Source of the DNA: Chrysochromulina tobinii
Taxonomy: Eukaryota
NCBI GenBank assembly: GCA_001275005.1
Contig: JWZX01003305.1
Span: forward strand, 1 to 57,856
Reading direction: 5' to 3'
DNA length: 57,856 nucleotides
How positions within the stretch are numbered: position 1 is the first letter of the stretch; the number at the start of each line of letters is the position of its first letter. The position numbers and the translations under genes were made by a program. The notes beneath the pieces were generated by a model. That model saw only the letters and a list, made by a program, of their open reading frames with translations. It searched no databases and had not been told where the DNA came from. Positions 1-57,856 of this stretch are shown here, one piece after another.

Positions 1-34
1 CACCGCCCGTTCCCATTCCACACACCGCGAGCAG

Positions 35-505
35 GTGTATCGCCTGCCGTGCGAGCTCAATCGACGCGACTACCGATTCAACCACTATGAGCCTGACTTC
101 ATGTGCGCCCCACCCTCTCATCTACCGCTCCACCCTCTCATCTGCCGCCGGCATTCCCTCGTATCGCCGCTGTCGGACCCCGCCACCAACCCTCGGCGAC
201 TTGAATTCAACCCCCACAAGCTGCCCCCACACCCGACCACAACCCATCCCCACGCGCGCCGCAGGTACTCCTCTCACTGCCTCTCGCCCACGTGGACCGA
301 GCCCGGAGTGCTCCACGGCAATGGGAGGGCCTTTGACAACGACGAAATCGAGGGCGCCAGCGCCGGCACCAACCGCTCCGACCCTTTCTCGCCTCGTCGC
401 GTGATGCAACTCGCCACCACATTCTATCGGCTCAAGCCGCAGCCCGAAAGGAAGGCACCGAATCAGGCCAACTACTACGAACGTAGTACGAAAACGAATA
501 ACTAA
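35..505 (+). CDS. 3' part of a probable GT8-family glycosyltransferase (glucoside xylosyltransferase-like); exons 35-102 and 265-505, 5' end outside the window
   Basis: Acceptor CAG at 32-34. Removing the GT-AG intron 103-264 gives VYRLPCELNRR...MYSSHC...GVLHGNGRAF, which resembles the GXYLT C-terminal PCxWN...C...ILHGNR motif. Confidence 0.55.
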   Translation: MYRLPCELNRRDYRFNHYEPDFMCAPPSHLPLHPLICRRHSLVSPLSDPATNPRRLEFNPHKLPPHPTTTHPHARRRYSSHCLSPTWTEPGVLHGNGRAFDNDEIEGASAGTNRSDPFSPRRVMQLATTFYRLKPQPERKAPNQANYYERSTKTNN

Positions 506-785
506 AACAAAGGCCGATATTTTTGACTTGAAAATTCCAATTTGAAATTATTATAGAAATACCTTGGCGCTTGAACGCTTGGGGCGCTGTGTCTGGCATA
601 GCCAGTGACACGAAACGAATCGCATGCTGCAATTTATTCCTAAATGAATACTCACGACTTGGTTCTGCGAGAGACCGTTACACTACTGTCCATTTAAAGC
701 CACTTTTCTCATGGTGGGTATGACAATCGATGTCGAGTCGCCCCGCTTCATTCCACGGCAAGATCCGCTGCTCAGCAACACAGCC

Positions 786-3148
786 ATGTCCGCTTCGCTT
801 TTCCATCTTGATGGCGGCGGCGTCAACGGCGGCTTTGGGGCCCGCCCATCGACAGCGCGTGGGAATCTGTCGTGGATGAGACACGTCGCAGCCCAGTGGC
901 AGCCCAGTGCGGCTGCGATCGAGGCGGCTCACCTTGCTCTGACCACCGACGCGGGCTACTCAGTTGCTCAGAAGCGCCTGTGGGCACTAATATCCGAGAT
1001 CAAAGCCCTCTCATCGATGCTTTCCCCCGCCGACTATCGCGCGGCTTCGGTGCACCTCTCGGTGCTTGCAGGCCAAGCACCGCCAGAGCCCCTCGTGCAT
1101 CACGAGGAGCGACCGCACTCGCCAGGTCATCCAGGCCGTGCGAGGCTCTCGCTCACGCCTCGCTCGCCCGCCTCGCGCTCGCCCCTCACCACTCGTGCCA
1201 CTCCAACGGTGATGTCCAAAACTTCCCCCACTAGTTTTAGGCCGCCCACACAGCGGTCAGCCTCCCCCTTCCGGCCGAGCTCGATGCGCCCCGGCTCGGC
1301 CATGCCCGCCCCTATTCTGGCGGATATCAGGCTCGCCGGCTCGGAGGCGCGCCCGATTGTCGACGATGGCTCCGCCGTTGGCAAATGGGTTGCCAACCGG
1401 CTGGGGGCCGTTGAGCAGCAGGTACGCGACTGATTGCCACTGATTGCCACTGATTGCCACTGATTGCCACTGATTTCAGATGGGCGCCGTTGAGCAGGTA
1501 CGCGAGCTGCACGAGCAGGTGCCCCGTGCTCCCTCTCCGCAGACCATGCTGCAGACAGTTGGGTCCTCGGGCCGCGCCCTCGTCGGCTCCGGCATCCGTC
1601 AGCGCCAGTGTCGTGGCCTCCGCCGCAGTGAGCTCCGAGGACGTGGGAGTGCAGCCGGCTCGTCTCGATGGAGACCCCACACTGTGGGAGGTACGTGACG
1701 TGGCTGAGTGGCTCCGGCTGTACGCTCAGCTCAGCGTGGCGCAGGTACGCTCGGCGATTGAGGAGCATAGCGTCGCATGCGGGCTCGACTTACTCGCGCT
1801 CGATGACGGCGACTTGCACGCTCTCGGCCTGACGCGCGTCGCCGAGCGCAAGCAGCTGTTGCGGATGCTGGCAGCGCTACGCCTGCGTGCGCGGCGCGCC
1901 GTCTCGGAGGCACGCTCCCGCGTCTACTGCGTCGCGCAGCAGCACCGTCTAGCGGCGCTCTCGGAGTGCGTGCACGAGGTCTTGGTGCATAGCTGCGACA
2001 CGCTCAACCTCAAGACGCAGCGGCTGCTGGTGGCGCTTTGGTCGCAGTGCGAGGGGCTGGGGGAAGATGCGCTAGCTCGTGTGGAACGTGATGCGACGGC
2101 TTGGCGCGTGCGCGAGCAGGTGATTGCCACTGATGGCGTCTGATTGGGGTCTGATTGCCACCGATTGCATCTGTGTAGCATCTGTGATTGCCACTCATTG
2201 CATCTGATGGCGTCGGATGGCGTCTGATGGCATCTGATGGCATCTGATGGCTTAATTTGATGGCATCTGATGGCATCTTATCGCATGCGCGAGCAGGCTA
2301 TGGTGGACGAGAGGCAGGCAGAGACTCGCACCATCCTCGAGCGCGAGATGAGAGCGCGCGCCGAGTGCGAGGACTATGCGACGGAGCTGCAGGAGCGGCT
2401 GAGGCTCGAGAGGATCAAGATCGACATCTTGCTTGAGGCGGTGCCCGAAATCACGGTGACGGGCGAGCGCACGGTGCCCGATGCGGAGAGAGACCCGGCC
2501 GGTGCACTGCAGTGGGCGCAGGAGTACTCCGCGTTGATGGAGGAGGCCAAGGCGCGGCACGCGAGCGGCGCGCTGCCATCCAATGGAGGGAACGCGCTCG
2601 AGGGGCCCCAGCACCAGCATTTCAACCCGGTGACGCCTGAGCACTGGGCCGCGGTGCCTGCCAGCCTAGGGCTCGAGCTGCACCAGGCGGGCGCCGCCCT
2701 GGGCGAGTTGGTCGATGTGACCCTCAAGGAGCGCGCTGCGATGGCCAAGCACTTTGTCGAGGCCGAATGGGTCGTCGCGGACCTCAACAAGGCGCACCTC
2801 GCAGCACACGACGCTGCCTTCCGCGCGGCCCTGCATCGGCCAGGGGATGAGAAGCTGCACGACGCTGCATTCAAGCACGGGCTCGAGGGCAAGCCGGCGC
2901 CTGGACTGCCCCAGGTTCAGAAGCACCGCAAGGCCTCGGCAGCCCGCGACGAGCACCTGGCGCAGCTGAGCGCCGAGACAGCGCCGCTGCCCGGGTCGCC
3001 CTCGAGCATCACCCAAGGGTCGCCTGGTTTGCCTCGCTCACCCAAAGGTGGACCGCCCGGCACTCCCTCGAGCATCCAAGCGCGCCGGATTGACAAGGAG
3101 CTCCAAAAGTCAAAGCTCGGGCAGCCCGCCGCGGGGGGAGCAAGCTAA
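786..3148 (+). CDS. SAM-domain and coiled-coil protein, multi-exon (introns 1422-1497, probably 1519-1654, and 2120-2296)
   Basis: ORFs 711-1433, 1480-1698, 1454-2143 and 2270-3148 join in frame across GT-AG introns. WEVRDVAEWL...GLDLLALDDGDLHALGLTRVAERKQLLRML is a SAM signature. The start codon and the middle intron are uncertain. Confidence 0.65.
1422..1497 (+). other. Intron with (TGATTGCCAC)x4 filler between two copies of GCCGTTGAGCAG..GTACGCGA
   Basis: GT at 1422 and AG at 1496-1497; direct repeat at 1407-1429 and 1486-1505; removal restores the reading frame. Confidence 0.8.
2120..2296 (+). other. Intron with TGATTGCCAC/TGATGGCATC decamer filler; its 3' end duplicates the upstream exon end
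   Basis: CGCGTGCGCGAGCAG|G at the donor versus CGCATGCGCGAGCAG|G at the acceptor; in-frame join VREQ|AMVDE. Confidence 0.8.
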
Positions 3149-3511
3149 GGAGCAAGCTCATGAACGTGCCCAGCAGAGCGCCAAGGTTGGCCCTTTTTGG
3201 CCCTCCGCGAGAGAGCGTGCTCGGGCGAAGAGGAAGGACGCGGCGGGCGGGGGGGGCTGAGGGGCGGTGTGTCGGTCGGTGGACCCGGCTCCAGGTGAGT
3301 CTCGATTTGATGTTTACTAGATTATGTGAACGTTGTCCACTCTCCAACCCACTCAACACTCTGACCAGGGGACGTTTCAGTTCACACCTGCAGAGGTCAT
3401 TCACACCTTCCATTCGGCGCCCTCGACTTCGCGGGCGCGTCGGGACCAAACGACTGCACCAGGCCGTGAATCTCGTCGTACTGTGCCTTTCCTTGCCTCG
3501 GATACGCCTAG

Positions 3512-4498
3512 ATGGGCGACACTCGAAAGCGCTGGCAGCTCTGGGAGGGCACGCACCGATTTTTCTGGGACGGCCGCTTGATGCTTGCCCGCGACTTTGC
3601 CATCGGTCTGTGCTCAATCTCATTCATGTCGGCGCTCTTCCTCGTGTGGGGTGTGTTCGTGTGCCCTCACCTGGACACGCTCACAACTTTGGCTGCATGG
3701 CTGTTGTATGGCGTCTCCATGTATCTCTTCGTGGTCGTGTGGACAACCGACCCAGGCGTGATACCAAGCAACCGTGGCCACCTCTCATCAGACGAGGCTG
3801 TTGCTTTTGCTGCCGAGGAGCGCTCATGCGAAGTGAACGGCGTGGCACTGCCCTTAAAATGGTGCCGCACTTGCCACATCTTCCGGCCTCTGCGCGCCAG
3901 CCACTGTTCGACCTGTGACGTCTGTGTGGAGCGCTTCGACCATCACTGCATGTGGATGGGATCGTGCATAGGCGGTCGCAACTATCGACTCTTTGTCCTG
4001 TTCATCAACTCACTTTGCGTACTCGGATCTTTTGTTTTGGGCGCGACAGGGGTAGCCACGCACCGCGCGATGGCGGTCTCATCAGCCCATGACGCCGTGT
4101 GCAGCAACTTGCCTCAGATGCCCAGAGCCATGTGGGCGCGTCAGGCGTTGTGTTTCGTCACGCGACTCACTGCCTATGGGCCGGTGCATCCGGCCTGGTT
4201 CGTCGTCGTCTTGGTCTTCACGTTTGGCGTGTGGGTGCCCTTCGCCAACTACCACCTCAAGCTCCTGATGCGCAACCAGACGACCTATGAGTATCGGAAG
4301 CAAGCGCCTCCGCATAGTAGTGCCTCGAATCCGTTCTCGAGGGGTGCCTGGCGCAACACGGTCGAAGCGTGCTGCCACCCACGCCCGCCCTCGCATCTGC
4401 AAACCCGTGCCGTCCTGAGCGAAGTCGAGCGATTGCGCGCGGAGCGTGTCCTTGCGGAAAAGGGGGCGGAGAAGGTACTCGCCTACAAACAAGACTAA
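3512..4498 (+). CDS. DHHC palmitoyltransferase (ZDHHC9/14/ERF2-like)
   Basis: DPG motif; WCRTCHIFRPLRASHCSTCDVCVERFDHHCMWMGSCIGGRNY; NQTTYE motif; four hydrophobic segments. Confidence 0.95.
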   Translation: MGDTRKRWQLWEGTHRFFWDGRLMLARDFAIGLCSISFMSALFLVWGVFVCPHLDTLTTLAAWLLYGVSMYLFVVVWTTDPGVIPSNRGHLSSDEAVAFAAEERSCEVNGVALPLKWCRTCHIFRPLRASHCSTCDVCVERFDHHCMWMGSCIGGRNYRLFVLFINSLCVLGSFVLGATGVATHRAMAVSSAHDAVCSNLPQMPRAMWARQALCFVTRLTAYGPVHPAWFVVVLVFTFGVWVPFANYHLKLLMRNQTTYEYRKQAPPHSSASNPFSRGAWRNTVEACCHPRPPSHLQTRAVLSEVERLRAERVLAEKGAEKVLAYKQD

Positions 4499-4574
4499 TA
4501 CATGTCGCTCTTGGTCTTGCCCTCTTGCGAGTATTAACAGCCTGTTCACGCTTCTTACAAAAGCTGGGTCTGTA

Positions 4575-7259
4575 ATGCCGCCCGACGCCCTCACCTCCGA
4601 CGGCGCTGCTCTGGCTGGTGACGTCGCGAAAGCTGCGCGGGCTTGGGACATCGGCGATGCTGCTCTAGCTGGGGACGTGGCGGCGCTTCAGTCGGCCATC
4701 GAGGCGGGCGCCGACGTCAACAGTGCCAATGACAGTGGGGCACACCCACTTATGCTTGCCGCCCACGATGCTAGCGTAGAATGCGTCTCGCTGCTCCTGA
4801 AGTCGGGCGCAGATGTGCACCGCGCTACTCGGAAAGGGCGCACCGCGCTGCACGTAGCCACGACGCGGCGTGCCCTCTGGGTGAAGGGCCATGGATCGTT
4901 CATCGCCTCCGAAAAGCCCACACCCACAGACGACGCGGCGATCGCACGCATCATCGAGCAGTTTGATGATGTCATCGATCTACTCGAATCCCGTGCCATC
5001 GACAAGGCTGTTATCGAACGTGCCACTGCCCAGCTTGGCTCCCCAGCATCGGTGACCGCATCGCCCTTTGCGCCCGCCCCTGCTGCCACCCCGGATGCGA
5101 GTTCTGCGACGTGGCTCGCCGCCAACGCGGAGAAGGCGGTAGTCATGGATGTGGCACCTGGCCGTGGATGGGACTACATCCAAGGTAAGGGTGCAGCTGT
5201 GCTTCGACACCTCGAGACAGGTCATGCTGTTGGTCTTTCGGATGGCTCAAATGGCTGGGTACATCTTAAGCAGGGTGCTACAGCGCCTGAACTGGTTGAG
5301 TTTTCTTCAGATAGCACTCAACCACAGGATTGGAGTGCCGAAGAGCGCAGATTGCTTGGCATTCTCATGACTTCGCCAGGCGCTCATCCGCTGAGCACAT
5401 CGTTGTGCTGCACCACCACGTTTGGTCGTTGGAAGTTCACTATCGAGGACAGTGGCCTTGTCATGCTACAGAATTCGTCTCATGGTGAGTCACCGGAGAG
5501 AACGCGCTGTCTCGCAGCGCATGGATACGAACGAGCACGGAGCGCTCACCACCTAACGGAGATTGTGGCCAAACATGCAGCTTTGCAGGGGAAGACCGCC
5601 GGCACCAACGCGCCGGCGCTCGCGATCGCGACTCCGAGCCTTTTCGGAGGCGCACCGGCGCCAACCGCCGGCCTCTTCGGAGGCGCACCGGCGCCAGCCG
5701 CCGGCCTTTTCGGAGGCGCACCGGCGCCAGCCGCCGGCCTTTTCGGAGGCGCACCGGCGCCAGCTGTCAACCCCTTCAACGCGCCAGCCGCCGGCCTCTT
5801 CGGTCGCGCACCGGCGCCAGCCGCCGGCCTTTTCGGAGGCGCACCGGCGCCAGCCGCCGGCCTTTTCGGAGGCGCACCGGCGCCAGCTGTCAACCCCTTC
5901 AACGCGCCTTCAACATTTGGTGCGCCCGCGCCCGCGCCCGCGGTCGGGTTCGGCGGCTTTGGCGGGGGTGCCGCTGGCTTTGGCGGGGGAGTCGTTGCGC
6001 CCGCGCCCGCGCCCGCGGTCGGCTTCGGCGGCTTTGGCGGTGGTGCCGCTTGCTTCGGCGGTGGTGCCGCCGGCTTCGGCGGTGGTGCCGCCGGCTTCGG
6101 CGGGGCGGCCGCGGCCGGCACGGGCAACCCACCTTATAAGCCGGTGCAGGAGAGGGAGCAGGTCGCGGGCGCGCCCGGCCAAGTGCAGGTATACCAGTAC
6201 TGCTCGATCACCAAGATGCCTCAGTACGACGCCAAATCGTTGGAGGAGCTCCGGTTCGAGGACTACGCCAAGGGTAATACGGGTGCAGCCGTGCTTCGGG
6301 TGGAGGGCGCCGGTGCTTACGACCATGTCCAAGGTGAGTACAAGGTGGACGTCGCCGCGGGGCTCAAAGATGGGGTGCCCTGCTACATCAAGGTCGGCGA
6401 CCCGAGCGTAGCCTTTGGTAATGTACAAGCAACGAGTACGATCACACGGCGCGATGGCAAGTGGTGGATTGCCTCGAGCCTCTCAAATCAGCCTCCGAGC
6501 ATGCTGTATTCGGTCGCCTCGACCGGCGACAAGCCGCCTCCAACGGGCTGGGGCAGGGCCGGCTGCATGCCCCTCCCCACCGGCCTCTTCGCGCCTAGCG
6601 CGGACAAGATGGCGCTGATGCCATCGATCGTGCCACTGGCAGCGGGAGCGGTGGCGAGCGCACCAATAGCTTTCAGTGCTACTGGCGGATCCATCTCTTC
6701 TGCGGCCGGCAGCTTCGGATTTGGAGTGACGGCGCCGGCAGCTGCCCCTGCCTTCGGAGGCGGCAGCTGCACTGCCGCCTCCTCTCCCTTTGGAGGAGCT
6801 GCCGCCACCTCTCCCTTTGGAGGAGCTGCCGCCACCTCTCCTTTTGGAGGCGCTGCATTTGGAGGAGCACCTTCCTTCGGCGCCGCGGGAAGGCCGGGAG
6901 CGACAACCGCGTCGGCGCCCTCCTCCTCTCCCTTTGGCGGCCCGCCTGCTGGTGGGGTCCTCTTTGGCTCCCCAGCATCGGCCACCGCACCGCCCTTTGC
7001 GCCCTCCTCCTCTCCCTTTGGCGGCCCGCCTGCTGGTGGGGTCCTCTTTGGCTCCCCAGCATCGGTGATTACATCGCCCTTCATGCCCGCCCCGGCAGCT
7101 TCGTCAGTGTTTGGCCCTGCCCCAGCCCCGCCACCGCCCACCCTCGTCGGCTCGCCAGAAGCGGCGACCGCATCCTCCTTCGGTGCCATCGCGGCGAGTG
7201 CCCCCGAACCCTCGGCAGGCGAATGTGTGCTCTTGACGTCCCTTGCCGATGAGCTCTAG
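4575..7259 (+). CDS. Ankyrin-repeat protein fused to Nup98-like GLFG/FG repeats and a GLEBS-like motif
   Basis: N-terminal ankyrin repeats (GADVNSANDSGAHPLMLAA, GRTALHVA); GLFGGAPAPAA repeats; GTGNPPYKPV...YCSITKMPQYDAKSLEELRFEDY matches the Nup98/Nup116 GLEBS motif. Confidence 0.75.
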   Translation: MPPDALTSDGAALAGDVAKAARAWDIGDAALAGDVAALQSAIEAGADVNSANDSGAHPLMLAAHDASVECVSLLLKSGADVHRATRKGRTALHVATTRRALWVKGHGSFIASEKPTPTDDAAIARIIEQFDDVIDLLESRAIDKAVIERATAQLGSPASVTASPFAPAPAATPDASSATWLAANAEKAVVMDVAPGRGWDYIQGKGAAVLRHLETGHAVGLSDGSNGWVHLKQGATAPELVEFSSDSTQPQDWSAEERRLLGILMTSPGAHPLSTSLCCTTTFGRWKFTIEDSGLVMLQNSSHGESPERTRCLAAHGYERARSAHHLTEIVAKHAALQGKTAGTNAPALAIATPSLFGGAPAPTAGLFGGAPAPAAGLFGGAPAPAAGLFGGAPAPAVNPFNAPAAGLFGRAPAPAAGLFGGAPAPAAGLFGGAPAPAVNPFNAPSTFGAPAPAPAVGFGGFGGGAAGFGGGVVAPAPAPAVGFGGFGGGAACFGGGAAGFGGGAAGFGGAAAAGTGNPPYKPVQEREQVAGAPGQVQVYQYCSITKMPQYDAKSLEELRFEDYAKGNTGAAVLRVEGAGAYDHVQGEYKVDVAAGLKDGVPCYIKVGDPSVAFGNVQATSTITRRDGKWWIASSLSNQPPSMLYSVASTGDKPPPTGWGRAGCMPLPTGLFAPSADKMALMPSIVPLAAGAVASAPIAFSATGGSISSAAGSFGFGVTAPAAAPAFGGGSCTAASSPFGGAAATSPFGGAAATSPFGGAAFGGAPSFGAAGRPGATTASAPSSSPFGGPPAGGVLFGSPASATAPPFAPSSSPFGGPPAGGVLFGSPASVITSPFMPAPAASSVFGPAPAPPPPTLVGSPEAATASSFGAIAASAPEPSAGECVLLTSLADEL
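5637..6110 (+). repeat. Coding tandem repeats (33-nt GLFGGAPAPAA units and GFGG units)
   Basis: Near-identical GCCTTTTCGGAGGCGCACCGGCGCCAGCCGCCG units are visible directly. Confidence 0.9.
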
Positions 7260-7844
7260 CTCACGATCTGGACTCTGCGGGGGGGAGCTGCCATCCGAGC
7301 GGTCCGAGAAAACACTATGCATGCGAGGGATGGTTGGGGCATGGGAGCGCAAGATCGCCGCATGTTGAGCGTGATGAAGTGAGAACATGCCATGCAAGCG
7401 CCGTGCAACGGCCTGCACCTCAAGTTCACAGGAGCACGACTCGACTCGTGAGAAAATTTAGAGGAAATGGGAGACCCTCTCCGGAGTGACCTGTATGACA
7501 TGCACTGGCCGGGCAGGGTGTGGGAGTGGTACCACGCCATGGAGTGGTTCTCGATTTGACTGGTAGCTGCGGTCATCATGCTGTAGCATGCTGGTGCGGA
7601 AACGTCTCTCGTCTGTAGTATCGTGTGGCATGCGAACAACTGGCGAGGCTGTATCGCGGCTGTGGATCTTTATTTGTAATAATTTCATGTCCAAAGTGCA
7701 AAGATCAACTTGGGGCGCTAAACTTTTCAGCTCCTGTACTAAAGCATGCAGCCGGTGTTCGCCAATTGCCAAACGCCAACCGGCATTCTCGATCTCAATC
7801 CCGTTAGCCTCCCCGCCCCTCGCCCGCTCGGGCGCCGCACACTC

Positions 7845-10800
7845 TCACTCGCTCACGAAATCGTCGAACGCGCCCCGAGGCGCTGCCGGCGGCGGTGCGA
7901 GGCCCGGGAAAGCGCAGAGGGTCGTCCGTAGCTCGGCAAGCTTCTTTCGTATGTGCTCGATGCGCGGATGGTTGGGCGGCAGACGGCGCTCACAGATGGC
8001 GATTGCCGTGAGGTAGAGCGCCTCGGCCTCGCGCGGCAACCCGCGCTTCTCGAGCGTGGCCGCAAGGTTGTTGTACACGACACCCAGCTGGGGATCTCCG
8101 GGGTCGAGGCTCTGTTTCAGCTGGAGCGCCTCGCGGAAGAGCGCCTCCGCCTCGTCGTACGACTGGGCCTTGTACGCCGCCATGCCGCGCTTATACGCGT
8201 CCTCGTAGGCGCCCTCGATCGAAGTTGTGCCCCTATCCATCGCCCAAAATGAGCCGCCGGCCGGTGGCTCGGCACTCGGCGCCGGCGCGGCGGCTGGGCC
8301 GTTCGCCTCCATCCGCGCCCGCAGCCCGCGCTCGAAGGCAGCAGCGCCCTGGTCCACGAGGCTGGCGTGACGCTCGCTGAGGTCCATGGCATGCAGCGGC
8401 GGTAGCACGCCGATGCGCACGTGGCCTTCGCTCTGACGAAGCACCTCAGCGGCCTGGTTCGGGGTCTCGATGAGCACGCCGTCGATCGAGATGATGCGGT
8501 CGCCGCGCGCGACCAGGTCAGCCATGGGCCCCTCCGCCACCACCATCTCCACGATGGCGCCCACAATGGCGCGGGCACGAAGGCCCTTTGTAGGAAGGCC
8601 CGTGACGCCGCGCGCGCGCGCCTCCTCCTCAGAGAAGAATCGGATCCCCACCTTCTGCGACTGGGTCGCCTTGTACAGCGTGACAAGACGCTCGCCTCGC
8701 TCGCCCTCCTCCTCGCCCTCCTCCTCGCCCTCCTCCTCGCCCTCCTCCTCGCCCTCCGCCGGCTCGGCCATACCCGGCGCGCCCGCCTCAGCCTCGCCAG
8801 AGAAGAGGTGAGGCATGGGGCTGGGGTGAGGCATGGACACTGGCGGCCTGGGGACCTGCGGCTTCGGAACCTGCGGCCTGGGCACCTGGGGCTGAGCCGG
8901 GCCCTGCCTGCCATGCTCAAAACTCTTGTACTCCCGCGTGAGCTGCGGCTTGGGGACCTGCGGCTTCGGAACCTGTGGCCTGGGCACCTGCGGCATCGAA
9001 GGCGACTGCGAGGCGTCGTCGCCACTGAATGGCGACTGCGGAGGTGGCGCGACCAGCCTGATGACCTCATCATCATCAAGGACGCTGGCCCCCGGCTTGC
9101 GGAAGCTCTGCCGATAAGCTTGCAGCTCGGCCGTCCGAGCTGCGATCTGAGCGGCGAGATCGAGGTCAGCGCGAGCATGAGGTGACGCGGCCAATGACGA
9201 ACCCGACGAAGCATCCGCCGCGCGGTCGCGCCGAGAGATCTGGTCCTCAAACTTCTCGACGGTCTGGATCACGGTCTGAGCCGTCGCGGCCGCGCCCGCG
9301 ACGGCGCCCGACACGAGCGACTTGCCCACAGGCCCAAGGACGGCCGATCCAAATTTGGCCACTTGCCCAGCCACCTCGCCTGCCACCTGACCGGCCACCG
9401 CCGCGAGGTCCGTTTCTGACAGCATGCTGCCTGCGCTCCCGCTGCCACCGTAGGCGCCGCCGCCACCGCCGTAGGTGCGCATTGGCGCCACAGCGGCGGC
9501 TGCGGACGCCTCGGGCAAGGCATTGTGGGTTCGACGATCCGGCGAATAGGTGGGCTCCAGCTCGTCGAACAGCCCGATTGGGTGGAGCTGTAATCCGTCG
9601 GGCGCTTGCACTCCGCGCCCATCCCAACCAAAGCCAACGCCCTTACCGTCGTCCATCCTGTTGCTTGTCGCCCTCCCCTTGGCAGCTGCCTCCTCCGCGG
9701 CGGCCGCCCTTGCCTCCGCGGCCGCCGCCCTCGCCTCGGCGGCCGCCGCCCTTGCCTCTGCTGCCGCTCTCGCTTCATCAGCAAACTCGAGCTGCGCCTC
9801 GAGCTGTGCCACTGCCATCGATGGCGCCGCCACCACCCGCGCCGCCACCGCCGCCTGCGCTGCCGCCGCCGGCGCCGCCACCTCCTGCGCCGCCACATCC
9901 TCGGCCGCCCCGATGGTCGCACCCGCTGCTGCCACGTCCGCTGCTGCCACGTCCGCTGCTGCCACGTCTGCTGCTGCCACGGCCGCTTCCTGTGCCACGG
10001 CCGCCGCAGTCGCCCTTGCCGCGACCTGCGCCTCGATTGCACTCGCCTCCGCCGCCTTCTTGGCCACCAGCGCTGTCTCAGCAGCTGCCGCCTCGGCCGC
10101 CTCAGCCCTCTTAATCGCCTGCGTGGCCGCCGCCTCCGCCGCCCACACCCGCTGCTCAAACTGGGCGGCCGCCATCTCGGCGGCAGACGCCCTTGCGACG
10201 GCCTTGATCTCGGCGGCGGCGTTCATCTCGGCCTTCGTCTCGGCGACCGCCGCCGCGGCGGCAGCCTCGGCGGCCGCCGCCTCGGCCGCCGTTGCTCGAA
10301 GGGTAGCCTCCGCCTCAGCAGCCTCGGCAGCTTGCACCCGCAGCTTCGCCTCCGCCATCGCCGCCTCCGCCTCCTCGCGTGCTGCCTCGGTGGCGATCGC
10401 CTTTTGCTGCCAGCTCTCGGCCGCCGCCTTGGCCTCTGTTCGCCAGCGCATCGCCTCCTCCTTGGCCTTGTCTGCCGCCTCACCCTTCTCTCTCGCCGCC
10501 GCCGCCGCCGCCGAGCTGATCTCGTCGCTCGCGCCCGCACCCGCCTGCCACGCGGCCTCGGCCGCCAGGGCCCGTTGCCTCCATTCCTCAGCCGCCGCCT
10601 CGCCTGCCGCCGCTTTGGCAGAGGCCTCCTCCAACTCCGCCGTCAGTTTCGCCATCTGCTCCGCCGTCAGTGCGGCGGCCGCGTTCGCGGCGTCGGACGT
10701 TGCCGCCGCTGCATAAGCTTTCTCCATGGCGGCCTCGGCCGAGCCTACCGCGGCCAGCCCTTGCTCACGTGCCAGCTTCGCCGCTTCCTCGGCTGCGAAC

Positions 10801-12317
10801 GCGCGCTCTCGGAGGGTTGACGCCTCCGCCTCGGCCGCCTTGGCCGCCGCGCGCGCCTCAGCAGCCGCCGCCTCCGCCGCCTCCGCCGCCTCGCGTGCCG
10901 CCTCAAGCTGCTTCGCGTGCTCGTGAGCACTTTGCTCGAGGCGCTCTTCCAAGTGCTCATCGGCCGCCTGTTCGGCCGCCAGTAGCGTGTGCTCCGCGCT
11001 CGCCACCTCGCGCCCGAGCAGCGCCGTCACCACCGCGCGCGCACTCTCGCCGAGTAAATTCTGCTCCTCTGCCATGGCGGCGCGCTGGGCGCAGTCCTTG
11101 AGCGCCTCCTTCATCGCCGCATATGTGCCTCCACCTAATTCTTCACGCGCTGCCGTAAGCTCCGCGCGAAGCTCGGCAACGTCCTCCTTACTCGTGCGTA
11201 GCTCGTCAAGCGCATGCGCGTGCGCCTCGCGTGTCTCACCGAGCGATGCGGCCGCGCAGCCGAGCTCATTGCGTGCTGCCGCCAACTCATCGGCGAGCTG
11301 CTCGCGCTCGAGCTCCAGCTCGTCGCGACGCTGCTTGAGGGCAAGAGCAGCCTCGGCGATCTTGGCTGCCTCCGCCTGCGCCTTCTCGAGGCGGGCGTGC
11401 GCCTCCTCTAGCTTGGCGTGCGCCTCGTGCGCCTCGGCGCAAGCTCCCTCGACCAGCGCCGCCGCCTCGTCCATCGCGCCGTGCTCGGTGTCTGCAAGCG
11501 CTGTCGTGAGCACCACGAGAGTGCAAGAGGCCTCCGCGGCATGCGCTGCCAACGCCTCCGCCGCGCGCGTGCGCTCGGCCTTGCGCGCCTCGAGCGCGTG
11601 GTTGATCGACGCCTCGAGCCTCACACGTTCAGCGTCCTTCGCCGCCAACGCCACGTCCAGACGGCTCACGTCTGCGGCGAGGACGCCCGCGACGGCGCGC
11701 TCGGCCTGCACGAGTTCAAGCGCTGCGGGCAGCTTGCCCGCCTCCAGGCTCACCTCGACGGGTGTCTTGTCCGCTCCATTGGGCTGTGTGAGCAGCGCCC
11801 GTGCGAGCGTCGCCCCGCCGCGCTCGTTGGCGTCCGCGAGCAGCACGCCGATCGCCTCCAGCGCGCCCGCGCGGGCAGCCTTGTGCAACGCGGCGTTGCC
11901 CGCCTGGTCGGTGGCAGTGGGAGCCGCGCCGAGCTGCAACAGCACACGCGCCGACGCCGCATGGTCCTTGTGCGCCGCCATCTGCAGCGGTGTCACGCCG
12001 TGCACATTGGGAGCGTCGGGGTTGGCGCCCTTGGCGCAGAGCAGCTGGATGCACCCGACGGCGTCGACGGCTGCGGCGGCAAACACGGGCGTTGCGCCGT
12101 TTTCCTTTGCGATCGTTACGTCGGCATCGTGCGTGAGTAGCAACTGCAGCACTGACGTGTGACCGCCAAGGGCCGCCAGCAGCAGCGCAGTCGAGCCGTC
12201 GGCACGCTTAGTGTTGACAGAGGCGCCCGCGCCAATGAGCAGCTGCAAGCGCTCGCTGTCGCCCGCCTCGGCCGCGCCCAGAAGCAGAGTCTCGTCGTTT
12301 ACCTCGGCCGTGGCCAT
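7845..12317 (-). CDS. Large ankyrin + Ala/Glu coiled-coil + PDZ + TPR protein (about 1490 aa, apparently intronless)
   Basis: About six N-terminal ankyrin repeats; long coiled coil; VTLYKATQSQKVGIRF...GDRIISIDGV (PDZ); YDEAEALFREAL...YNNLAATL...EAEALY (kinesin-light-chain-type TPR). Confidence 0.85.
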   Translation of the reverse strand: MATAEVNDETLLLGAAEAGDSERLQLLIGAGASVNTKRADGSTALLLAALGGHTSVLQLLLTHDADVTIAKENGATPVFAAAAVDAVGCIQLLCAKGANPDAPNVHGVTPLQMAAHKDHAASARVLLQLGAAPTATDQAGNAALHKAARAGALEAIGVLLADANERGGATLARALLTQPNGADKTPVEVSLEAGKLPAALELVQAERAVAGVLAADVSRLDVALAAKDAERVRLEASINHALEARKAERTRAAEALAAHAAEASCTLVVLTTALADTEHGAMDEAAALVEGACAEAHEAHAKLEEAHARLEKAQAEAAKIAEAALALKQRRDELELEREQLADELAAARNELGCAAASLGETREAHAHALDELRTSKEDVAELRAELTAAREELGGGTYAAMKEALKDCAQRAAMAEEQNLLGESARAVVTALLGREVASAEHTLLAAEQAADEHLEERLEQSAHEHAKQLEAAREAAEAAEAAAAEARAAAKAAEAEASTLRERAFAAEEAAKLAREQGLAAVGSAEAAMEKAYAAAATSDAANAAAALTAEQMAKLTAELEEASAKAAAGEAAAEEWRQRALAAEAAWQAGAGASDEISSAAAAAAREKGEAADKAKEEAMRWRTEAKAAAESWQQKAIATEAAREEAEAAMAEAKLRVQAAEAAEAEATLRATAAEAAAAEAAAAAAVAETKAEMNAAAEIKAVARASAAEMAAAQFEQRVWAAEAAATQAIKRAEAAEAAAAETALVAKKAAEASAIEAQVAARATAAAVAQEAAVAAADVAAADVAAADVAAAGATIGAAEDVAAQEVAAPAAAAQAAVAARVVAAPSMAVAQLEAQLEFADEARAAAEARAAAAEARAAAAEARAAAAEEAAAKGRATSNRMDDGKGVGFGWDGRGVQAPDGLQLHPIGLFDELEPTYSPDRRTHNALPEASAAAAVAPMRTYGGGGGAYGGSGSAGSMLSETDLAAVAGQVAGEVAGQVAKFGSAVLGPVGKSLVSGAVAGAAATAQTVIQTVEKFEDQISRRDRAADASSGSSLAASPHARADLDLAAQIAARTAELQAYRQSFRKPGASVLDDDEVIRLVAPPPQSPFSGDDASQSPSMPQVPRPQVPKPQVPKPQLTREYKSFEHGRQGPAQPQVPRPQVPKPQVPRPPVSMPHPSPMPHLFSGEAEAGAPGMAEPAEGEEEGEEEGEEEGEEEGERGERLVTLYKATQSQKVGIRFFSEEEARARGVTGLPTKGLRARAIVGAIVEMVVAEGPMADLVARGDRIISIDGVLIETPNQAAEVLRQSEGHVRIGVLPPLHAMDLSERHASLVDQGAAAFERGLRARMEANGPAAAPAPSAEPPAGGSFWAMDRGTTSIEGAYEDAYKRGMAAYKAQSYDEAEALFREALQLKQSLDPGDPQLGVVYNNLAATLEKRGLPREAEALYLTAIAICERRLPPNHPRIEHIRKKLAELRTTLCAFPGLAPPPAAPRGAFDDFVSE

Positions 12318-12463
12318 TTTTGGTTTCTGCACACGCACGCACGCGCGCGCCCGCCTGACACTCGCGCGCCCCGCCGCCGCCGCGCCGCGCTCGGGACGAA
12401 GCGAAACTTTTCAATCAAAATCGAGATGAGACTGGAGGATCGAGGCGAGGTACAACAAGAGAT

Positions 12464-13879
12464 TTGAAGAGAAACATCAAAGGTGGCTCGGAAACGTTTG
12501 ATTGGACCTCATCAAAATTTCCCCGCGCCGCGGATAAGCACAGAGCGTGGTGCAACATGGAACACACATTTCCGTCGGCCACGGCACCTCTTGCAATAGT
12601 GCAGTGGACGCATACGCTAGTGATGAAGCCCATGCTGCTGCTTGCCCGCGAGCAGATTTTGCGTTCGTCGTTTGCGGAGCACCACGTCGTTTTGTCCTCG
12701 TGTGGCGACTCGGAACCATGTTCGACCCTGCTGCAGAAGGCCTGGCCGCTTGTTGACAACGTGACATGCACCAACGCAACCGATGTGGTGAATGCGTTGC
12801 CAGCATTTACGGAACTTCGATCCGTATTCAATCATAATTATGGTGGAGCGCCCGGGACGTTCAATCAGACTGGTTGGTGCCAACCGAACGAGAACCAAAA
12901 GAGGACTGGTTGCAAAACGCACCCGCTGGAAATTGGGGAGCGAGGATGGTGTTGGCACAGCTGTGACGCGCCGTATCTTCTCTGGTATCATCTTCTCGGC
13001 CGAACGCTTCACCATGTCCATTTCTTCTGGTTCCTGGAGTGGGATGTCGTGTGGACGGGCGACGTGACAACTGTCTTGTCAGCGTGGAGTGCCCTGCACG
13101 AACCCTTTCACATAGATAGGTCGAACCCGGTGGACGTAGCCAACCCCTCCAGACGTGTCCCTCCTGGTAGCGGCGATGACGTCTACGACGGCCGCCGGCT
13201 CTTTAACCATGATTTGCTCTGTCCCAACCCAAGTTGGGCTGTGCGCGCCTGGATTCATCGGAAAAAGCGCAACGTGTCGATCGTCAATCACACCTTTGTG
13301 CATCGCTGTGTTACAGAAGTCTATCGACTCACGCATCGCCTGCTCGGTGCCATGCTCGAGATGATGCAGCAGCCGCAGGCGGCTATGTTCTGCGAGATGC
13401 GTGCGAGTTCTGTCTGTGCCATGAACTCCTGGTGCACCATGAGATCGCTCTTTGATCGCGACCGCCTGCACCTGTTCTACACCGCAAAGCGACACCGCCA
13501 AGGACTGGTTGCAGATCTGGGCGCATCGGCCACAGCTCCGTCGGCCGCGGAGATAGCTTGGGCGCGAACTCGATGGGTAAACTCGTACAAGAACGACGGC
13601 GGCGTGCCAGATGCAGCACTGCAAAGGCTCGACCGCCCGATGCTCTACCACGCATACAAATGGACGGCCAACCGGTCGGCTTCGCTTCAAGTGCCGTCAT
13701 TTGCCCATCGGCTGCACCAGGTGACGACGCCTTTTGAGGAAGCTCTCCAGCAAGACCTCCGGTCGCCAAGTGTCTCATCGTCACAAACCATAAACACACG
13801 CCTTTCGGCAATGGGCACGTGGCGAGGGAGGGGACCCAAGCATAACAGAGCGAAGTTCACAACTTCTACTAGCTTGTAG
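12464..13879 (+). CDS. Uncharacterised protein, DUF3405-like putative glycosyltransferase; start uncertain (first ATG 12557)
   Basis: 471-codon ORF with HFFWFLEWDVVWTGD, FCEMRASSVC and LYHAYK motifs reminiscent of DUF3405. Confidence 0.5.
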   Translation: MKRNIKGGSETFDWTSSKFPRAADKHRAWCNMEHTFPSATAPLAIVQWTHTLVMKPMLLLAREQILRSSFAEHHVVLSSCGDSEPCSTLLQKAWPLVDNVTCTNATDVVNALPAFTELRSVFNHNYGGAPGTFNQTGWCQPNENQKRTGCKTHPLEIGERGWCWHSCDAPYLLWYHLLGRTLHHVHFFWFLEWDVVWTGDVTTVLSAWSALHEPFHIDRSNPVDVANPSRRVPPGSGDDVYDGRRLFNHDLLCPNPSWAVRAWIHRKKRNVSIVNHTFVHRCVTEVYRLTHRLLGAMLEMMQQPQAAMFCEMRASSVCAMNSWCTMRSLFDRDRLHLFYTAKRHRQGLVADLGASATAPSAAEIAWARTRWVNSYKNDGGVPDAALQRLDRPMLYHAYKWTANRSASLQVPSFAHRLHQVTTPFEEALQQDLRSPSVSSSQTINTRLSAMGTWRGRGPKHNRAKFTTSTSL

Positions 13880-14552
13880 CGTGTTTGACCCACGCTGATT
13901 ACTGTGTTGCGTGTAGGAGAGATACTAATGTCGGTTACTGTAAGGCGCGTAAGGCTGGGGTAACGCGGATTTTTACCGGGTCCGAGCTTCAGCTTGTCCT
14001 CGCGTCGCACGCGCCTCATCTGAGACGAGCAGCCTCGGCGTCCGTGAGGTCGACAGTGTTTCAAGCCCAGCATCTAGCATGCAGCGTTCCCGTGTTCGGA
14101 CTTCGGTTCGTGACAACACTAGTCTAGGTTCAAGTTAAATAGTTATCACTTACGACTTAGTCCGACTAGTAATTGATCGAATTTCACGGTACGGGTGTGG
14201 GCTGTGACCACTGACCTGTGTACCTGTACGGCAACCGCGCACGCGCGATTAACGCATCGTACACCTCGCGATGATTCGATTTCGAGCACGATATTGATTC
14301 GATGCGAGCGCATCGTAGACCATGTGATTCGTAAAACGTCACGTTAGCGATTAGGAACTTTTACAGATGATAACACGCGGAATTACGCGACCCGTGGCTT
14401 TGCTGTGCTGTAACGGAGCACGCGTTACTGACCAACACAAAGTCGACCCGAAGCGCACAGTGCACTGATCGTGTCCCGCTCACCACCATTCGGACGTGGC
14501 TTCTCTCGCTTCTTTCCAATTTTCCAGAGTGCGGCAGAAGCTGCGAGGATTC

Positions 14553-16643
14553 CTACTCACTGTCGTCTCCGAGGCTGAGGCTCGGGTTGATCAGATGCCG
14601 GTTCTTGAGGAAGCCAAAGCCCTCGAGCGCCTCGAGCGCTGCCGCCGAGACGGCGGCCGCATCTGACGCGGCGACTGAGAGCACTGCCGCTGCCTCGCCC
14701 CAGTTTGGCACGCCGAGCCTGGCTCGCCACGTCGCCGTATCTTCCTGCTGCTCAGACAGGATGCGACACGAGACGTCGTCGCCCGAGTCGCACATGGCCG
14801 TGAGCTCGGCCATGCCCGCCGCCTCGGACGCCGCCTCGGATAGCGCCATGGCCGCCCTGCACCACATCGACACGTCGAGCGACTGAAGCCATTCCGTTCG
14901 CTCCACCTGCGCGACCACTTGGGCGTCCAGCTTCGACGCCACCGAAGACACCGCCGAGATCTCCTCCGAGATCAAGAGGGCGGAGGAGCGTGCCAGGACC
15001 GCCGCCTCGGACATGGCCGAGAGCACCTCCTTCTCGCCCAGGGGATCGAAGTTGCGCCCCGCTAGCAGCTCGAGCCAGTACGGCGTCGTGCTCGCCATCG
15101 TGCTGGGTGTTGCCGTCGCTTGCAAGGGCTGCGACGAAGAGTCATCAATCGAAGCATTCGACTCGGGATGCTCAGCCGCCGCCGCCCGCTCCTGCGCTGC
15201 GCCCTCCTCAGCCGCCGCCCTCTCCTCAGCTGCCCTGGCCCGCTCCTCTGCCGCCTCGACCTGCATTTGGAGCGATGCAGCCGCCGCCGCCCGCTCCGCT
15301 GCCACCGCGCGCGCCTGTGCCGCCGCCATCTGTTCCTTTTGGAGCTCCTTTTGGATGAGAGACATCTGCTCCTTTTGAGCTCGGATTTGGGACATCTGCT
15401 CATTGTGGAGCACCTTGGTCACCGCGCGAGCCTCCTCCGCCGCGCGCACCTCGGCCGCGTTACGGGCCTTGTCCACCAACGCCTGTTGCCGATGCAACTG
15501 AACCGTCGCCGCGGACACCTCGGCTGTCGCGCGCGCCTGCGCCGCGGCCACTTGTTCCTTCAGGGACGCAGCGGCTGCCGCGCGCACCGCGGCAATCGCA
15601 CTCGCCTGCGCAGCCGCAACCTGCTTTTGGAGCAGCGCGCTGTGCTGAGCCGCCGCAACCTGCTTCTGAGAGAGCGTGCTGTATTGACCAGCGTTCGGGC
15701 CTGCCATCGGCGCCGAGATGAGCGCCGGGAGCCCTGATGAGTACTGCGCTGGCAACGCGCCGGCGTTTGTACGCGCGTAAGTCTGCGGCACGCCGCTCGC
15801 AGCGACGCGAGAGGCGAGGCCATGTGGAGCGGTGCCGGAGCCCCCCGTTGGTGCTGGGCGCGCCGGCGAGTACTGCGCTGCCGCACCGGTGTTTGCACGA
15901 GCGAAACTCTGCGGAATGCCGCTCGCAGTCACGCGAGAGGCGAGGCCGAGTCCAGAGCCTGCTGGCGGCGGGGTCTGAGCCGCCGCGCCGCCGTAAGCAG
16001 CGAGAGCCTGCTGCTGAGGAGCGGCAGCCGAGCGCCGTGCTGGCGCAGGGCGTGCTGGCGCAGGGCGTGCTGGCGCTGGGTACCGTGTTGGCGCTTGTGA
16101 AGCAGTGGGAGGCCACGCTCCGGCCGCCGGATTGGATCCCACTCTCTGTGGTGCGCTCGCGGAGACCCGAGATGCAAGACCGAGCTCGGCGCCTGCTGGC
16201 ATGCCGGCGCCAGGGTGCCGTGTCGTTGGCGGCGGAAGGTTGCGGAGAAGCGCCGGTCCCATCCACTGCTGCGGACGACTCGGCGGGTATGCCGGACCCT
16301 TCCATTGTTGCGGAGTCGGCACGGGCTGGTATGCCGGCCCCTTCCATTGCTGTGGACCCATCCAGTTCTGCTGCCAGTTCTGCTGGTGCTGGTATGGCGC
16401 ATTCCGAGTCTCGCCCGAGAGCTGACCCTTGCGCAAGGCAGGTTCAGGAGGCTGCATCGGCCGGCGCTTAGTGGCCGGCCATTCGTTGAACTGTGCCGCC
16501 AGCCGTGCCTCACGTCGAGAGTCCGCGCTTCCAAAAAGCGGGTGCGCAGTCGACACCGCCCGTACGCCTGCACCTGGGGCCAATGGTGGTTGCCGAGCCC
16601 CGCCGCGGAGTGCCAAGCAAGCGCCAAGGACGAGGAATGCCAT
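14553..16643 (-). CDS. Signal-peptide-bearing Pro/Ala/Gln-rich coiled-coil protein
   Basis: MAFLVLGACLAL leader; internal repeats (QQWKGPAY; GLASRVxAS x3); coiled coil; C-terminal W-x3-L-x-V-x2-W repeats. Confidence 0.6.
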   Translation of the reverse strand: MAFLVLGACLALRGGARQPPLAPGAGVRAVSTAHPLFGSADSRREARLAAQFNEWPATKRRPMQPPEPALRKGQLSGETRNAPYQHQQNWQQNWMGPQQWKGPAYQPVPTPQQWKGPAYPPSRPQQWMGPALLRNLPPPTTRHPGAGMPAGAELGLASRVSASAPQRVGSNPAAGAWPPTASQAPTRYPAPARPAPARPAPARRSAAAPQQQALAAYGGAAAQTPPPAGSGLGLASRVTASGIPQSFARANTGAAAQYSPARPAPTGGSGTAPHGLASRVAASGVPQTYARTNAGALPAQYSSGLPALISAPMAGPNAGQYSTLSQKQVAAAQHSALLQKQVAAAQASAIAAVRAAAAASLKEQVAAAQARATAEVSAATVQLHRQQALVDKARNAAEVRAAEEARAVTKVLHNEQMSQIRAQKEQMSLIQKELQKEQMAAAQARAVAAERAAAAASLQMQVEAAEERARAAEERAAAEEGAAQERAAAAEHPESNASIDDSSSQPLQATATPSTMASTTPYWLELLAGRNFDPLGEKEVLSAMSEAAVLARSSALLISEEISAVSSVASKLDAQVVAQVERTEWLQSLDVSMWCRAAMALSEAASEAAGMAELTAMCDSGDDVSCRILSEQQEDTATWRARLGVPNWGEAAAVLSVAASDAAAVSAAALEALEGFGFLKNRHLINPSLSLGDDSE

Positions 16644-17137
16644 GAACGGGGGAAGAAAAGGAAGGACGGACCTCGGTTCGGCAAAAAAGCTTCGCTCACA
16701 AACTTCGATTCTTCTAGAAGAGCTCACGCACGGAGCTGGTACCAGCTCGCGTTCACGTTCTCGTTCACGTAACTTTGCCTTCACAGCGAAGTCGAGCATG
16801 AGTCTCATGTCTGTATCTCCATGGTCTCCAACTCCATGGTCTGTCTCTCTGTCGATTCTTAAGGTTAGTCCGCTTGAGAAAGTTGAGCGGGACAGGGTGG
16901 CCACAGCGGTTCCGGTTGTCGCCTGGATACTTATGGAATCTGTACACTTTCTTGTATTGAAAACCCCCATATCATGTGGGATACCGTGTGCAATGTACAA
17001 GCGGCCTGGTGCGGGGCCACTGCAACCATCTGGGCCAGTGCGGGGGCGCGCGCGTGCGCCGCCCCGCCTCTCTCTCTCATGCGACACCCCATCGCGCATC
17101 GCCTCCACCCCAGAGCCGCCGCGCATTCCCCAGCCGC

Positions 17138-18637
17138 TCACGCGGGCCGCGATGGCGGCTCCACGCTGCTCGGGCGTAACCGATCGAGGTAGGTGACGCG
17201 TTCCAAGGCGCGCCCGATGCCCTGGCTCGCTGCGACCTCGACACCCATGAGCACCTTCTCTGCCAGCGAGAGGCCCTCGACGCGCGTTTCGGCGAGAGGG
17301 CCCGGGAAATCGAAGAGGAACTCAAATTGGAGCGGGAAGGCCGCCGCCTGCAGGAAGCCTTGCCCCATGCGCGTCAGGATCGACTTGGGCTTGATGTTCT
17401 GAACACGCGGAGGCCATGCCGACACGAGCTTGAACGGGTGGTTGTACTGAAACAGGATCGCCGAGCTCGCGCGTGACATACCCTGCACAGCCGCTGCACG
17501 CACAACGCGGTTCTGGTTGTACCGCTTGAGAGCGAGCGGGATGGCGCTCGGCTGGTTGTCGACTCGCCCCAGCTCCCGCCCGAGGACGTACGCGTCTTCG
17601 ATCGCCATGCAGCCGCCCTGCCCGAGGTTGGGCATCATAGGATGCGCAGCGTCGCCGAGCAGGCACACGCGGTTCATCGCCCACGTCAGCTGCGGCGGCT
17701 GGTCGTACAAGTCGCGCTGCTCAACTTCGGCAAAGGGCGTTTCGTCAATGAGTTGGAAGACCTCCTCGGACCATCCCTCGAATTCGGTGCGAAGGAAGTC
17801 GAGCGCGCCTTCGCCCTTGCGGGCCGTTTCGGGCACGCCACCCGGAGGGATGTTCAGGAAGGCGTACCACTGAATGCGCCCGCCGCCCACGTCGACGCTC
17901 ACAAAGTACTTGCGACGCCCAAGAAAGACCTTGTATCCCACCTCAGCGATGTCGTGCGGCACGCAGTACGCGATGGCGGCGAAGCACGTGTAGCCTGACC
18001 ACGAGGGTGGCCCCTCATCCGGGTCGAATACCGAGCGTATCTTGGACTTGGTCCCATCGCTGCCGATGAGAAAGTCCGACTCGTGGCGCCGGCCATCGGA
18101 CAGCAGCGTAGTCACCGAGCCGTGCGGGCGCGAAGAGCCCTCGTCGCCCTCGTGCTGCTCGCAACCGACCACCTCGACTCCCGTGGTCACGCAGTCGGCC
18201 ACGCGCTTCAGCAGCAGCTCCTGCAGCACCGGCCGATCGATGACCACCGAAGGGTGCTGGCCGCGCTTCTCGGCGGGGCTCTTCAGGTCGAATGTGGCAA
18301 ACCATTCGTTAGACTTACCGTCCTTGAGCCCATTCTTTCGATCGCCGATGCAAGTGGCCGCCGCCAGAATATCTTTGAGCAAAACTGGGTCGATACGACC
18401 CACCGCGTCTAGCCCATTGGAGGCGATCTGAATAGGCCCACCAAATGGGCGATACTCACTCGTTCGCTCAAAGACCGCGACGTCAAAACCTTGCCTGCGG
18501 AGCGTGACGGCGGTGAACAGGCCGCCAATGCCACCGCCGGCGATGCAAACGGACGGCCTGACGGCGGTAGTTGCCGACGGAACTAATGCTGGTGTAGCCA
18601 CCAGCATGGCGAGTGCGGCCCCAGCGGCGGAGAGCAT
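17138..18637 (-). CDS. ZEP: Zeaxanthin epoxidase (FAD monooxygenase), plastid-targeted
   Basis: IAGGGIGGL; GGPIQIASNGL; GDRKNGLKDG..EWFATFD; WSGYTCF; GYKVFLG; LLGDAAHPMMPNLGQGGCMAIEDA; N-terminal signal peptide. Confidence 0.9.
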   Translation of the reverse strand: MLSAAGAALAMLVATPALVPSATTAVRPSVCIAGGGIGGLFTAVTLRRQGFDVAVFERTSEYRPFGGPIQIASNGLDAVGRIDPVLLKDILAAATCIGDRKNGLKDGKSNEWFATFDLKSPAEKRGQHPSVVIDRPVLQELLLKRVADCVTTGVEVVGCEQHEGDEGSSRPHGSVTTLLSDGRRHESDFLIGSDGTKSKIRSVFDPDEGPPSWSGYTCFAAIAYCVPHDIAEVGYKVFLGRRKYFVSVDVGGGRIQWYAFLNIPPGGVPETARKGEGALDFLRTEFEGWSEEVFQLIDETPFAEVEQRDLYDQPPQLTWAMNRVCLLGDAAHPMMPNLGQGGCMAIEDAYVLGRELGRVDNQPSAIPLALKRYNQNRVVRAAAVQGMSRASSAILFQYNHPFKLVSAWPPRVQNIKPKSILTRMGQGFLQAAAFPLQFEFLFDFPGPLAETRVEGLSLAEKVLMGVEVAASQGIGRALERVTYLDRLRPSSVEPPSRPA

Positions 18638-18904
18638 CTTGGTGTCCTATGGACGCCTTCTCGGTCACGCAGGGAGCAGAGAATGTCGGTGATGTCAATC
18701 TCGAATCTCGAATCCGAATGAAACCCAAAATAATTGAAAGCTGTCACCCACCCTTTGCAGTACATGTAAGATGGGAGTGCTTTCGTCCCGTGGCCAAGCA
18801 TGGCGAGCGAAGATCCTCCACAGTTCATGTGAATACGGCGCTCAGAACTCGATTGCTCAAACTCTGCTCGAACCGATCTGCACGCAAGCGCTGCGCCGTC
18901 CACA

Positions 18905-21496
18905 ATGTTTTCCAGTGAGGGCGACGACTTCGACGACGATCAGGACGCTCCATCGGCGCAAGCTTCAACTGGCCCCGGCTTTCGCGGCCGCCAGTTGAGG
19001 GTCAAGGCCACCGCGGGCGAGACGGCAGTGCCTCCCCCGCTGCCACTAAGGTCCAATGGCCTCGTGCCGATGCCACCGCCTGCGCCTGTGCCGCCAACTG
19101 CGGCCGGGGCGCCGACCGATCGGTACGCCTCGAGGCTCACGCGGGCACGCAGCGCCAACCGCCTCGCTCTCGCGAAGACGTGCGAGTTGGCTCCCGTTGC
19201 TTCGGCCCCCGCTGCTGCGGCTGCAGCTGGTTCGACGGGCAGCACCAGCGACGATGCGAGCTCCGCGCCGTCGATGAACCGTACGCTCTGGCGCCCACCG
19301 CAAAGGACGCCGATGAATGTGCGCGCCGGGACGAGCCCCACCCCCCCCGCTCCGATTCGGTCAGCCCGTGCCTGACTCGCGTGCGTGTGGTGCGTGCGCG
19401 CGCATTCGTTCCGCGCTCTGCCGACGCAGGTGGCGGACGCCATGGAGGCGGAGATCGAGCGCGCCGACTGCCGCGATATGGTGCGCGACATCACATTTGC
19501 GTCGCTGCCCACGCGCAAGACGTTCATTGGCCGCGGCGTGCCTAACGTAACTGTGGGGAATGAAGCTCCATCGAGCTACGAGCGTGCGCCGACAGGCTCG
19601 TCGCTCGGCGGAGGGGTGACTGAGGAGGATGAGGATGGCACGAGCAGCAAGGAGGCGTCGCCGGTGCGCGCGATGCAAGCGGGCGCGCGCCGCAAGTCGC
19701 CGCCTGCGGAGCTCACCACAACGCGACCGCCTGCGGAGCTCATCGAGGTCAAGGCAGCGCGCAGTCCCGCCTTGACTGCAGCGAGTGACTCAGTGCGAGC
19801 GGGGCGCGAAGAACGTGTGGTTGATGAGGAGACGCATGAGGCGCTGCGGCTGGCGATGCAGGCGGCGATCGCGGCGGACCGTGCAGACATGCTCGCCGAG
19901 CTCCTCAGCGGCAGCGAGGACGAGCCGCCAGCTGACCCGAACGGCTATCTCCGCACCGGCAAGACCTTTCTCTCCCTTGCATCGGCAGGGGGCAAGGTGC
20001 GCGCAGCCACGGTGCTTCTCGCACACGGAGCGGACCCGAATCGGATGGACGCGAATGGCGACCACCCTCTCCACCTGGCGAGCGCGCGCGACAAGACCGA
20101 AATCGTGCGCGTCCTCCTCGAAGCGGGTGCCGAGCCGGAGATCATCGACGGTAACGGCGAGACGCCTTTTCAGCTGGCGACCTCGGACGCGATGCGCAAG
20201 CTGCTGCAGGGGAGCGCGGCAGGCGCTCGCTACGGCGCCGGCGCAAGCGTCGGCGCTGGACGCGGCGGCAAGCGGGGTTCGGGAGCTGTGCACGTTCACA
20301 GCTCAGAGCTCTTCACGAAGTCGCGCGAAAGCGAGGGCGACGAGGACGAGGGCGAGGAGGACGAGGGCGAGGAAGACGACGAGCGTGCGACCGGCATCCT
20401 CACGAACGCTGATGGCAACGTGGCCGCCTCTGGCAAGGGAGGGGCGCCCACCAAGGGTGGATCGCGCGGCGGCGGCAGCGGCGGCGCGAACGGCGGCGGA
20501 ACGGCGACCGCGACGGCGGCTCATTATGACGGCGGCCCGCCCCCAACGCCCGCGCATGCGCTCGGTGACGCGGCCGTCTTGCCGACTAAGATGCTGCGGC
20601 CTACGCTACTCTCACAGCTGCAGGCGCTGCTGCACACGCGCGAGACGGACATTAAGCGGCTGCTCGTGCTGCCGCATGGGCTGCCGCATGAGGTGCAGCT
20701 CGACGCGCTGCGCGTGGGCAAGAGCAACAACTACCGCTGCTACCTGCGCCTCGGCAGCCGCTCCGACCGGCGCATCTGCATCTTCGAGGCGAGCCGCACG
20801 CGTAAGGGCTCGCTCAAGAACTCGCAGTATGTGATCAAGCTGCCCCGCGACGACCCTCGCCTCGTCGACGTTGAGGAGAATCTCGGCTACCTGCCCGAAG
20901 ACCTTTTTTATTGCGGGAAGGTGCGCTCGTACAACCTGAGCGGCGCCAACTTTGTGGCGTACGATGATGGCGTCAAGGTGGAGACGCCCGACGAGAAGCC
21001 ACCGCCAGGCAAGCGGCTGCGGCGCCAAATGGTCGCGATGTGTTTCAACAAGTCTTCGTCGCGGCGCGTTCCCATGACGATGCGCGTGCTCGTGCCGGCG
21101 GTCGAGGTAGCGGACGCACCGGACCAGCCGAGTGAGCGCGGGGTGCCTTCGCTGCCCCAGACCTGCGTCGAGCTGCTCGAGACGCTGCAGGCTCTGCCCC
21201 AGGGCGCGGAGGAGCAGACCCCCCCCGCGGGCACCCGGCTCCTGAAGTTGGTGCCACCCCGCTGGAATGCGGACGAGCAGATGTTTCAACTCTTTTGCGA
21301 GGGGCGCGCGTGCTGCATGTCGAACAAGAATGTGCAGCTGGCCGACACGCTCGTGCCCAACGAGGCCGTGCTCCAGGTGGGCAAGCTCAACAGCCAGATG
21401 TTCAACGTCGACCTGCAAGGGTGCCTCTCGCCCTTCCAAGCTTTCTGCTCCGCGCTCGCCGTCTTCGACCAGAGTTCCGTCAGGCGGCGTTTCTAG
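18905..21496 (+). CDS. Ankyrin-repeat + Tubby-domain protein; exons 18905-19318 and 19430-21496
   Basis: Ankyrin motifs (GKTFLSLAS, GDHPLHLAS, GETPFQLA); Tubby C-terminus PPRWN...SNKNVQL...LQVGKL...FNVD...LSPFQAFCSALAVFD; phase-0 GT-AG intron. Confidence 0.85.
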
Positions 21497-22366
21497 AGCC
21501 GGTGTGCGCTCGCGCGCCGCCAACATGTCCCGGAACGCCGGTAGAGGCTCGCGCGTGCGCGCGGGGCCTCGGTGTCTCCCGGGCCTCAACTTGAGCAGCC
21601 TTCGCTTGGCGGCTGCAGGTGAATGCTTTGGTTTCTTCTATTTACTATTATATAATAATTTTATTAAATTTTTGAAACTTCACGAACTAGAGCGAACTTT
21701 GTAACTTACCAAGCTACCTACACATTGGCAGGACCCCCTGAATTGCGGTGGGGGAATTTGAAGGGGATGTCGGCGTGGGAGTAGGGCGGCATGCAACATC
21801 GGAACATGGAAATTAGAATGGTGACACGACGGGACCCGGGCATGGAAACCTGCTTGTGCTCCTCGTTGCTTGTGTTCCCCGTTGCTTGTCGTGTGCTCAA
21901 AGCTCGTCATCGGTCCTTACTGACGGGGCTTGAACCTCTCCGGTCTCTTGTTGTCTGTTTCATACCGTCGTTCACAGTTCTCGCCTCGACTTGGAACCGT
22001 CTCTGACGCTTTTGGCTTTTCATGGACGTGTTGTCTCGCGCGCTCTCAAGGCGGCCGCCGTGTACACTCTGTTCGTTCTCGTCCTCCGGCCCGTGACGCT
22101 CCCCGGGCCTTTGGCGTTGTGGCCCACTCCGTCCTCCAGCCACCACCATAGCCGGATTCCTTCTTTAACGCCCTCCATCGCCGTGAAGTAATGTGTAATG
22201 AGTAATGTGAACCCCGATTTTCGAAAAGGTCTAATACGTGCTGAACGTTAACGCGATATGAGATGCAGAGCATGCGCGTGCGCGTGCTTGCGGCGTGTGC
22301 TCTTGATGATGTTTTCTTGTATTCACAATTCAACGGGTCGTTCACACTTTCGCCTCTAAATCGTAA

Positions 22367-23224
22367 ATGTCGACGATCGACGCCGCAGACCGCAAGCTCC
22401 TTTCCATCGCCGCGGGCTACGTGTCCTTCGCCGGCACGGTCGCTTGTTCGCAAGCTGTGCAGCTCGCGCTCGGTATCGATACGGGGACGATGACTATGGG
22501 CCTGCGCTTGATGCCTAACGCTTTTGGTGCTGCCACCGTCGCGCTGGGAAGCTTTGCGGCTCTCCTGGCTTCCAATCGGGCATTGGGCGAGCGGGGCATT
22601 GGCCCTCTGCACCAAGGCGTGAACACTGCCACTGTCATAACGTCGGCTCTCATGGGTGGTACATTATTTGTGGCACTCGGAGGCCGCTTCTGGGCCTTGT
22701 CACCATCCAGTCTGTCCTCGGTTGGAGCATTCTCACGGACTGCGCGTGGTTCGCTTCCCGCGACGCTGTCTTATGCGGACGCATCGCAGCGTGCCATCGT
22801 CCAGCAGTTCGGCCGACGCTTTGGCTGCCACACTTGCGGCGCGCGCTTTCCGGTGCGCTTCAATGCTGACCACATACCACCCCTTTCCGAGGTGCGCGCT
22901 CTGAACGCATCGCCCTGGCGACGGCTCCTGAACCGCCCGGTCAAGCAGCGCTTTTACCCGCAATGCGTCTCGTGCTCGAGCAAGCAGGCCACGCTCCTCG
23001 CTGAGACCGCTCGCCAGCCCGCCGGGAGCTCCGGACGGGCTGTCCGTGCCGTGCTCCATGTGCCCAGCCCACTGCGCCCGTGGTATGCAGTCGGTGGCAT
23101 CCTAGCTGCACTCGACCAGCACGCCCCCGGCGGATTTGTCCTCATCCACGAGGCGTGCCGGAAGTGGATTCGCAGGGGAGCGGCAACACGAGCCGTACAT
23201 CAAGAAGGCGATGGGAACCGATGA
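22367..23224 (+). CDS. Membrane protein with a C-terminal Zn-binding HNH-type nuclease-like domain
   Basis: Three hydrophobic N-terminal segments, then GCHTCG...ADHIPP...QRFYPQCVSCSSKQ. Confidence 0.7.
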   Translation: MSTIDAADRKLLSIAAGYVSFAGTVACSQAVQLALGIDTGTMTMGLRLMPNAFGAATVALGSFAALLASNRALGERGIGPLHQGVNTATVITSALMGGTLFVALGGRFWALSPSSLSSVGAFSRTARGSLPATLSYADASQRAIVQQFGRRFGCHTCGARFPVRFNADHIPPLSEVRALNASPWRRLLNRPVKQRFYPQCVSCSSKQATLLAETARQPAGSSGRAVRAVLHVPSPLRPWYAVGGILAALDQHAPGGFVLIHEACRKWIRRGAATRAVHQEGDGNR

Positions 23225-24017
23225 CAACGGCGCCGCGACCTCTGCCTGGGGCTGGGCCCTTCCCCTTGGCCGTGCTCTACCAGTTGCTCAGACTGACTCG
23301 CGGGCACGGTCTAGGCTCTAGCGTGCGGTGATGTATTTGGTTGTCTCATGTCTCATGTCGTGTTCAGTGAGTTCACATCTGAGACACACGACACGATTGG
23401 TAAACGTACGTATCGACCATAAGTAAAGTCGCGCACAATCGCGCACAACACGCGCAAGGCGGAGCACCACCTCCGCGGGTGCCGCGGGGGCCGGTCGGGC
23501 GGCGACGGCGGACGGGCCCGGCCGCGGGCGGGGTCGCCGCGGCCGGGCCCCGCGACCGGCAACCGTTCAACTGCCGAGATCGCAGCCGACCGGAGTGGGG
23601 CGTGCGAACGCGCCAAACATTACGCAACTCCGGCTAGTACGACGTAAGGCGGGCTGCGCCATCCTCGGATAAGTGCTATCTAGGCATCTACATAGAAGCA
23701 TTCCGTCATGGAATCACCCACATCGAGCCGGGGCGACATGCTTGGTCTCATGGTGAAGTAAGTTGTAGACGAGGAACGGTCGGCCCTCCGTGAGGCGGCT
23801 AGGTGGCTACTAGCCAAGCGCGTGAGTCCCCCCCGGGGCAGTGACCTATTCGAGACTCGAGACGTGCGACATGGGGTGCGGCATGGGGTGCGACATGGGA
23901 TGCGCGTGGGCACTGATGGCGATGCTTCTGGCCAGGTCATTCGTTCTTCTTGACATAGGGATCACGGATCGCCGCTCTCGCTAGAAGGAATCGTGAAGAG
24001 AGCGTGAGCGAGTTTCA

Positions 24018-25202
24018 CTATTCCTTGGTAGCCTGCCACTTCACGTAGATGCGTCGCAGCTCCTCGACAGCCAAGAACATCGCGACGGTATGCCTGCGAG
24101 CAGCGCGAGTGAAGGAGGGCGTGAGAGTGACCGGATCGGCGCACACAGACATGCATTCACAGGGACTCAAGCATGCATTCACAGGGACTCGTCGGGAGCG
24201 CCGACAGCGCGCGCGCAGGCGCGGCGGGCGCACCCTCCGCAGCGCCCATAATAGGGCAATCAAGGGCAATCAAGTGATATCGATGGAGATCGATGGAGAT
24301 CGATGGAGATCGATGGAGATCGATGGAGATCGATGGAGATCGCACCCTCCGCAGCGCCCATAGTAGGGCCAGAAGCCGTTCCAGAGCGCGAGGACGCCCT
24401 CGGTCCGCGCGATCGTGGAGACGGTCTGCACCGTCGACTTGTACGGCAGCATGCCCGCGGCGTCTGCCTTCTGGAACGCCATCCTATTCTTCGCAGTCTC
24501 CAGCGGCATCGTAATCACCGAGTAGATGAGCCCAGCGGACATGGAGGAGCTGACCGTGTTGCTCAGGCCGTTGCCGAGGTAGGGCGCGTACAGCTGCTTG
24601 AATTGGTCGTACGTGGCGACCTGCGTGCCGCCGACCACCATCGCACGCGTCACGAACGGCTGTGAGCCTCTGTAAAAGGCGCTGAAGCCGTCCTCGCGCG
24701 CAATGCGGACGATGGCGTCGAAGACCGAGCTGTACCCGCGGCGCTGTTGCACCGGTAGCGCCGCATCATTCGACATGCGCACGAGGCACACCTCGATCGG
24801 GCACGAAATGATCGCTGCGCAGCCGCCGGCCACAGAAGCAGTGACGAAGCGCTGCGCAAAGTCCGTCTTGCGATACTTGGCGAGAATGTCGCGGAAGGTC
24901 TCGAAGAGGCCGTAGCGCGAGGTCGCATAAAAGACCTGGCGCAAGCAGCCGGCGCCGAGGCCCGCGTACAGGCTGCCGAAGCCTTCTTGCTTGATGATAC
25001 CACTCGCGAAACCCAAGGTGGATTTTGGAGGTGCTTGCGACATTGCCGCGAGGTTCATTCTGATGGCTAACGTGTTGAACGGATGGATAAAAATCCAGCC
25101 GATGACGCCGCCGAGGCCGGAGGTGCCGAAGACGACCGATCCCGGGAGCGGCGGCGGAGCGGACGCGGGCAACATCGACTGACGACGCCTGAACTCTGCC
25201 AT
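24018..25202 (-). CDS. Mitochondrial 2-oxoglutarate/malate (dicarboxylate) carrier; exons 25202-24346 and 24093-24018
   Basis: Three PxxxxxxR carrier repeats; LRQVFYATSRYG; RAMVV; QVATYDQFKQ; the spliced C-terminus reads YYGRCGGHTVAMF. Confidence 0.9.
24281..24340. repeat. Intronic (CGATGGAGAT)x6 array between 29-nt direct repeats
   Basis: Direct repeats at 24229-24257 and 24341-24369 (1 mismatch) span the exon end and the donor site. Confidence 0.9.
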
Positions 25203-25675
25203 TGATGAGATCTCTTTTTCAGTACCCCTACGTAGTCACGATGATACTTGTACATGTATCGAGACTCGTACAATTGTACGGTAACTGTGTCCCGGCTCCC
25301 CCGGTGTCTTTTTACCGGTGACTGTGACCCACGAAGGCTCGTCAGAAAGTCGCGGGATTCGGGCGCGAAAAACGCAAGCACGCGACGCGTGGCGCGCGCT
25401 CCGTCGCATCTTCTAGACAACGGCACGAATCGGCACGTGTTCGCTCTTAGGTGCCCAGGCAAGCGAGCGCGCCACTCCCGAGCGCGCAGCACACTGGCGA
25501 GCTCAGCGCCGGCGCGCGCGCGCGCGCAGGGGACGGGCGTGTGCACAGTCACATCCGCACGCTCTCCATTGCCGCCGCCCCCGCGCGTCACCTTCTCGCT
25601 CCGCTCACGATACCCTGTGTCCGCGCGCGTTTGTGCGAGCAGACTTTCAACTCACAACCGAGACCACAATTGATC

Positions 25676-27902
25676 ATGGCTGCGGAAGTGGAGACGTTCG
25701 CCTTCCAGGCTGAGATCAACCAGCTCATGTCGCTCATCATCAACACCTTCTACTCCAACAAGGAGATCTTCCTCCGCGAGCTGATCTCCAACTCGTCGGA
25801 CGCTCTCGACAAGGTTCGCCACCAGTCGCTCACCGACAAGTCGGTGCTCGACGCCAACCCGGAGCTGTACATCCGCCTCGTGCCGGACAAGTCGAACAAC
25901 ACGCTCACCATCATCGACTCGGGCATCGGCATGACCAAGGCCGAGATGATCACCAACCTCGGCACGATCGCCCAGTCCGGCACCAAGGCCTTCATGGAGG
26001 CCATGTCGGCGGGCGCCGACATCAACATGATTGGCCAGTTCGGCGTCGGCTTCTACTCGTCGTACCTCGTCTCCGACAAGGTCATCGTCACCTCGAAGCA
26101 CAACGACGACGAGCAGTACATTTGGGAGTCGTCCGCTGGCGGCTCGTTCACCGTGCGCAAGGACGCCGAGGGCGAGTCCCTCGGGCGCGGCACCAAGATC
26201 ACGTGCTACCTCAAGGAGGACCAGCTCGAGTACCTCGAGGAGCGCCGCCTCAAGGACCTCGTCAAGAAGCACTCGGAGTTCATCAACTACCCGATCTCCC
26301 TCTGGACCGAGAAGACGTAAGGAGATTGCCTGCTGATTGCCTGCTGATTGCCTGCCTCATCATGGTGAGCGTCGTCCTCGAAGCATGCAAGCGCTCACCA
26401 CAGCGCCATACTCTCCTCACAGGGTCGACAAGGAGGTGGATGACGACGACGACGACGACGATGAGAAGAAGGGCGACGACGGCGATGAGCCCAAGATTGA
26501 GGAGGTTGAGGAGGAGGAGGAGAAGTCGAAGAAGGACAAGAAGAAGAAGAAGGTGAAGGAGGTCACGCACGAGTGGGACCTGATGAACAAGCAGAAGCCC
26601 ATCTGGACGCGGAAGCCCGAGGAGGTGACCAAGGAGGAGTACGGTGCCTTCTACAAGGCTCTCTCCAACGATTGGGAGGAGCACCTCGCGGTCAAGCACT
26701 TCTCGGTCGAGGGCCAGCTGGAGTTCACCTCGATCCTTTTCGTGCCCAAGCGCGCGCCCTTTGACCTCTTTGAGCCCAAGAAGAAGAACTCGGGCCACAT
26801 CAAGCTGTACGTGCGCCGCGTCTTCATCATGGACAACTGCGAGGACCTGATCCCCGAGTGGCTCACCTTTGTCAAGGGTGTGGTCGACTCGGAGGACTTG
26901 CCGCTGAACATCTCTCGCGAGACGCTGCAGCAGAACAAGATCCTCAAGGTCATCAAGAAGAACATCGTCAAGAAGTGCATTGAGCTTTTCGGCGAGATCC
27001 AGGAGAACGCTGAGGACTTCAAAAAGTTCTATGAGCAGTTTGGCAAGAACGTCAAGCTTGGCATCCACGAGGACAGCGGCAACCGCGCGAAGCTGTCGGA
27101 GCTGCTCATGTACTTCTCGACCAAGAGCGGCGACGAGCAGACCTCCCTCAAGGACTACATCTCGCGCATGCCGGAGTCCCAGAAGGACATTTACTACATT
27201 ACGGGTGAGACGAAGAAATCCGTCGAGACCTCGCCCTTCATCGAGAAGTGCAAGAAGCGCAACTACGAGGTCCTCTTCATGGTGGATCCGATTGATGAGT
27301 ACTGCGTGCAGCAGCTCAAGGAGTACGATGGCAAGAAGCTCGTCTCCGTCACCAAGGAGGGCCTTAAGTTCGAGGAGTCCGAGGAGGACAAGAAGGCGTG
27401 GCAGGAGCTGACGGCCGACTTCGAGCCGCTCGCCAAGCTGATGAAGGAGATCCTTGGCGATAAGGTGGAGAAGGTCGTCATGTCCGAGCGCATGACCGAG
27501 TCGCCGTGCGTGCTCGTCACCGGCGAGTACGGCTGGACCGCCAACATGGAGCGCATCATGCGCGCCCAGGCGCTCCGCGACAACTCGATGTCGTCGTACA
27601 TGGCGTCGAAGAAGACGATGGAGATCAACCCGAAGCACTCGATCATGAAGGAGCTCAAGGCCAAGGCCGCCGCCGACAAGGGCGACAAGACGGTCAAGGA
27701 CCTCGTGCACCTGCTCTTCGAGACCTCGCTCCTCACCTCGGGCTTTTCCCTTGATGAGCCCGCCACCTTCGCCGGCCGCATCCACCGCATGATCAAGCTC
27801 GGCCTCTCGATTGAGGACGACGACGAGGTCGACGACGTCGAGGAGCTGCCGCCTCTCGAGGAGGATGCTGACGAGGGCTCCAAGATGGAGGAGGTCGATT
27901 AA
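25676..27902 (+). CDS. HSP90: Cytosolic heat shock protein 90; exons 25676-26316 and 26423-27902
   Basis: [45 protein letters not shown]-terminal MEEVD; GT-AG intron 26317-26422. Confidence 0.98.
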
Positions 27903-28190
27903 GCGCCGGTCGCCTCCTCGCCTCCCGGGGCGCGCCAAGGCCGCATCCTCGCGCTGTCTTTGCCGCCCCCCTTTGTTGTGGTCACGCGTGGTGCCCGACG
28001 GCCGCCTGGCCTGGGGTCTGGTCTCTTGCGCACGCTTTCGATTAGTTGTGGTGCGTCACACTCATCTCTCGACACTGCCCGCCGCCGCTGTTGGGTTCGC
28101 CGGTCGCGCGTAGTCTCCGGGCGTAAGATGTTTCGTGCAAAAATCATTCCACACCGCAGTCACGGGATACACTGCTGCATTGTACTCATT

Positions 28191-29153
28191 TCAAGCAGAA
28201 ATTTCCCCCAACGGCTCTCTCATGCTCTCGCTCTTGAGCCACCCATCGACCGCATGCACGACCTCGCGCTCCTCCTCCTGGGCGTGCTGCTCCTGCTCCT
28301 TGGCACGGCGCGCCGCCTCGAGCTGGCTGAGCGAGACGCCGCAGCCCGCGAGCTCGACGCGCAGGGCCTCTACTTGCTTCTTAAGCGCCTGCTCGCGCTC
28401 CTTGAGCGCCTTGATCTGCTCTCTGCACTGGGCGTTCGCCTTGGCCTCCGCCTTGGCCTTGGCGAGGTACGCGTGCGCATCGATGCTCGAGACCTCGCTC
28501 TCGTCCTCGATGATGGCCACATCGCCCTCGAAGCGCACCGTGCCGTAGCCGCGCAGGTGGTGGTTCGCAATCTGGCAGCCGCAGGCCAAGCCCTCAACGA
28601 CCTCGGGAGGCTGACCTTCATATGTGCTGAAGCCGGTGACGCTCATAAAGTTGACGTGTCGGGCCTCTCGGCATCCAGACCCGTTGCACGTGTGCACGAT
28701 CCAGGCAAGATCGGGCTTGTCGCGCGCACGGAGCGGCGGCGGGATGAAGTGCACAAAGAGAGCCGACTCGGGTACGACCACAGGCTGCTCCGCGGAACCA
28801 GTGGCCATCGCTAGCAGCGGAGCCTCGCTCGCGGCGCCCCGCTCCGTGGCCGGCGCTGGCCGTCTGCGTTGCACCTTGTGTGGCGTGCGCCGCTCGCTGC
28901 TATGGCTGCCGTCGCTGCTGCTGCCGCTGCTGGTATTACTGTCCGCGGGCATTCTATAAGTGGAGGCCTTGAGAGCTGCGTGCACTGCCGCCGCGGCAGC
29001 GGCCGCCGCGGTGGCTGCCTTTGCCTGCTGTTCGTTTCGGCGCTTGGAAATAACAGCCTCTCGAGCCTGCTGCGCAGCCTCGACCTGTGACTGCTTGCGC
29101 TGTTTCTCGGCCAAAACCAACGCAGCCAGCCTCTCTTGCGTCGTGGACGGCAT
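28191..29153 (-). CDS. Uncharacterised protein with a Cys/His-containing globular domain and coiled coils
   Basis: Open frame from ATG 29153; domain LFVHFIPP...WIVHTC..GCREARHV...CGCQIANHHLRGYG. Confidence 0.65.
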   Translation of the reverse strand: MPSTTQERLAALVLAEKQRKQSQVEAAQQAREAVISKRRNEQQAKAATAAAAAAAAVHAALKASTYRMPADSNTSSGSSSDGSHSSERRTPHKVQRRRPAPATERGAASEAPLLAMATGSAEQPVVVPESALFVHFIPPPLRARDKPDLAWIVHTCNGSGCREARHVNFMSVTGFSTYEGQPPEVVEGLACGCQIANHHLRGYGTVRFEGDVAIIEDESEVSSIDAHAYLAKAKAEAKANAQCREQIKALKEREQALKKQVEALRVELAGCGVSLSQLEAARRAKEQEQHAQEEEREVVHAVDGWLKSESMREPLGEISA

Positions 29154-29197
29154 TTCGGAGGCAGTGCCTGAGACGGCGCTCCGGAACGTTTTTCGCA

Positions 29198-30372
29198 TTA
29201 CAAAAAGACATGGCTCAGGGCAGCCTCGCTCGCCATCGGGGCGAGCGTCGCCGACGTGAGGAAGTAGACGCCGATACCGCCGGCGATGGAAATGGGCAGT
29301 GCGGGCAGTACCTTCTGCAGGATGGGGAGCAGCGCGAGCGTGGCGCAAAGGCCGGCGATGATGGCCACCGCGCATGCGAGCAGTGCAGCCGAGCTGTGCA
29401 TCGAGGCGCGGCCTACCAGCACGCTGTAGAAGACGAAGTCGCCAAGGCCAAGCTTGATGTCGTTTCCCTGCGATGCGGGTCCACGGCGCGGCCTCAGCTC
29501 CGACACACATGTCAAGGGCACTCGAATGCTCTCGAGGGCAATCAATGGCAATCCGTGGAAATCAAGGGTGCAAGGACCTGGTAGACGAGGCCTGGGATCG
29601 GGTCGCCGCGCCGCTCGGCCTCCTCCACAAGCATCTTGAGCGGACCGCGCGGCGCGAGGACCGCGTACAGATCCCACAGCGCGACCGCCCCGAGAAGGCC
29701 CCAGGTCGACCACTCGGGCAGCCGTGTGGCCGACCAGGCGAGCAGCGCCGAGATGATGATGAGGTAGGCTTGCTGCAGCTGGAGGGGCGGCGTCGGCCCG
29801 CAGCCGTACTCGGTCCAGAAGACGAGCAGAGTGCCGACGGCCGCGAAGTTGTACATGCACACGAAGAAGGTCGGGCTGTCCATCGGTACGTCATGCATGA
29901 AGAGCAACTCTCGTAGCACGTAGCCGCCAAAGATGAAGAGCAGCGTGGAGACGGAGAAGAAGAGCCATGCGTAGATAATCCGGTAGCAGTGGCACTTGTA
30001 CAGCAGCAGCAGCCCGCTCGTCACGAGGAAGAGCGTGAACACGACGACGAGCGCATTGAGGACGACGCCTCCCAGGATCGTACCCGGCGAGTCGGTCGCG
30101 CTCTCCTGATAGACCATGAGCTCGCTGAAGCCGCCAGCGATCCCTTGCGACGCAGCGCTCATCTCATGCACCAGGAAGACGACGAGTGCCATCGTGATCG
30201 AGACGGGCTTGAGCAGCGAGAGGACCTGCGCTCCCGGGTCGCCAAATTCTTCCACCTCGGTCGGACGCTGTTTGTACGGGTCGGGCGGCTGGCTGGCCGC
30301 CTCGGCCGTTGCGTCAGCAGTCATCTCGCTGCTGTTGCTGCCGCTCGATTCAGTCGGTTCAGGTGGAGCCAT
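29198..30372 (-). CDS. PSEN: Presenilin (gamma-secretase catalytic subunit); exons 30372-29578 and 29467-29198
   Basis: LPEWSTW; WDLYAVLAPRGPL (catalytic Asp 1); KLGLGDFVFYS (GxGD); LPALPISI (PAL motif). Confidence 0.95.
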
Positions 30373-30561
30373 CAGATTTCGGGCTTACTTCCCCCTCAGC
30401 ATGCACACAGCACGCTTATGGCAACTCCATTTCACACCACCAAACAGTCCACTTTGTTTCGACGACGTTGGTTCGCAAGGTCGTGAAGAATGCCCTATAC
30501 ATGTTCAGGACAGTTCCGGTAAAAAGACACTGAGGGGGGAATCGAGCTCCGTTTACCCACG

Positions 30562-31329
30562 ATGTTGAGGTTGTTCCCGCTCGTGGTCGGAGCTCTTGCG
30601 CTCTCGCGTGGACCTGCACCGCGTGCTGCGGTCCACCTTTCGGATCTACAGACGGTTAAGGATGCCAAAGCACGCCTCGTGAAAGGGTTGCTCTACAATA
30701 AGCGGATCACGGATGAAGGACTGGCACTCATCGAAGAGCTCGCTGTTCGGGCCCCCCCAATAATAGCCGGCAGCTGGTGGACTGGACGATTTGTGATGAG
30801 CTCGAGCTATCTGGTAGCGGATGCACTGAAAGGACTTGGAATGTGGAGATTGCTTGACGGCGCACCCGTGTCTGTGGCCGTGATGGGTGAGCGCGTCGAG
30901 CTCGAGACGGATCTTCTGGTTCTTGGTTGTGGCACGGGCTTACGCGTGCGAGGCTCACTTCAGCTCCAATCTCTTGTAGATGGGACGGATGCAGTGCGGG
31001 TCACATTGGATGGCTCTGATTTCTTCGAGCCCACAGAGGAGGTGAAGGAACCACTCTTCCAATGTCGTGCTCTGTGCCTTGACCTCGCCTTGACCTCGCC
31101 CAGTGCTCGAGCGCTGCGCTCGTCTCCCGGTTCGCAGTTTGGAATTGCCAAGGCTCTCGTCAAGTGCGAAGCAGAGCTACTCCCAAAGTTGCCAAGCAAG
31201 GACGCGCCGTTCACGATGCTGCTGCGGCCAACCTTTGTCGACGAGGCAATCCTCTTGCTACGAGAGACCGAGATTGAGCCGAAGGAGCGAGAGACGCCGC
31301 TCACGCTCGTGCTTTCGCGCGAGCCTTGA
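30562..31329 (+). CDS. Signal-peptide protein, possibly plastid PAP/fibrillin-like; probable in-frame intron 31042-31137
   Basis: MLRLFPLVVGALAL leader; KARLVKGL...LIEEL; GSWWTGRF; TFVDEAILLLR. Confidence 0.5.
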   Translation: MLRLFPLVVGALALSRGPAPRAAVHLSDLQTVKDAKARLVKGLLYNKRITDEGLALIEELAVRAPPIIAGSWWTGRFVMSSSYLVADALKGLGMWRLLDGAPVSVAVMGERVELETDLLVLGCGTGLRVRGSLQLQSLVDGTDAVRVTLDGSDFFEPTEEVKEPLFQCRALCLDLALTSPSARALRSSPGSQFGIAKALVKCEAELLPKLPSKDAPFTMLLRPTFVDEAILLLRETEIEPKERETPLTLVLSREP

Positions 31330-31477
31330 CTCGCAGAAATAAGTCGCGCACCCAGATGTGAACGCTGCTTTGCGCATGTGGCATTGTTCGAATGGGAACG
31401 CAGCGTAGTTGACTCTAAAGGCGAGTATTAACAGCCAAGTTCACACTCAGCTTGGGCCCTTCGCCTTGGCTGGAAGG

Positions 31478-32760
31478 ATGGGCTTCTTCGGCGCCAAGCC
31501 GGACAAGGAGCCTGACTTCAATCCACCGCTCGCCGGCAAGCCGTACGAGCTGATCTCCTTACTTGGAGGCCCGCTCGGCGACATAGCTCACGATCAGCAG
31601 GCGCTGGCCCGCGCGACAGCACTTGCGAACGGCCCCGAAGCGGCCACGTTTGGCTACCTGCTGCTGGATGTCAAAGGCTGCCTTGGCCGCTTTTGGAAGC
31701 AGGTGTACGCGGTCATCGTCAAGGGCGCCGTGTACATCTTCGAGTCTCCCACGGCGGAGCGCACGCTGCGTTTGCTTGCCGCCAGCGACTGCGAATGCGA
31801 GGTGGGTGAGCGTGAAGAATGCAAGGCCGGAGTGTACTGCTTCCGGTTGAAGCACGCGGATGGTTCTGCAGCGTTTTGCGCCTTCAACTCGAAGGCGATG
31901 CTGCTTTGGTTGCAGGCGCTTCAAACGGGGGGCGTCAAGTACGAAGACCCACCCGTCGACGTCGGCAACACGCAGTCTCTCTTCGAGCTGCGCGCGACGC
32001 TGCTTACGGGTGAGGAGATCGACTTGGACCGATACCAAGGGTGCGTGTGTCTGGTGGTGAACGCGGCCTCTAAATGAGGCCTGACCCCTCGCAACTACAA
32101 GGAGCTCGTGACCCTTCACGAGACCTTGTACGCGCGAGGGCTCCGCATCTTGTGCTTCCCATGCAACCAGTTTGGGAGTGCGCGGCTGCCCGCACACACA
32201 GCTGCCTGGCCGTCTCGTGACCGCACACACGCTCCTCGACCTCCTCTCTTGTGTGCCTGGCAACTCCCTCCACATCGCCTGTCTGTCCATTCGTGTGACC
32301 GGGGTGCGATCGTCGCCACGGTACGTTCACAGAGCAAGAGCCCGGCACAGCGGCAGAGATTCGCACCTTTGTCGACGGTTACGGCGTCGACTTCGACATG
32401 TTCGCCAAGGTGGAGGTCAACGGCCCACGCGCGCACAATGTCTTCCGCTTCGTGCGCGCCGCGCTCCCGGATATCCTCGGTAGCTCGATCAAGTGGAATT
32501 GGACCAAGTTCGTTTGCGATCGCGACGGGCGTCCAGTGAAGCGCTTCGCGCCGCCGACGAGCCCGCTCGCCCTGCTGCCTACGATTGAGGCGCTCCTCGA
32601 GGCGCGAGAGCCCTCAGGCGGCATGCTGCCGACCCCACGCGCGATCGTGGGCGCCAGCGAGGCGGCCACGTCCTCAATGCCTCTCTCGACGACGGCTGTG
32701 GAAGCGCCCGTGGAGGCTCCCTCGCTCCCGCCCCCGCCCCCGCCCGCCGAGCCCATCTGA
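31478..32760 (+). CDS. PH-domain + glutathione peroxidase selenoprotein (Sec UGA at 32075-32077); exons 31478-32177 and 32333-32760
   Basis: PH: FGYLLL...FWKQVYAVI...YCFRL...MLLWLQAL. GPx: LVVNAASK-UGA-GLTPRNY, ILCFPCNQFGKQEP, MFAKVEVNG, IKWNWTKFVCDRDGRPVKRF. Confidence 0.9.
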
Positions 32761-32827
32761 GGCACGGGCTAGGGGATGGAAGAACGCACGGCACTCCGCT
32801 GCCCACGTGAGCCACGAGCCCAAGAAC

Positions 32828-32910
32828 GGTGCGAGCGATATGATGAGCAGCTCTCCCAAAGCATCGCACTCACCGTAGGCGATGCGGAGGCCGCTCGGAG
32901 TCTCAATGCC
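32828..32910 (+). promoter_or_regulatory. Eukaryotic SECIS element (type II) in the GPx 3' UTR
   Basis: ATGA at 32840-32843 opposite GA at 32898-32899; helix GAGC..CTCTCC / GGAGG..GCTC; unpaired AAA at 32858-32860; apical stem GCATCGC/GCGATGC. Confidence 0.8.
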
Positions 32911-33239
32911 GAACGCGCACCTCTCGGGACCACCATGGCCTGGCGAGCCGCGTCCGATCGGATGCACACTCTCTGTGTGGAAGCCGCAGGCACGAATCTG
33001 AATTCCCGCCGAAGCCGGCACCAGTGCAAGCATAAATAATTTTATCGCGTGCCGGGGTTGGTGGGGGTTCGAGCCACTAATAACTTTTCCGTAAGCAAAA
33101 CGACTAACGAGCGACCGCGAGTGCGTTGAGTGACCGCTATTTAGTGTACCGACAGCGGCGCGCTACTGCACGGCACCTTCAGTGTGTAGTACGTATACGT
33201 ACGCAGTAGCGTAGTGCAGCCCTAAGTAGCTTCTGCGCG

Positions 33240-36200
33240 TCACTCACGCGTCGCCCTCTGCTTCTCCCGTGGCCGCAGCAAGTATAGCCCGCCAGCTTCC
33301 GCCGCGACTGTGACGCGAGGCGGCTGCGCGTGCGCCGCGCCCTCCCAGATCGCCTGCGCGGAGGCTCCGCCCTTGGACCTCGTCTCGCACGAGCCCCATC
33401 GCATATTGTACACGTAGCCGCGGCAGTGGGGAGCGGCGGCTGGGCACCGATCTTGCACCGGCACATCGGTGCCGGTCTGGCCGCAGCAGGCGGTCGCGGA
33501 GCCGTGGTCCGCCGCGCAGCGCTTGGCGGCGAGCGCGTGCGTCCCCTCCGTGGCGACGAGCTCTGCGCTCATGGGATTGAGTCCAATCGCAGCCCAGTCC
33601 ACGTGTAGCATGCACTCGGCGTCGTTGGGCGCCCACGAGCCCAAGGCGACGAGTGTGGCGTGTGCGTAGCGCACGTAGGCGGTCGCGAGCACGAGAGCGC
33701 AGCCCTCACCGTCGGGGACGACGCGCACCGGCGGCGCGCGCTCCCAATAGCCAATCATGGTGGCTTGCCCGATTTGGAAGCTGTCCCACACCTTCCAAAT
33801 CGGACGTGGATCGGCCGTGCGGAACCGGGTGGTCATGCCGTAAAGCATGCCGCGCCACGGGTGCCCCTCCTTCATCATGTCGCCCATCAGCCCAAATGGG
33901 AGGCCCGACACCTCCGCGAGCCAATACGCGGGCTGCTCTGCGTAGTCGTACCCCTCCCCGAACCAAAGCGAGTCGATGTACGGCATCAGGTGCATGAACT
34001 GCAGTGCGGGCTGCACCATCCCGTACCTGATGAGGGGTGCACTCAGGCATGCCATCAGTCGCAATCAGTCGCAATCAGTCGCAATCAGGCATGTAATCAG
34101 ACGCTCCACATTGCACGACGAGAGATGCACTCAGGGACCATCAGACGGGCCAACAGCCGCCACGACGTACTGCGGATGAAGGTTGTTGCCGCAGTGAAGA
34201 TCAATGAGCGCCCGCCCCGGGCCCTTTTCGGCCTCGAGGACGCGGCGCACGCGGCGCATCGTATGACGCCCAAAGGCGATCCCGTCATAGTAGATGCCGT
34301 CGAGCCCCACGGGCGGGCGCACCTGATGAGGGAGGCGATCAGATGTCATCGGAGGTGATCAGTGGTCATCAGAGGTGATCAGTGGTCATCAGAGGTTATC
34401 AGTGTCGTCGAGCCCCACGGGCAGGCGCACCACACGGCGCAGCCCCTCGACGTAGTAATTCGCCCAACGCGAGATCCCTTGATTACACAGCGCCGAGTCA
34501 AACTCGCCACTCGAGAGGGGGTTCTGCCAACACGGCGCGTAGTGGTCGACCACGTGCTCGTTGACCCACGGGTCGCCGCCGCCGTCGCCGTCGGCGAGCA
34601 CCTCGTCGCCGAGCGACTTGAGCACGAAGAGCTCATCGGCGTGATTGGAGAGCTCGCGCACCTGATTTTGGAGAGGAACTCATCAGAGTCTCATCATGGA
34701 CTCATCATGGGCTCATGATGGACTCATCAGGAACTCATCAGGGACTCGTCAGGAACTCATCATGGACTCATCATGGACTCATCATGGACTCATCATGGAC
34801 TCATCAGAGACTCATCAGAGACTCATCATTGACTCATCAGAGACTCATCAGAGACCCATCAGAGACTCATCAGAGACTCATCAGGAACTCATCATGGACT
34901 GATCATGGACTGATCATGGACTGATCAGGAACTCATCAGAGACTTATCAGGAACTCATCATGGACTCATCATGGACTCATCAGGGACACACACTCAGCGA
35001 GTCACTCAGAGGTCCTCAGCGTGATCCGAGAGCTTGCACAGACCGTGTAGTACGCCTTGACCCGTAGCTGACGCGCATGGGCGCGCGCCACGTACGCCCC
35101 CATCGCAGTGGTCGAGTGCTCCGAGAAAGGATAGTTGATGTACGGATTGAGCGGCCCATCGACCCCCTGATGGATGTTGAGGACGGTCGCGCCGGATTTG
35201 GCAACGTCCTCTGGCTCGACGAGCCGCGTGTCTGGATAGCCCACTTGGTAGTAGCGCTGCTCCCAGTGCGCCGCCGTGTTGAGCGGCTTACACGGCGTGA
35301 GGAGCAGCTCGAAGCGAAACTGCACCGAGCTGCCCGGGAGCATCGTGCGCGCGCCGCCGTGAGCACGCAGAGCGGCCTGCCCATCAATGCGCACGCCGCC
35401 GCGCCCTCGATTGTGCCACCCTTCGGGGAGATCTCCCTCGCTCATCAGGTGCTGCGCCGATTCAAACGCGCTCGTCTCCCCCACCAGCCGCACCCGCACG
35501 CCCGCGCGCACATCGCCGAGCCACGCCATGTAGTTGCCGAGCCCTGCAGCCCAGTGCCACGCGAGGGGCGTGTTGTTGTGCAGCGCTCGCGCCGGCCGGC
35601 CGAACCCCATCAGGTAGCGCGCGATCTCGGCGTCGAGATCGACGAGCAGTTCGCTCTCCGTCAGCGCCACGGGCGCGAGGTTGGTGCGTGGCGCGGAGAG
35701 CGTGAGCGTGATGATCGCCTGCGAGTCGAACCACCACTCGCCGTAGACGTCGAGCGTGAGCACGTCCCACGCCGTGCCGGGGAGCACGCTCGATTGTAGC
35801 TGCGCCGCCCACCGCACGCGCTCGATGGCACTCGGAGGCGCTGCATTGAGCGCTTCGAGCTTCGCCCACGGGGCCGACGAAGAGGCGGCCTCGACGGCAC
35901 TGAGCACGCGCGACGGAGTGGCCACTCGCCACTGTACTAGTCGATCCTCGACGGCGCCCTCTCGGCCAGGCCTCCTCTCAGCGCCGCCAAACTCCCGACT
36001 GTTGTCGTCAGCGACGCTGAGAGGAGGCCTTGAAGCGCCCCTCCGGTCGCCGCCGGGCAGCACACGCACGTTGAAGCTGATCGGGCGATCAAGGAGCGCT
36101 CGGCGGCCGTCTGGGCACTCGATGCAACTCGACCCCCTTGCAAGGCGTCGGGGCGCCGTCGCGGGCGACTCCGCGGCCGCAGGGGCCTCGTGGCACTCGA

Positions 36201-37241
36201 CGCAGGCGTCGGCCGCGCCGCCAGCCGAGCCAACGGTCGGCGGCGGCGGCTGCTCAGTCGGCGTCCGTCCGGCAAAGAGCTGCGTAGGGAGGCCGCCAGC
36301 TCCGATCTCGAGGCCGCCCATGAGCGCCGCGAGCATCAGCGCGGGCGCCGTGTGAGCTGTGCCTGGGATCATGGGGCAGGCCGCAATGAGAGAGGTCATC
36401 AGAGGTCATCAGTGGTCATCAGTAGCACTCACCTAGGATCATGGGGCAGGCCGCAATGAGAGAGGTCATCAGAGGTAATCAGTGATCATCAGTAGCACTC
36501 ACCTAGGATCATGGGGCAGGCCGCAATGAGAGAGGTCATCAGAGGTAATCAGTGGTCATCAGTAGCACTCACCTAGGATCGTCCCAATCCCAGCGTCCAC
36601 CCATGCCGCCACCTTTTCGAGCGTGCCCTCGCCACCCGGCTCGATGCTGACAGCGCTCACGGGCACGAAGGGCTTTGGCAGAGCTGGTGTGCTGCCCGCC
36701 GTCGAGTCGAGCCACCGGAGCCGCGAGAGGCGCCAGCGTCGCGAATCGCCCGCATCCGTCACCGGCGGACCATGCAAGGAGAGACGGAGCCGCGTGAGGA
36801 CCTCGGCTTCGTCAGCCGGGGGAGGGACTGCCGCGGCTCCATCGGGCCCGGCCGCCCCGGCCGCCCCACTTGAGGAAGGCACGGAGGAGGCGAACGCGTC
36901 GGCATCGGCGGCGGTGGAGGAGGTGGAGGGCGACTCGGTGCGCAGCCTGAGCCGCACGCTCAGCTCGAGCGTTGAGCTGAGCGCTTGCGAGGCTGCCGCC
37001 CTCCCCATTGCGGACGATTCGAAGTCGAGAGGGCCGCGGCGCTTGGTCCCGTCGGCCACTTGGCCACTCGGCAGCTGCACGCCGAGCCAGAGCGAGCGCA
37101 CGCAGCCGCGGCGCACGAGCGGTTGCATGCGGATGCGTACGCCGTCAAAGCCCACGCCGTGTGTGTGGAAGCAGTGGAGTCGCACAGCCGAGCTGTTGAG
37201 TGGAAGAGCACTCATGGGCGCCATGATGGGCGCACTCGGAC

Positions 37242-37283
<42 letters not shown>

Positions 37284-39184
37284 GGCTGCGGGTGCTGCTA
37301 GTGCTGGTGCTGCTAATGCTAGTGCCCTCGGGAGCGTCGGCATCGGAAAAATCTCCGGCCAAATCTCCGACCGAATCTCCGGCACCGTGCTCATCCGCAG
37401 CCGTGGGCGCGGCGGCCGCGGTGCCGCCCTGAGCGCCGTTGGTTCCCGGCGCGTACCTGTGGGGAAGTGAGGGCGCCGTGGTGAGCGCTCGCATGCAGAT
37501 TGCCGTTGGCTCCCGGCGCGTACCAGCTCGCAGAGGCGAGTCCGCAGTCGAGCACGCGCACGTCGAGCGTCTCGGGCGCGAGGACGCCCACCTGCCAAAC
37601 GTAAAACTCGCCCAGGCGCGCGTGGGAGTAGAGCCCACTGGTAGGTCCTCGTCTCGCCCATCGTTCAGGAAGCTCGCAGCCCGTACCTGTGGGGAGGAAA
37701 TAGCGCCGTAAGGAGCACATGCATGCAGGGCCCAGGCGCGGATCGAGCGTCTCGCCCTTCGTACGTAGCACGTGAGTGCGCGACTCTGGGAATAGGTGCC
37801 AGCTGTGAATGCGTGGCGTGCGTGAGGGCGGCGCGCGCGTGTCACCACCGGGCACCCGCAGACGCCGTCGCGCGCGCGCCGCCGCTGTGACGGAGGCGGC
37901 CTTGGCGGCGGCCTTGGTGCCCATCACGGCGCTGCTCAGCATGCTGGCGAGCTCAGCGGAGGTCGCGGGTCTCTCCATGTCGCCGAATCGATCTGAGTGC
38001 GTGCGGGCCTGCACATCGAAGACGCGCACCACGGGCAGGCGCGCCGCACTATGTGCATGCGCCCGATACCACGCTTCGTCAAACGTGGGCTGGTACGCCT
38101 CATAGGAGGTGCCGTGCGCGTCGTCCCGGGCGTCGTAGGTCTGCCATTTCGTCTGGTGCGGCAGGTAGTAGAGGTCGTACTCCCCCGCCCCGTGGGTGGG
38201 CTCGAAGAGCACCTCGGCGCTCTCGCGTCCGTCGACCAGTAGGGCGACGTTCTCAACACGGCCCGATTCCTTGACATAGTACCGGTAGCTCCCATCGCCG
38301 TTGCTCCCTTCGTAGCTGTGGCTGCGGGGCGCGCCGTGCTGCGCACTGCCTTTCTCGTGGTACAGGTAGAGCTGCGTCCCTAACGGCCGATGGCGCCGGC
38401 GCCACGGGATGAGCGCTCGCACGGCGCGGGCGCGCGCGTCGGCGGCGGTCACGAGCAGCCGCGCGCGCACGTTACCCAGGCTACGCCTCGACGCGCCGTA
38501 GCCGCCGTACGGCGGCTCGTGCCAGGCGGGGCCGAGGATGGCGTTGCGCGCTTCGCGTCGGATGAGCAGCGCCGCGGGCATGCTCGTGACCGCCGAGGCG
38601 TGTGGGATGGCCGTGCGCCACGCGAGATCCGACGGCTGATGGTCGTGCTCGCTGCAGTGGGAGTAGATCTCGTATTCACCTGGCCCATGCTCTGGTTCGA
38701 AGACGAGGTGCCCGTCCACTGGGCTATGCTCTCGAGTCGTAGCCAAGGCAAGCTCGACGTTGCGCACGCGCATGCCCGTGAGCGCGCTGTAGACGCACGG
38801 TGGCGCCACCTGCGCAGCCTCTGCGCTGTACGGCAGGTCGCTGCCGAGCCAGAAGCGCACATAGATCTGCATCGCCGAGCACAGAGAGGACACTGCGCTC
38901 CGCCGCCGCCGCCTCCGGCCAGAAGGCAACCGAGTGCGAGACGTTGCCTGCCACCATGAATGGCCGGGCGCCGGAGGAGGTGTACTCGGGCACGAGCGCC
39001 TGCTGCGGTTGAACGAGCGGTCGGACCATTGCGTCGCGGGTCCTCCTGCGTCTGATCTATCCAAAAAAGTCAACTCTATGATTCGTCCGTCGCGGCGCGC
39101 GCGGGTCGCCGATTTCGTGACGCACGACTGGAGCAGCTCGGCAAGCAAGCAAGCAAGCAAGTAGCTGAGCAGCTCGGGGGGCAT
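33240..39184 (-). CDS. DUF6067 (putative glycoside hydrolase)-like secreted protein; 7 exons, introns 37687-37764, 37457-37523, 36363-36572, 34662-35043, 34323-34430, 34027-34170
   Basis: Spliced motifs IPWRRR, YDLYYLP, WRLSRLRWLDST, NIHQG..LNPYINYPF, KAYYTVRELSNHA, RWANYYVEGL, GLDGIYYDGI, LIDLHCGN, YIDSLWFGEGYDY, WRGMLYGMTTR; every join keeps the frame. Confidence 0.8.
34677..34983. repeat. About 300-bp intronic array of GACTCATCA(G/T)-type 10/11-nt units
   Basis: Directly visible tandem units inside intron 34662-35043. Confidence 0.9.
36363..36572 (-). repeat. Three head-to-tail copies of a 70-nt complete intron unit (GTGAGT...GATCCYAG)
   Basis: Units 36503-36572, 36433-36502 and 36363-36432 are near-identical. 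Confidence 0.9.
37457..37523 (-). mobile_element. Putative introner-like intron (family A 3' cassette) with a 22-nt duplication of the downstream exon
   Basis: The intron starts GTACGCGCCGGGAGCCAACGGC and the next exon starts GTACGCGCCGGGAACCAACGGC; its 40-nt 3' end is shared with three other introns in the window. Confidence 0.55.
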
Positions 39185-39467
39185 TGAACGTACATTGAAC
39201 GGCCACACGCACTCACAAATAAGGCCACAGGCCGACGGCAACCCACAGCAACCGCGGCCGCGGCCAAACTTGCCCCCTTCTCAAGTCAACTTTCTGTGCC
39301 GACGTCCTCAAAAAAGCATCTATATATTAAAGCGCCGATCGAGGCACACCATCCACGATCGTGCAACAGCAACGCAGGGGGAGTGCACGGGTCGTGCGTG
39401 TGCACATGTACTGTCGCAATCTCATTCAGCTCCCACCTTGCCGCACATGCCCTCTATACTTTATTCA

Positions 39468-40658
39468 TCACCGTGCGGCGTTGGAGCGTATGGGAGCGGA
39501 GACGCCGAAGGAGGGCTGATCGCGCAGCAGCGGAGTCGCTGCGTCCGTGAAGACGCCGGTTGCGCACATGAGCTCAGCGAAGGTTTCGAAGCCGATCGTG
39601 TCTGAAGTGTCATGAATGAGTCCATCGAGCAGCTCGTCAATCTCTTTGTCGTTGATAATACTTGAGAGAGCCTTGCTTAGCTCCTTCCGAGAAAGCTTTC
39701 CATCGCGCTTGACATTGTACTGGCGGAAGAGCGCTCTCAGCTCGTCAAGGTTCTGAGGGCTGATCAGTTCACGCCACGTTCTCTCTGGAGGTGGGGATGG
39801 TGGTGGGCCTTTAGGAAAAGCCCACTTGGTCATCACCAGCACGTCATCCTCACTTGCCGTCGGGTAGACGACTTCGAGAAGTTGCCTGAAGGAGAACCCA
39901 TCTTCACCTGATTTCAAAGATATGAAGACGCGTTCGAAAACAGACTTCTGCACATCCTCTTGTAGGGACTTGTTGAGCTCTTCCTCGGTGATGTGGCCGC
40001 TTCCGGACTTGTTGATCGAATCGAATACTTGCTTAAATGCCAGGATGTCCCGCTTCGTGAACTTGCATGGTGCCTCTCGCGATCGTGGAGCCTGAAGCAC
40101 ATTCTTTGCTGTCCGCCCAGCCCGTGCTGCCACCTGCTCCTGTTGCTGCTCTTCAATGCGTTGCTGGGGAAGCGAGTCCCTCGACGTCGAAGACTCCTGA
40201 GTCTTGAACGCGGTGCGATCGCCGATGATGCTCAGTCGGCGTACCCCACGTGCTGCGGCTCCTGCAACGGTGATGACACCCTGGATCATATCTGTCACTA
40301 CGGCATTGGATGGGTTGGACGTCTTCTCGATAGGCACTTTCTGCATGGACCTCTTTGAGCTCGATGCAGCGTGCGGACCTACATGATTTCGCACCCAGCT
40401 CATGGCATCGGCTGTGGTGTTCATGATCAGTGATGTGCTGCTCGGTTTCATGGCTGCTATGGCCTTGGCTGCTGGTTTGCCCTCTGTTGGCGCTGGGTCT
40501 GTGCATGATTCAACATCATTCACCCGCACTCGACGAGTAGCCGCGGAAACCGATGCGCCGATGAGAACTGATGCATGGTGCACCGCTCCGACGATGCTGG
40601 ACCGCCGCCCCTGCGTGGCTACCGTCCGCGGAGCGACGCGGGCTGGCGAGCCACCCAT
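39468..40658 (-). CDS. EF-hand calcium-binding protein; start uncertain
   Basis: FKQVFDSINKSGSGHITEEEL; LRALFRQYNVKRDGKLSRKEL; IGFETFAELM. Confidence 0.75.
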   Translation of the reverse strand: MGGSPARVAPRTVATQGRRSSIVGAVHHASVLIGASVSAATRRVRVNDVESCTDPAPTEGKPAAKAIAAMKPSSTSLIMNTTADAMSWVRNHVGPHAASSSKRSMQKVPIEKTSNPSNAVVTDMIQGVITVAGAAARGVRRLSIIGDRTAFKTQESSTSRDSLPQQRIEEQQQEQVAARAGRTAKNVLQAPRSREAPCKFTKRDILAFKQVFDSINKSGSGHITEEELNKSLQEDVQKSVFERVFISLKSGEDGFSFRQLLEVVYPTASEDDVLVMTKWAFPKGPPPSPPPERTWRELISPQNLDELRALFRQYNVKRDGKLSRKELSKALSSIINDKEIDELLDGLIHDTSDTIGFETFAELMCATGVFTDAATPLLRDQPSFGVSAPIRSNAAR

Positions 40659-40944
40659 CGCGCGTGTCCGACGCCCCTCCCGAACTTGTCGCGAAGGTGA
40701 CTCGTTCGCGCGGGCCCGCGCCGCGCGAGCATATGGAAACGGACTCCAATCGCAACTGCACAGGGGGAATGACTATGGAGCAAGCAAGCAAGCTAATTAA
40801 TCGAAACAACATAGGGAGCAAGGATGAGGCGGGATTCCACAACACATGCAAATTTGGGGATGACGTCCAAGAAAGGCAACCTACTTGTGATCGCGCCCAG
40901 ATCGCGAGCCCCACAAACGCACGCTATGCAAAAGGTGCACGATC

Positions 40945-42435
40945 ATGCGCGACAGCGGCCCGCGCATGATCGTGCAGGCGCTCACGCTCAGCGCGCTGGC
41001 GTTGAGCGTGGGCGCCCTATCCATGGCTGTCCACGGAGGGCGTGCTGCACCATCATCGAATCAGCAGCTGACTCCTGCGCCAAGCTTATCAAGCAGTGTT
41101 ACGCTGGCTGCAGCAGCTGCCGAAGCTGAGCTTCTCGCTCAGAGCGCGGAGGCGCATCGTCGTGAGATTGCATCAGGACGTGCACGATTCCCCCCCTTTG
41201 ATGATGAGTTCGAACGTGTCAACCATTGGGCCCCACGTACCGCCGAGGAGCACATTCGTAGTGTGGGAGTTGGCAACGCGGGGCCAGAGGAGGAGCTGCT
41301 TCGCGACGGCCACCTCATCCACCCGACGGCAGAGCCCGTGCTGACTGTCGCCGAGTGCGAGGCGATCATGGCAGAGGCGAAGACTGCCATGGCCGCAGGC
41401 AAGACCTCCACCTTTACGTACACACAGGCCAGCAAGATTGGTGAGGTGCACGTGCATGACCTGCCCCGGGCGCGTGAGTGGCTCCGGCGGCGACTGTACG
41501 ATACGTTGTTCCCGTGGGTGGTGGAGCGGTTTGGGGAGCCGTCGAATGCGCTCAACGTGGTGGTTGAGGACGAGCTCGCCGTCTACGACGCGCTCGTCAT
41601 CGCGTACGACGCGACCGGCGGCGGGGGCATCCGACAGCCAATGCATCGGGACGCGAGTCTCATCTCCATCAACATCGCCCTCTCACCGCCCGCCGCGTTC
41701 ACGGGCGGCGGCACGTACTTCGAGACGCTCGGCGGTGCGCCGCTGCAGCAGGCGCAGGGCCACGCGATGTGCCACGCGAGCGGCGCACGCCATGCGGGCT
41801 TCGCGATCACCGCCGGCCAGCGATGGGTCCTAGTCATCTTTCTTCACGCCGAGCGAGCGCCACTCCATGCCGCGCGCTGCTACGCGCAGGCGGTGGAGCG
41901 GCGCCGTGCTGGGCAGCCGGCCGAGGCGCTCGCGGCCTTTGCATCGGCGGTGCGAGTCGCGCCGCACGATCATGAGGCGCGCCACGGCCTAGCTGGCGCC
42001 CTCGCGGCTCTCGGCGAGCTCCCGGCTGCGAGAGCGAGCCTCTGCATGGCGATCCTTCTCTATCCGGCGTGCCCCAAGCCCCGGACCGCGCTGGGGGCGA
42101 TGCTGCTGTCGGCGGGGCGGACGCGCGCCGCGCTGCGTCACTTTGAACAAGCCCTCGCGTGCACCCTTAGCCCCGACGATGACGACGCATGGGAAGCCTC
42201 CGTCAACGTCGCCCTGTGCCTCCTCTCGCTCGCCGACGCCGAGGCCGACGCCGAGGCCGACGCCGAGGCACGCGGGCGGGCTGGCGGGGCCGTTGGCGAG
42301 GCCACGGCTGGCAGACGCTGGAGGCAGCGTGTGCCCGAGGCACGGAGGCACGTCCAGCGAGCGATGGCGGCGGACGGCCAATCCTCCAACGAGCGACTCC
42401 AAGAACTGCTTGATCGCTCTCTTCGCTACATTTAG
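40945..42435 (+). CDS. 2OG-Fe(II) oxygenase (prolyl/lysyl hydroxylase-like) with C-terminal TPR repeats and a signal peptide
   Basis: HRDASLISINIAL (HxD); GGGTYF; RHAGFAITAGQRWVLVIF; TPR-like helices. Confidence 0.85.
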   Translation: MRDSGPRMIVQALTLSALALSVGALSMAVHGGRAAPSSNQQLTPAPSLSSSVTLAAAAAEAELLAQSAEAHRREIASGRARFPPFDDEFERVNHWAPRTAEEHIRSVGVGNAGPEEELLRDGHLIHPTAEPVLTVAECEAIMAEAKTAMAAGKTSTFTYTQASKIGEVHVHDLPRAREWLRRRLYDTLFPWVVERFGEPSNALNVVVEDELAVYDALVIAYDATGGGGIRQPMHRDASLISINIALSPPAAFTGGGTYFETLGGAPLQQAQGHAMCHASGARHAGFAITAGQRWVLVIFLHAERAPLHAARCYAQAVERRRAGQPAEALAAFASAVRVAPHDHEARHGLAGALAALGELPAARASLCMAILLYPACPKPRTALGAMLLSAGRTRAALRHFEQALACTLSPDDDDAWEASVNVALCLLSLADAEADAEADAEARGRAGGAVGEATAGRRWRQRVPEARRHVQRAMAADGQSSNERLQELLDRSLRYI

Positions 42436-42580
42436 AAGTCGAGCCCTACGGCTGTTGCTATTAATACGGCGTATAGAGAGTATGGTGAACGGCTGTATAG
42501 TCTCACGGGCTTACAGATAAATGTTCATAATTATACGAGTCCGAAATTTGAATCCATCCGCTCGAGATCGGTGCCTAAAG

Positions 42581-43844
42581 CTACGCTGCTCCCAGCAGTC
42601 CGCTCTTGGTGAGGTACTCCTCGCCGAGCTTCCAAACGACCGTAAACAGGGCCGCTTGGAGCGCATTGGTGACGAGCCTCGTGCCGAGGCCCCGCCCGAC
42701 GAGGCCTTGCCAGCCGTCAGTCTCGAGGATTTGCTGTGCCGCCTCGCGGTACGTGATCGTCGTCTCCGACGTCTGGCGCACCTGATGAGGGAGGCAATCA
42801 AGCTGATGAGGGAGGCAATCAGCGAGCAATCACGCTGATGAGGGAGGCAATCAAGCTGATGAGGGAGGCAATCACGCTGATGAGGGAGGCAATCAAGCTG
42901 ATGAGCGCCGCGCGTACCGTCTTGAGCACGCGGATCGAGTTCGAGATTGTGTCCGAGACGCCGGCGGCCGCGATGCCGAGCACGGCTGTACGCGCGAGCT
43001 TGAGCGGCAGGTCCTCGCCAAATGTTGGCAGCATCTCGTTGAGCGAGTTGAAGGTCAGATACCAGGGGTAATTGCCCACGAAGCTCGCGGCCGCATTGGC
43101 AAGCGCTCCTTGGAAGAGTACCCCAGGGCCCTCCTCTTTGACCTTGGCGCTTACCTGATCGTACCCTTCCGCACCCTTCACCTGCAGGGTAGTCTTCAAT
43201 GTGTCGATTGGGGTGAGCCCGATGCGCCACGCCGCCGCCGCGGCGGATGCGAATGCTGTGCGCACGCCCACGGGCAGCGTCGAGTCGGCGAGCAGGGCAA
43301 GCACGCCCGTGTTCGCCGCTGTGTCACCAAAGCGTGAGAGCGGCGTCTGGATCAGCGCAAACGACACGCCGCGGTAGAAGCGCCGCAAGCCGCCCTCAGC
43401 GTACAGGGCGGCTAACGCATCGCGCGTGCTGCCGCCGTTGCGGTACTGGTAGTTCATCGTCGTGCGCAGCCACATGAGCAGCAGCACCTGCACGATACCC
43501 GCGAAGAAACCAGAGATGCCGCCGCCGAGCGCCTTCTTTGCCGCCGTTTCGAAGATGATCGATGGCGGTAGCACGGCTGTAGCCGCTGCGGTCGCGCTCG
43601 CGGCGTGCACGGGCTCGACCAGGCTGAAGCTGGCAGCAATGACCAGCAGTGAGAGGCTGGCAGAGACGGCGGCGGCAGCGGCCGACGGAGGAGGCTGCGT
43701 GAGCACGAGCGCGTCAGTCTCGTCATCTTGCGCCGGTGCAATGCAGCGCAGCTGCGAAATCCGCTGCGGGGAGCGGAACTGCAGGGGAGGCAGCAGCGCG
43801 CTCGAGCTCACGAGCTCAGCCAAGAGAAAAGCGATTTGCAGCAT
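42581..43844 (-). CDS. Mitochondrial-carrier-family protein with a bipartite plastid-type leader; exons 43844-42918 and 42781-42581
   Basis: LMWLRTTMNYQYRNG; PLSRFGDTAAN; PIDTLKTTLQV; SNSIRVLKT|VRQTS; RGLGTRLVTNALQ. Confidence 0.85.
42782..42917 (-). repeat. Intron built largely from 21-nt TGATTGCCTCCCTCATCAGC(T/G) units
   Basis: Five near-complete units, each containing a CTCATCAG acceptor-like site. Confidence 0.85.
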
Positions 43845-43904
43845 GAACGCGTGAAGCGCCTCTTGAGTTAGAGGGGACCCTCGAGGCAATTTCCCCGAAG
43901 CTTC

Positions 43905-43938
43905 CAAGTCAAGTCAAGTCAAGTCAAGTCAAGTCAAG
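43905..43938. repeat. (CAAGT)n pentanucleotide microsatellite
   Basis: About 6.8 perfect units just upstream of the carrier gene. Confidence 0.9.
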
Positions 43939-44167
43939 ATGGATCCCCTCCGCCATCTCCATCGACTCCCGTCCTCCCCTGCTGGCTTCCGGAGCACATT
44001 CGATAGGCTTCCAGCTCTGTGTGAAACGGCTGTGAGCCGGAGCGTGCTCCCGCGGCAACGGGACCAGCAAGGACGGGACGACCGGTCATATAGAAATTCG
44101 TTCGTCACCGTGCGATTTCACGCACAGAGAGTGCAGCCTAGAGTCTCGACTCTAGACACTTCTCACA

Positions 44168-45328
44168 TCACACTTGACTCGGCACTGCGGGCACACGAGA
44201 CAATCGTTCATACACACCGTTGTGTCGCGCGACTCGCGCGCACACATGTCGTACTACTTGCTCTCCGCCAGCCGCGTCATAATTGAGGAGATCGGCCACC
44301 TTTCTAGCGTAAGCCATCCAAGGCCGCACCTGCTCTTCGCTCCATGTTTTCCAAACGTCGAGATCGGAGCCCAGACTCTGCGGACTGCTCCAGAGGGCCA
44401 CCCGGCTGTAGTTGATGGCATCGCCAAAGGCGAGGCCCTTCCAAGACAGATCAGCAAAGACCGGCACACAGCCGCTGTGCGACGCAAAGAAGATAGCCTC
44501 CAAGTACTTGCGGGTGTTGGGATAGTCGCCGCCTGCAACGACGCAGAACTTGTGGTCCAGGCCCGCTCGATGGTACTCTGCCGGCTCGAGTCTCGACGGA
44601 AGAACGGCTCTTCCAGCCGCGATGAAATCGTGTTCGAAGTTCGGCTCCCGCATCAATGCCCTGCACTTGTGCTCAAAAGGTATGGGTTTCAGGTTGCACA
44701 TCGACGTGTCCTCAGGGCCTAAGAGCTGTGTGCAGTGCTCCTTCCACTTGCCATTACGTACGCATTCGAGCCCTACGCCGAGTGTCCAGACATTGTGCGA
44801 GACGACCGTCACATCGGAGCGGTTGTAGAGCTGCTTCCAGATTCGCCAGCGCGAGGGTGACACGTAGAGCTGCGGGACGTTGCCAACGAAGAGGGCTGTG
44901 CGTCTCGTCGCCCAAGGAGCTGCGGGCATGAGACGGCCCAGCCAGCTCGTGAAATGTTCCAAATTGAACGGCACCAAAATCTGCTGATTCGATGCCACCA
45001 TCTCTGAAAAGTAAAAGCCCGACGAGGGGATCTTCGCGACATTATTCCCTCGGAGCCGGGATTCTATAGAAAAGTAGGAGAAGACGACAGGAAGGCGTCT
45101 AGAGTTATTCACCAGCGTCGACATCTCGCTGATGGCGGCGTACCGCTTATTATTGCGGAAGGTGAGATCAGCGCCAAAGAGGATGAAATCGGCCTCGGCT
45201 AGCGGCGTCGAGTTGATATGCCGAGCAATGGGAGCAAACACGTCGTACTGTGGGTCGTAACTGTTGCGATCCCGACCCTCGGGCAGCGTCTGGTGGCGTG
45301 GCCTGTAGATATGCACCTTACACGCCAT
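44168..45328 (-). CDS. Exostosin-family (GT47) glycosyltransferase; start uncertain
   Basis: KVHIY; AEADFILF; RRTALFVGN; HKFCVVAGGDYPNTRKYLEAI...GCVPVF; AFGDAINYSRVAL. Confidence 0.75.
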   Translation of the reverse strand: MACKVHIYRPRHQTLPEGRDRNSYDPQYDVFAPIARHINSTPLAEADFILFGADLTFRNNKRYAAISEMSTLVNNSRRLPVVFSYFSIESRLRGNNVAKIPSSGFYFSEMVASNQQILVPFNLEHFTSWLGRLMPAAPWATRRTALFVGNVPQLYVSPSRWRIWKQLYNRSDVTVVSHNVWTLGVGLECVRNGKWKEHCTQLLGPEDTSMCNLKPIPFEHKCRALMREPNFEHDFIAAGRAVLPSRLEPAEYHRAGLDHKFCVVAGGDYPNTRKYLEAIFFASHSGCVPVFADLSWKGLAFGDAINYSRVALWSSPQSLGSDLDVWKTWSEEQVRPWMAYARKVADLLNYDAAGGEQVVRHVCARVARHNGVYERLSRVPAVPSQV

Positions 45329-45615
45329 GACGAGAGAAGTTGACCTTTTTGTAGTTCGAGCGCGTCGTCCCAAGCGCTCCCCATTCACCCGCAAGGACCC
45401 ACACTTTCGCATCTTCCAACATTGAGCGAACATGCTTGCGATTCCAAATTGAATCCGGGGTGTCTTGATTGGTGTGCGCATTGTTGGTGTGTGGGTGTGT
45501 GGCACAGGGTGTGATCCTGTGTGTGCACTGTGCAGCATCTGCTGTGTCCTGGGAATGTTGTGTCTGGCCCTCGGAGCCGGACCTTGCATGCGCCGTGATC
45601 TCGGCGTGAACATGC

Positions 45616-46338
45616 TTAAATGGAACACGCGCCATCCCGCGCGGTACGCGGGGCTGAACAGCTGTCATACACTTCATCGCCGCCAAACGCTCCATCGTCC
45701 TCTTCGGCCACGCCACCACCCCCAATTCCACCGACCCCAATGCCGCCAATGCTGGCGAGGTGAACGACCGCTTCCTGCTGCGCCACTGCGGCAAAGGGAC
45801 TGGCACGCTTGCAGAGGTAGGAAATCGCCGCCAGCGTTAGCGTCATCGCTGGGAGCGCAATCATGGCGCTCATTAGCCCGATTGGCTCATCCGGAACCTG
45901 GTTCCGGGGATCCGGATAGAGTCCCTCTCGAATCAATCTCGACCCTTTCCAATCAGTTACGGTCTCCTCAAATTCATCTGCCGCCGACACATCCCGGGCT
46001 CGCTCAAGGTTATGCAAATGTGGATGACGAGGCGACCTCGGCGGAGGCGATGGAGATGCACGAGATTGAGATGCACTGGATTGCGGTGCCGCACCACTGC
46101 TCAAATTGTATCTGTTCCTCAGTGACTTTACGCTAGCCTCCACGCACGACTTCCTCTTTTTCTGGTCGAAGATGTTGAACACTTTAATGTCACAGCGCCC
46201 GGTGGTTGCATAGTGCTCGACACCGGCATCATTGGCCTCAGTCAGACGTTCGTCGACATTCTTGGTAGACGAAGGCGTCGGCGTGGAAAGTCTTCGACCG
46301 TTCGAGCACATAAGGAAGCAGAGCATCGCGAAATGCAT
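45616..46338 (-). CDS. Hypothetical protein with an N-terminal leader and one transmembrane segment
   Basis: Open frame; MHFAMLCFLMC leader; GLMSAMIALPAMTLTLAAISYLC hydrophobic stretch. Confidence 0.4.
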   Translation of the reverse strand: MHFAMLCFLMCSNGRRLSTPTPSSTKNVDERLTEANDAGVEHYATTGRCDIKVFNIFDQKKRKSCVEASVKSLRNRYNLSSGAAPQSSASQSRASPSPPPRSPRHPHLHNLERARDVSAADEFEETVTDWKGSRLIREGLYPDPRNQVPDEPIGLMSAMIALPAMTLTLAAISYLCKRASPFAAVAQQEAVVHLASIGGIGVGGIGGGGVAEEDDGAFGGDEVYDSCSAPRTARDGACSI

Positions 46339-46460
46339 TTTTCGAGCGCGAGCGGATTCGAAAAAATTTATAAAGAAATTGAGCACAGAACATCGATCGC
46401 GGGTTATAACCTGCTACACACTCTTCGCTCATTTCGGTAATCTCGTGGTGTGAGAAACCA

Positions 46461-46958
46461 ATGCAGTCCCTCCCGATCTTGCTGCTCCTCTTGCCAGCTG
46501 GCACTGCGCTATTTGTCTCGCCGCGCCGTGCACATCTTCAGCAGGCCGCCGCCGCCGCTGCCGCCGCCGCTGCAGCGTTTCCGCTCGTAGCTCCAGCCGT
46601 TGCCGACGAGGATCCTCTTGTAACTCGCCTCCGAGATGCACAATCGCGACTGGAGTCAGCGCAATTCGCACTGAATGAGGGTAACATTGACCAAGTGCGG
46701 CAGGCAGTCAAGGCCGCCGTCACACCGCTCACAATGAAGGGTTACCTCGGTTCATCCGTCAAGTCGCGGGCGCAAGATTCGGGCTCCACTGAGCTTCTCG
46801 AGGCCCGTACCACGCTCCTGAAAAACTTGGGCATCGTGGACAAGTGGTGCTACGATCGGCAAACGAGCTTCGGTCAGTCGTCGAGCGATTCCACTATACC
46901 CACCAGTGCGCTGCGTGAGAGCGTCGTAGCGATCGATAAGGTGATCGAGCTCTTGTGA
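46461..46958 (+). CDS. Probable thylakoid-lumen protein (PsbQ-like helical bundle)
   Basis: Signal peptide, then RR plus an Ala-rich hydrophobic stretch and APAVA cleavage site, followed by an amphipathic helical domain. Confidence 0.6.
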   Translation: MQSLPILLLLLPAGTALFVSPRRAHLQQAAAAAAAAAAAFPLVAPAVADEDPLVTRLRDAQSRLESAQFALNEGNIDQVRQAVKAAVTPLTMKGYLGSSVKSRAQDSGSTELLEARTTLLKNLGIVDKWCYDRQTSFGQSSSDSTIPTSALRESVVAIDKVIELL

Positions 46959-47088
46959 TTGTTTGTCTCTGTATATCCGTCGGTACCATGGTACCGGGCC
47001 GCAGCCGACGGACCCATGCCAAAAAAAACCCACAGTAAAGCGCCTTCGGCAGGTTTTGCAGGCCGACTTCTACATGTAGGCGAAACGG

Positions 47089-48165
47089 TTACGCGCGCTC
47101 GACGGAGCTGGCCGCTGGCGCGCTAGCCGGCCTAGCTGCCCCCCGCGTCCACGGCGGCACCTGCGGGTCTTTACCGGCTGGGTCGCTCGCGAATTCTCCG
47201 CGCATGTACCTCTCGACGAGCCCACGTATGCGATAGCTGCCGATGAGGACTTCGAGCGGCCCGGCGTCGAACTGACCACCAGGTGGCGCGATCGTGCTGC
47301 CGCTACCTCCCGCCATCGCCGCCGCCGCCTCGGCCTCAATGCACAAGCGCGCGAACTCTGCCGGGGAGATACGGTTGCTGTACTCGGGATGGTCGGGATC
47401 ATCCACGCACGCCGCGCAGGCCATCGTGGCTCCTATCTCCTCCGGGCTGAAGCCGAGCGCGATCATCATCGTGCCGAGATCGTCCACTTGAATCAGGCCC
47501 ATCCGGTCGCGGTCGACGGCCTTGAAGCACTCGTGCAGCTCAGCTTTTCTCGCCTTGGTGACCGTGCGGTGTGACGGGAGCCTCGCACGCACTTCAAGGA
47601 AGCGATCCGTCTGGAAGTCGAGCTCGTATTGCTGGTACTGGCGGCGCTGGCGTGGAGAGAGCCTATGGTCGGGCCGGTGGACGGTCAGATTTGGCGGCGG
47701 CGGCGGCGCCCGCGCGGCGGCCCTGGCGCGGTTTGCACGGCTGGGAGAGCTGGTGGCGCAAACTCGCCGGCCGTGGATATCATATGTTGGTGGCGCGGCG
47801 GCGGGCGCCGTGCCTGAATGCAAGAGCATGGGAGCCTTTCCGGTGAATCGCGTGAGGTCGGGCGCTGCTGATGGCCGCGCGTATATAGGCAGGTACACTC
47901 TGTCGGGCAATGCTGACGGCCGCGCGGATTGAGGTCGGTTCGAAGCCAACCGCGGTGAGGAGAGCGGAACTCGGCCTCGCGCCGACTGTGGCCTAATGTC
48001 CTGGAACGGTGCTGTCGGTGCTTCTGGGTAGGGTAGGTGCTGCACGATGCGACGGCCGGCCTTGAAGAGATCGGACGCCGCGAGCGGCGGCTCAACCATC
48101 ACATTGCCATACCACACTCCCGGCTGCTGTGCCCGTGTGCTGGATTCTGCTGGTTTGGCTGGCAT
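47089..48165 (-). CDS. Protein with a Pro-rich N-terminus and centrin-like EF-hand C-terminus
   Basis: KAELHECFKAVDRDRMGLIQVDDLGTMMIALGF; ISPAEFARLC. Confidence 0.7.
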   Translation of the reverse strand: MPAKPAESSTRAQQPGVWYGNVMVEPPLAASDLFKAGRRIVQHLPYPEAPTAPFQDIRPQSARGRVPLSSPRLASNRPQSARPSALPDRVYLPIYARPSAAPDLTRFTGKAPMLLHSGTAPAAAPPTYDIHGRRVCATSSPSRANRARAAARAPPPPPNLTVHRPDHRLSPRQRRQYQQYELDFQTDRFLEVRARLPSHRTVTKARKAELHECFKAVDRDRMGLIQVDDLGTMMIALGFSPEEIGATMACAACVDDPDHPEYSNRISPAEFARLCIEAEAAAAMAGGSGSTIAPPGGQFDAGPLEVLIGSYRIRGLVERYMRGEFASDPAGKDPQVPPWTRGAARPASAPAASSVERA

Positions 48166-48627
48166 TAGGGCACCAGCCGCACCGTGCTCATTTAGGTCGA
48201 GTATCCATGTTTTGAAGGAACGAAGTGTGAAGCAAGCACGCAAGCACGCTTGCTTGAAGTGTGACTGTTATTTGCAACTGTTAATAGCATCTTATCACTT
48301 TCAGGGTGTAGTTAGTCAGTTTTATATGTCGCTGTCCCCCCGCGCTCACCACATGCAACCATTATGCAACCATTATGCAACCGAGTGTGTAGTTCACACG
48401 TAGACGTAAAATTGAGCCGCACATCGAGGCTCACGTAACGCCCTCGACGGCCGGGTACATCCGTCGGGATGCGGACATGCGGTGGACGAGGATGACTCTG
48501 TGGCACAGAGGGACTTGTGCCCACACGGAACAGGCTTGACCCGCTGAGATGGGCGAGATGCGCGCGCGCCACCTGGGCGCAAGCACCATTCCCTGCTCCT
48601 CCTGCTGCTACTGCTGTGCGCCGCGCG

Positions 48628-49583
48628 TCAGTCGATGCAGACGCCGGGCCCCGCCCTCCTGCGCATCGCTTTTCGCACGCGCGTATCGGTGCCCAACTCG
48701 GCGTCGCTGCCGCTCTCGGCCGTGCTCTCGGCGCGCGAAGTGAGGCGTGCGAGCCGCTCGTTCTCGAGCGTCAGCTGCTCATTCTGCTGCGCAAGCGCTG
48801 AGATGGCCGCCATCAGCTTGCTCGGCGACATGAGGCACTCTGCCATGTGTCGCTCGAGTGGCGGTCCGCCGATGCATGCATGGCCGCACCCAAATGGGCA
48901 CATGACGGGTGAAAGCGGGAGCGCCGGGCAGCGCTGCGCATGCACGGCGAGCTCGCGGCGCGGCAACTCGGCGCCGCAGCCCTCGTTTGGGCACGTCACG
49001 CTCACGCACTGGCACTGCAAAGCCAAATGGCTGAGCAGCTCTCCGCGCCTGCCCACCCAAGCGCAGCCCGACTTGGCCAGCTGGCAGCGCGTGTCCACGT
49101 TGGAGACGAGGCGCTCGGCGAGCCTATCGGGCTGCAGCACTGAGGCCTCCACTGGTGCTCGACACTCGGGGCACTCGGGCTTGAGCGGCAGCCAGGTTTG
49201 CAAGCAGCCCTCGCAGAAGATGTGCCTGCGCGAGAGAGGGAGAGAGAGAGAGCGATTGAGAGAGAGAGAAGCAGCGGCGGGTGAGCAATGAGGCGGCGAC
49301 GGCACGCCATCAATCAGCAGCATGGCGTGAGCAACCCGCACTCTGGCTGGCCGGCTGCGCGCGCTTCTGGCCGGGTGCGCAGCAGCAGTAGTGCATGGGT
49401 CGCAAAGCTGTACCCGCATGCCGTACGGGTGGGCCGCACGAAGAGGCCAGTGCAGATGGCGCAGCACAGGTTCTCGTCGGCAGGTCGGCACAGCAGCTCC
49501 TCCGAGAATCGGCTCGATGCGCCTGCAATCGCCTTCTCAGGCGTGCGCAGGTCCTGCCTTGGAGCGCATAGAGTCTGATCCAT
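48628..49583 (-). CDS. RING + TRAF-type zinc-finger E3 ubiquitin ligase; exons 49583-49414 and 49225-48628
   Basis: CAICTGLFVRPTRTACG|HIFCEGCLQTWL..CPECR (C3HC4); GCAWVG..LLSHL; CPNEGC...H..RC; CPFGC. Confidence 0.9.
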
Positions 49584-49771
49584 GGAGCGCTTTTGCCTTT
49601 CGCCCTTTTCAGGCAACTTGCCCGCCAAAAACGGCGCAGGAATGGGCCTGCTCGCGTGTCGAGCAGATTTTTTGTGCAGCACCGGCGGCTCTGCGTTCTC
49701 CGGCAGGCTGAGCTTCCTCGGCGCTGCCCTCGATTACGGGCCGATACACAGGTCCCCGCTCTGTTGGAGAA

Positions 49772-51394
49772 ATGGAGATTTCTTCTAATTCGAGAGCAAA
49801 CCACCTCGTGGCCCTCTCCTTCCTCGACTCGCTCGAGCCTCCGCTCGCTACCAATTCTCGCCAAGCCCTCCTTTCCGCACTCGAGAGCTCGGGCCAAGGC
49901 CTCTCATGCCTCTCGCGCTTGGACGGGGACGCGCTCAAGGAGATTGGCGTGGTGTCCCCCATGGAGCGCGCGAGTCTGCTCGCGGCGGCTGCGGATGGTG
50001 GGGTGATGGCGCCGCCGCCCAGGATGGACCCGCCAGGCCCGGTCGTGGTCGAAGTGAAGTTCGGCTTCATAGAGCTCTCGGCGATCGACACGATCAACCA
50101 GAGCTTCCGCTGCCGCTTCTTCCTCGACCTCACCTGGGAGGATCCGCGGCTCATCGGCGCCTCGTCGGTGCCCGACGGGACGTGGTTCCCGAAGGGCGTC
50201 TACATCATCAACGCGCATGGCGCGCTCGACATCGCAGCGTACTCCAAGCCGATCCTCGTCGACAGTGCGACGGGCCGCGTGCTGTGGGCGCAGGACATCC
50301 AGGGAGCCATCACCAACCAGATGAGCCTCGCGGCATTTCCTTTCGACACGGACGTGCTCGAGGTCTACGTGCACCAGGCCGAGGAGGCCAGCCGCGACGA
50401 GTACGTGCTCAGGCCCTACGGCGGGGGGTGGAACGGCTACCGCACGCGCAGCTCGGAAGAGACGCTCGAGCTCGAGTCCCGGAGCACGCAGTGCTTCTTC
50501 GACGTGTTCACGTGGGTGGACGAGTGGAGCGTTGGCGGCTTCTCTATCGAGGCGTACGAGACCGTGGGCGGCAACGGCGTCGAGTACTCGGAATGCCACC
50601 TCTATCTGCACGTGGCCCGGCGCTGGACGTACTACGCGTGGAAGATCGTGCTGCCGCTGTGCATCTGCACGGCCTTCTGCCTCACCGCGTTCCTCTATGA
50701 GGCGGAGGATCTCGCCAACCGCAACGGCATCTCGGTCACCATGTTCCTCGCCACCTCGGCGCTGCTCTTCGTCGTGGCCGCGCTGCTGCCCAAGACCTCC
50801 TACCTGACCGCCATCGACCGCTTCGTGGTGCAGACTCTCGTGATCCAGTTCGCCATCGGCGTGTGGAGCTGGCTCATGTTCGCCGTCGTGCGCGTGCGCC
50901 TCGACGAGGGCGCAAGGGACCGGGCGGACCTGGTCGCCTTCCTTGTGCTCGCCGGCGCGTACGTGCTCTGCGTCTGCGCCTTCTTCTGGAGGCCGTTGCT
51001 CGCGGGGAACGTGACGGACCACGGCCGCCACCGTCTCCTCGCGCGGCAAGGGGCGCTGCTCGAGAGGCCCACGCCGCCACCGCCTGGCCCGAGCGGGCAC
51101 CATCTCGACTCGGGCAGGATGGGTGACGAGGACGAGACGCGGATGACGCGCTTCCACCGCTTCGAGATGGGGCGCAATGTCTGGCCTCGAAAGGTCCCGG
51201 GCGAGCTCCCCGTGAACATGCTCCAACCGCACTGGAGCCGCAAGGAACCAGGGAGCCTGAAGGTTACTTCTGTGGAGCGGCTCTCACCCGACGAGTTCAC
51301 GAAGAAGGGCGGTTATGCTGGGGTGAAGGTAGCCACAACGAGCAAGGCATTAGAGCGGGCGAGACCTCGGGAGGCTGACCTTCATATGTGCTGA
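49772..51394 (+). CDS. Cys-less pentameric ligand-gated ion channel with an N-terminal SAM-like domain
   Basis: IDTINQSFRCRFFLDLTWEDPRL; WFP; SLAAFPFDTDVL (Pro-loop without the Cys pair); YYAWKIVLP; LPKTSYLTAIDRF; four TM segments. Confidence 0.85.
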   Translation: MEISSNSRANHLVALSFLDSLEPPLATNSRQALLSALESSGQGLSCLSRLDGDALKEIGVVSPMERASLLAAAADGGVMAPPPRMDPPGPVVVEVKFGFIELSAIDTINQSFRCRFFLDLTWEDPRLIGASSVPDGTWFPKGVYIINAHGALDIAAYSKPILVDSATGRVLWAQDIQGAITNQMSLAAFPFDTDVLEVYVHQAEEASRDEYVLRPYGGGWNGYRTRSSEETLELESRSTQCFFDVFTWVDEWSVGGFSIEAYETVGGNGVEYSECHLYLHVARRWTYYAWKIVLPLCICTAFCLTAFLYEAEDLANRNGISVTMFLATSALLFVVAALLPKTSYLTAIDRFVVQTLVIQFAIGVWSWLMFAVVRVRLDEGARDRADLVAFLVLAGAYVLCVCAFFWRPLLAGNVTDHGRHRLLARQGALLERPTPPPPGPSGHHLDSGRMGDEDETRMTRFHRFEMGRNVWPRKVPGELPVNMLQPHWSRKEPGSLKVTSVERLSPDEFTKKGGYAGVKVATTSKALERARPREADLHMC

Positions 51395-51560
51395 AGCCGG
51401 TGACGCTCATGAAGTTGACGTGTCGGGCCTCTCGGCATCCAGACCCGTTGCACGTGTATACTGATCCAGGCAAGATCGGGCTTGTCGCGCGCACGGAGCG
51501 GCGGCGGGATGAAGTGCACAAAGAGAGCCGACTCGGGTACGACCACAGGCTGCTCCGCGG
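51363..51560 (-). pseudogene. Frameshifted 198-bp copy of 28599-28795 (fragment of the 28191-29153 gene)
   Basis: Near-identical sequence with a 1-nt insertion (GTGTATACTGATCC versus GTGTGCACGATCC). Confidence 0.85.
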
Positions 51561-51716
51561 CCACTCCCGCAGCCAGCCGAGCTTCAAGCCGAGCTAGAGC
51601 GTAGAGGGACAACCTTAACTGTCATACCGGATACGGGAAATGTGACATTAGGCTTTAGCGTAGGGCTATAGAAGAGATGACTTTAGATAGATAGTTTGTG
51701 GGTTTGATCCTACTAC

Positions 51717-52313
51717 TCAGACAAAGGTGCTGTCTGGCCTCCGTTCGAAATCGCGCGCATCTGGTCGCGGTAGGCTACCAAATGGGGTGGTTTGGATGTC
51801 GGCAAGCCGGCGCTGCCAAGCGCTCGTGAGGCCCAGCTCTCGAGCGCCAGTGCGTATCAAGCCGAGGTACCGTTTGGAAGGTGGGAGCTCAACAGGCGAT
51901 GCGAGCAAGCCAGAGCCCAGCGTCCACGCCTTTACGCTCCCGCCGTTGTACAGCTGCACAGTGACCTCTCGGACCTGGTAGCCCAGCGGCCCACCAAACG
52001 GAACGCCCTCGCTCGCAAGCAGTCGAACCCAGTCAGCCAGGGTCAGCTGAAATACGCCACCGTGGCATTCGTCGTCCTTGTTCGATGAAGGCATGATGGA
52101 TGCAAACGCCGGCTCCAGCGGCGAGAAGCCGATCATGTTGAATGCAAGGCGCTAACCTTTCACAAAGCCGGGCGCCATGGACAGCGGACGGAGCCCGCGG
52201 CGATTCTCTCGCACAGTCGCGCACATGTTTGACCCAAACGCGAAGTAGGTGATCCGCAGCCCGTCGGGCTGCGATGGCCGCACAAGGGCGAGCGCGCCTA
52301 CAAGCGTGAGCAT
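51717..52313 (-). pseudogene. Gamma-glutamylcyclotransferase-like gene with an in-frame TAG at codon 54
   Basis: Leader MLTLVGALAL; YFAFGSNM; FVKG-TAG-RLAFN; ECHGGVFQL; SEG...YQV; PSKRYLGLIRTGARELGL. Confidence 0.7.
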
Positions 52314-52715
52314 CCGTATCGGAAAGTACCCGACGAGGTCCTAGGAAAGATGCGAAAAAGTAACTTCAAATCTCGCCGAAATGGTCAGCTCTGAAACCGC
52401 GAGGATACCTCCCCCCCCCCAAACACAGGCGCGCGCGCGCCCGATTGCATATGTATGGTATACGCGAAAGTCAATTCAAATTTAAATGAGAGAAACTGCA
52501 AACTCTCGACTCCAGCGAGCACCGTCGTAAGAGGTAAGTCGACTTGACATTGACTTGACACCAAAGACACCGGACACTTTTCTATTTATTGGAAAAGCGC
52601 TCCGGCTGCGCATCGAAAACCCCACTGAATTCCGAGGATATGCCGTACCAAAAGCTGTGTTTCGTGTGCAGTGAGTCAGCCCGGTCCGGTCAAGCAGGGC
52701 TCTCGTCTTCGCGGG

Positions 52716-55700
52716 TCAATCCTCGTCGGTCGCCCCGTCGTCCTGAGCGTGCGGCTGAGCGGCCGCGGCGTCGGTCGCGCTTGTAACGGCGCTCTTGGCG
52801 CTCCTGGCTCGCGCGTACGTCGCCTCAGCGGCCTGGCAGATGGCCTCGAGCTCGGCGGCCGCGGCCGCGTCGTTCTCCAGCTCGTACGCATGCATGGCCG
52901 CAGCCTCCCTCGCCTCGGCCTCGGCTTCAAACGCCTTCTGGACCTCGGCCGCGGCGGCAGCCTCGGCCGCCTTCGCCGCCTCCACTGCTGCCGCCTCCGC
53001 CTCCGCCCCCGCCTCCGCCTCCGCCTCGGCCGCATCCTCAAGGGCTATACGAGGCCAGGTGGGGGGCGTCACGGCTGCGTCGCCGCCTGTGGAGTTCACA
53101 TGCATCGTCGCCGCGCCGCCAGCAGAGTTCACAGCAGAGTTCACAGCAGAGCGGCTTTCCTCATCGTCCGGCGTGATGCTCAAGACGGCGCTCGGAGTGC
53201 CCGTGACGGTCGCGTGTGAATCCTCGACGCGACGGCAGCGCTTGTGCAAGTAGCCGAAGACGTCGGCATAGTGGCCGGCCTGCCCGGGGTGCGGCGACGG
53301 GTAGTCGCGCGGCTTGAACTTGCACAGCATGCTGGCGAGCGTGCCCACAGAGCAGTCGAGCGCACGCAGCCGCCTTGTAACCACCTCCAAGCCAGCCGCG
53401 AGCCGCTCATCGCCAAAGGTGAGGTAGTGGACGCACACGCGCCCGGCGAGCGATGCCGCCATCCACTGGATCATCGCTTTGAGTTGCAGGTCGCCGCCGA
53501 AGGCGCCGCAGCCCCAATTGCCCGTGACGATCGGGGGCAGTGGCGCCGCGGCGACGGCGCCAATGGGTTCCCCGTCGAGAGCGCCGTCACGAGCGCCGAG
53601 GAAGCCGACGTACGCCTTGTTGAGCTCCCGCTCGATGGCGCCGGATGAGAATTGCCGCATCACCTGGGAGCGCTCGTACTGCGTCGCGTCGATGGCCACC
53701 AGGTGGGGTCCCGGTGCGGCCGGATCGTCTTCATACGGTCCGGCGTACCTGTGGGGAGAGGGACGGGGCGCCGTGAGGAGCACTTGCATGCGGATGGATC
53801 GTCCCCGGACGGGTCGGCGTACTCAAAGGTGCGCGCGTAGCCGCGGTAGCTTGAGAACCGCTCGACGCCCTCGAGCAGGAGCGCCTCGTGGTCCTCGAGA
53901 CTCTCGGCGAACGCTCGCGACACGATGAGCTCGGGGCTCAGCAGGAATCGGATCTCCTCTTGCACGCACCTGAGTAGGGAGGCAACCATATGCACTCAGA
54001 GGCACACTCAGGGGCAATCATGGGCACTCATGGGCACTCAGGGGCACTCAGGGGCACTCAGGGGCACTCAGGGGCACACAGCGGTACTCAGGCTCCTCTG
54101 CTCACCCGTTGCGCAGCACGCCGCCGCCAATCGAGCGGTTGGCAAAGTCGAGTTGCAGATGCGACCGGTCGGCATCCTCGATCGTGCCGTCGGCGCGCGC
54201 GTGCACGGGGCAGAGCGGCACGTGCACCGCGCCGCGCCAGAAGCTCTCGAGCTGCGTCTCGGAAGTGTCGAGCACCAGCCGCTCGAAGCTGATCAACCGA
54301 GGTGAGGGCGCAGCGGAGGACGAGGCGGCAGCGGCAGCGGGAGCAGCCGGCGCGGCGACCGCCCTGATCCACTCCATCACCTCCGACCACGAGACGACCG
54401 ACACAGTGCCCCTCATGTAAGCGACTGCCGATTGAGCCTCGTGCCACTCGGCGGCACGCATTGGACCCTCGTCGTCGTCGTCGTCGGGCGGCTCGGGCTC
54501 ACACAGCAGGTGCGTGCAGCCGCTCATCTCGACGCGACCCACGGTGAGCGCGCCGTGCAGCCGCAGCTCGTTGGCCATGTCCTCGTGCTCCTCTGCGGAG
54601 AAGCCGGCCAGGGCGAACACACTCCCCGCCAGCGCATAGGCCGTCTCCACGGACGGCGGCGTCGTTGGCGGCGGTGGCGGAGGCGTCCACGGCCGCCCTG
54701 CGGCGGCGCTCGATTCGGCGCGCGCGGCCAGCCGCTCAAAGTAGCCGAGCAGGCAGCGCAGCTTCTGCGGCTGCGTGGCATTCATCTTCGAGTGCGGCGC
54801 ACGCGGTGGCTCGAGGGGACCGAAGAGGGGCCCGCAGTCAAAATAAGGCAAGTCGGGCCCCCGCCCACCGGCCCCGTGGGCGCGCCGCCCCCCCTGGTCG
54901 GCGCGGAAGGGCATCGAGGAGAAGAAGGCATGCGCGAGCAGCGCGGCGCATTGGTCGGGGTGCAGGCTCACTCGCTCGGCACGTCCTTTCAGAAGGAGTG
55001 GCAGCGGGCGCGGGCAGAGGCGCGGCAGTGCAAGGGCGAGGCGGCACATGTGCGGCAAAGTGGCGTCAAAGAAGCGGCGGCGCTCGTCCGCGCTACATTC
55101 ATGCTCGAGGAACTCATGCAGTGCCTCGAACGTCCAACGGCCACCGACGGCCTTTTGGATCGCACGCAGGGCTCCGAGCAGCTTGAGGGTGCTCGAGGGG
55201 GGTGGCGAGAGGCGTGCGCACAGGACGTGCCAGAGCGGCACGCCGGCGCCCTGCCTGCTCAGGCATCGCGGCGAGCACGGCAGGCGCACGTGCTCGCAAT
55301 CCCACGCGTCCACGTACCATGGCGGCAGCTCAGCCTCGGGCGGCAGCGGCGGCAGCAGGACCGACTGTGCTCCGCCCGCCGCCGCGCTCGCCGCCGTCGC
55401 GTCCGGCTCAGCCGTGGGGAAGTCGGGCGGCTCCGCAACCTCCACATCGGTATCTCCGTCTTCGACGACCAGCCGAGGCGCTGGCACCGGTAGCACAGGC
55501 GGCACCGGCAGCTCCGGCACCGGAATGGTTGCGGCCGCCACCACGGGCACTGCTGGAAGGTGCTCGACTCCAAGGACCGTCTGTAGCGCGGCGTACGTCA
55601 TGACCGTCAGCCCGCTCGCGCGTGCGATATCTTGCGCGGCAGACGCCGCCGCCAGAAGCTGTGCATCGTCGGGCGCCTCGTCGTCCACGAGTAGATGAGT

Positions 55701-56036
55701 GCAGCGAGAGACATCAAGAGATGGGAGCACGGTAGCACCGTGAGTCTTGAGCTCGTTGGTCAGATCTTTGAGCTCGGCGTCGTAAAAGCCGGCAAGCGCG
55801 TATACGGTGCCTGCGAGCTGCAGCTGCTCAGATGGCTCCGGAGAGTCGGCGGGTGAAGCGGCGGCGGCTGCACATTCATGGGCAGCTAGTGGCCGCGGGC
55901 CGGCGGCGATCACTAGGGGTGGCTCTGGCTCGTCCGCGGCAGCGGGTGGCGACGTCGGTGACGCTGAGGAACGCGGGCGCTTTGTGACCCATCCGTCCAG
56001 CGTGGCTGAAGATGGCCGCTTGCCGGCGGGCGGCAT
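52716..56036 (-). CDS. PARG: Poly(ADP-ribose) glycohydrolase with two BRCT-like domains; introns 53970-54105 and 53749-53822
   Basis: WDCEHVRLPCS; LQLDFANRSIGGGVLRNG|CVQEEIRFLLSPEL; ERFSSYRGYA; RELNKAYVGF; TGNWGCGAFGGD. Confidence 0.92.
53994..54078. repeat. Intronic (TGAGTGCCCC)n decamer array (read on the minus, sense strand)
   Basis: GGGGCACTCA units on the + strand inside PARG intron 53970-54105. Confidence 0.85.
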
Positions 56037-56322
56037 GAGGGCCAACCGTTTATGGGAGCGGTGGTGTGGGCCGAGGGCGTGTGCGAGGATCTGTGCGAGC
56101 GCTTTGGCGAAGTGGCGCGAAAACTGTTCGATCAAGTCGCGACGACTTCTAGAATATCACAGGGAACGCCCCTACTTGTTCTGCCTCGAACTCCAACACC
56201 AGCCGTCGATTTAGGTTTCTCCAAAGCGAGTACCGCCCCGATCTCCACGGCGAAACGTTCACGCGCTGCCTGCCGCCACCTTGTCCAGCAACGCGGTTGA
56301 GCTTTCTCCGCAATCGTGCTCC

Positions 56323-56888
56323 ATGTCCGCCGGCGCCACCTTGCAAAACTACAACAACGATCTGGTCGCCTGCATTGAGGAGGTACGCGCGCCGTCACAC
56401 CGCCCGCGCGCAACACGCGATCAAGGGCTGCGGCTCACGTGCAGAAACGCCCATGCTCCTGGCTCTGGCCTTGGACTGCTCTTCTCATCGTGCCCTCGCC
56501 TCGCTCGCCTCGTCGTCGCAGCTTCGGGAGAAGCGTGAGGAGCTCAACCGATCGATCGCAGCTGACGAGGAAGAGAAGGGTGCGTCATCGCCCTCGCCGC
56601 ACCGCAGATGCGCTCAGTTGCTCGCCTCTTTCGTCTCATTGCCCTGACTGGACTGCGATCTCCGCGTGCGCAGCCAAGATCCAGAATGACCTTCGCATTT
56701 TGACCGAACGGTTGGCGCGCATCAACGACAACCTCGCGCGCAAAGTCTCCTCGCGTAACGAGTACGACAAGACGATCACCGAGACCGAGGCGGCCTACTC
56801 CAAGATCATGGAGGCGTCGCAGACGTTGCTGCATGTGCTCAAGCGCGAGAGCGTCAATCTTACGAAGAAGAAGCAGGCCTCCGCGTGA
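56323..56888 (+). CDS. SSNA1: SSNA1/DIP13/NA14 microtubule-associated coiled-coil protein; exons 56323-56382, 56522-56579, 56674-56888
   Basis: [25 protein letters not shown]...EEEK|AKIQNDL...[25 protein letters not shown]. Confidence 0.92.
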
Positions 56889-57331
56889 GCTGCTCTGCAT
56901 ACGCCGAGTGCCGAAGGACTACCGCGCGCCGGCAACTGTGATCTCGGCCAGTGTTTGTGTGACACATGCAACTACTGGGGTTCGGGCCTGACTGGTTTGT
57001 GTGTCGAACATGTGCAATCGTGACTAGTGGGTGGCGTCGTAGGTAGATTGCGCGCGCGTCTGGCGCTTTTCTTCACAAGCATGCCCGCTCGGCATGCGCC
57101 GGGTACAATTGGCCGGGCATCGAATCAATTGCATCGAAATGTGCCCGGCGGTACCTATCCAATCTCCATCGCGTGCGCGCGCTCTCCGTTCCTGTGTACC
57201 TCACGTCTCTCCATTGTCCCATCCGTAGAACTCGTGAACTCCACCCCCGGACGCGATCCAAACGCGGCAAGTTTCGTGTGTTCCAGGGTCACGACCAGAC
57301 CAGGGGTTACAAGTTCATGTAACGCTGTGCG

Positions 57332-57856
57332 ATGGACGGGGAGCTGAGCGGAGCGGAGCTGGGAGGAGCTGAGCCGGCAACTCAGGAGCTCGCAGTTGAG
57401 GAGCCGGCGGTTTCGGAGCCAGCGGTGGCAGAGCCAGTTGTACCATCAGAGCCTATGGTATCCAAACCTTCCGCTATGCAGCCGGCGGCAGCGGAGCGGG
57501 ATGCAGAGGCGCTAGCAGATAAGGCTGCAGCGGTAGCGGAGCCAGCCATGTTGGATGCAACACCGGCAGCCACGGCTGAGGAAGCGGCGGCCGATGCGGA
57601 GGCGGCGGAGGCGGCCGTGGCTGAGTCGGTGGCTATGGAGGTGGCGGCTACGGAGGCAGCGGTGGCCGAAGAGGTTGCGGTTGAGGCAGCTGCAGCTGAG
57701 AAAGCGGCGGCCGAAGCGGCGGCGGCGGCGGCGGCCGCGGCTGAGGCGGCGGCAGCGGAGGCGGCGGCAGCGGAGGCGTCTGCGACGGAGGCTGACGCGG
57801 CGGAGGAGGCGGCGGCCGAGGCGGCGGCGGCGGCGGCAGAGGCGGCGGCGGCGGCC
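57332..57856 (+). CDS. 5' part of an Ala/Glu-rich low-complexity protein running off the window
   Basis: ATG at 57332 opens a frame (MDGELSGAELGGAEPATQELAVEEPAVSE...EAAAAE) with no stop before the window end. Confidence 0.55.
   Translation, partial: MDGELSGAELGGAEPATQELAVEEPAVSEPAVAEPVVPSEPMVSKPSAMQPAAAERDAEALADKAAAVAEPAMLDATPAATAEEAAADAEAAEAAVAESVAMEVAATEAAVAEEVAVEAAAAEKAAAEAAAAAAAAAEAAAAEAAAAEASATEADAAEEAAAEAAAAAAEAAAAA

What the first reader, a model, noticed from the sequence alone, without database searches (positions are those of the whole stretch)
1407..54105. Recurring intron architecture: exon duplication plus repeat filler, suggesting an active intron-generating system
Seen: many introns in unrelated genes have a boundary that copies the adjacent exon. 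Examples: 1422-1497 (about 20-nt repeat straddling AG|GT), 2120-2296 (16 nt, 1 mismatch), 24094-24345 (29 nt, 1 mismatch), 34323-34430 (25 nt, 1 mismatch), 37457-37523 (22 nt, 1 mismatch), 34662-35043 (about 29 nt, decayed), 36363-36572 (8 nt), 53749-53822 (8 nt), and 34027-34170 and 37687-37764 (GTACG, 5 nt, weak on their own). Between the copies lies either a decamer array or a shared cassette. Known: tandem duplication of AGGT, double-strand-break repair and introner transposons are proposed routes to intron gain, and DNA-transposon introners have short fixed-length TSDs. Inference: duplications of variable length (5-29 nt) with a range of decay and no terminal inverted repeats point to staggered-break filling or a target-primed mechanism that co-opts the duplicated exon GT/AG, acting repeatedly over time.
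Basis: partly seen in the sequence, partly recalled or inferred. Interest (0 to 1): 0.85.

Follow-up and report, generated by a model that had tools for sequence, protein, structure and literature searches.

The report
Introns copied from neighbouring introns
In this haptophyte alga many introns consist of a 20-45-base duplicate of the adjoining exon plus a short filler that often matches a nearby intron of the same gene, and some such units are present in one strain and absent in another, which likely means that DNA-break repair is copying intron ends into new sites and creating introns today without a transposon.

Summary
The window is haptophyte DNA. RNA contigs splice 6 of the 10 listed segments at the stated GT..AG ends. 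Eight carry a clearly significant exon copy, 36363 has a short one and 34027 none. In 129 related loci, 189 of 292 cassette copies (null 0.8%) and 96 of 181 decamer arrays (null 0.5 expected) sit in direct repeats of median about 30 nt. The duplication is long; two of the listed '5-8 nt' cases are decayed long copies. There are no terminal inverted repeats. New: units are present or absent between assemblies 98% alike, and one strain-specific unit is an exact copy of an intron end 524 nt downstream in the same locus. Neighbouring copies resemble each other far beyond chance. Best reading: staggered-break repair with microhomology-primed copying of a nearby intron end, with selection keeping spliceable products. 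Copying from the gene's own RNA is the main rival. Corrections: 24094 is an insertion into an older intron, and 36363 is a triplicated unit.

The parts
1422..1497 (+). Candidate intron; duplication straddles AG|GT (about 26 nt, 3-nt gap); CTGATTGCCA decamer filler
2120..2296 (+). Candidate intron; filler carries the donor, a 16-nt copy of the upstream exon end supplies the acceptor; decamer filler
24094..24345 (-). Spliced intron of a mitochondrial carrier gene; 29-nt duplication plus decamer filler inserted at the donor of an older intron (second copy internal)
   Evidence: RNA joint, skip 252
26317..26422 (+). HSP90 intron holding decamers and a cassette core (26383-26406), no significant boundary copy
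   Evidence: RNA contig X19 record 9 skips this region
34027..34170 (-). GH123-gene intron, decamer filler ending CCCTCATCAG; boundary copy not significant
   Evidence: RNA joint in one run
34323..34430 (-). GH123-gene intron: 28-nt copy of the downstream exon from GT, plus decamer filler carrying the acceptor
   Evidence: RNA joint
34662..35043 (-). GH123-gene intron: decayed 33-nt exon copy plus 11-mer array; older, shared with relative P0121
   Evidence: no RNA joint listed
36363..36572 (-). GH123-gene intron made of three 70-nt units; absent from the read-through protein P0121
   Evidence: RNA joint, skip 210
37457..37523 (-). GH123-gene intron: 22-nt exon copy plus cassette (core 37473-37496); absent from P0121, present in L123
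   Evidence: RNA joint in two runs
37687..37764 (-). GH123-gene intron: decayed exon copy with 20-nt deletion plus cassette (core 37703-37726); shared with P0121
   Evidence: no RNA joint listed
42782..42917 (-). Spliced carrier-gene intron built of 21-nt decamer-acceptor units; no significant boundary copy
   Evidence: RNA joint, skip 136, two runs
53749..53822 (-). PARG intron: decayed 34-nt exon copy plus cassette (core 53768-53791)
   Evidence: RNA joint in 4 of 4 runs
53970..54105 (-). PARG candidate intron with decamer array; no significant boundary copy
   Evidence: removal restores the frame; outside the stretches laid with RNA

Best explanation
These are spliceosomal introns built of a 20-45-nt duplicate of the flanking exon and a 25-100-nt filler, and they likely arise when repair of a staggered DNA break copies the end of another, often nearby, intron into the gap. 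Steps: (1, inferred) two nicks about 30 nt apart leave overhangs, and both are kept, giving the duplication. (2, inferred from junctions) One 3' end primes through 1-10 nt of microhomology on another intron, often within about 2.5 kb on the same strand. It copies the branch-point cassette and pyrimidine tract, or a decamer tract, and rejoins. (3, shown for window examples) When the copied piece ends in YAG and the duplicate begins with a donor-like GT, or the duplicate itself holds AG|GT, the unit is spliced out exactly and the protein is unchanged. (4, inferred) Selection removes other exonic products, while acceptor-less products survive in introns and non-coding DNA. Each new intron becomes a template, so the family propagates without a transposase. 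The long repeats also let units multimerise or be lost precisely.
For: Long repeats far above permuted controls: 189 of 292 cassette cores, 96 of 181 decamer arrays, median 28-30 nt. Empty versus filled alleles: L009/L085 (81 nt, perfect 33-nt duplicate) and L019/L018 (78 nt), both at 98% identity. The L085 filler equals, over 50 nt, the end of the intron 524 nt downstream as it reads in the empty-site assembly L009. The L018 filler shares its linker and pyrimidine tail with the L019 version of the intron 650 nt downstream, with two differences in the core. The L047 extra unit joins through about 10 nt of homology to the adjacent intron. Near pairs within 4 edits: 14 of 237 versus 0.76 expected, 0 of 2000 permutations; the best match is local for 41 of 145 elements versus 1.4% expected. 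Microhomology to the consensus: mean 1.5 versus 0.8 nt (85 events). 203 distinct tails among 234 copies, i.e. many templates. No TIRs and no class truncated at the branch point (110 full cores, 1 partial). Acceptor-less copies have the same long repeats with no GT preference by eye. Overhang breaks give tandem duplications experimentally (PMC8355091 passages).
Against: No enzyme was identified and no genome was available. Most events have no local template of 20 nt or more within 2.5 kb (at most 20 of 59 core and 12 of 62 decamer events had one), and a genome-wide conserved 24-nt core with a sharp 5' edge looks like a dedicated element. Local templates are almost all same-strand (20 versus 2; 12 versus 0), and the cases I could polarise by eye beyond 130 nt had downstream donors, as nascent RNA would predict; the unbiased count showed no side bias (7 versus 9; 5 versus 6). 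A whole intron was copied 1.2 kb without a long duplication (L047/L011). Presence/absence could be precise loss between the repeats. Both polymorphic units are 3n long and stop-free in at least one frame, and their splicing is untested. Gene conversion could add to local similarity.
Confidence: 0.55

Rival explanations
1. RNA-templated copying in cis. A nick on the template strand primes reverse transcription on the gene's own nascent pre-mRNA or excised intron, starting at or near the 3' splice site; a second nick about 30 nt away gives the long duplication (TPRT-like). Occasional reverse splicing copies whole introns.
For: Same-strand, same-locus templates. Fillers of intron-forming copies end at the acceptor (183 of 234 tails end TCCCCACAG, partly by search design). 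Donors polarised by eye lie downstream (L085, L018, L072, L048, L059, L041, L047). Exact GT-to-AG whole-intron copy in L047/L011. Variable long TSDs are typical of target-primed retrotransposition (own knowledge).
Against: No stall at the branch point. Upstream and adjacent templates and simple slip-back duplications occur. Antisense copies exist (L126; relative P0132). No RT motif in 0.82 Mb of loci and window by a crude regex. No side bias in the unbiased count.
Confidence: 0.28
2. A non-autonomous transposable element (introner) of about 45 nt, mobilised in trans by an unknown transposase or non-LTR/Penelope machinery that makes 20-45-nt TSDs.
For: Conserved 24-nt core with a sharp 5' edge, many dispersed copies (23 in 194 kb, biased sample), copies outside splice contexts with TSDs. 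Introners are known in haptophytes. The earlier scan note e1-2577349 reads it this way.
Against: No TIRs. No fixed TSD length. Tails differ between almost all copies and donor flank is carried along. The same duplication lengths flank unrelated decamer and locally derived fillers. Kinship follows genomic proximity.
Confidence: 0.12
3. Ancient introns whose ends were secondarily overwritten by duplication or gene conversion; empty alleles are precise losses between the repeats.
For: Nested insertions at existing donors are common (24094; many). Long direct repeats make precise deletion easy. 37687 and 34662 are shared with a relative.
Against: In class A introns the duplicate plus the filler is the whole intron (65-102 nt, n=81). 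Perfect duplicates occur in 42 of 136 core events. Age order fits decay: the clean 37457 is absent from P0121 while the decayed 37687 is present. Homologues at 34-47% identity run through these positions as single proteins (their gene-calling method is unknown).
Confidence: 0.05

Closest known systems
Intron gain by staggered double-strand-break repair in Daphnia pulex (PMC4202315; passages read)
   Same: New, polymorphic introns with a direct repeat of the adjacent exon; secondary nested insertions.
   Different: Daphnia repeats are 4-12 bp and the source of most inserts is unknown. Here repeats are about 20-45 nt, fillers fall into two recurring families, and donors can be traced to neighbouring introns.
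Introners / introner-like elements (Gozashti 2022 bioRxiv 10.1101/2022.06.06.494994, passages; Gozashti 2025 PMC12130899 section 6 and supplement rows; Roy 2020 bioRxiv 10.1101/2020.10.14.339549, parts 1-2 of 4)
   Same: Repeated intron family; one splice site carried and the other co-opted from the duplicate (like P. glacialis classes 4/5 and 6/8/10); found in haptophytes, including a 5-copy E. huxleyi family listed as 'co-opt 5', carry 3'' with '10bp terminal direct repeats'.
   Different: TSDs described there are fixed at 3-8 nt per family (4 bp in the Chrysochromulina sp. example, which carries the 5' site). Here they are long and variable and make up about 40% of the intron; there are no TIRs; copies are heterogeneous and related by proximity. 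C. tobinii scored 0 families in the 2025 table. I could not see the E. huxleyi sequences, so that family may be the same kind.
Tandem genomic duplication of AGGT and intron transposition (review PMC3443670, passages)
   Same: 1422-type events take both splice sites from a duplicated AG|GT; the L047/L011 whole-intron copy within one gene fits intron transposition.
   Different: The duplication here is interrupted by copied filler that supplies branch point and length. Most events copy only an intron's end.
Tandem duplications at 3'-overhang breaks and Pol theta templated insertions (PMC8355091, passages; templated insertion mostly from own knowledge)
   Same: Duplication the length of the overhang, microhomology at junctions, locally templated filler.
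   Different: Known templates usually lie within tens of bases of the break (recalled); here they reach 0.1-2.5 kb, and the product is a functional intron.
Replitron-1 of Chlamydomonas (PMC10288648 section 9 part 1)
   Same: Variable-length TSD, orientation-specific insertion at a dinucleotide, flank of the parental copy carried along.
   Different: Replitrons are 0.9-3.6 kb with terminal direct repeats and a Rep transposase; none of this is seen here.
10-11-bp tandem repeats in Emiliania huxleyi introns (Read et al. 2013; recalled, paper not held)
   Same: Decamer/undecamer arrays in haptophyte introns (period 10 in 956 and 11 in 198 of 1311 spacings).
   Different: I recall no link to target duplication or intron gain there; not checked.

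Membership tests
Spliceosomal (U2-type) introns | GT..AG ends removed exactly from mRNA | tested here: met
Introner (broad sense: repeated, recently spreading intron family) | Similar intron sequence at many unrelated sites | tested here: met
   24-nt core in 292 unique sites, but only the 3' 45 nt is shared and tails vary
Introner (broad sense: repeated, recently spreading intron family) | Presence/absence among close relatives | tested here: met
   2 clean cases plus 1 extra unit among 8 orthologous locus pairs; polarity not fixed by an outgroup
TIR DNA-transposon introner (MITE type) | Terminal inverted repeats | tested here: not met
   4 of 100 core fillers with 5 nt or more (control 3.8%), none with 7 or more; 1 of 81 decamer fillers
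TIR DNA-transposon introner (MITE type) | Short fixed-length TSD | tested here: not met
   10th-90th percentile 21-41 nt
Non-LTR / Penelope retroelement product (TPRT) | Variable TSD, fixed 3' end, 5' truncation with microhomology | tested here: inconclusive
   Variable TSD and weak microhomology met; 3' end fixed only in intron-forming copies, variable in acceptor-less ones
Non-LTR / Penelope retroelement product (TPRT) | Autonomous RT-encoding partner sharing the 3' end | not testable with these tools
   No genome held; a regex over 0.82 Mb found no RT motif
Fungal introner-like elements | Stable RNA secondary structure | tested here: not met
   z-scores -0.29, 1.00, 0.55, -0.72 for four cassette sequences; -1.99 for one decamer filler
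Staggered-DSB (Daphnia-type) intron gain | Direct repeat of the adjacent exon at the opposite intron end, above background | tested here: met
Staggered-DSB (Daphnia-type) intron gain | Unique, non-family insert; repeat of 4-12 bp | tested here: not met
   Of 216 acceptors with a long exon copy, 110 hold the cassette and 75 decamers
Pol theta-mediated templated insertion | Dependence on Pol theta | not testable with these tools
   Needs genetics; presence of the gene in this organism not checked
Replitron | Terminal direct repeats and Rep HUH transposase | tested here: inconclusive
   The 45-nt unit cannot code, and no element-internal terminal repeat is apparent in the sequences; no partner search possible

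The most novel reading that the evidence does not exclude
Spliceosomal introns in this haptophyte lineage are self-propagating without any transposon: an intron's 3' end or decamer tract is copied into a staggered break elsewhere in the same gene, possibly from the gene's own nascent RNA, and the 20-45-nt target duplication supplies the rest of the intron. This would be a distinct, ongoing, genome-scale route of intron gain in which parent and daughter introns can be read side by side in living populations.
Probability: 0.6. Interest if true: 0.9.

Novelty: new variant of a known kind. Interest (0 to 1): 0.8.

Why it matters
Where the sequence of new introns comes from is a long-standing open question; reviews and the Daphnia work note that most gained introns have no identifiable source. 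Recent surveys credit transposons. Here the footprint is unusually legible: a long duplicate that works as a clock, empty alleles in close strains, and donors a few hundred bases away. Clustering pipelines that need end-to-end similarity would tend to miss such introns, because about 40% of each is site-specific exon copy. With apparently hundreds to thousands of events per genome (rough inference) in a cultured organism, DNA- versus RNA-templated intron gain becomes directly testable. It may also explain the decamer-rich introns of haptophytes.

Tried and rejected
That biases frequencies, so I re-scanned flanks without the GT requirement and without any filler assumption. The viral contig scan gave 0 hits. 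Rfam gave no meaningful match for 10 loci. Folding shows no special structure. The first read-laying at 85% likeness was swamped by repeats and its joint table was cut, so DNA runs X5 and X21 gave no usable presence/absence result. A downstream-donor bias suggested by hand-picked cases was not borne out by the unbiased count. A mean-distance test for local kinship was negative (Mann-Whitney P 0.28); the signal lies in the tail of near-identical pairs. No periodicity in duplication length is evident by eye. Acceptor-side microhomology beyond the ordinary donor consensus was not seen. Of 16 pair alignments set up, one was skipped for size and seven were paralogous or non-overlapping, leaving 8 orthologous pairs. 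Ten to twenty redundant overlapping loci were dropped before the counts. The 66 'no acceptor' rows include multimers and gapped intron copies, so that number is not a count of acceptor-less insertions. An assembly artefact is rejected: the joints match GT..AG ends and the units recur in many independent assemblies. One search had start coordinates off by one; replace it. Ten paper searches showed no listing describing long-duplication, neighbour-templated introns; the library lacks most subscription papers, two supplement files of PMC12130899 were not searched, and the PMC9860276 table was cut when stored, with most of its 214 Chrysochromulina mentions unread.

Full report
ORIGIN. The window is eukaryotic, GC-rich DNA. 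Its HSP90 N-terminal half is 94% identical to Emiliania huxleyi and 93% to a Phaeocystis protein, so it is a haptophyte; I did not determine the genus. No whole genome is held. Host genes include two mitochondrial carriers, a GH123-family gene, PARG and a SAM-domain gene.

OBSERVATION. All ten segments have GT..AG ends. RNA contigs join exactly across six: 24094-24345, and 34027-34170, 34323-34430, 36363-36572, 37457-37523 and 53749-53822. Removing the six GH123 introns opens 1539 codons, and homologues align across the junctions without extra residues. Against coding-sequence draws, eight of ten have a clearly significant exon copy. Two 'short' cases are long and decayed: 53749 matches at 26 of 34 nt, and 37687 has a copy broken by a 20-nt deletion. 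34027 is not significant. 36363 is three 70-nt units with an 8-nt boundary match. At 24094 the second copy is internal: filler and duplicate were inserted at the donor of an older intron, and RNA removes the whole as one 252-nt intron.

BEYOND THE WINDOW. A cassette pattern (3 hits in the window, 0 expected) fetched 129 metagenome loci, 763 kb. Of 139 unique acceptors, 92 have a GT-starting copy of the downstream exon scoring 10 or more (permuted null 0.24%) and 58 score 20 or more. Without demanding an acceptor, 189 of 292 cores lie in direct repeats (null 0.8%; median 30 nt, 96% identity). A filler-blind scan gave 136 cassette, 99 decamer and 137 other events, with median repeat lengths of 28, 29 and 27 nt. 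For decamer arrays, 96 of 181 have flanking repeats against 0.5 expected, peaking at 25-40 nt with few short ones. Of 216 acceptors with a long exon copy, 110 hold the cassette and 75 decamers.

ANATOMY. The commonest type is exon | GT-starting duplicate | 0-20-nt linker | core GCATGCAAGTGCTCACCACGGCGC | variable pyrimidine tract | CAG | exon. In 81 such introns the length is 65-102 nt (median 76), frames are 26/25/30, and 71 have G before the donor. The core is over 90% conserved from position -8 and falls off sharply upstream; it contains a CTCAC motif that I infer is the branch point. Decamer events use the same geometry with an acceptor often ending CCCTCATCAG, or straddle AG|GT (1422), or carry the donor (2120), or nest at an existing donor (24094). 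There are no TIRs, no special folding and no Rfam match. Acceptor-less cores have the same long repeats, so GT/AG placement looks like selection rather than targeting (inference).

RECENCY. Among 8 orthologous locus pairs from different assemblies, L085 has an 81-nt unit with a perfect 33-nt duplicate that L009 lacks (98.2% identity), and L018 has a 78-nt unit that L019 lacks (98.4%). L047 has an extra 95-nt unit against L011, and L016 a dimer against L055. P0121, a read-through gene call at 89% identity, runs into the decayed 37687 and 34662 introns but is contiguous at 37457 and 36363. P0132, about 90% identical over exon 1, is contiguous at 1422. These protein arguments assume that the calls were made on unspliced DNA. 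Caveats: precise loss gives the same empty allele, and the two clean polymorphic units are 3n, stop-free in at least one frame and of untested splicing.

SOURCE OF THE FILLER. This is the new result. The L085 filler is identical over 50 nt, including 6 nt of donor flank, to the intron end 524 nt downstream as it reads in L009. The L018 filler shares its linker and tail with the L019 form of the intron 650 nt downstream. Among 237 same-strand pairs 130-3000 nt apart with unrelated exons, 14 in 9 loci are within 4 edits against 0.76 expected (0 of 2000 permutations), and for 41 of 145 elements the best match in the whole set is local (1.4% expected). Fillers match 20 nt or more of same-strand DNA within 2.5 kb on 20 sides of 59 cassette events (4.6 expected) and 12 sides of 62 decamer events (0.6 expected), against 2 and 0 antisense. 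One whole intron was copied 1.2 kb upstream without a long duplicate, its 5' part betraying the exon it came from. Against this, most events have no local match, and mean distances do not differ between near and far pairs.

MECHANISM. I favour repair of staggered breaks with microhomology-primed template switching (0.55). It accounts for equal duplication lengths around unrelated fillers, carried donor flanks, slip-back multimers, passage through the branch point and the lack of fixed ends. Breaks with 3' overhangs give tandem duplications experimentally (PMC8355091, passages). Copying from the gene's own RNA (0.28) fits the strand bias, the acceptor-flush ends, the downstream donors seen by eye and the whole-intron copy; the unbiased count shows no side bias. 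A trans-mobilised mini-element (0.12) fits the conserved core but not the local kinship. Shown: architecture, splicing of window examples, polymorphism, local kinship. Inferred: break geometry, template type, enzymes, role of selection. My confidence that recent intron creation of this architecture is real is about 0.9.

COMPARISON. Daphnia neointrons have 4-12-bp repeats and mostly unknown sources (PMC4202315, passages). Described introners have 3-8-nt fixed TSDs. The 2025 survey lists 0 families for C. tobinii and one 5-copy E. huxleyi family with 10-bp terminal direct repeats that may be related (supplement rows). The C. tobin and Phaeocystales genome papers say nothing on this in the passages found. 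Decamer-rich E. huxleyi introns are recalled, not checked. It agrees on the footprint, is not independent support, and its visible summary mentions neither polymorphism, local donors nor the decamer class. Ten searches found no description of this combination, within a library that lacks most subscription journals.

VERDICT. A real, active intron-generating process; a new variant that combines staggered-break duplication with intron-end copying. It fails the tests for a TIR introner. Interest 0.8.

Noticed in passing
window 38863: The window has one base more than three RNA runs near the start of the GH123 gene; likely an assembly error or allele.
   Followed up: no
window 711-3148 (+): SAM-domain gene: after removing 1422-1497 the frame still shifts between about 1519 and 1655, so a further intron or error lies there.
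   Followed up: partly
protein P0132 (relative of window 711-1765): Reads through what look like antisense decamer tracts, one flanked by a duplicated peptide, at a place where the window has none; suggests antisense filler insertions in a relative.
   Followed up: partly
window 28599-28795 and 51363-51560: About 200 nt duplicated 22.8 kb apart at 99-100% identity.
   Followed up: no
window about 25280-25330: Short high-copy intergenic element with very high depth and many loose ends in DNA runs; similar sequence flanks a repeat in L016.
   Followed up: no
L047 (core at 1366-1389) and L011 (2004-2027): Whole intron copied about 1.2 kb upstream within an FtsH-like gene (name recalled from the Walker A region), without a long duplication: a candidate case of intron transposition.
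   Followed up: partly
L034, L016, L031, L053, L001, L041, L070: Tandem multimers of duplicate-plus-cassette units create back-to-back introns with internal CAG|GT sites, candidates for recursive splicing.
   Followed up: no
many loci, e.g. L003, L005, L079, L112: Decamer insertions often end their duplicate a few bases past an existing donor; donor-like GT lay within 22 nt upstream of 95 of 181 arrays versus 52 in the control.
   Followed up: partly
decamer-type acceptors, e.g. window 34323 and 42782: The acceptor end CTCATCAG is the reverse complement of the repeat core CTGATGAG, as fold-back synthesis would give (sequence; folds them together).
   Followed up: no
window 31862-33031: An RNA-run contig spans the glutathione-peroxidase-like gene (name recalled) without removing its candidate intron near 32178-32332, so low-depth contigs in these runs may be DNA or unspliced RNA.
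   Followed up: no
L019, L043, L044, L050, L041 ('other' class): Long duplications around 20-45-nt fillers made of short locally repeated units, with no cassette or decamer; resembles iterative templated insertion.
   Followed up: no

What the first reader, a model, noticed from the sequence alone, without database searches (positions are those of the whole stretch)
26383..53791. Family A: shared 40-43-nt intron 3' cassette in three unrelated genes
Seen on the sense strand, each ending exactly at the acceptor: HSP90 26383-26422 GCATGCAAGCGCTCACCACAGCGCCATACTCTCCTCACAG; 37457-37496 GCATGCGAGCGCTCACCACGGCGCCCTCACTTCCCCACAG; 37687-37726 GCATGCATGTGCTCCTTACGGCGCTATTTCCTCCCCACAG; PARG 53749-53791 GCATGCAAGTGCTCCTCACGGCGCCCCGTCCCTCTCCCCACAG. 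In three of the four, the following exon starts GTACG and the intron also starts GTACG. Inference: a tiny mobile acceptor cassette (branch-point-like CTCAC, pyrimidine tract, CAG) inserts next to a GTAC(G) target, and the duplicated target supplies the donor. This similarity exceeds generic splice consensus.
Basis: partly seen in the sequence, partly recalled or inferred. Interest (0 to 1): 0.8.

Follow-up and report, generated by a model that had tools for sequence, protein, structure and literature searches.

The report
Half-introns that duplicate their landing site
In a freshwater alga, a shared 40-base intron end sits in many unrelated genes, usually behind a 10-50-base copy of the gene's own next exon that supplies the other splice site, which points to a likely copy-and-paste way of making new introns that two published surveys missed in this species.

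Summary
The intron's 5' half is a long, variable copy of the downstream exon (88 of 120 acceptor-type copies, control 3 of 240; 10-49 nt, median 29) that begins at GT/GC and provides the donor. GTACG is not a target (12 of 120). Mirror copies carry the donor and take the acceptor from a duplication ending in AG. Splicing is supported by RNA contigs (HSP90) and gap-free homologs (PARG, GH123). Two close relatives lack the youngest insertion but keep the older one. Junction microhomology, local parent-daughter pairs and one daughter carrying parental exon bases favour microhomology-guided template switching from an existing intron copy; Replitron-like and retro-copy routes remain open, and no mobilising enzyme was found. 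A 2025 introner survey scored this genome zero; the 2022 pipeline requires similarity at both intron ends, which these lack. Verdict: new variant of introner-type intron gain.

The parts
26317..26422 (+). HSP90 intron, 106 nt, GT-AG; composite: 48-nt 11-mer-repeat segment (26317-26364), 18-nt segment starting GT (26365-26382), cassette (26383-26422). No long target duplication.
   Evidence: RNA contigs of runs X17 and X6 leave the window after 26317 and continue with the letters of 26424 onward (table 7); Pfam HSP90 model continuous across it; 14 of 66 match to exon.
26383..26422 (+). Cassette copy 1: 24-nt core with predicted branch point, pyrimidine tract, CAG
37457..37523 (-). GH123-like gene intron, 67 nt: 22-nt copy of next exon (37523-37502, 21 of 22 identical to 37456-37435) giving the GT donor, 5-nt filler, cassette 37496-37457. 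Young insertion.
   Evidence: removal needed for an open frame; absent from close relatives P0122 and P0123 and distant P0124-6, present in P0121
37687..37764 (-). GH123-like gene intron, 78 nt: diverged 38-nt copy of next exon (18 of 38) plus cassette 37726-37687. Older insertion.
   Evidence: in-frame length, so splicing rests on homologs: P0124-6 lack exactly these 26 residues, and in P0123 the insert is not a multiple of three
53749..53822 (-). PARG intron, 74 nt: 31-nt copy of next exon (53822-53792, 23 of 31 identical to 53748-53718) plus cassette 53791-53749
   Evidence: removal restores frame and aligns without gap to P0013, P0015, P0017; the public model P0004 uses a GT 12 nt inside the duplication and gains 4 residues
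25676..27902 (+). Host gene HSP90
   Evidence: Pfam PF00183; start codon frame checked
33240..39029 (-). Host gene, GH123_N-like glycoside hydrolase (approximate span), with further repeat-core introns
   Evidence: Pfam PF19543 on four ORFs; homolog alignment
52716..55879 (-). Host gene PARG with BRCT (approximate span)
   Evidence: Pfam PF05028, PF20811; P0004
34323..34430 (-). Sister architecture, different core: 108-nt intron whose first 26-28 nt copy the next exon, followed by 10-mer repeats and an acceptor
   Evidence: splicing predicted only
1422..1497 (+). Sister architecture: 76-nt 10-mer-repeat intron inside a roughly 24-27-nt duplication that spans AG|GT
   Evidence: splicing predicted only

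Best explanation
These are members of a multi-copy spliceosomal intron family in Chrysochromulina tobinii whose shared part is only half an intron, the other half being a 10-50-nt duplicate of the host exon, and new copies likely arise when a DNA end at the target switches by short microhomology onto an existing copy (DNA or unspliced RNA), copies the core, and switches back upstream. Shown: the family, the duplication, sense orientation, frame restoration, gain at new positions. Inferred steps: (1) the target 3' end anneals to a donor copy near the core through 2-6 matching bases; (2) synthesis runs through core, pyrimidine tract and AG; (3) the strand returns to the target at a site some tens of bases back, which duplicates that stretch; (4) in coding sequence only events that put GT/GC at the start of the duplicate, or AG at its end in the mirror form, are spliced out exactly and survive; (5) each new copy can seed the next, handing on bits of its own flank, so the family erodes to a 24-nt core with the predicted branch point. 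What starts the event, and whether an element-specific enzyme recognises the core, is not known.
For: Flanking direct repeats: 83 of 122 isolated copies score 32 or more versus 0.33% of 1815 cross-locus pairs. 88 of 120 acceptor-type copies have the duplicate anchored at the exon start, control 3 of 240; donor GT 75, GC 8 of 88. Sense strand in 36 of 38 scored; frame continuous after splicing in 16 of 17, unspliced 2 of 17. Duplication length is continuous, 10-49 nt, as is its position: starting at GT, ending at AG (9 of 11 mirror copies, 13-27 nt), or spanning AG|GT (L019, L083, L105, L114). Microhomology: 10 of 15 non-tandem copies whose duplicate runs flush to the core share 2 or more bases with it, against 0.14 expected (p 5e-6). 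L094 to L107: a 59-nt identical segment with 6-nt microhomology at both ends that runs 7 nt past the parent's acceptor into its exon, which an excised intron could not template. L023 is a whole-intron copy carrying the exon-derived 5' part of the L024 site 1.2 kb away in the same contig. Copies on one contig share 5' flank more often: 7 of 75 versus 159 of 13768 pairs. Age order fits: the 21/22 duplicate is absent from 92%-identical relatives, the 18/38 one is present. Other window introns with unrelated cores have the same long duplicates.
Against: No enzyme or autonomous partner was seen; only 300-nt flanks and one 58-kb window were available (no transposase or RT family among 54 window ORFs). 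Generic repair would rarely pick one 40-nt donor, and a 24-nt core kept far beyond a branch point hints at specific recognition (inference). Pairs judged related do not share exon starts more than unrelated pairs (39 versus 5107 pairs, p 0.99), so microhomology at the return junction is not shown in general. Carry-over past the acceptor rests on one parent-daughter pair. The near-pair test uses non-independent pairs and compares same-genome with mixed-strain pairs. The search pattern required the whole core, so core conservation is partly built in. The HSP90 copy has no long duplicate. An empty site could also be precise loss by recombination between the repeats. RNA evidence covers one of four window introns.
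Confidence: 0.5

Rival explanations
1. Tiny non-autonomous HUH (Replitron- or Helitron-like) element: one end is strand-transferred precisely to the target, the other ends fuzzily near a hairpin with bases from the parent's flank, and a variable duplication results.
For: Replitron-1/N1 insert after RG, carry a fuzzy end from the parental flank, make variable-length duplications that include RG and have a terminal hairpin; one Replitron locus is reported in C. tobinii (PMC10288648). All 11 mirror copies follow AG, and 9 of 11 have that geometry.
Against: AG is also required for splicing. The commoner acceptor type has the opposite polarity with the same core and no RG target; some copies are fuzzy at both ends. 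No short direct terminal repeats are visible. The hairpin is weak (z -2.1 to +0.1) and broken about as often as kept among 44 looser copies. Replitron insertions avoid coding sequence in Chlamydomonas.
Confidence: 0.2
2. Target-primed reverse transcription of excised, debranched intron RNA by a LINE or Penelope-like RT: exact AG or GT ends are the natural RNA ends, the other end is truncated, and staggered nicks give the duplication.
For: The fixed ends coincide with splice sites; variable long duplications and short junction homology are typical of non-LTR insertion (passages; own knowledge); abundant intron RNA would explain donor bias; L023 is an exact whole intron.
Against: L107 holds 7 nt of parental exon beyond the acceptor. 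Exact ends are also what selection in coding sequence would leave. No A-rich tail; no RT found in the window.
Confidence: 0.18
3. One reading: a cassette with a GTAC(G) target and a short fixed duplication, like DNA-transposon introners.
For: 3 of 4 window copies start GTACG at both places; next exon starts GT in 93 of 120.
Against: GTACG in 12 of 120, GTAC in 20 of 120; duplication 10-49 nt and variable; no inverted termini; mirror forms exist.
Confidence: 0.04
4. Not mobile: a species-wide extended branch-point or splicing enhancer present in old introns, with the repeats arising by ordinary tandem duplication.
For: The core sits where a branch point should (its A mostly 23-30 nt from the acceptor) and stays conserved in the copy with the most diverged duplicate.
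Against: Homologs lack introns at these positions, close relatives lack the young one; shared locus-derived flanks link specific copies; other window introns lack the core.
Confidence: 0.03

Closest known systems
Introners (Gozashti et al. 2022 PMC9860276; 2025 PMC12130899), including marine Chrysochromulina MAG families and Polarella/Symbiodinium classes (bioRxiv 10.1101/2020.10.14.339549)
   Same: Multi-copy intron families in unrelated genes; one splice site carried, the other taken from the target duplication; precise removal.
   Different: Reported duplications are 3-9 bp and fixed per family (4 bp for the Chrysochromulina example), with similarity to both intron ends. Here 10-49 nt, variable, forming half the intron, with mirror forms of one core. 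C. tobinii was scored 0 families in the 2025 dataset.
Replitron-1 / Replitron-N1 of Chlamydomonas reinhardtii (PMC10288648)
   Same: Copy-and-paste, variable-length duplication, fuzzy end derived from the parent's flank.
   Different: Replitrons are 0.9-3.6 kb, have short direct terminal repeats, a fixed left end after RG, and are not introns; here 40-55 nt, both polarities, no partner found.
Intron gain by tandem genomic duplication of AGGT-containing exon sequence (reviewed in PMC3443670)
   Same: Duplicated exon sequence supplies splice sites and the coding sequence is restored.
   Different: Here a foreign, family-shared core sits between the two copies and usually brings one splice site and the predicted branch point.
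Intron gain at staggered double-strand breaks in Daphnia pulex (PMC4202315)
   Same: New introns flanked by direct repeats of adjacent exon.
   Different: Daphnia repeats are 4-12 bp and fillers are mostly of unknown source; here repeats are longer and the filler is a piece of another intron of the same family.
Fungal introner-like elements and sister stwintrons (PMC8469720)
   Same: Small proliferating introns with no known transposase; repair-linked models proposed.
   Different: Those insert seamlessly with no flanking duplication and have long inverted repeats.

Membership tests
Introner (survey definition) | Similar introns in unrelated genes, many copies | tested here: met
   3 window genes; 183 matches in 144 loci, 171 after merging twins
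Introner (survey definition) | Similarity reaches both splice boundaries | tested here: not met
   5' half is locus-specific duplicate in 88 of 120; criterion read
Introner (survey definition) | Gained at new positions (empty sites in relatives) | tested here: met
   Protein-level only: P0122, P0123 lack the 67-nt insert; P0124-6, P0013, P0015, P0017 lack others
Introner (survey definition) | Removed precisely by splicing | tested here: met
   RNA contigs for HSP90; homologs for PARG and GH123; frame test 16 of 17
DNA-transposon (MITE-type) introner | Fixed 3-9-bp duplication and terminal inverted repeats | tested here: not met
   Duplication 10-49 nt, continuous; no inverted termini visible in the copies
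Replitron | Fixed left end inserted after RG | tested here: inconclusive
   11 of 11 mirror copies follow AG, but splicing requires it; acceptor-type copies do not fit
Replitron | Short direct terminal repeats | tested here: not met
   None visible in the ends printed (read by eye)
Replitron | Fuzzy end from parental flank and variable duplication | tested here: met
Replitron | Autonomous partner encoding Rep HUH with shared termini | not testable with these tools
   No genome held; none among 54 window ORFs
SINE / non-LTR retro-copy | A-rich or simple-repeat 3' tail | tested here: not met
   Tail is a 10-40-nt pyrimidine tract ending in YAG; the same last 8 nt in 76 of 120
SINE / non-LTR retro-copy | Head derived from a known small RNA | tested here: not met
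   No Rfam match in the window at gathering thresholds; weak test for so short an element
SINE / non-LTR retro-copy | Partner LINE or Penelope RT sharing the 3' end | not testable with these tools
   No genome held
Tandem-duplication intron gain (AGGT model) | Intron consists only of duplicated exon sequence | tested here: not met
   A shared foreign core lies between the copies; a minority take both sites from the duplicate

The most novel reading that the evidence does not exclude
Spliceosomal introns that replicate as fragments without a transposon of their own: any copy can template the next by microhomology switching, a long target duplication completes the missing half, and the same process with several cores has built a large share of this alga's introns (about 4,100 copies of this core by extrapolation, 95% range 1,100-10,500, against roughly 17,000 introns). 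This would be a genome-scale intron-gain route that joins tandem duplication and intron transposition and is invisible to current introner searches.
Probability: 0.4. Interest if true: 0.85.

Novelty: new variant of a known kind. Interest (0 to 1): 0.72.

Why it matters
How new introns arise is a long-standing open question, and about 72% of introner families have no assigned mechanism. Here every insertion keeps a dated footprint (the duplicate decays while the exon is conserved) and often a tag of its parent, so parentage, age and junction chemistry can be read for thousands of events in a cultured alga with a public genome. It also shows a blind spot: searches needing similarity at both intron ends miss such families, so intron gain in haptophytes may be undercounted. 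In practice the duplicate offers decoy donors that mislead gene models (PARG model P0004 gains 4 residues).

Tried and rejected
No whole genome or locus-backed records were held, so copy number is an extrapolation from 4 copies in 57,856 nt; summed contig depth over the cassette is some hundreds of times background in two DNA runs but is not a copy number. RNA runs X17 and X6 did not cover the GH123 gene, and no reads were obtained for 37300-54300. GTAC(G) target: rejected. Conserved hairpin as a mobility signal: not supported; folding z -2.1 to +0.1, about 22 stem-keeping and 19 stem-breaking changes among 44 looser copies (my tally), and the pairing-compatible variants were built into the pattern. 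Shared exon starts among related copies: no signal. Carry-over of parental exon in coding copies: the 11 positive offsets are mostly small indels or nested copies. Viral carrier: 1 match in viral contigs, in the last 60 nt of a phage-like contig, taken as a probable chimeric end. Prokaryotes: 1 match inside a bacterial coding sequence without tract or AG, taken as chance. Rfam: nothing. The coding model had one training piece out of frame; one search repeats it corrected (36 of 38 sense both times). Rows dropped: 49 of 171 copies with short flanks or a second core; 8 of 171; 50 of 88 with nearby intron motifs or short flanks; 3 tandem copies of 18. A few orthologous twins stayed unmerged (L035/L090, L071/L119). 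Nine literature searches found no description of this architecture; the library lacks most subscription papers, the 2022 SI appendix PDF could not be read, its spreadsheet was cut when stored, and files 13-14 of the 2025 paper were not searched; these could bear on the novelty claim.
Full report
Observation. The four cassettes are at the stated coordinates, one on + and three on -, each ending at an acceptor on the coding strand of HSP90, a GH123_N-like gene (two) and PARG. A profile from any three finds the fourth at 22.4-29.2 bits against at most 16.0 elsewhere. A PARG homolog search returned an identical NCBI protein of Chrysochromulina tobinii on a contig of the window's length (P0004); the best-holding runs are mostly lake, freshwater or mixed-culture metagenomes, and GC is 63.6% against 63.4% published.

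The introns are real. RNA contigs from two studies leave the window after 26317 and continue at 26424. Removing 53822-53749 restores the PARG frame and aligns without gaps to P0013, P0015 and P0017, whereas the public model uses a GT 12 nt inside the intron and gains four residues. In the GH123 gene the 67-nt intron must go for an open frame; the 78-nt one is in frame, but three distant homologs lack exactly those 26 residues and one close relative has it at a length that shifts frame. No RNA reads were obtained for these three.

In three copies the intron's 5' part is a copy of the next exon: 21 of the first 22 nt, 23 of 31, and 18 of 38. The HSP90 intron has no such match and looks like two nested pieces. 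Of 122 isolated copies, 83 are flanked by a direct repeat scoring 32 or more, against 0.33% of 1815 cross-locus pairs. Of 163 copies with flanks, 120 have core, pyrimidine tract and YAG; in 88 of these the repeat starts exactly at the exon start (control 3 of 240), at GT in 75 and GC in 8, is 10-49 nt long (median 29), and gives introns of median 78.5 nt. The 71 ungapped duplicates are 95% identical and 25 are perfect (trimming inflates this), which suggests many young events. GTACG starts only 12 of 120 exons. A window-trained coding model puts 36 of 38 scorable copies on the sense strand, and the frame is continuous after splicing in 16 of 17 confident cases against 2 of 17 unspliced.

One core, several geometries. 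Eleven copies carry a shared 30-nt donor-side segment plus the core and follow AG; in 9 the acceptor comes from a 13-27-nt duplicate ending in AG. Others take both sites from a duplicate spanning AG|GT, form tandem arrays (L050, L126, L133), or are whole-intron copies: L023 begins with the exon-derived part of the L024 site 1.2 kb away and sits in frame with no long duplicate of its own. Window introns with 10-11-mer repeat cores show the same long duplicates, so the process is not tied to this core.

Gain, and its order. P0122 (92% identical, from a 25-kb contig, reading through other introns, so genomic) and P0123 keep the old 78-nt insert and lack the young 67-nt one; P0121 (99%) has both. 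This is protein-level evidence, and loss between the repeats cannot be excluded, but the decay of the duplicates fits recent gain. Extrapolating 4 copies in 57,856 nt to 59 Mb gives about 4,100 (1,100-10,500) in a genome of 16,777 genes with about one intron each.

Mechanism. Junctions show microhomology: 10 of 15 flush copies share two or more bases with the core start (expected 0.14). L107 repeats 59 nt of L094 exactly, with 6-nt homology at both ends and 7 nt of L094's exon beyond the acceptor, so that template was DNA or unspliced RNA. Same-contig copies share 5' flanks more often (7 of 75 versus 159 of 13768; pairs not independent). I therefore favour out-and-back template switching onto an existing copy, filtered by selection for exact splicing (0.5). 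Against it: no general sharing of exon starts among related copies, a single crossing example, and a conserved 24-nt core that suggests specific recognition. A Replitron-like route (0.2) matches the mirror copies well but not the opposite polarity of the commoner type; retro-copying of excised introns (0.18) matches the exact ends but not L107. The predicted hairpin is weak. No mobilising gene was found in 54 window ORFs, and the genome could not be searched. That the family is a copied, spliced insertion with a long target duplication I hold at about 0.9.

Comparison with print. Gozashti 2022 (PMC9860276; passages; spreadsheet rows): duplications of 3-9 bp, marine Chrysochromulina families with 4 bp, a pipeline needing similarity near both boundaries, and C. 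tobinii found only in the list of genomes. Gozashti 2025 (PMC12130899; passages; supplement rows): C. tobinii 0 families; one Emiliania family noted with 10-bp terminal direct repeats, which may be related. Roy 2020 preprint (parts 1-2 of 4): fixed 3-8-nt duplications. Craig 2023 (PMC10288648; parts 1-5 of 7) and PMC9977147 (passages): Replitron signature. PMC3443670, PMC4202315, PMC8469720, PMC4580454: passages only. Nine searches showed no account of half-introns completed by long duplications.

Verdict. It works like an introner that co-opts one splice site, fails the both-ends and fixed-short-duplication criteria, and is best filed as a new variant. Interest 0.72.

Noticed in passing
window 36363-36572 (-): Three head-to-tail 70-nt introns with no exon between them in the GH123 gene; close relative P0122 reads through without them.
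   Followed up: partly
window 1422-1497 (+), 2120-2296 (+), 24253-24342 (-), 34323-34430 (-), about 34665-35003 (-), 53971-54105 (-): Introns with 10-11-nt tandem-repeat cores flanked by duplicates of about 11-40 nt of host exon: a second set of cores using the same architecture.
   Followed up: partly
window 53810 (-): Public PARG model P0004 uses a decoy GT inside the duplicate and adds four residues absent from homologs.
   Followed up: yes
window about 25286-25319 (+): Short intergenic stretch upstream of HSP90 with very high summed contig depth in both DNA runs: another high-copy small repeat, not identified.
   Followed up: no
L094: Two successive insertions at the same acceptor of a myosin-like gene; the second has a perfect 47-nt duplicate and nearly the same cassette as the first, suggesting local re-copying.
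   Followed up: partly
L050, L065, L122, L126, L130, L135: Tandem arrays of core plus 15-35 nt spacer without acceptor between units; L122 and L126 share a spacer at unrelated sites.
   Followed up: no
L145 3001-3060: Cassette in the last 60 nt of a phage-like primase/helicase contig; probably an assembly chimera.
   Followed up: partly
window 4419-7259 (+): ORF combining ankyrin repeats with nucleoporin FG repeats and a Nup98 GLEBS motif.
   Followed up: no
PMC12130899 supplement file 8, Emiliania fam24: Five-copy family annotated with 10-bp terminal direct repeats, co-opting the 5' site; may be the same phenomenon in another haptophyte.
   Followed up: no

Follow-up and report, generated by a model that had tools for sequence, protein, structure and literature searches.

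An open reading frame starting at ATG 31478 on the forward strand of the 57,856-nucleotide Chrysochromulina tobinii sequence analyzed here (the window) runs for 199 codons and ends at a TGA (32075-32077). Does this locus encode a 199-aa PH protein, or does it encode a fusion of a PH domain to a glutathione peroxidase (GPx) in which the same TGA specifies selenocysteine (Sec)? If the latter, what might the PH domain contribute to the enzyme?

Gene structure and transcripts

The original prediction held that the PH-like frame runs directly into a GPx fold. The two parts do lie in the same frame through the UGA, but an intron that had gone unmentioned splits the GPx domain. Past TGA 32075-32077, the GPx frame is kept only up to FPCNQFG (32177) and then breaks. 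Removal of a 155-nt GT..AG intron (32178-32332) restores FGKQEPG and the remaining GPx, yielding a spliced product of 374 aa with its true stop at TGA 32758-32760. Coding exon 1 (31478-32177, aa 1-233), delimited by the ORF and an RNA contig, specifies a short N-terminal peptide that is variable in relatives (MGFFGAK..., 31478-31522), a helix-loop-helix module with the motif LGGxLGDxAHD (31523-31645, aa about 16-56), a PH domain (31646-31933, aa about 57-152) and the first part of the GPx domain (31973-32177, aa 166-233). Exon 2 (32333-32760) encodes the rest of the GPx domain, to aa about 322, followed by a Pro/Ala-rich tail and the stop; all of these features are on the forward strand.

Eight of the 19 listed sequencing runs were compared with this gene model (six RNA runs and two of unrecorded kind). 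The 32178-32332 splice joint is present in five of the six RNA runs and in neither of the two runs of unrecorded kind, where five of the RNA runs are 2019 mixed cultures that may be one campaign and run X13 belongs to a separate freshwater study. Specifically, a single 1471-nt contig (RNA run X4, record 21) matches 31465-32177 joined to 32333-33090 with zero letter differences, defining a spliced transcript of 31465-33090 on the forward strand whose 5′ end is a minimum. To the extent that a contig can prove it, a single spliced molecule therefore carries the start codon, PH domain, UGA, GPx domain, stop and 3′ hairpin, and the cDNA connecting PH to GPx that had been proposed as a check exists. 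Unspliced contigs crossing the intron, which could be pre-mRNA, retention or DNA, are likewise seen in five of the six RNA runs. Altogether, this is a mis-annotated but expressed gene of two exons.

Two of the six RNA runs (X3 and X13) contain a further joint, at a contig depth similar to that of the main one, in which an upstream GT donor at 32041 is spliced to the same acceptor (intron 32041-32332, forward strand). Translation of this form drops the UGA and shifts the frame, giving a 237-aa PH product with a stop near 32481. We regard this UGA-skipping form as tentative, because the shorter side of the joint is 29 nt, a likeness of 92% was used, and the joint is absent from four RNA runs. 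A conserved UGA-skipping donor was considered and rejected, since the required GGG-TG codon pair is found in only 3 of 15 distinct close loci outside the window's species; the pair is present in L008, L010, L013 and L015 (4/16 when L004-L019 are counted). Given this rarity, the 32041 donor is probably a local cryptic site. Additionally, run X13 carries a 13-nt insertion at 32792, in the 3′ UTR upstream of and outside the hairpin.

The flanking sequence contains a presenilin exon (29542-30372, reverse strand; Pfam), a 255-aa ORF without a Pfam match (30562-31329, forward strand) and part of a GH123-type glycoside hydrolase (33240-34055, reverse strand; Pfam), and no functional link between these neighbors and the PH-GPx gene is evident. 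Short tandem repeats, GCAATCAGTC-like and GTGGTCATCAGAG-like, lie at about 34050-34090, 34350-34400 and 34696-34924 and are probably intronic.

The catalytic UGA and the 3′ UTR hairpin

As originally claimed, the in-frame TGA occupies the catalytic position of the GPx domain (NAASK-TGA-GLT), which would make the encoded residue Sec200. We kept 80 of 209 metagenome loci, 42 of which match both PH and GPx. The catalytic codon is TGA in 42/42 of these PH-bearing loci, a biased count, given that NVSS-Cys forms fall outside the scan patterns and that several loci are almost duplicates of each other; the neighboring codons vary, with synonymous change around the TGA. In the homologue alignment, other members, among them P0091, P0092, P0094, P0096 and P0097, have Cys at the catalytic position, and the proposed search for PH-GPx relatives with Sec or Cys thus returned both kinds. 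Four database proteins (P0090, P0093, P0110 and P0157) have Trp at this position, probably through the UGA being read under code 4 by the gene caller. No tRNA gene was found in the 57,856-base window.

The expectation that standard annotation would truncate such a gene is borne out by the databases, which hold the window protein only in its 199-aa form. In the first protein search, 18 database relatives covered the PH domain, and each of the 18 stops precisely at the catalytic codon. Of 73 cluster representatives (E<=1e-10), a strict pattern places the end of 51 at the Sec position and inspection by eye adds a further 7; in 5, Cys allows read-through, and 10 are fragments or unrelated to this type. 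Because gene callers treat the UGA as a stop and name what remains 'PH domain-containing protein', databases scarcely show the family at all. A product terminating there would consist of the PH region plus 34 GPx residues.

A type II SECIS-like hairpin (32834-32906, forward strand) had been placed about 70 nt after the true stop, and it is present: its AUGA core (32840) begins 79 nt past the stop, the apical AAA follows 13 nt after the AUGA, and a mini-stem and a 3′ GA ending at 32900 complete the element. Its folding energy alone is not unusual (z -1.0). A simple hairpin finder, which scored UTRs longer than 60 nt and left out three shorter ones, found such hairpins in 17/30 UTRs and in 27/1200 shuffles. 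Across 18 relatives, 10/10 helix pairs have changes on both sides and covariation reaches 0.40, versus 0.08-0.14 in slid controls, although selecting these hairpins for their pairing inflates the pair counts. A cleaner test is the model built from the 18 relatives with the window excluded, which ranks 32834-32906 first in all 57,856 bases (25.9 bits, E 1e-4), the next-ranked match reaching 15.2 bits. An Rfam scan matched none of the SECIS families at E<=10 and gave one chance hit.

That Rfam result, and the fact that databases list only the 199-aa form, would suit a gene whose UGA is a true stop, making a 199-aa PH protein with a relic GPx half. However, every near-complete relative keeps an open frame and the full GPx motifs beyond the UGA, the stop would fall inside the GPx fold, the hairpin is conserved, and homologues with Cys continue through this position; termination at the UGA as the gene's normal fate is consequently highly improbable. 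From these sequence comparisons, the UGA is very likely decoded as selenocysteine through the 3′ UTR hairpin.

The PH domain and its family

The N-terminal domain, predicted to be PH-like, adopts a PH fold by structure prediction. Pfam PF00169 matches aa 60-149 with 23.3 bits (E 9e-5), just below the 25.1 cut-off, and PH is above the cut-off in 16/23 relatives. The AlphaFold model of exon 1 resolves the helical module (about 16-56, pLDDT about 90) and the PH fold (about 57-152), and in Foldseek this model finds PH domains in all matches listed, with a best E of 3e-6. The lipid-binding PH domains of DAPP1 (1fao), TAPP1 (1eaz), ASAP1 and Grp1 have the same fold, with an rmsd of 2.2-2.4 over about 97 residues, at about 10-21% identity; unlike them, the window PH lacks the canonical basic residues and has six cysteines. 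In the full-length model of the relative L004, which is 69% identical over exon 1, pLDDT is 87 and pTM 0.79, both values being those of L004 rather than of the window protein, and the tail is disordered. This model suggests that the module, PH domain and GPx domain may pack as one unit.

The most consistent feature of the PH domain, by family alignment, is a set of residues comprising E111, C115, Y120, C121, F122, C134 and S138, each kept in 141-149 of 164 distinct family sequences; specifically, E111, C115, C121 and C134 are kept in 145, 141, 149 and 144, respectively. The three family-wide PH cysteines are a new observation, and the kept residues may be structural, metal-binding or part of a redox relay.

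The closest named relative of the window protein is from Prymnesium polylepis (54%, protein search). More distant fusions, DEP-PH-GPx(Sec) proteins (L025-L041 and P0074, the latter from the amoebozoan Planopodium desertum), have in common with the window protein the PH signature E-x3-C-x4-YCF plus C-x3-SK, the same PH-GPx junction by alignment, and a UGA at the same place. Their PH domain is homologous to that of the window (hhalign probability 99.6 over 94 columns). In contrast to these proteins, the window protein has no DEP domain (Pfam), has the LGGxLGDxAHD module, and has lost the basic lipid-site residues. Pfam DEP is found in 13/13 distant DEP-type loci versus 0/10 window-type and PH-PH-type relatives, the PH-PH forms being L022, L023 and P0229, in which a second PH domain stands in front. 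Profile hits to the helical module occur in P0224, P0231, P0229, L022 and L023, and in some relatives the module follows DEP or the second PH; P0224 and P0231, for example, are intermediate forms consisting of DEP, the helical module, PH and the start of GPx. The idea that the module is a DEP remnant was rejected, because, despite one suggestive alignment, the hhalign score of 10.4 is matched by 8/60 shuffles, and proteins carrying both DEP and the module also rule it out.

In a quick, unrooted tree of the PH domain plus junction, with row P0243 disregarded, the module-bearing forms group together (SH-aLRT 91), with the DEP-retaining pair inside. In a likewise quick and unrooted GPx-domain tree, which included no GPX4 sequence, all 42 fused rows fall into one branch of 46 rows (SH-aLRT 83), so that the fused domains form a branch of their own; both supports are weak. 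One of the other four rows in this branch, P0110, is a fragment with a PH end. The long Cys-type proteins P0104 and P0108, which have a diverged PH-like region without the cysteine triad, also group with the fused family in the GPx tree. The ESM Atlas cluster for P0091 is oomycete-rich, is named only glutathione peroxidase and has a length similar to that of P0104 and P0108; for the window protein itself, the ESM Atlas gave no usable hit.

By these comparisons, the window gene belongs to a wider eukaryotic DEP-PH-GPx family, of which it is the haptophyte-type form without DEP, and the simplest reading is that a DEP-PH-GPx ancestor lost DEP in the window lineage. The architecture, which the original prediction did not recognize, is thus not unique, yet a published description was not found either: our literature search, which covered few subscription papers, returned no GPx-PH or DEP-PH-GPx fusion. 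Algal selenoproteins joined to a second domain, as in the window protein, are on record as SELENOM-pVHL, SELENOM-ShKT and GST-MSRA, haptophytes included (PMC7539508, section 11); the main text of that paper names no GPx-PH fusion, and its Figure 4 and supplement could list one. The main text of PMC8614756 does not mention 'pleckstrin', 'fusion' or 'fused'. The PH-GPx(Sec) fusion family is apparently wide but undescribed.

Catalysis, and possible targeting and signaling

The catalytic part of the window protein is an ordinary GPx. Pfam GSHPx (PF00255) matches the two exon products with 72.3 and 32 bits (cut-off 27; E 3e-20 for the first part), the catalytic tetrad is present (U200, Q235, W288 and N289), and the domain, short and of the monomeric type, has its best matches in structures of GPx4 type (2v1m, 2wgr and GPX4 chains). 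The best structural match of the L004 model is the Schistosoma phospholipid GPx 2wgr (Z 26.8, rmsd 1.5, 161 of 163 residues), and no chain listed for this full-length model covers both PH and GPx. By that relative's model, the window protein has the fold of GPx4/PHGPx (human GPX4; Schistosoma mansoni 2wgr and 2v1m), with which it has in common the Sec-Gln-Trp-Asn tetrad, a UGA with a 3′ UTR SECIS and the lack of a resolving Cys. It differs from GPx4 in its additional helical module and PH domain, in a family-specific LxxxLGSSIKWN loop, and in Leu202, where GPX4 has a basic residue. The helix after QEPG reads F246-V247-D248 at what we take to be the position of the resolving Cys (246-248); Cys is not among the residues listed at 247-248 in the 42 fused rows, whereas it is present in plain GPx rows. 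Plants and fungi have GPx-like enzymes of a thioredoxin-dependent, two-Cys type, with the same monomeric GPx fold as the window protein, but these need a resolving Cys (PMC8614756); the window has F-V-D at that helix position. The GPx motifs of the window, NAASKUGLT, LCFPCNQF and WNWTKF, are slightly unlike those quoted in PMC8614756.

Phosphoinositide-binding PH domains carry the motif KXn(K/R)XR, whose basic residues lie in strand 2 and where strand 1 ends. The window PH has D64 and V76 at such positions, and phosphoinositide binding, which the original prediction had drawn on for membrane targeting, is therefore weakly supported. Close relatives have R at 64 in 16/19 but a basic residue at 76 in 0/19, while the DEP-type relatives are basic at the two positions in 13/15 and 11/15. 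The N-terminus MGFFGAK is present as described, but the myristoylation proposed for it is doubtful. The PROSITE pattern for N-myristoylation demands Gly2 and allows only certain residues at positions 3 and 6; Gly2 occurs in only 1/15 other Met-starting relatives, and the pattern is matched by 0/18 N-termini, the window's Phe3 failing it. Many relatives (P0004-P0018 and L009-L018) open with a few residues rich in Phe, Leu and Arg and then prolines (MFARFF, MLKRLF, MFSGLFG); this peptide might serve as an amphipathic signal or as one for import. In 3/4 runs, another transcript has the same 33 nt as 31478-31510, with 2 differences, followed by unrelated sequence absent from the window; a second gene may therefore have an MGFFGAK-type start peptide, which would point to a common address signal.

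A classic phosphoinositide-binding PH domain acting together with N-myristoylation could still anchor the enzyme directly to membrane, in keeping with lipid-binding PH domains such as DAPP1 as the top Foldseek rows, the presence of Gly2 and Lys7, the start MGAAPS of the relative L008, and the basic residues that DEP-type relatives keep. We consider direct anchoring unlikely, since a common fold says nothing about the ligand, the residues at 64 and 76 and the Gly2 pattern argue otherwise, and the net charge of the window PH is near zero (11 K+R, 10 D+E). Alternatively, the PH module could by now be a structural cap, with no part in targeting, on an ordinary soluble GPx4-like enzyme; this would suit a lineage that has lost both DEP and the lipid-binding residues, and tight packing would keep such a PH conserved. 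However, the surface-type residues E111, S138 and K139 are kept across distant eukaryotes and the N-terminal modules are swapped, which suggests a targeting role and leaves the cap very improbable.

We propose that the window gene probably encodes a GPx4-like peroxide reductase using Sec, likely kept at a single place in the cell by its PH module. In this model, which is built on sequence and on GPx4 chemistry, Sec200 would attack a lipid or other hydroperoxide, and the oxidized Sec200 would be recycled by glutathione or a protein thiol because the GPx helix has no resolving Cys. Docking would occur via a protein partner or a non-canonical surface rather than a classic phosphoinositide pocket.

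The same conserved residues permit a different use of Sec200, as a redox relay or sensor in which its oxidation by peroxide is handed on to C115, C121 and C134 of the PH domain or to an associated partner and thereby changes the binding or location of the protein, much as yeast Gpx3 relays to Yap1. The conservation of E111 and the three cysteines, the absence of a resolving Cys at 246-248, the compact L004 model and the signaling nature of the N-terminal partners (DEP or a second PH) are compatible with such a relay. On the other hand, the PH cysteines may be structural or metal-binding, and the long Cys-type relatives P0104 and P0108 lack them, and a relay is accordingly a minor possibility compared with site-held peroxide reduction. 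An extended version, to which we likewise give a small likelihood, is that of an ancient selenoperoxidase signaling family with a fixed PH-GPx(Sec) core and swappable address modules (DEP, a second PH or a short peptide), in which the PH cysteines would take up Sec oxidation as a peroxide-operated switch at a membrane signaling site and the UGA-skipping form would provide a PH competitor free of selenium.

The known GPx4-type enzymes consist of one domain and use their own surface to reach membranes. A PH-bearing GPx, retained in an amoebozoan and other protists as well as in haptophytes, would be a case of site-addressed removal or sensing of peroxides. Prymnesiophytes have a selenium need, and haptophytes include bloom algae (PMC6254913); in the light of this requirement, the window gene is an added candidate for haptophyte selenoproteomes. 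PH-GPx would also be a natural tool to ask where in the cell lipid peroxides matter.
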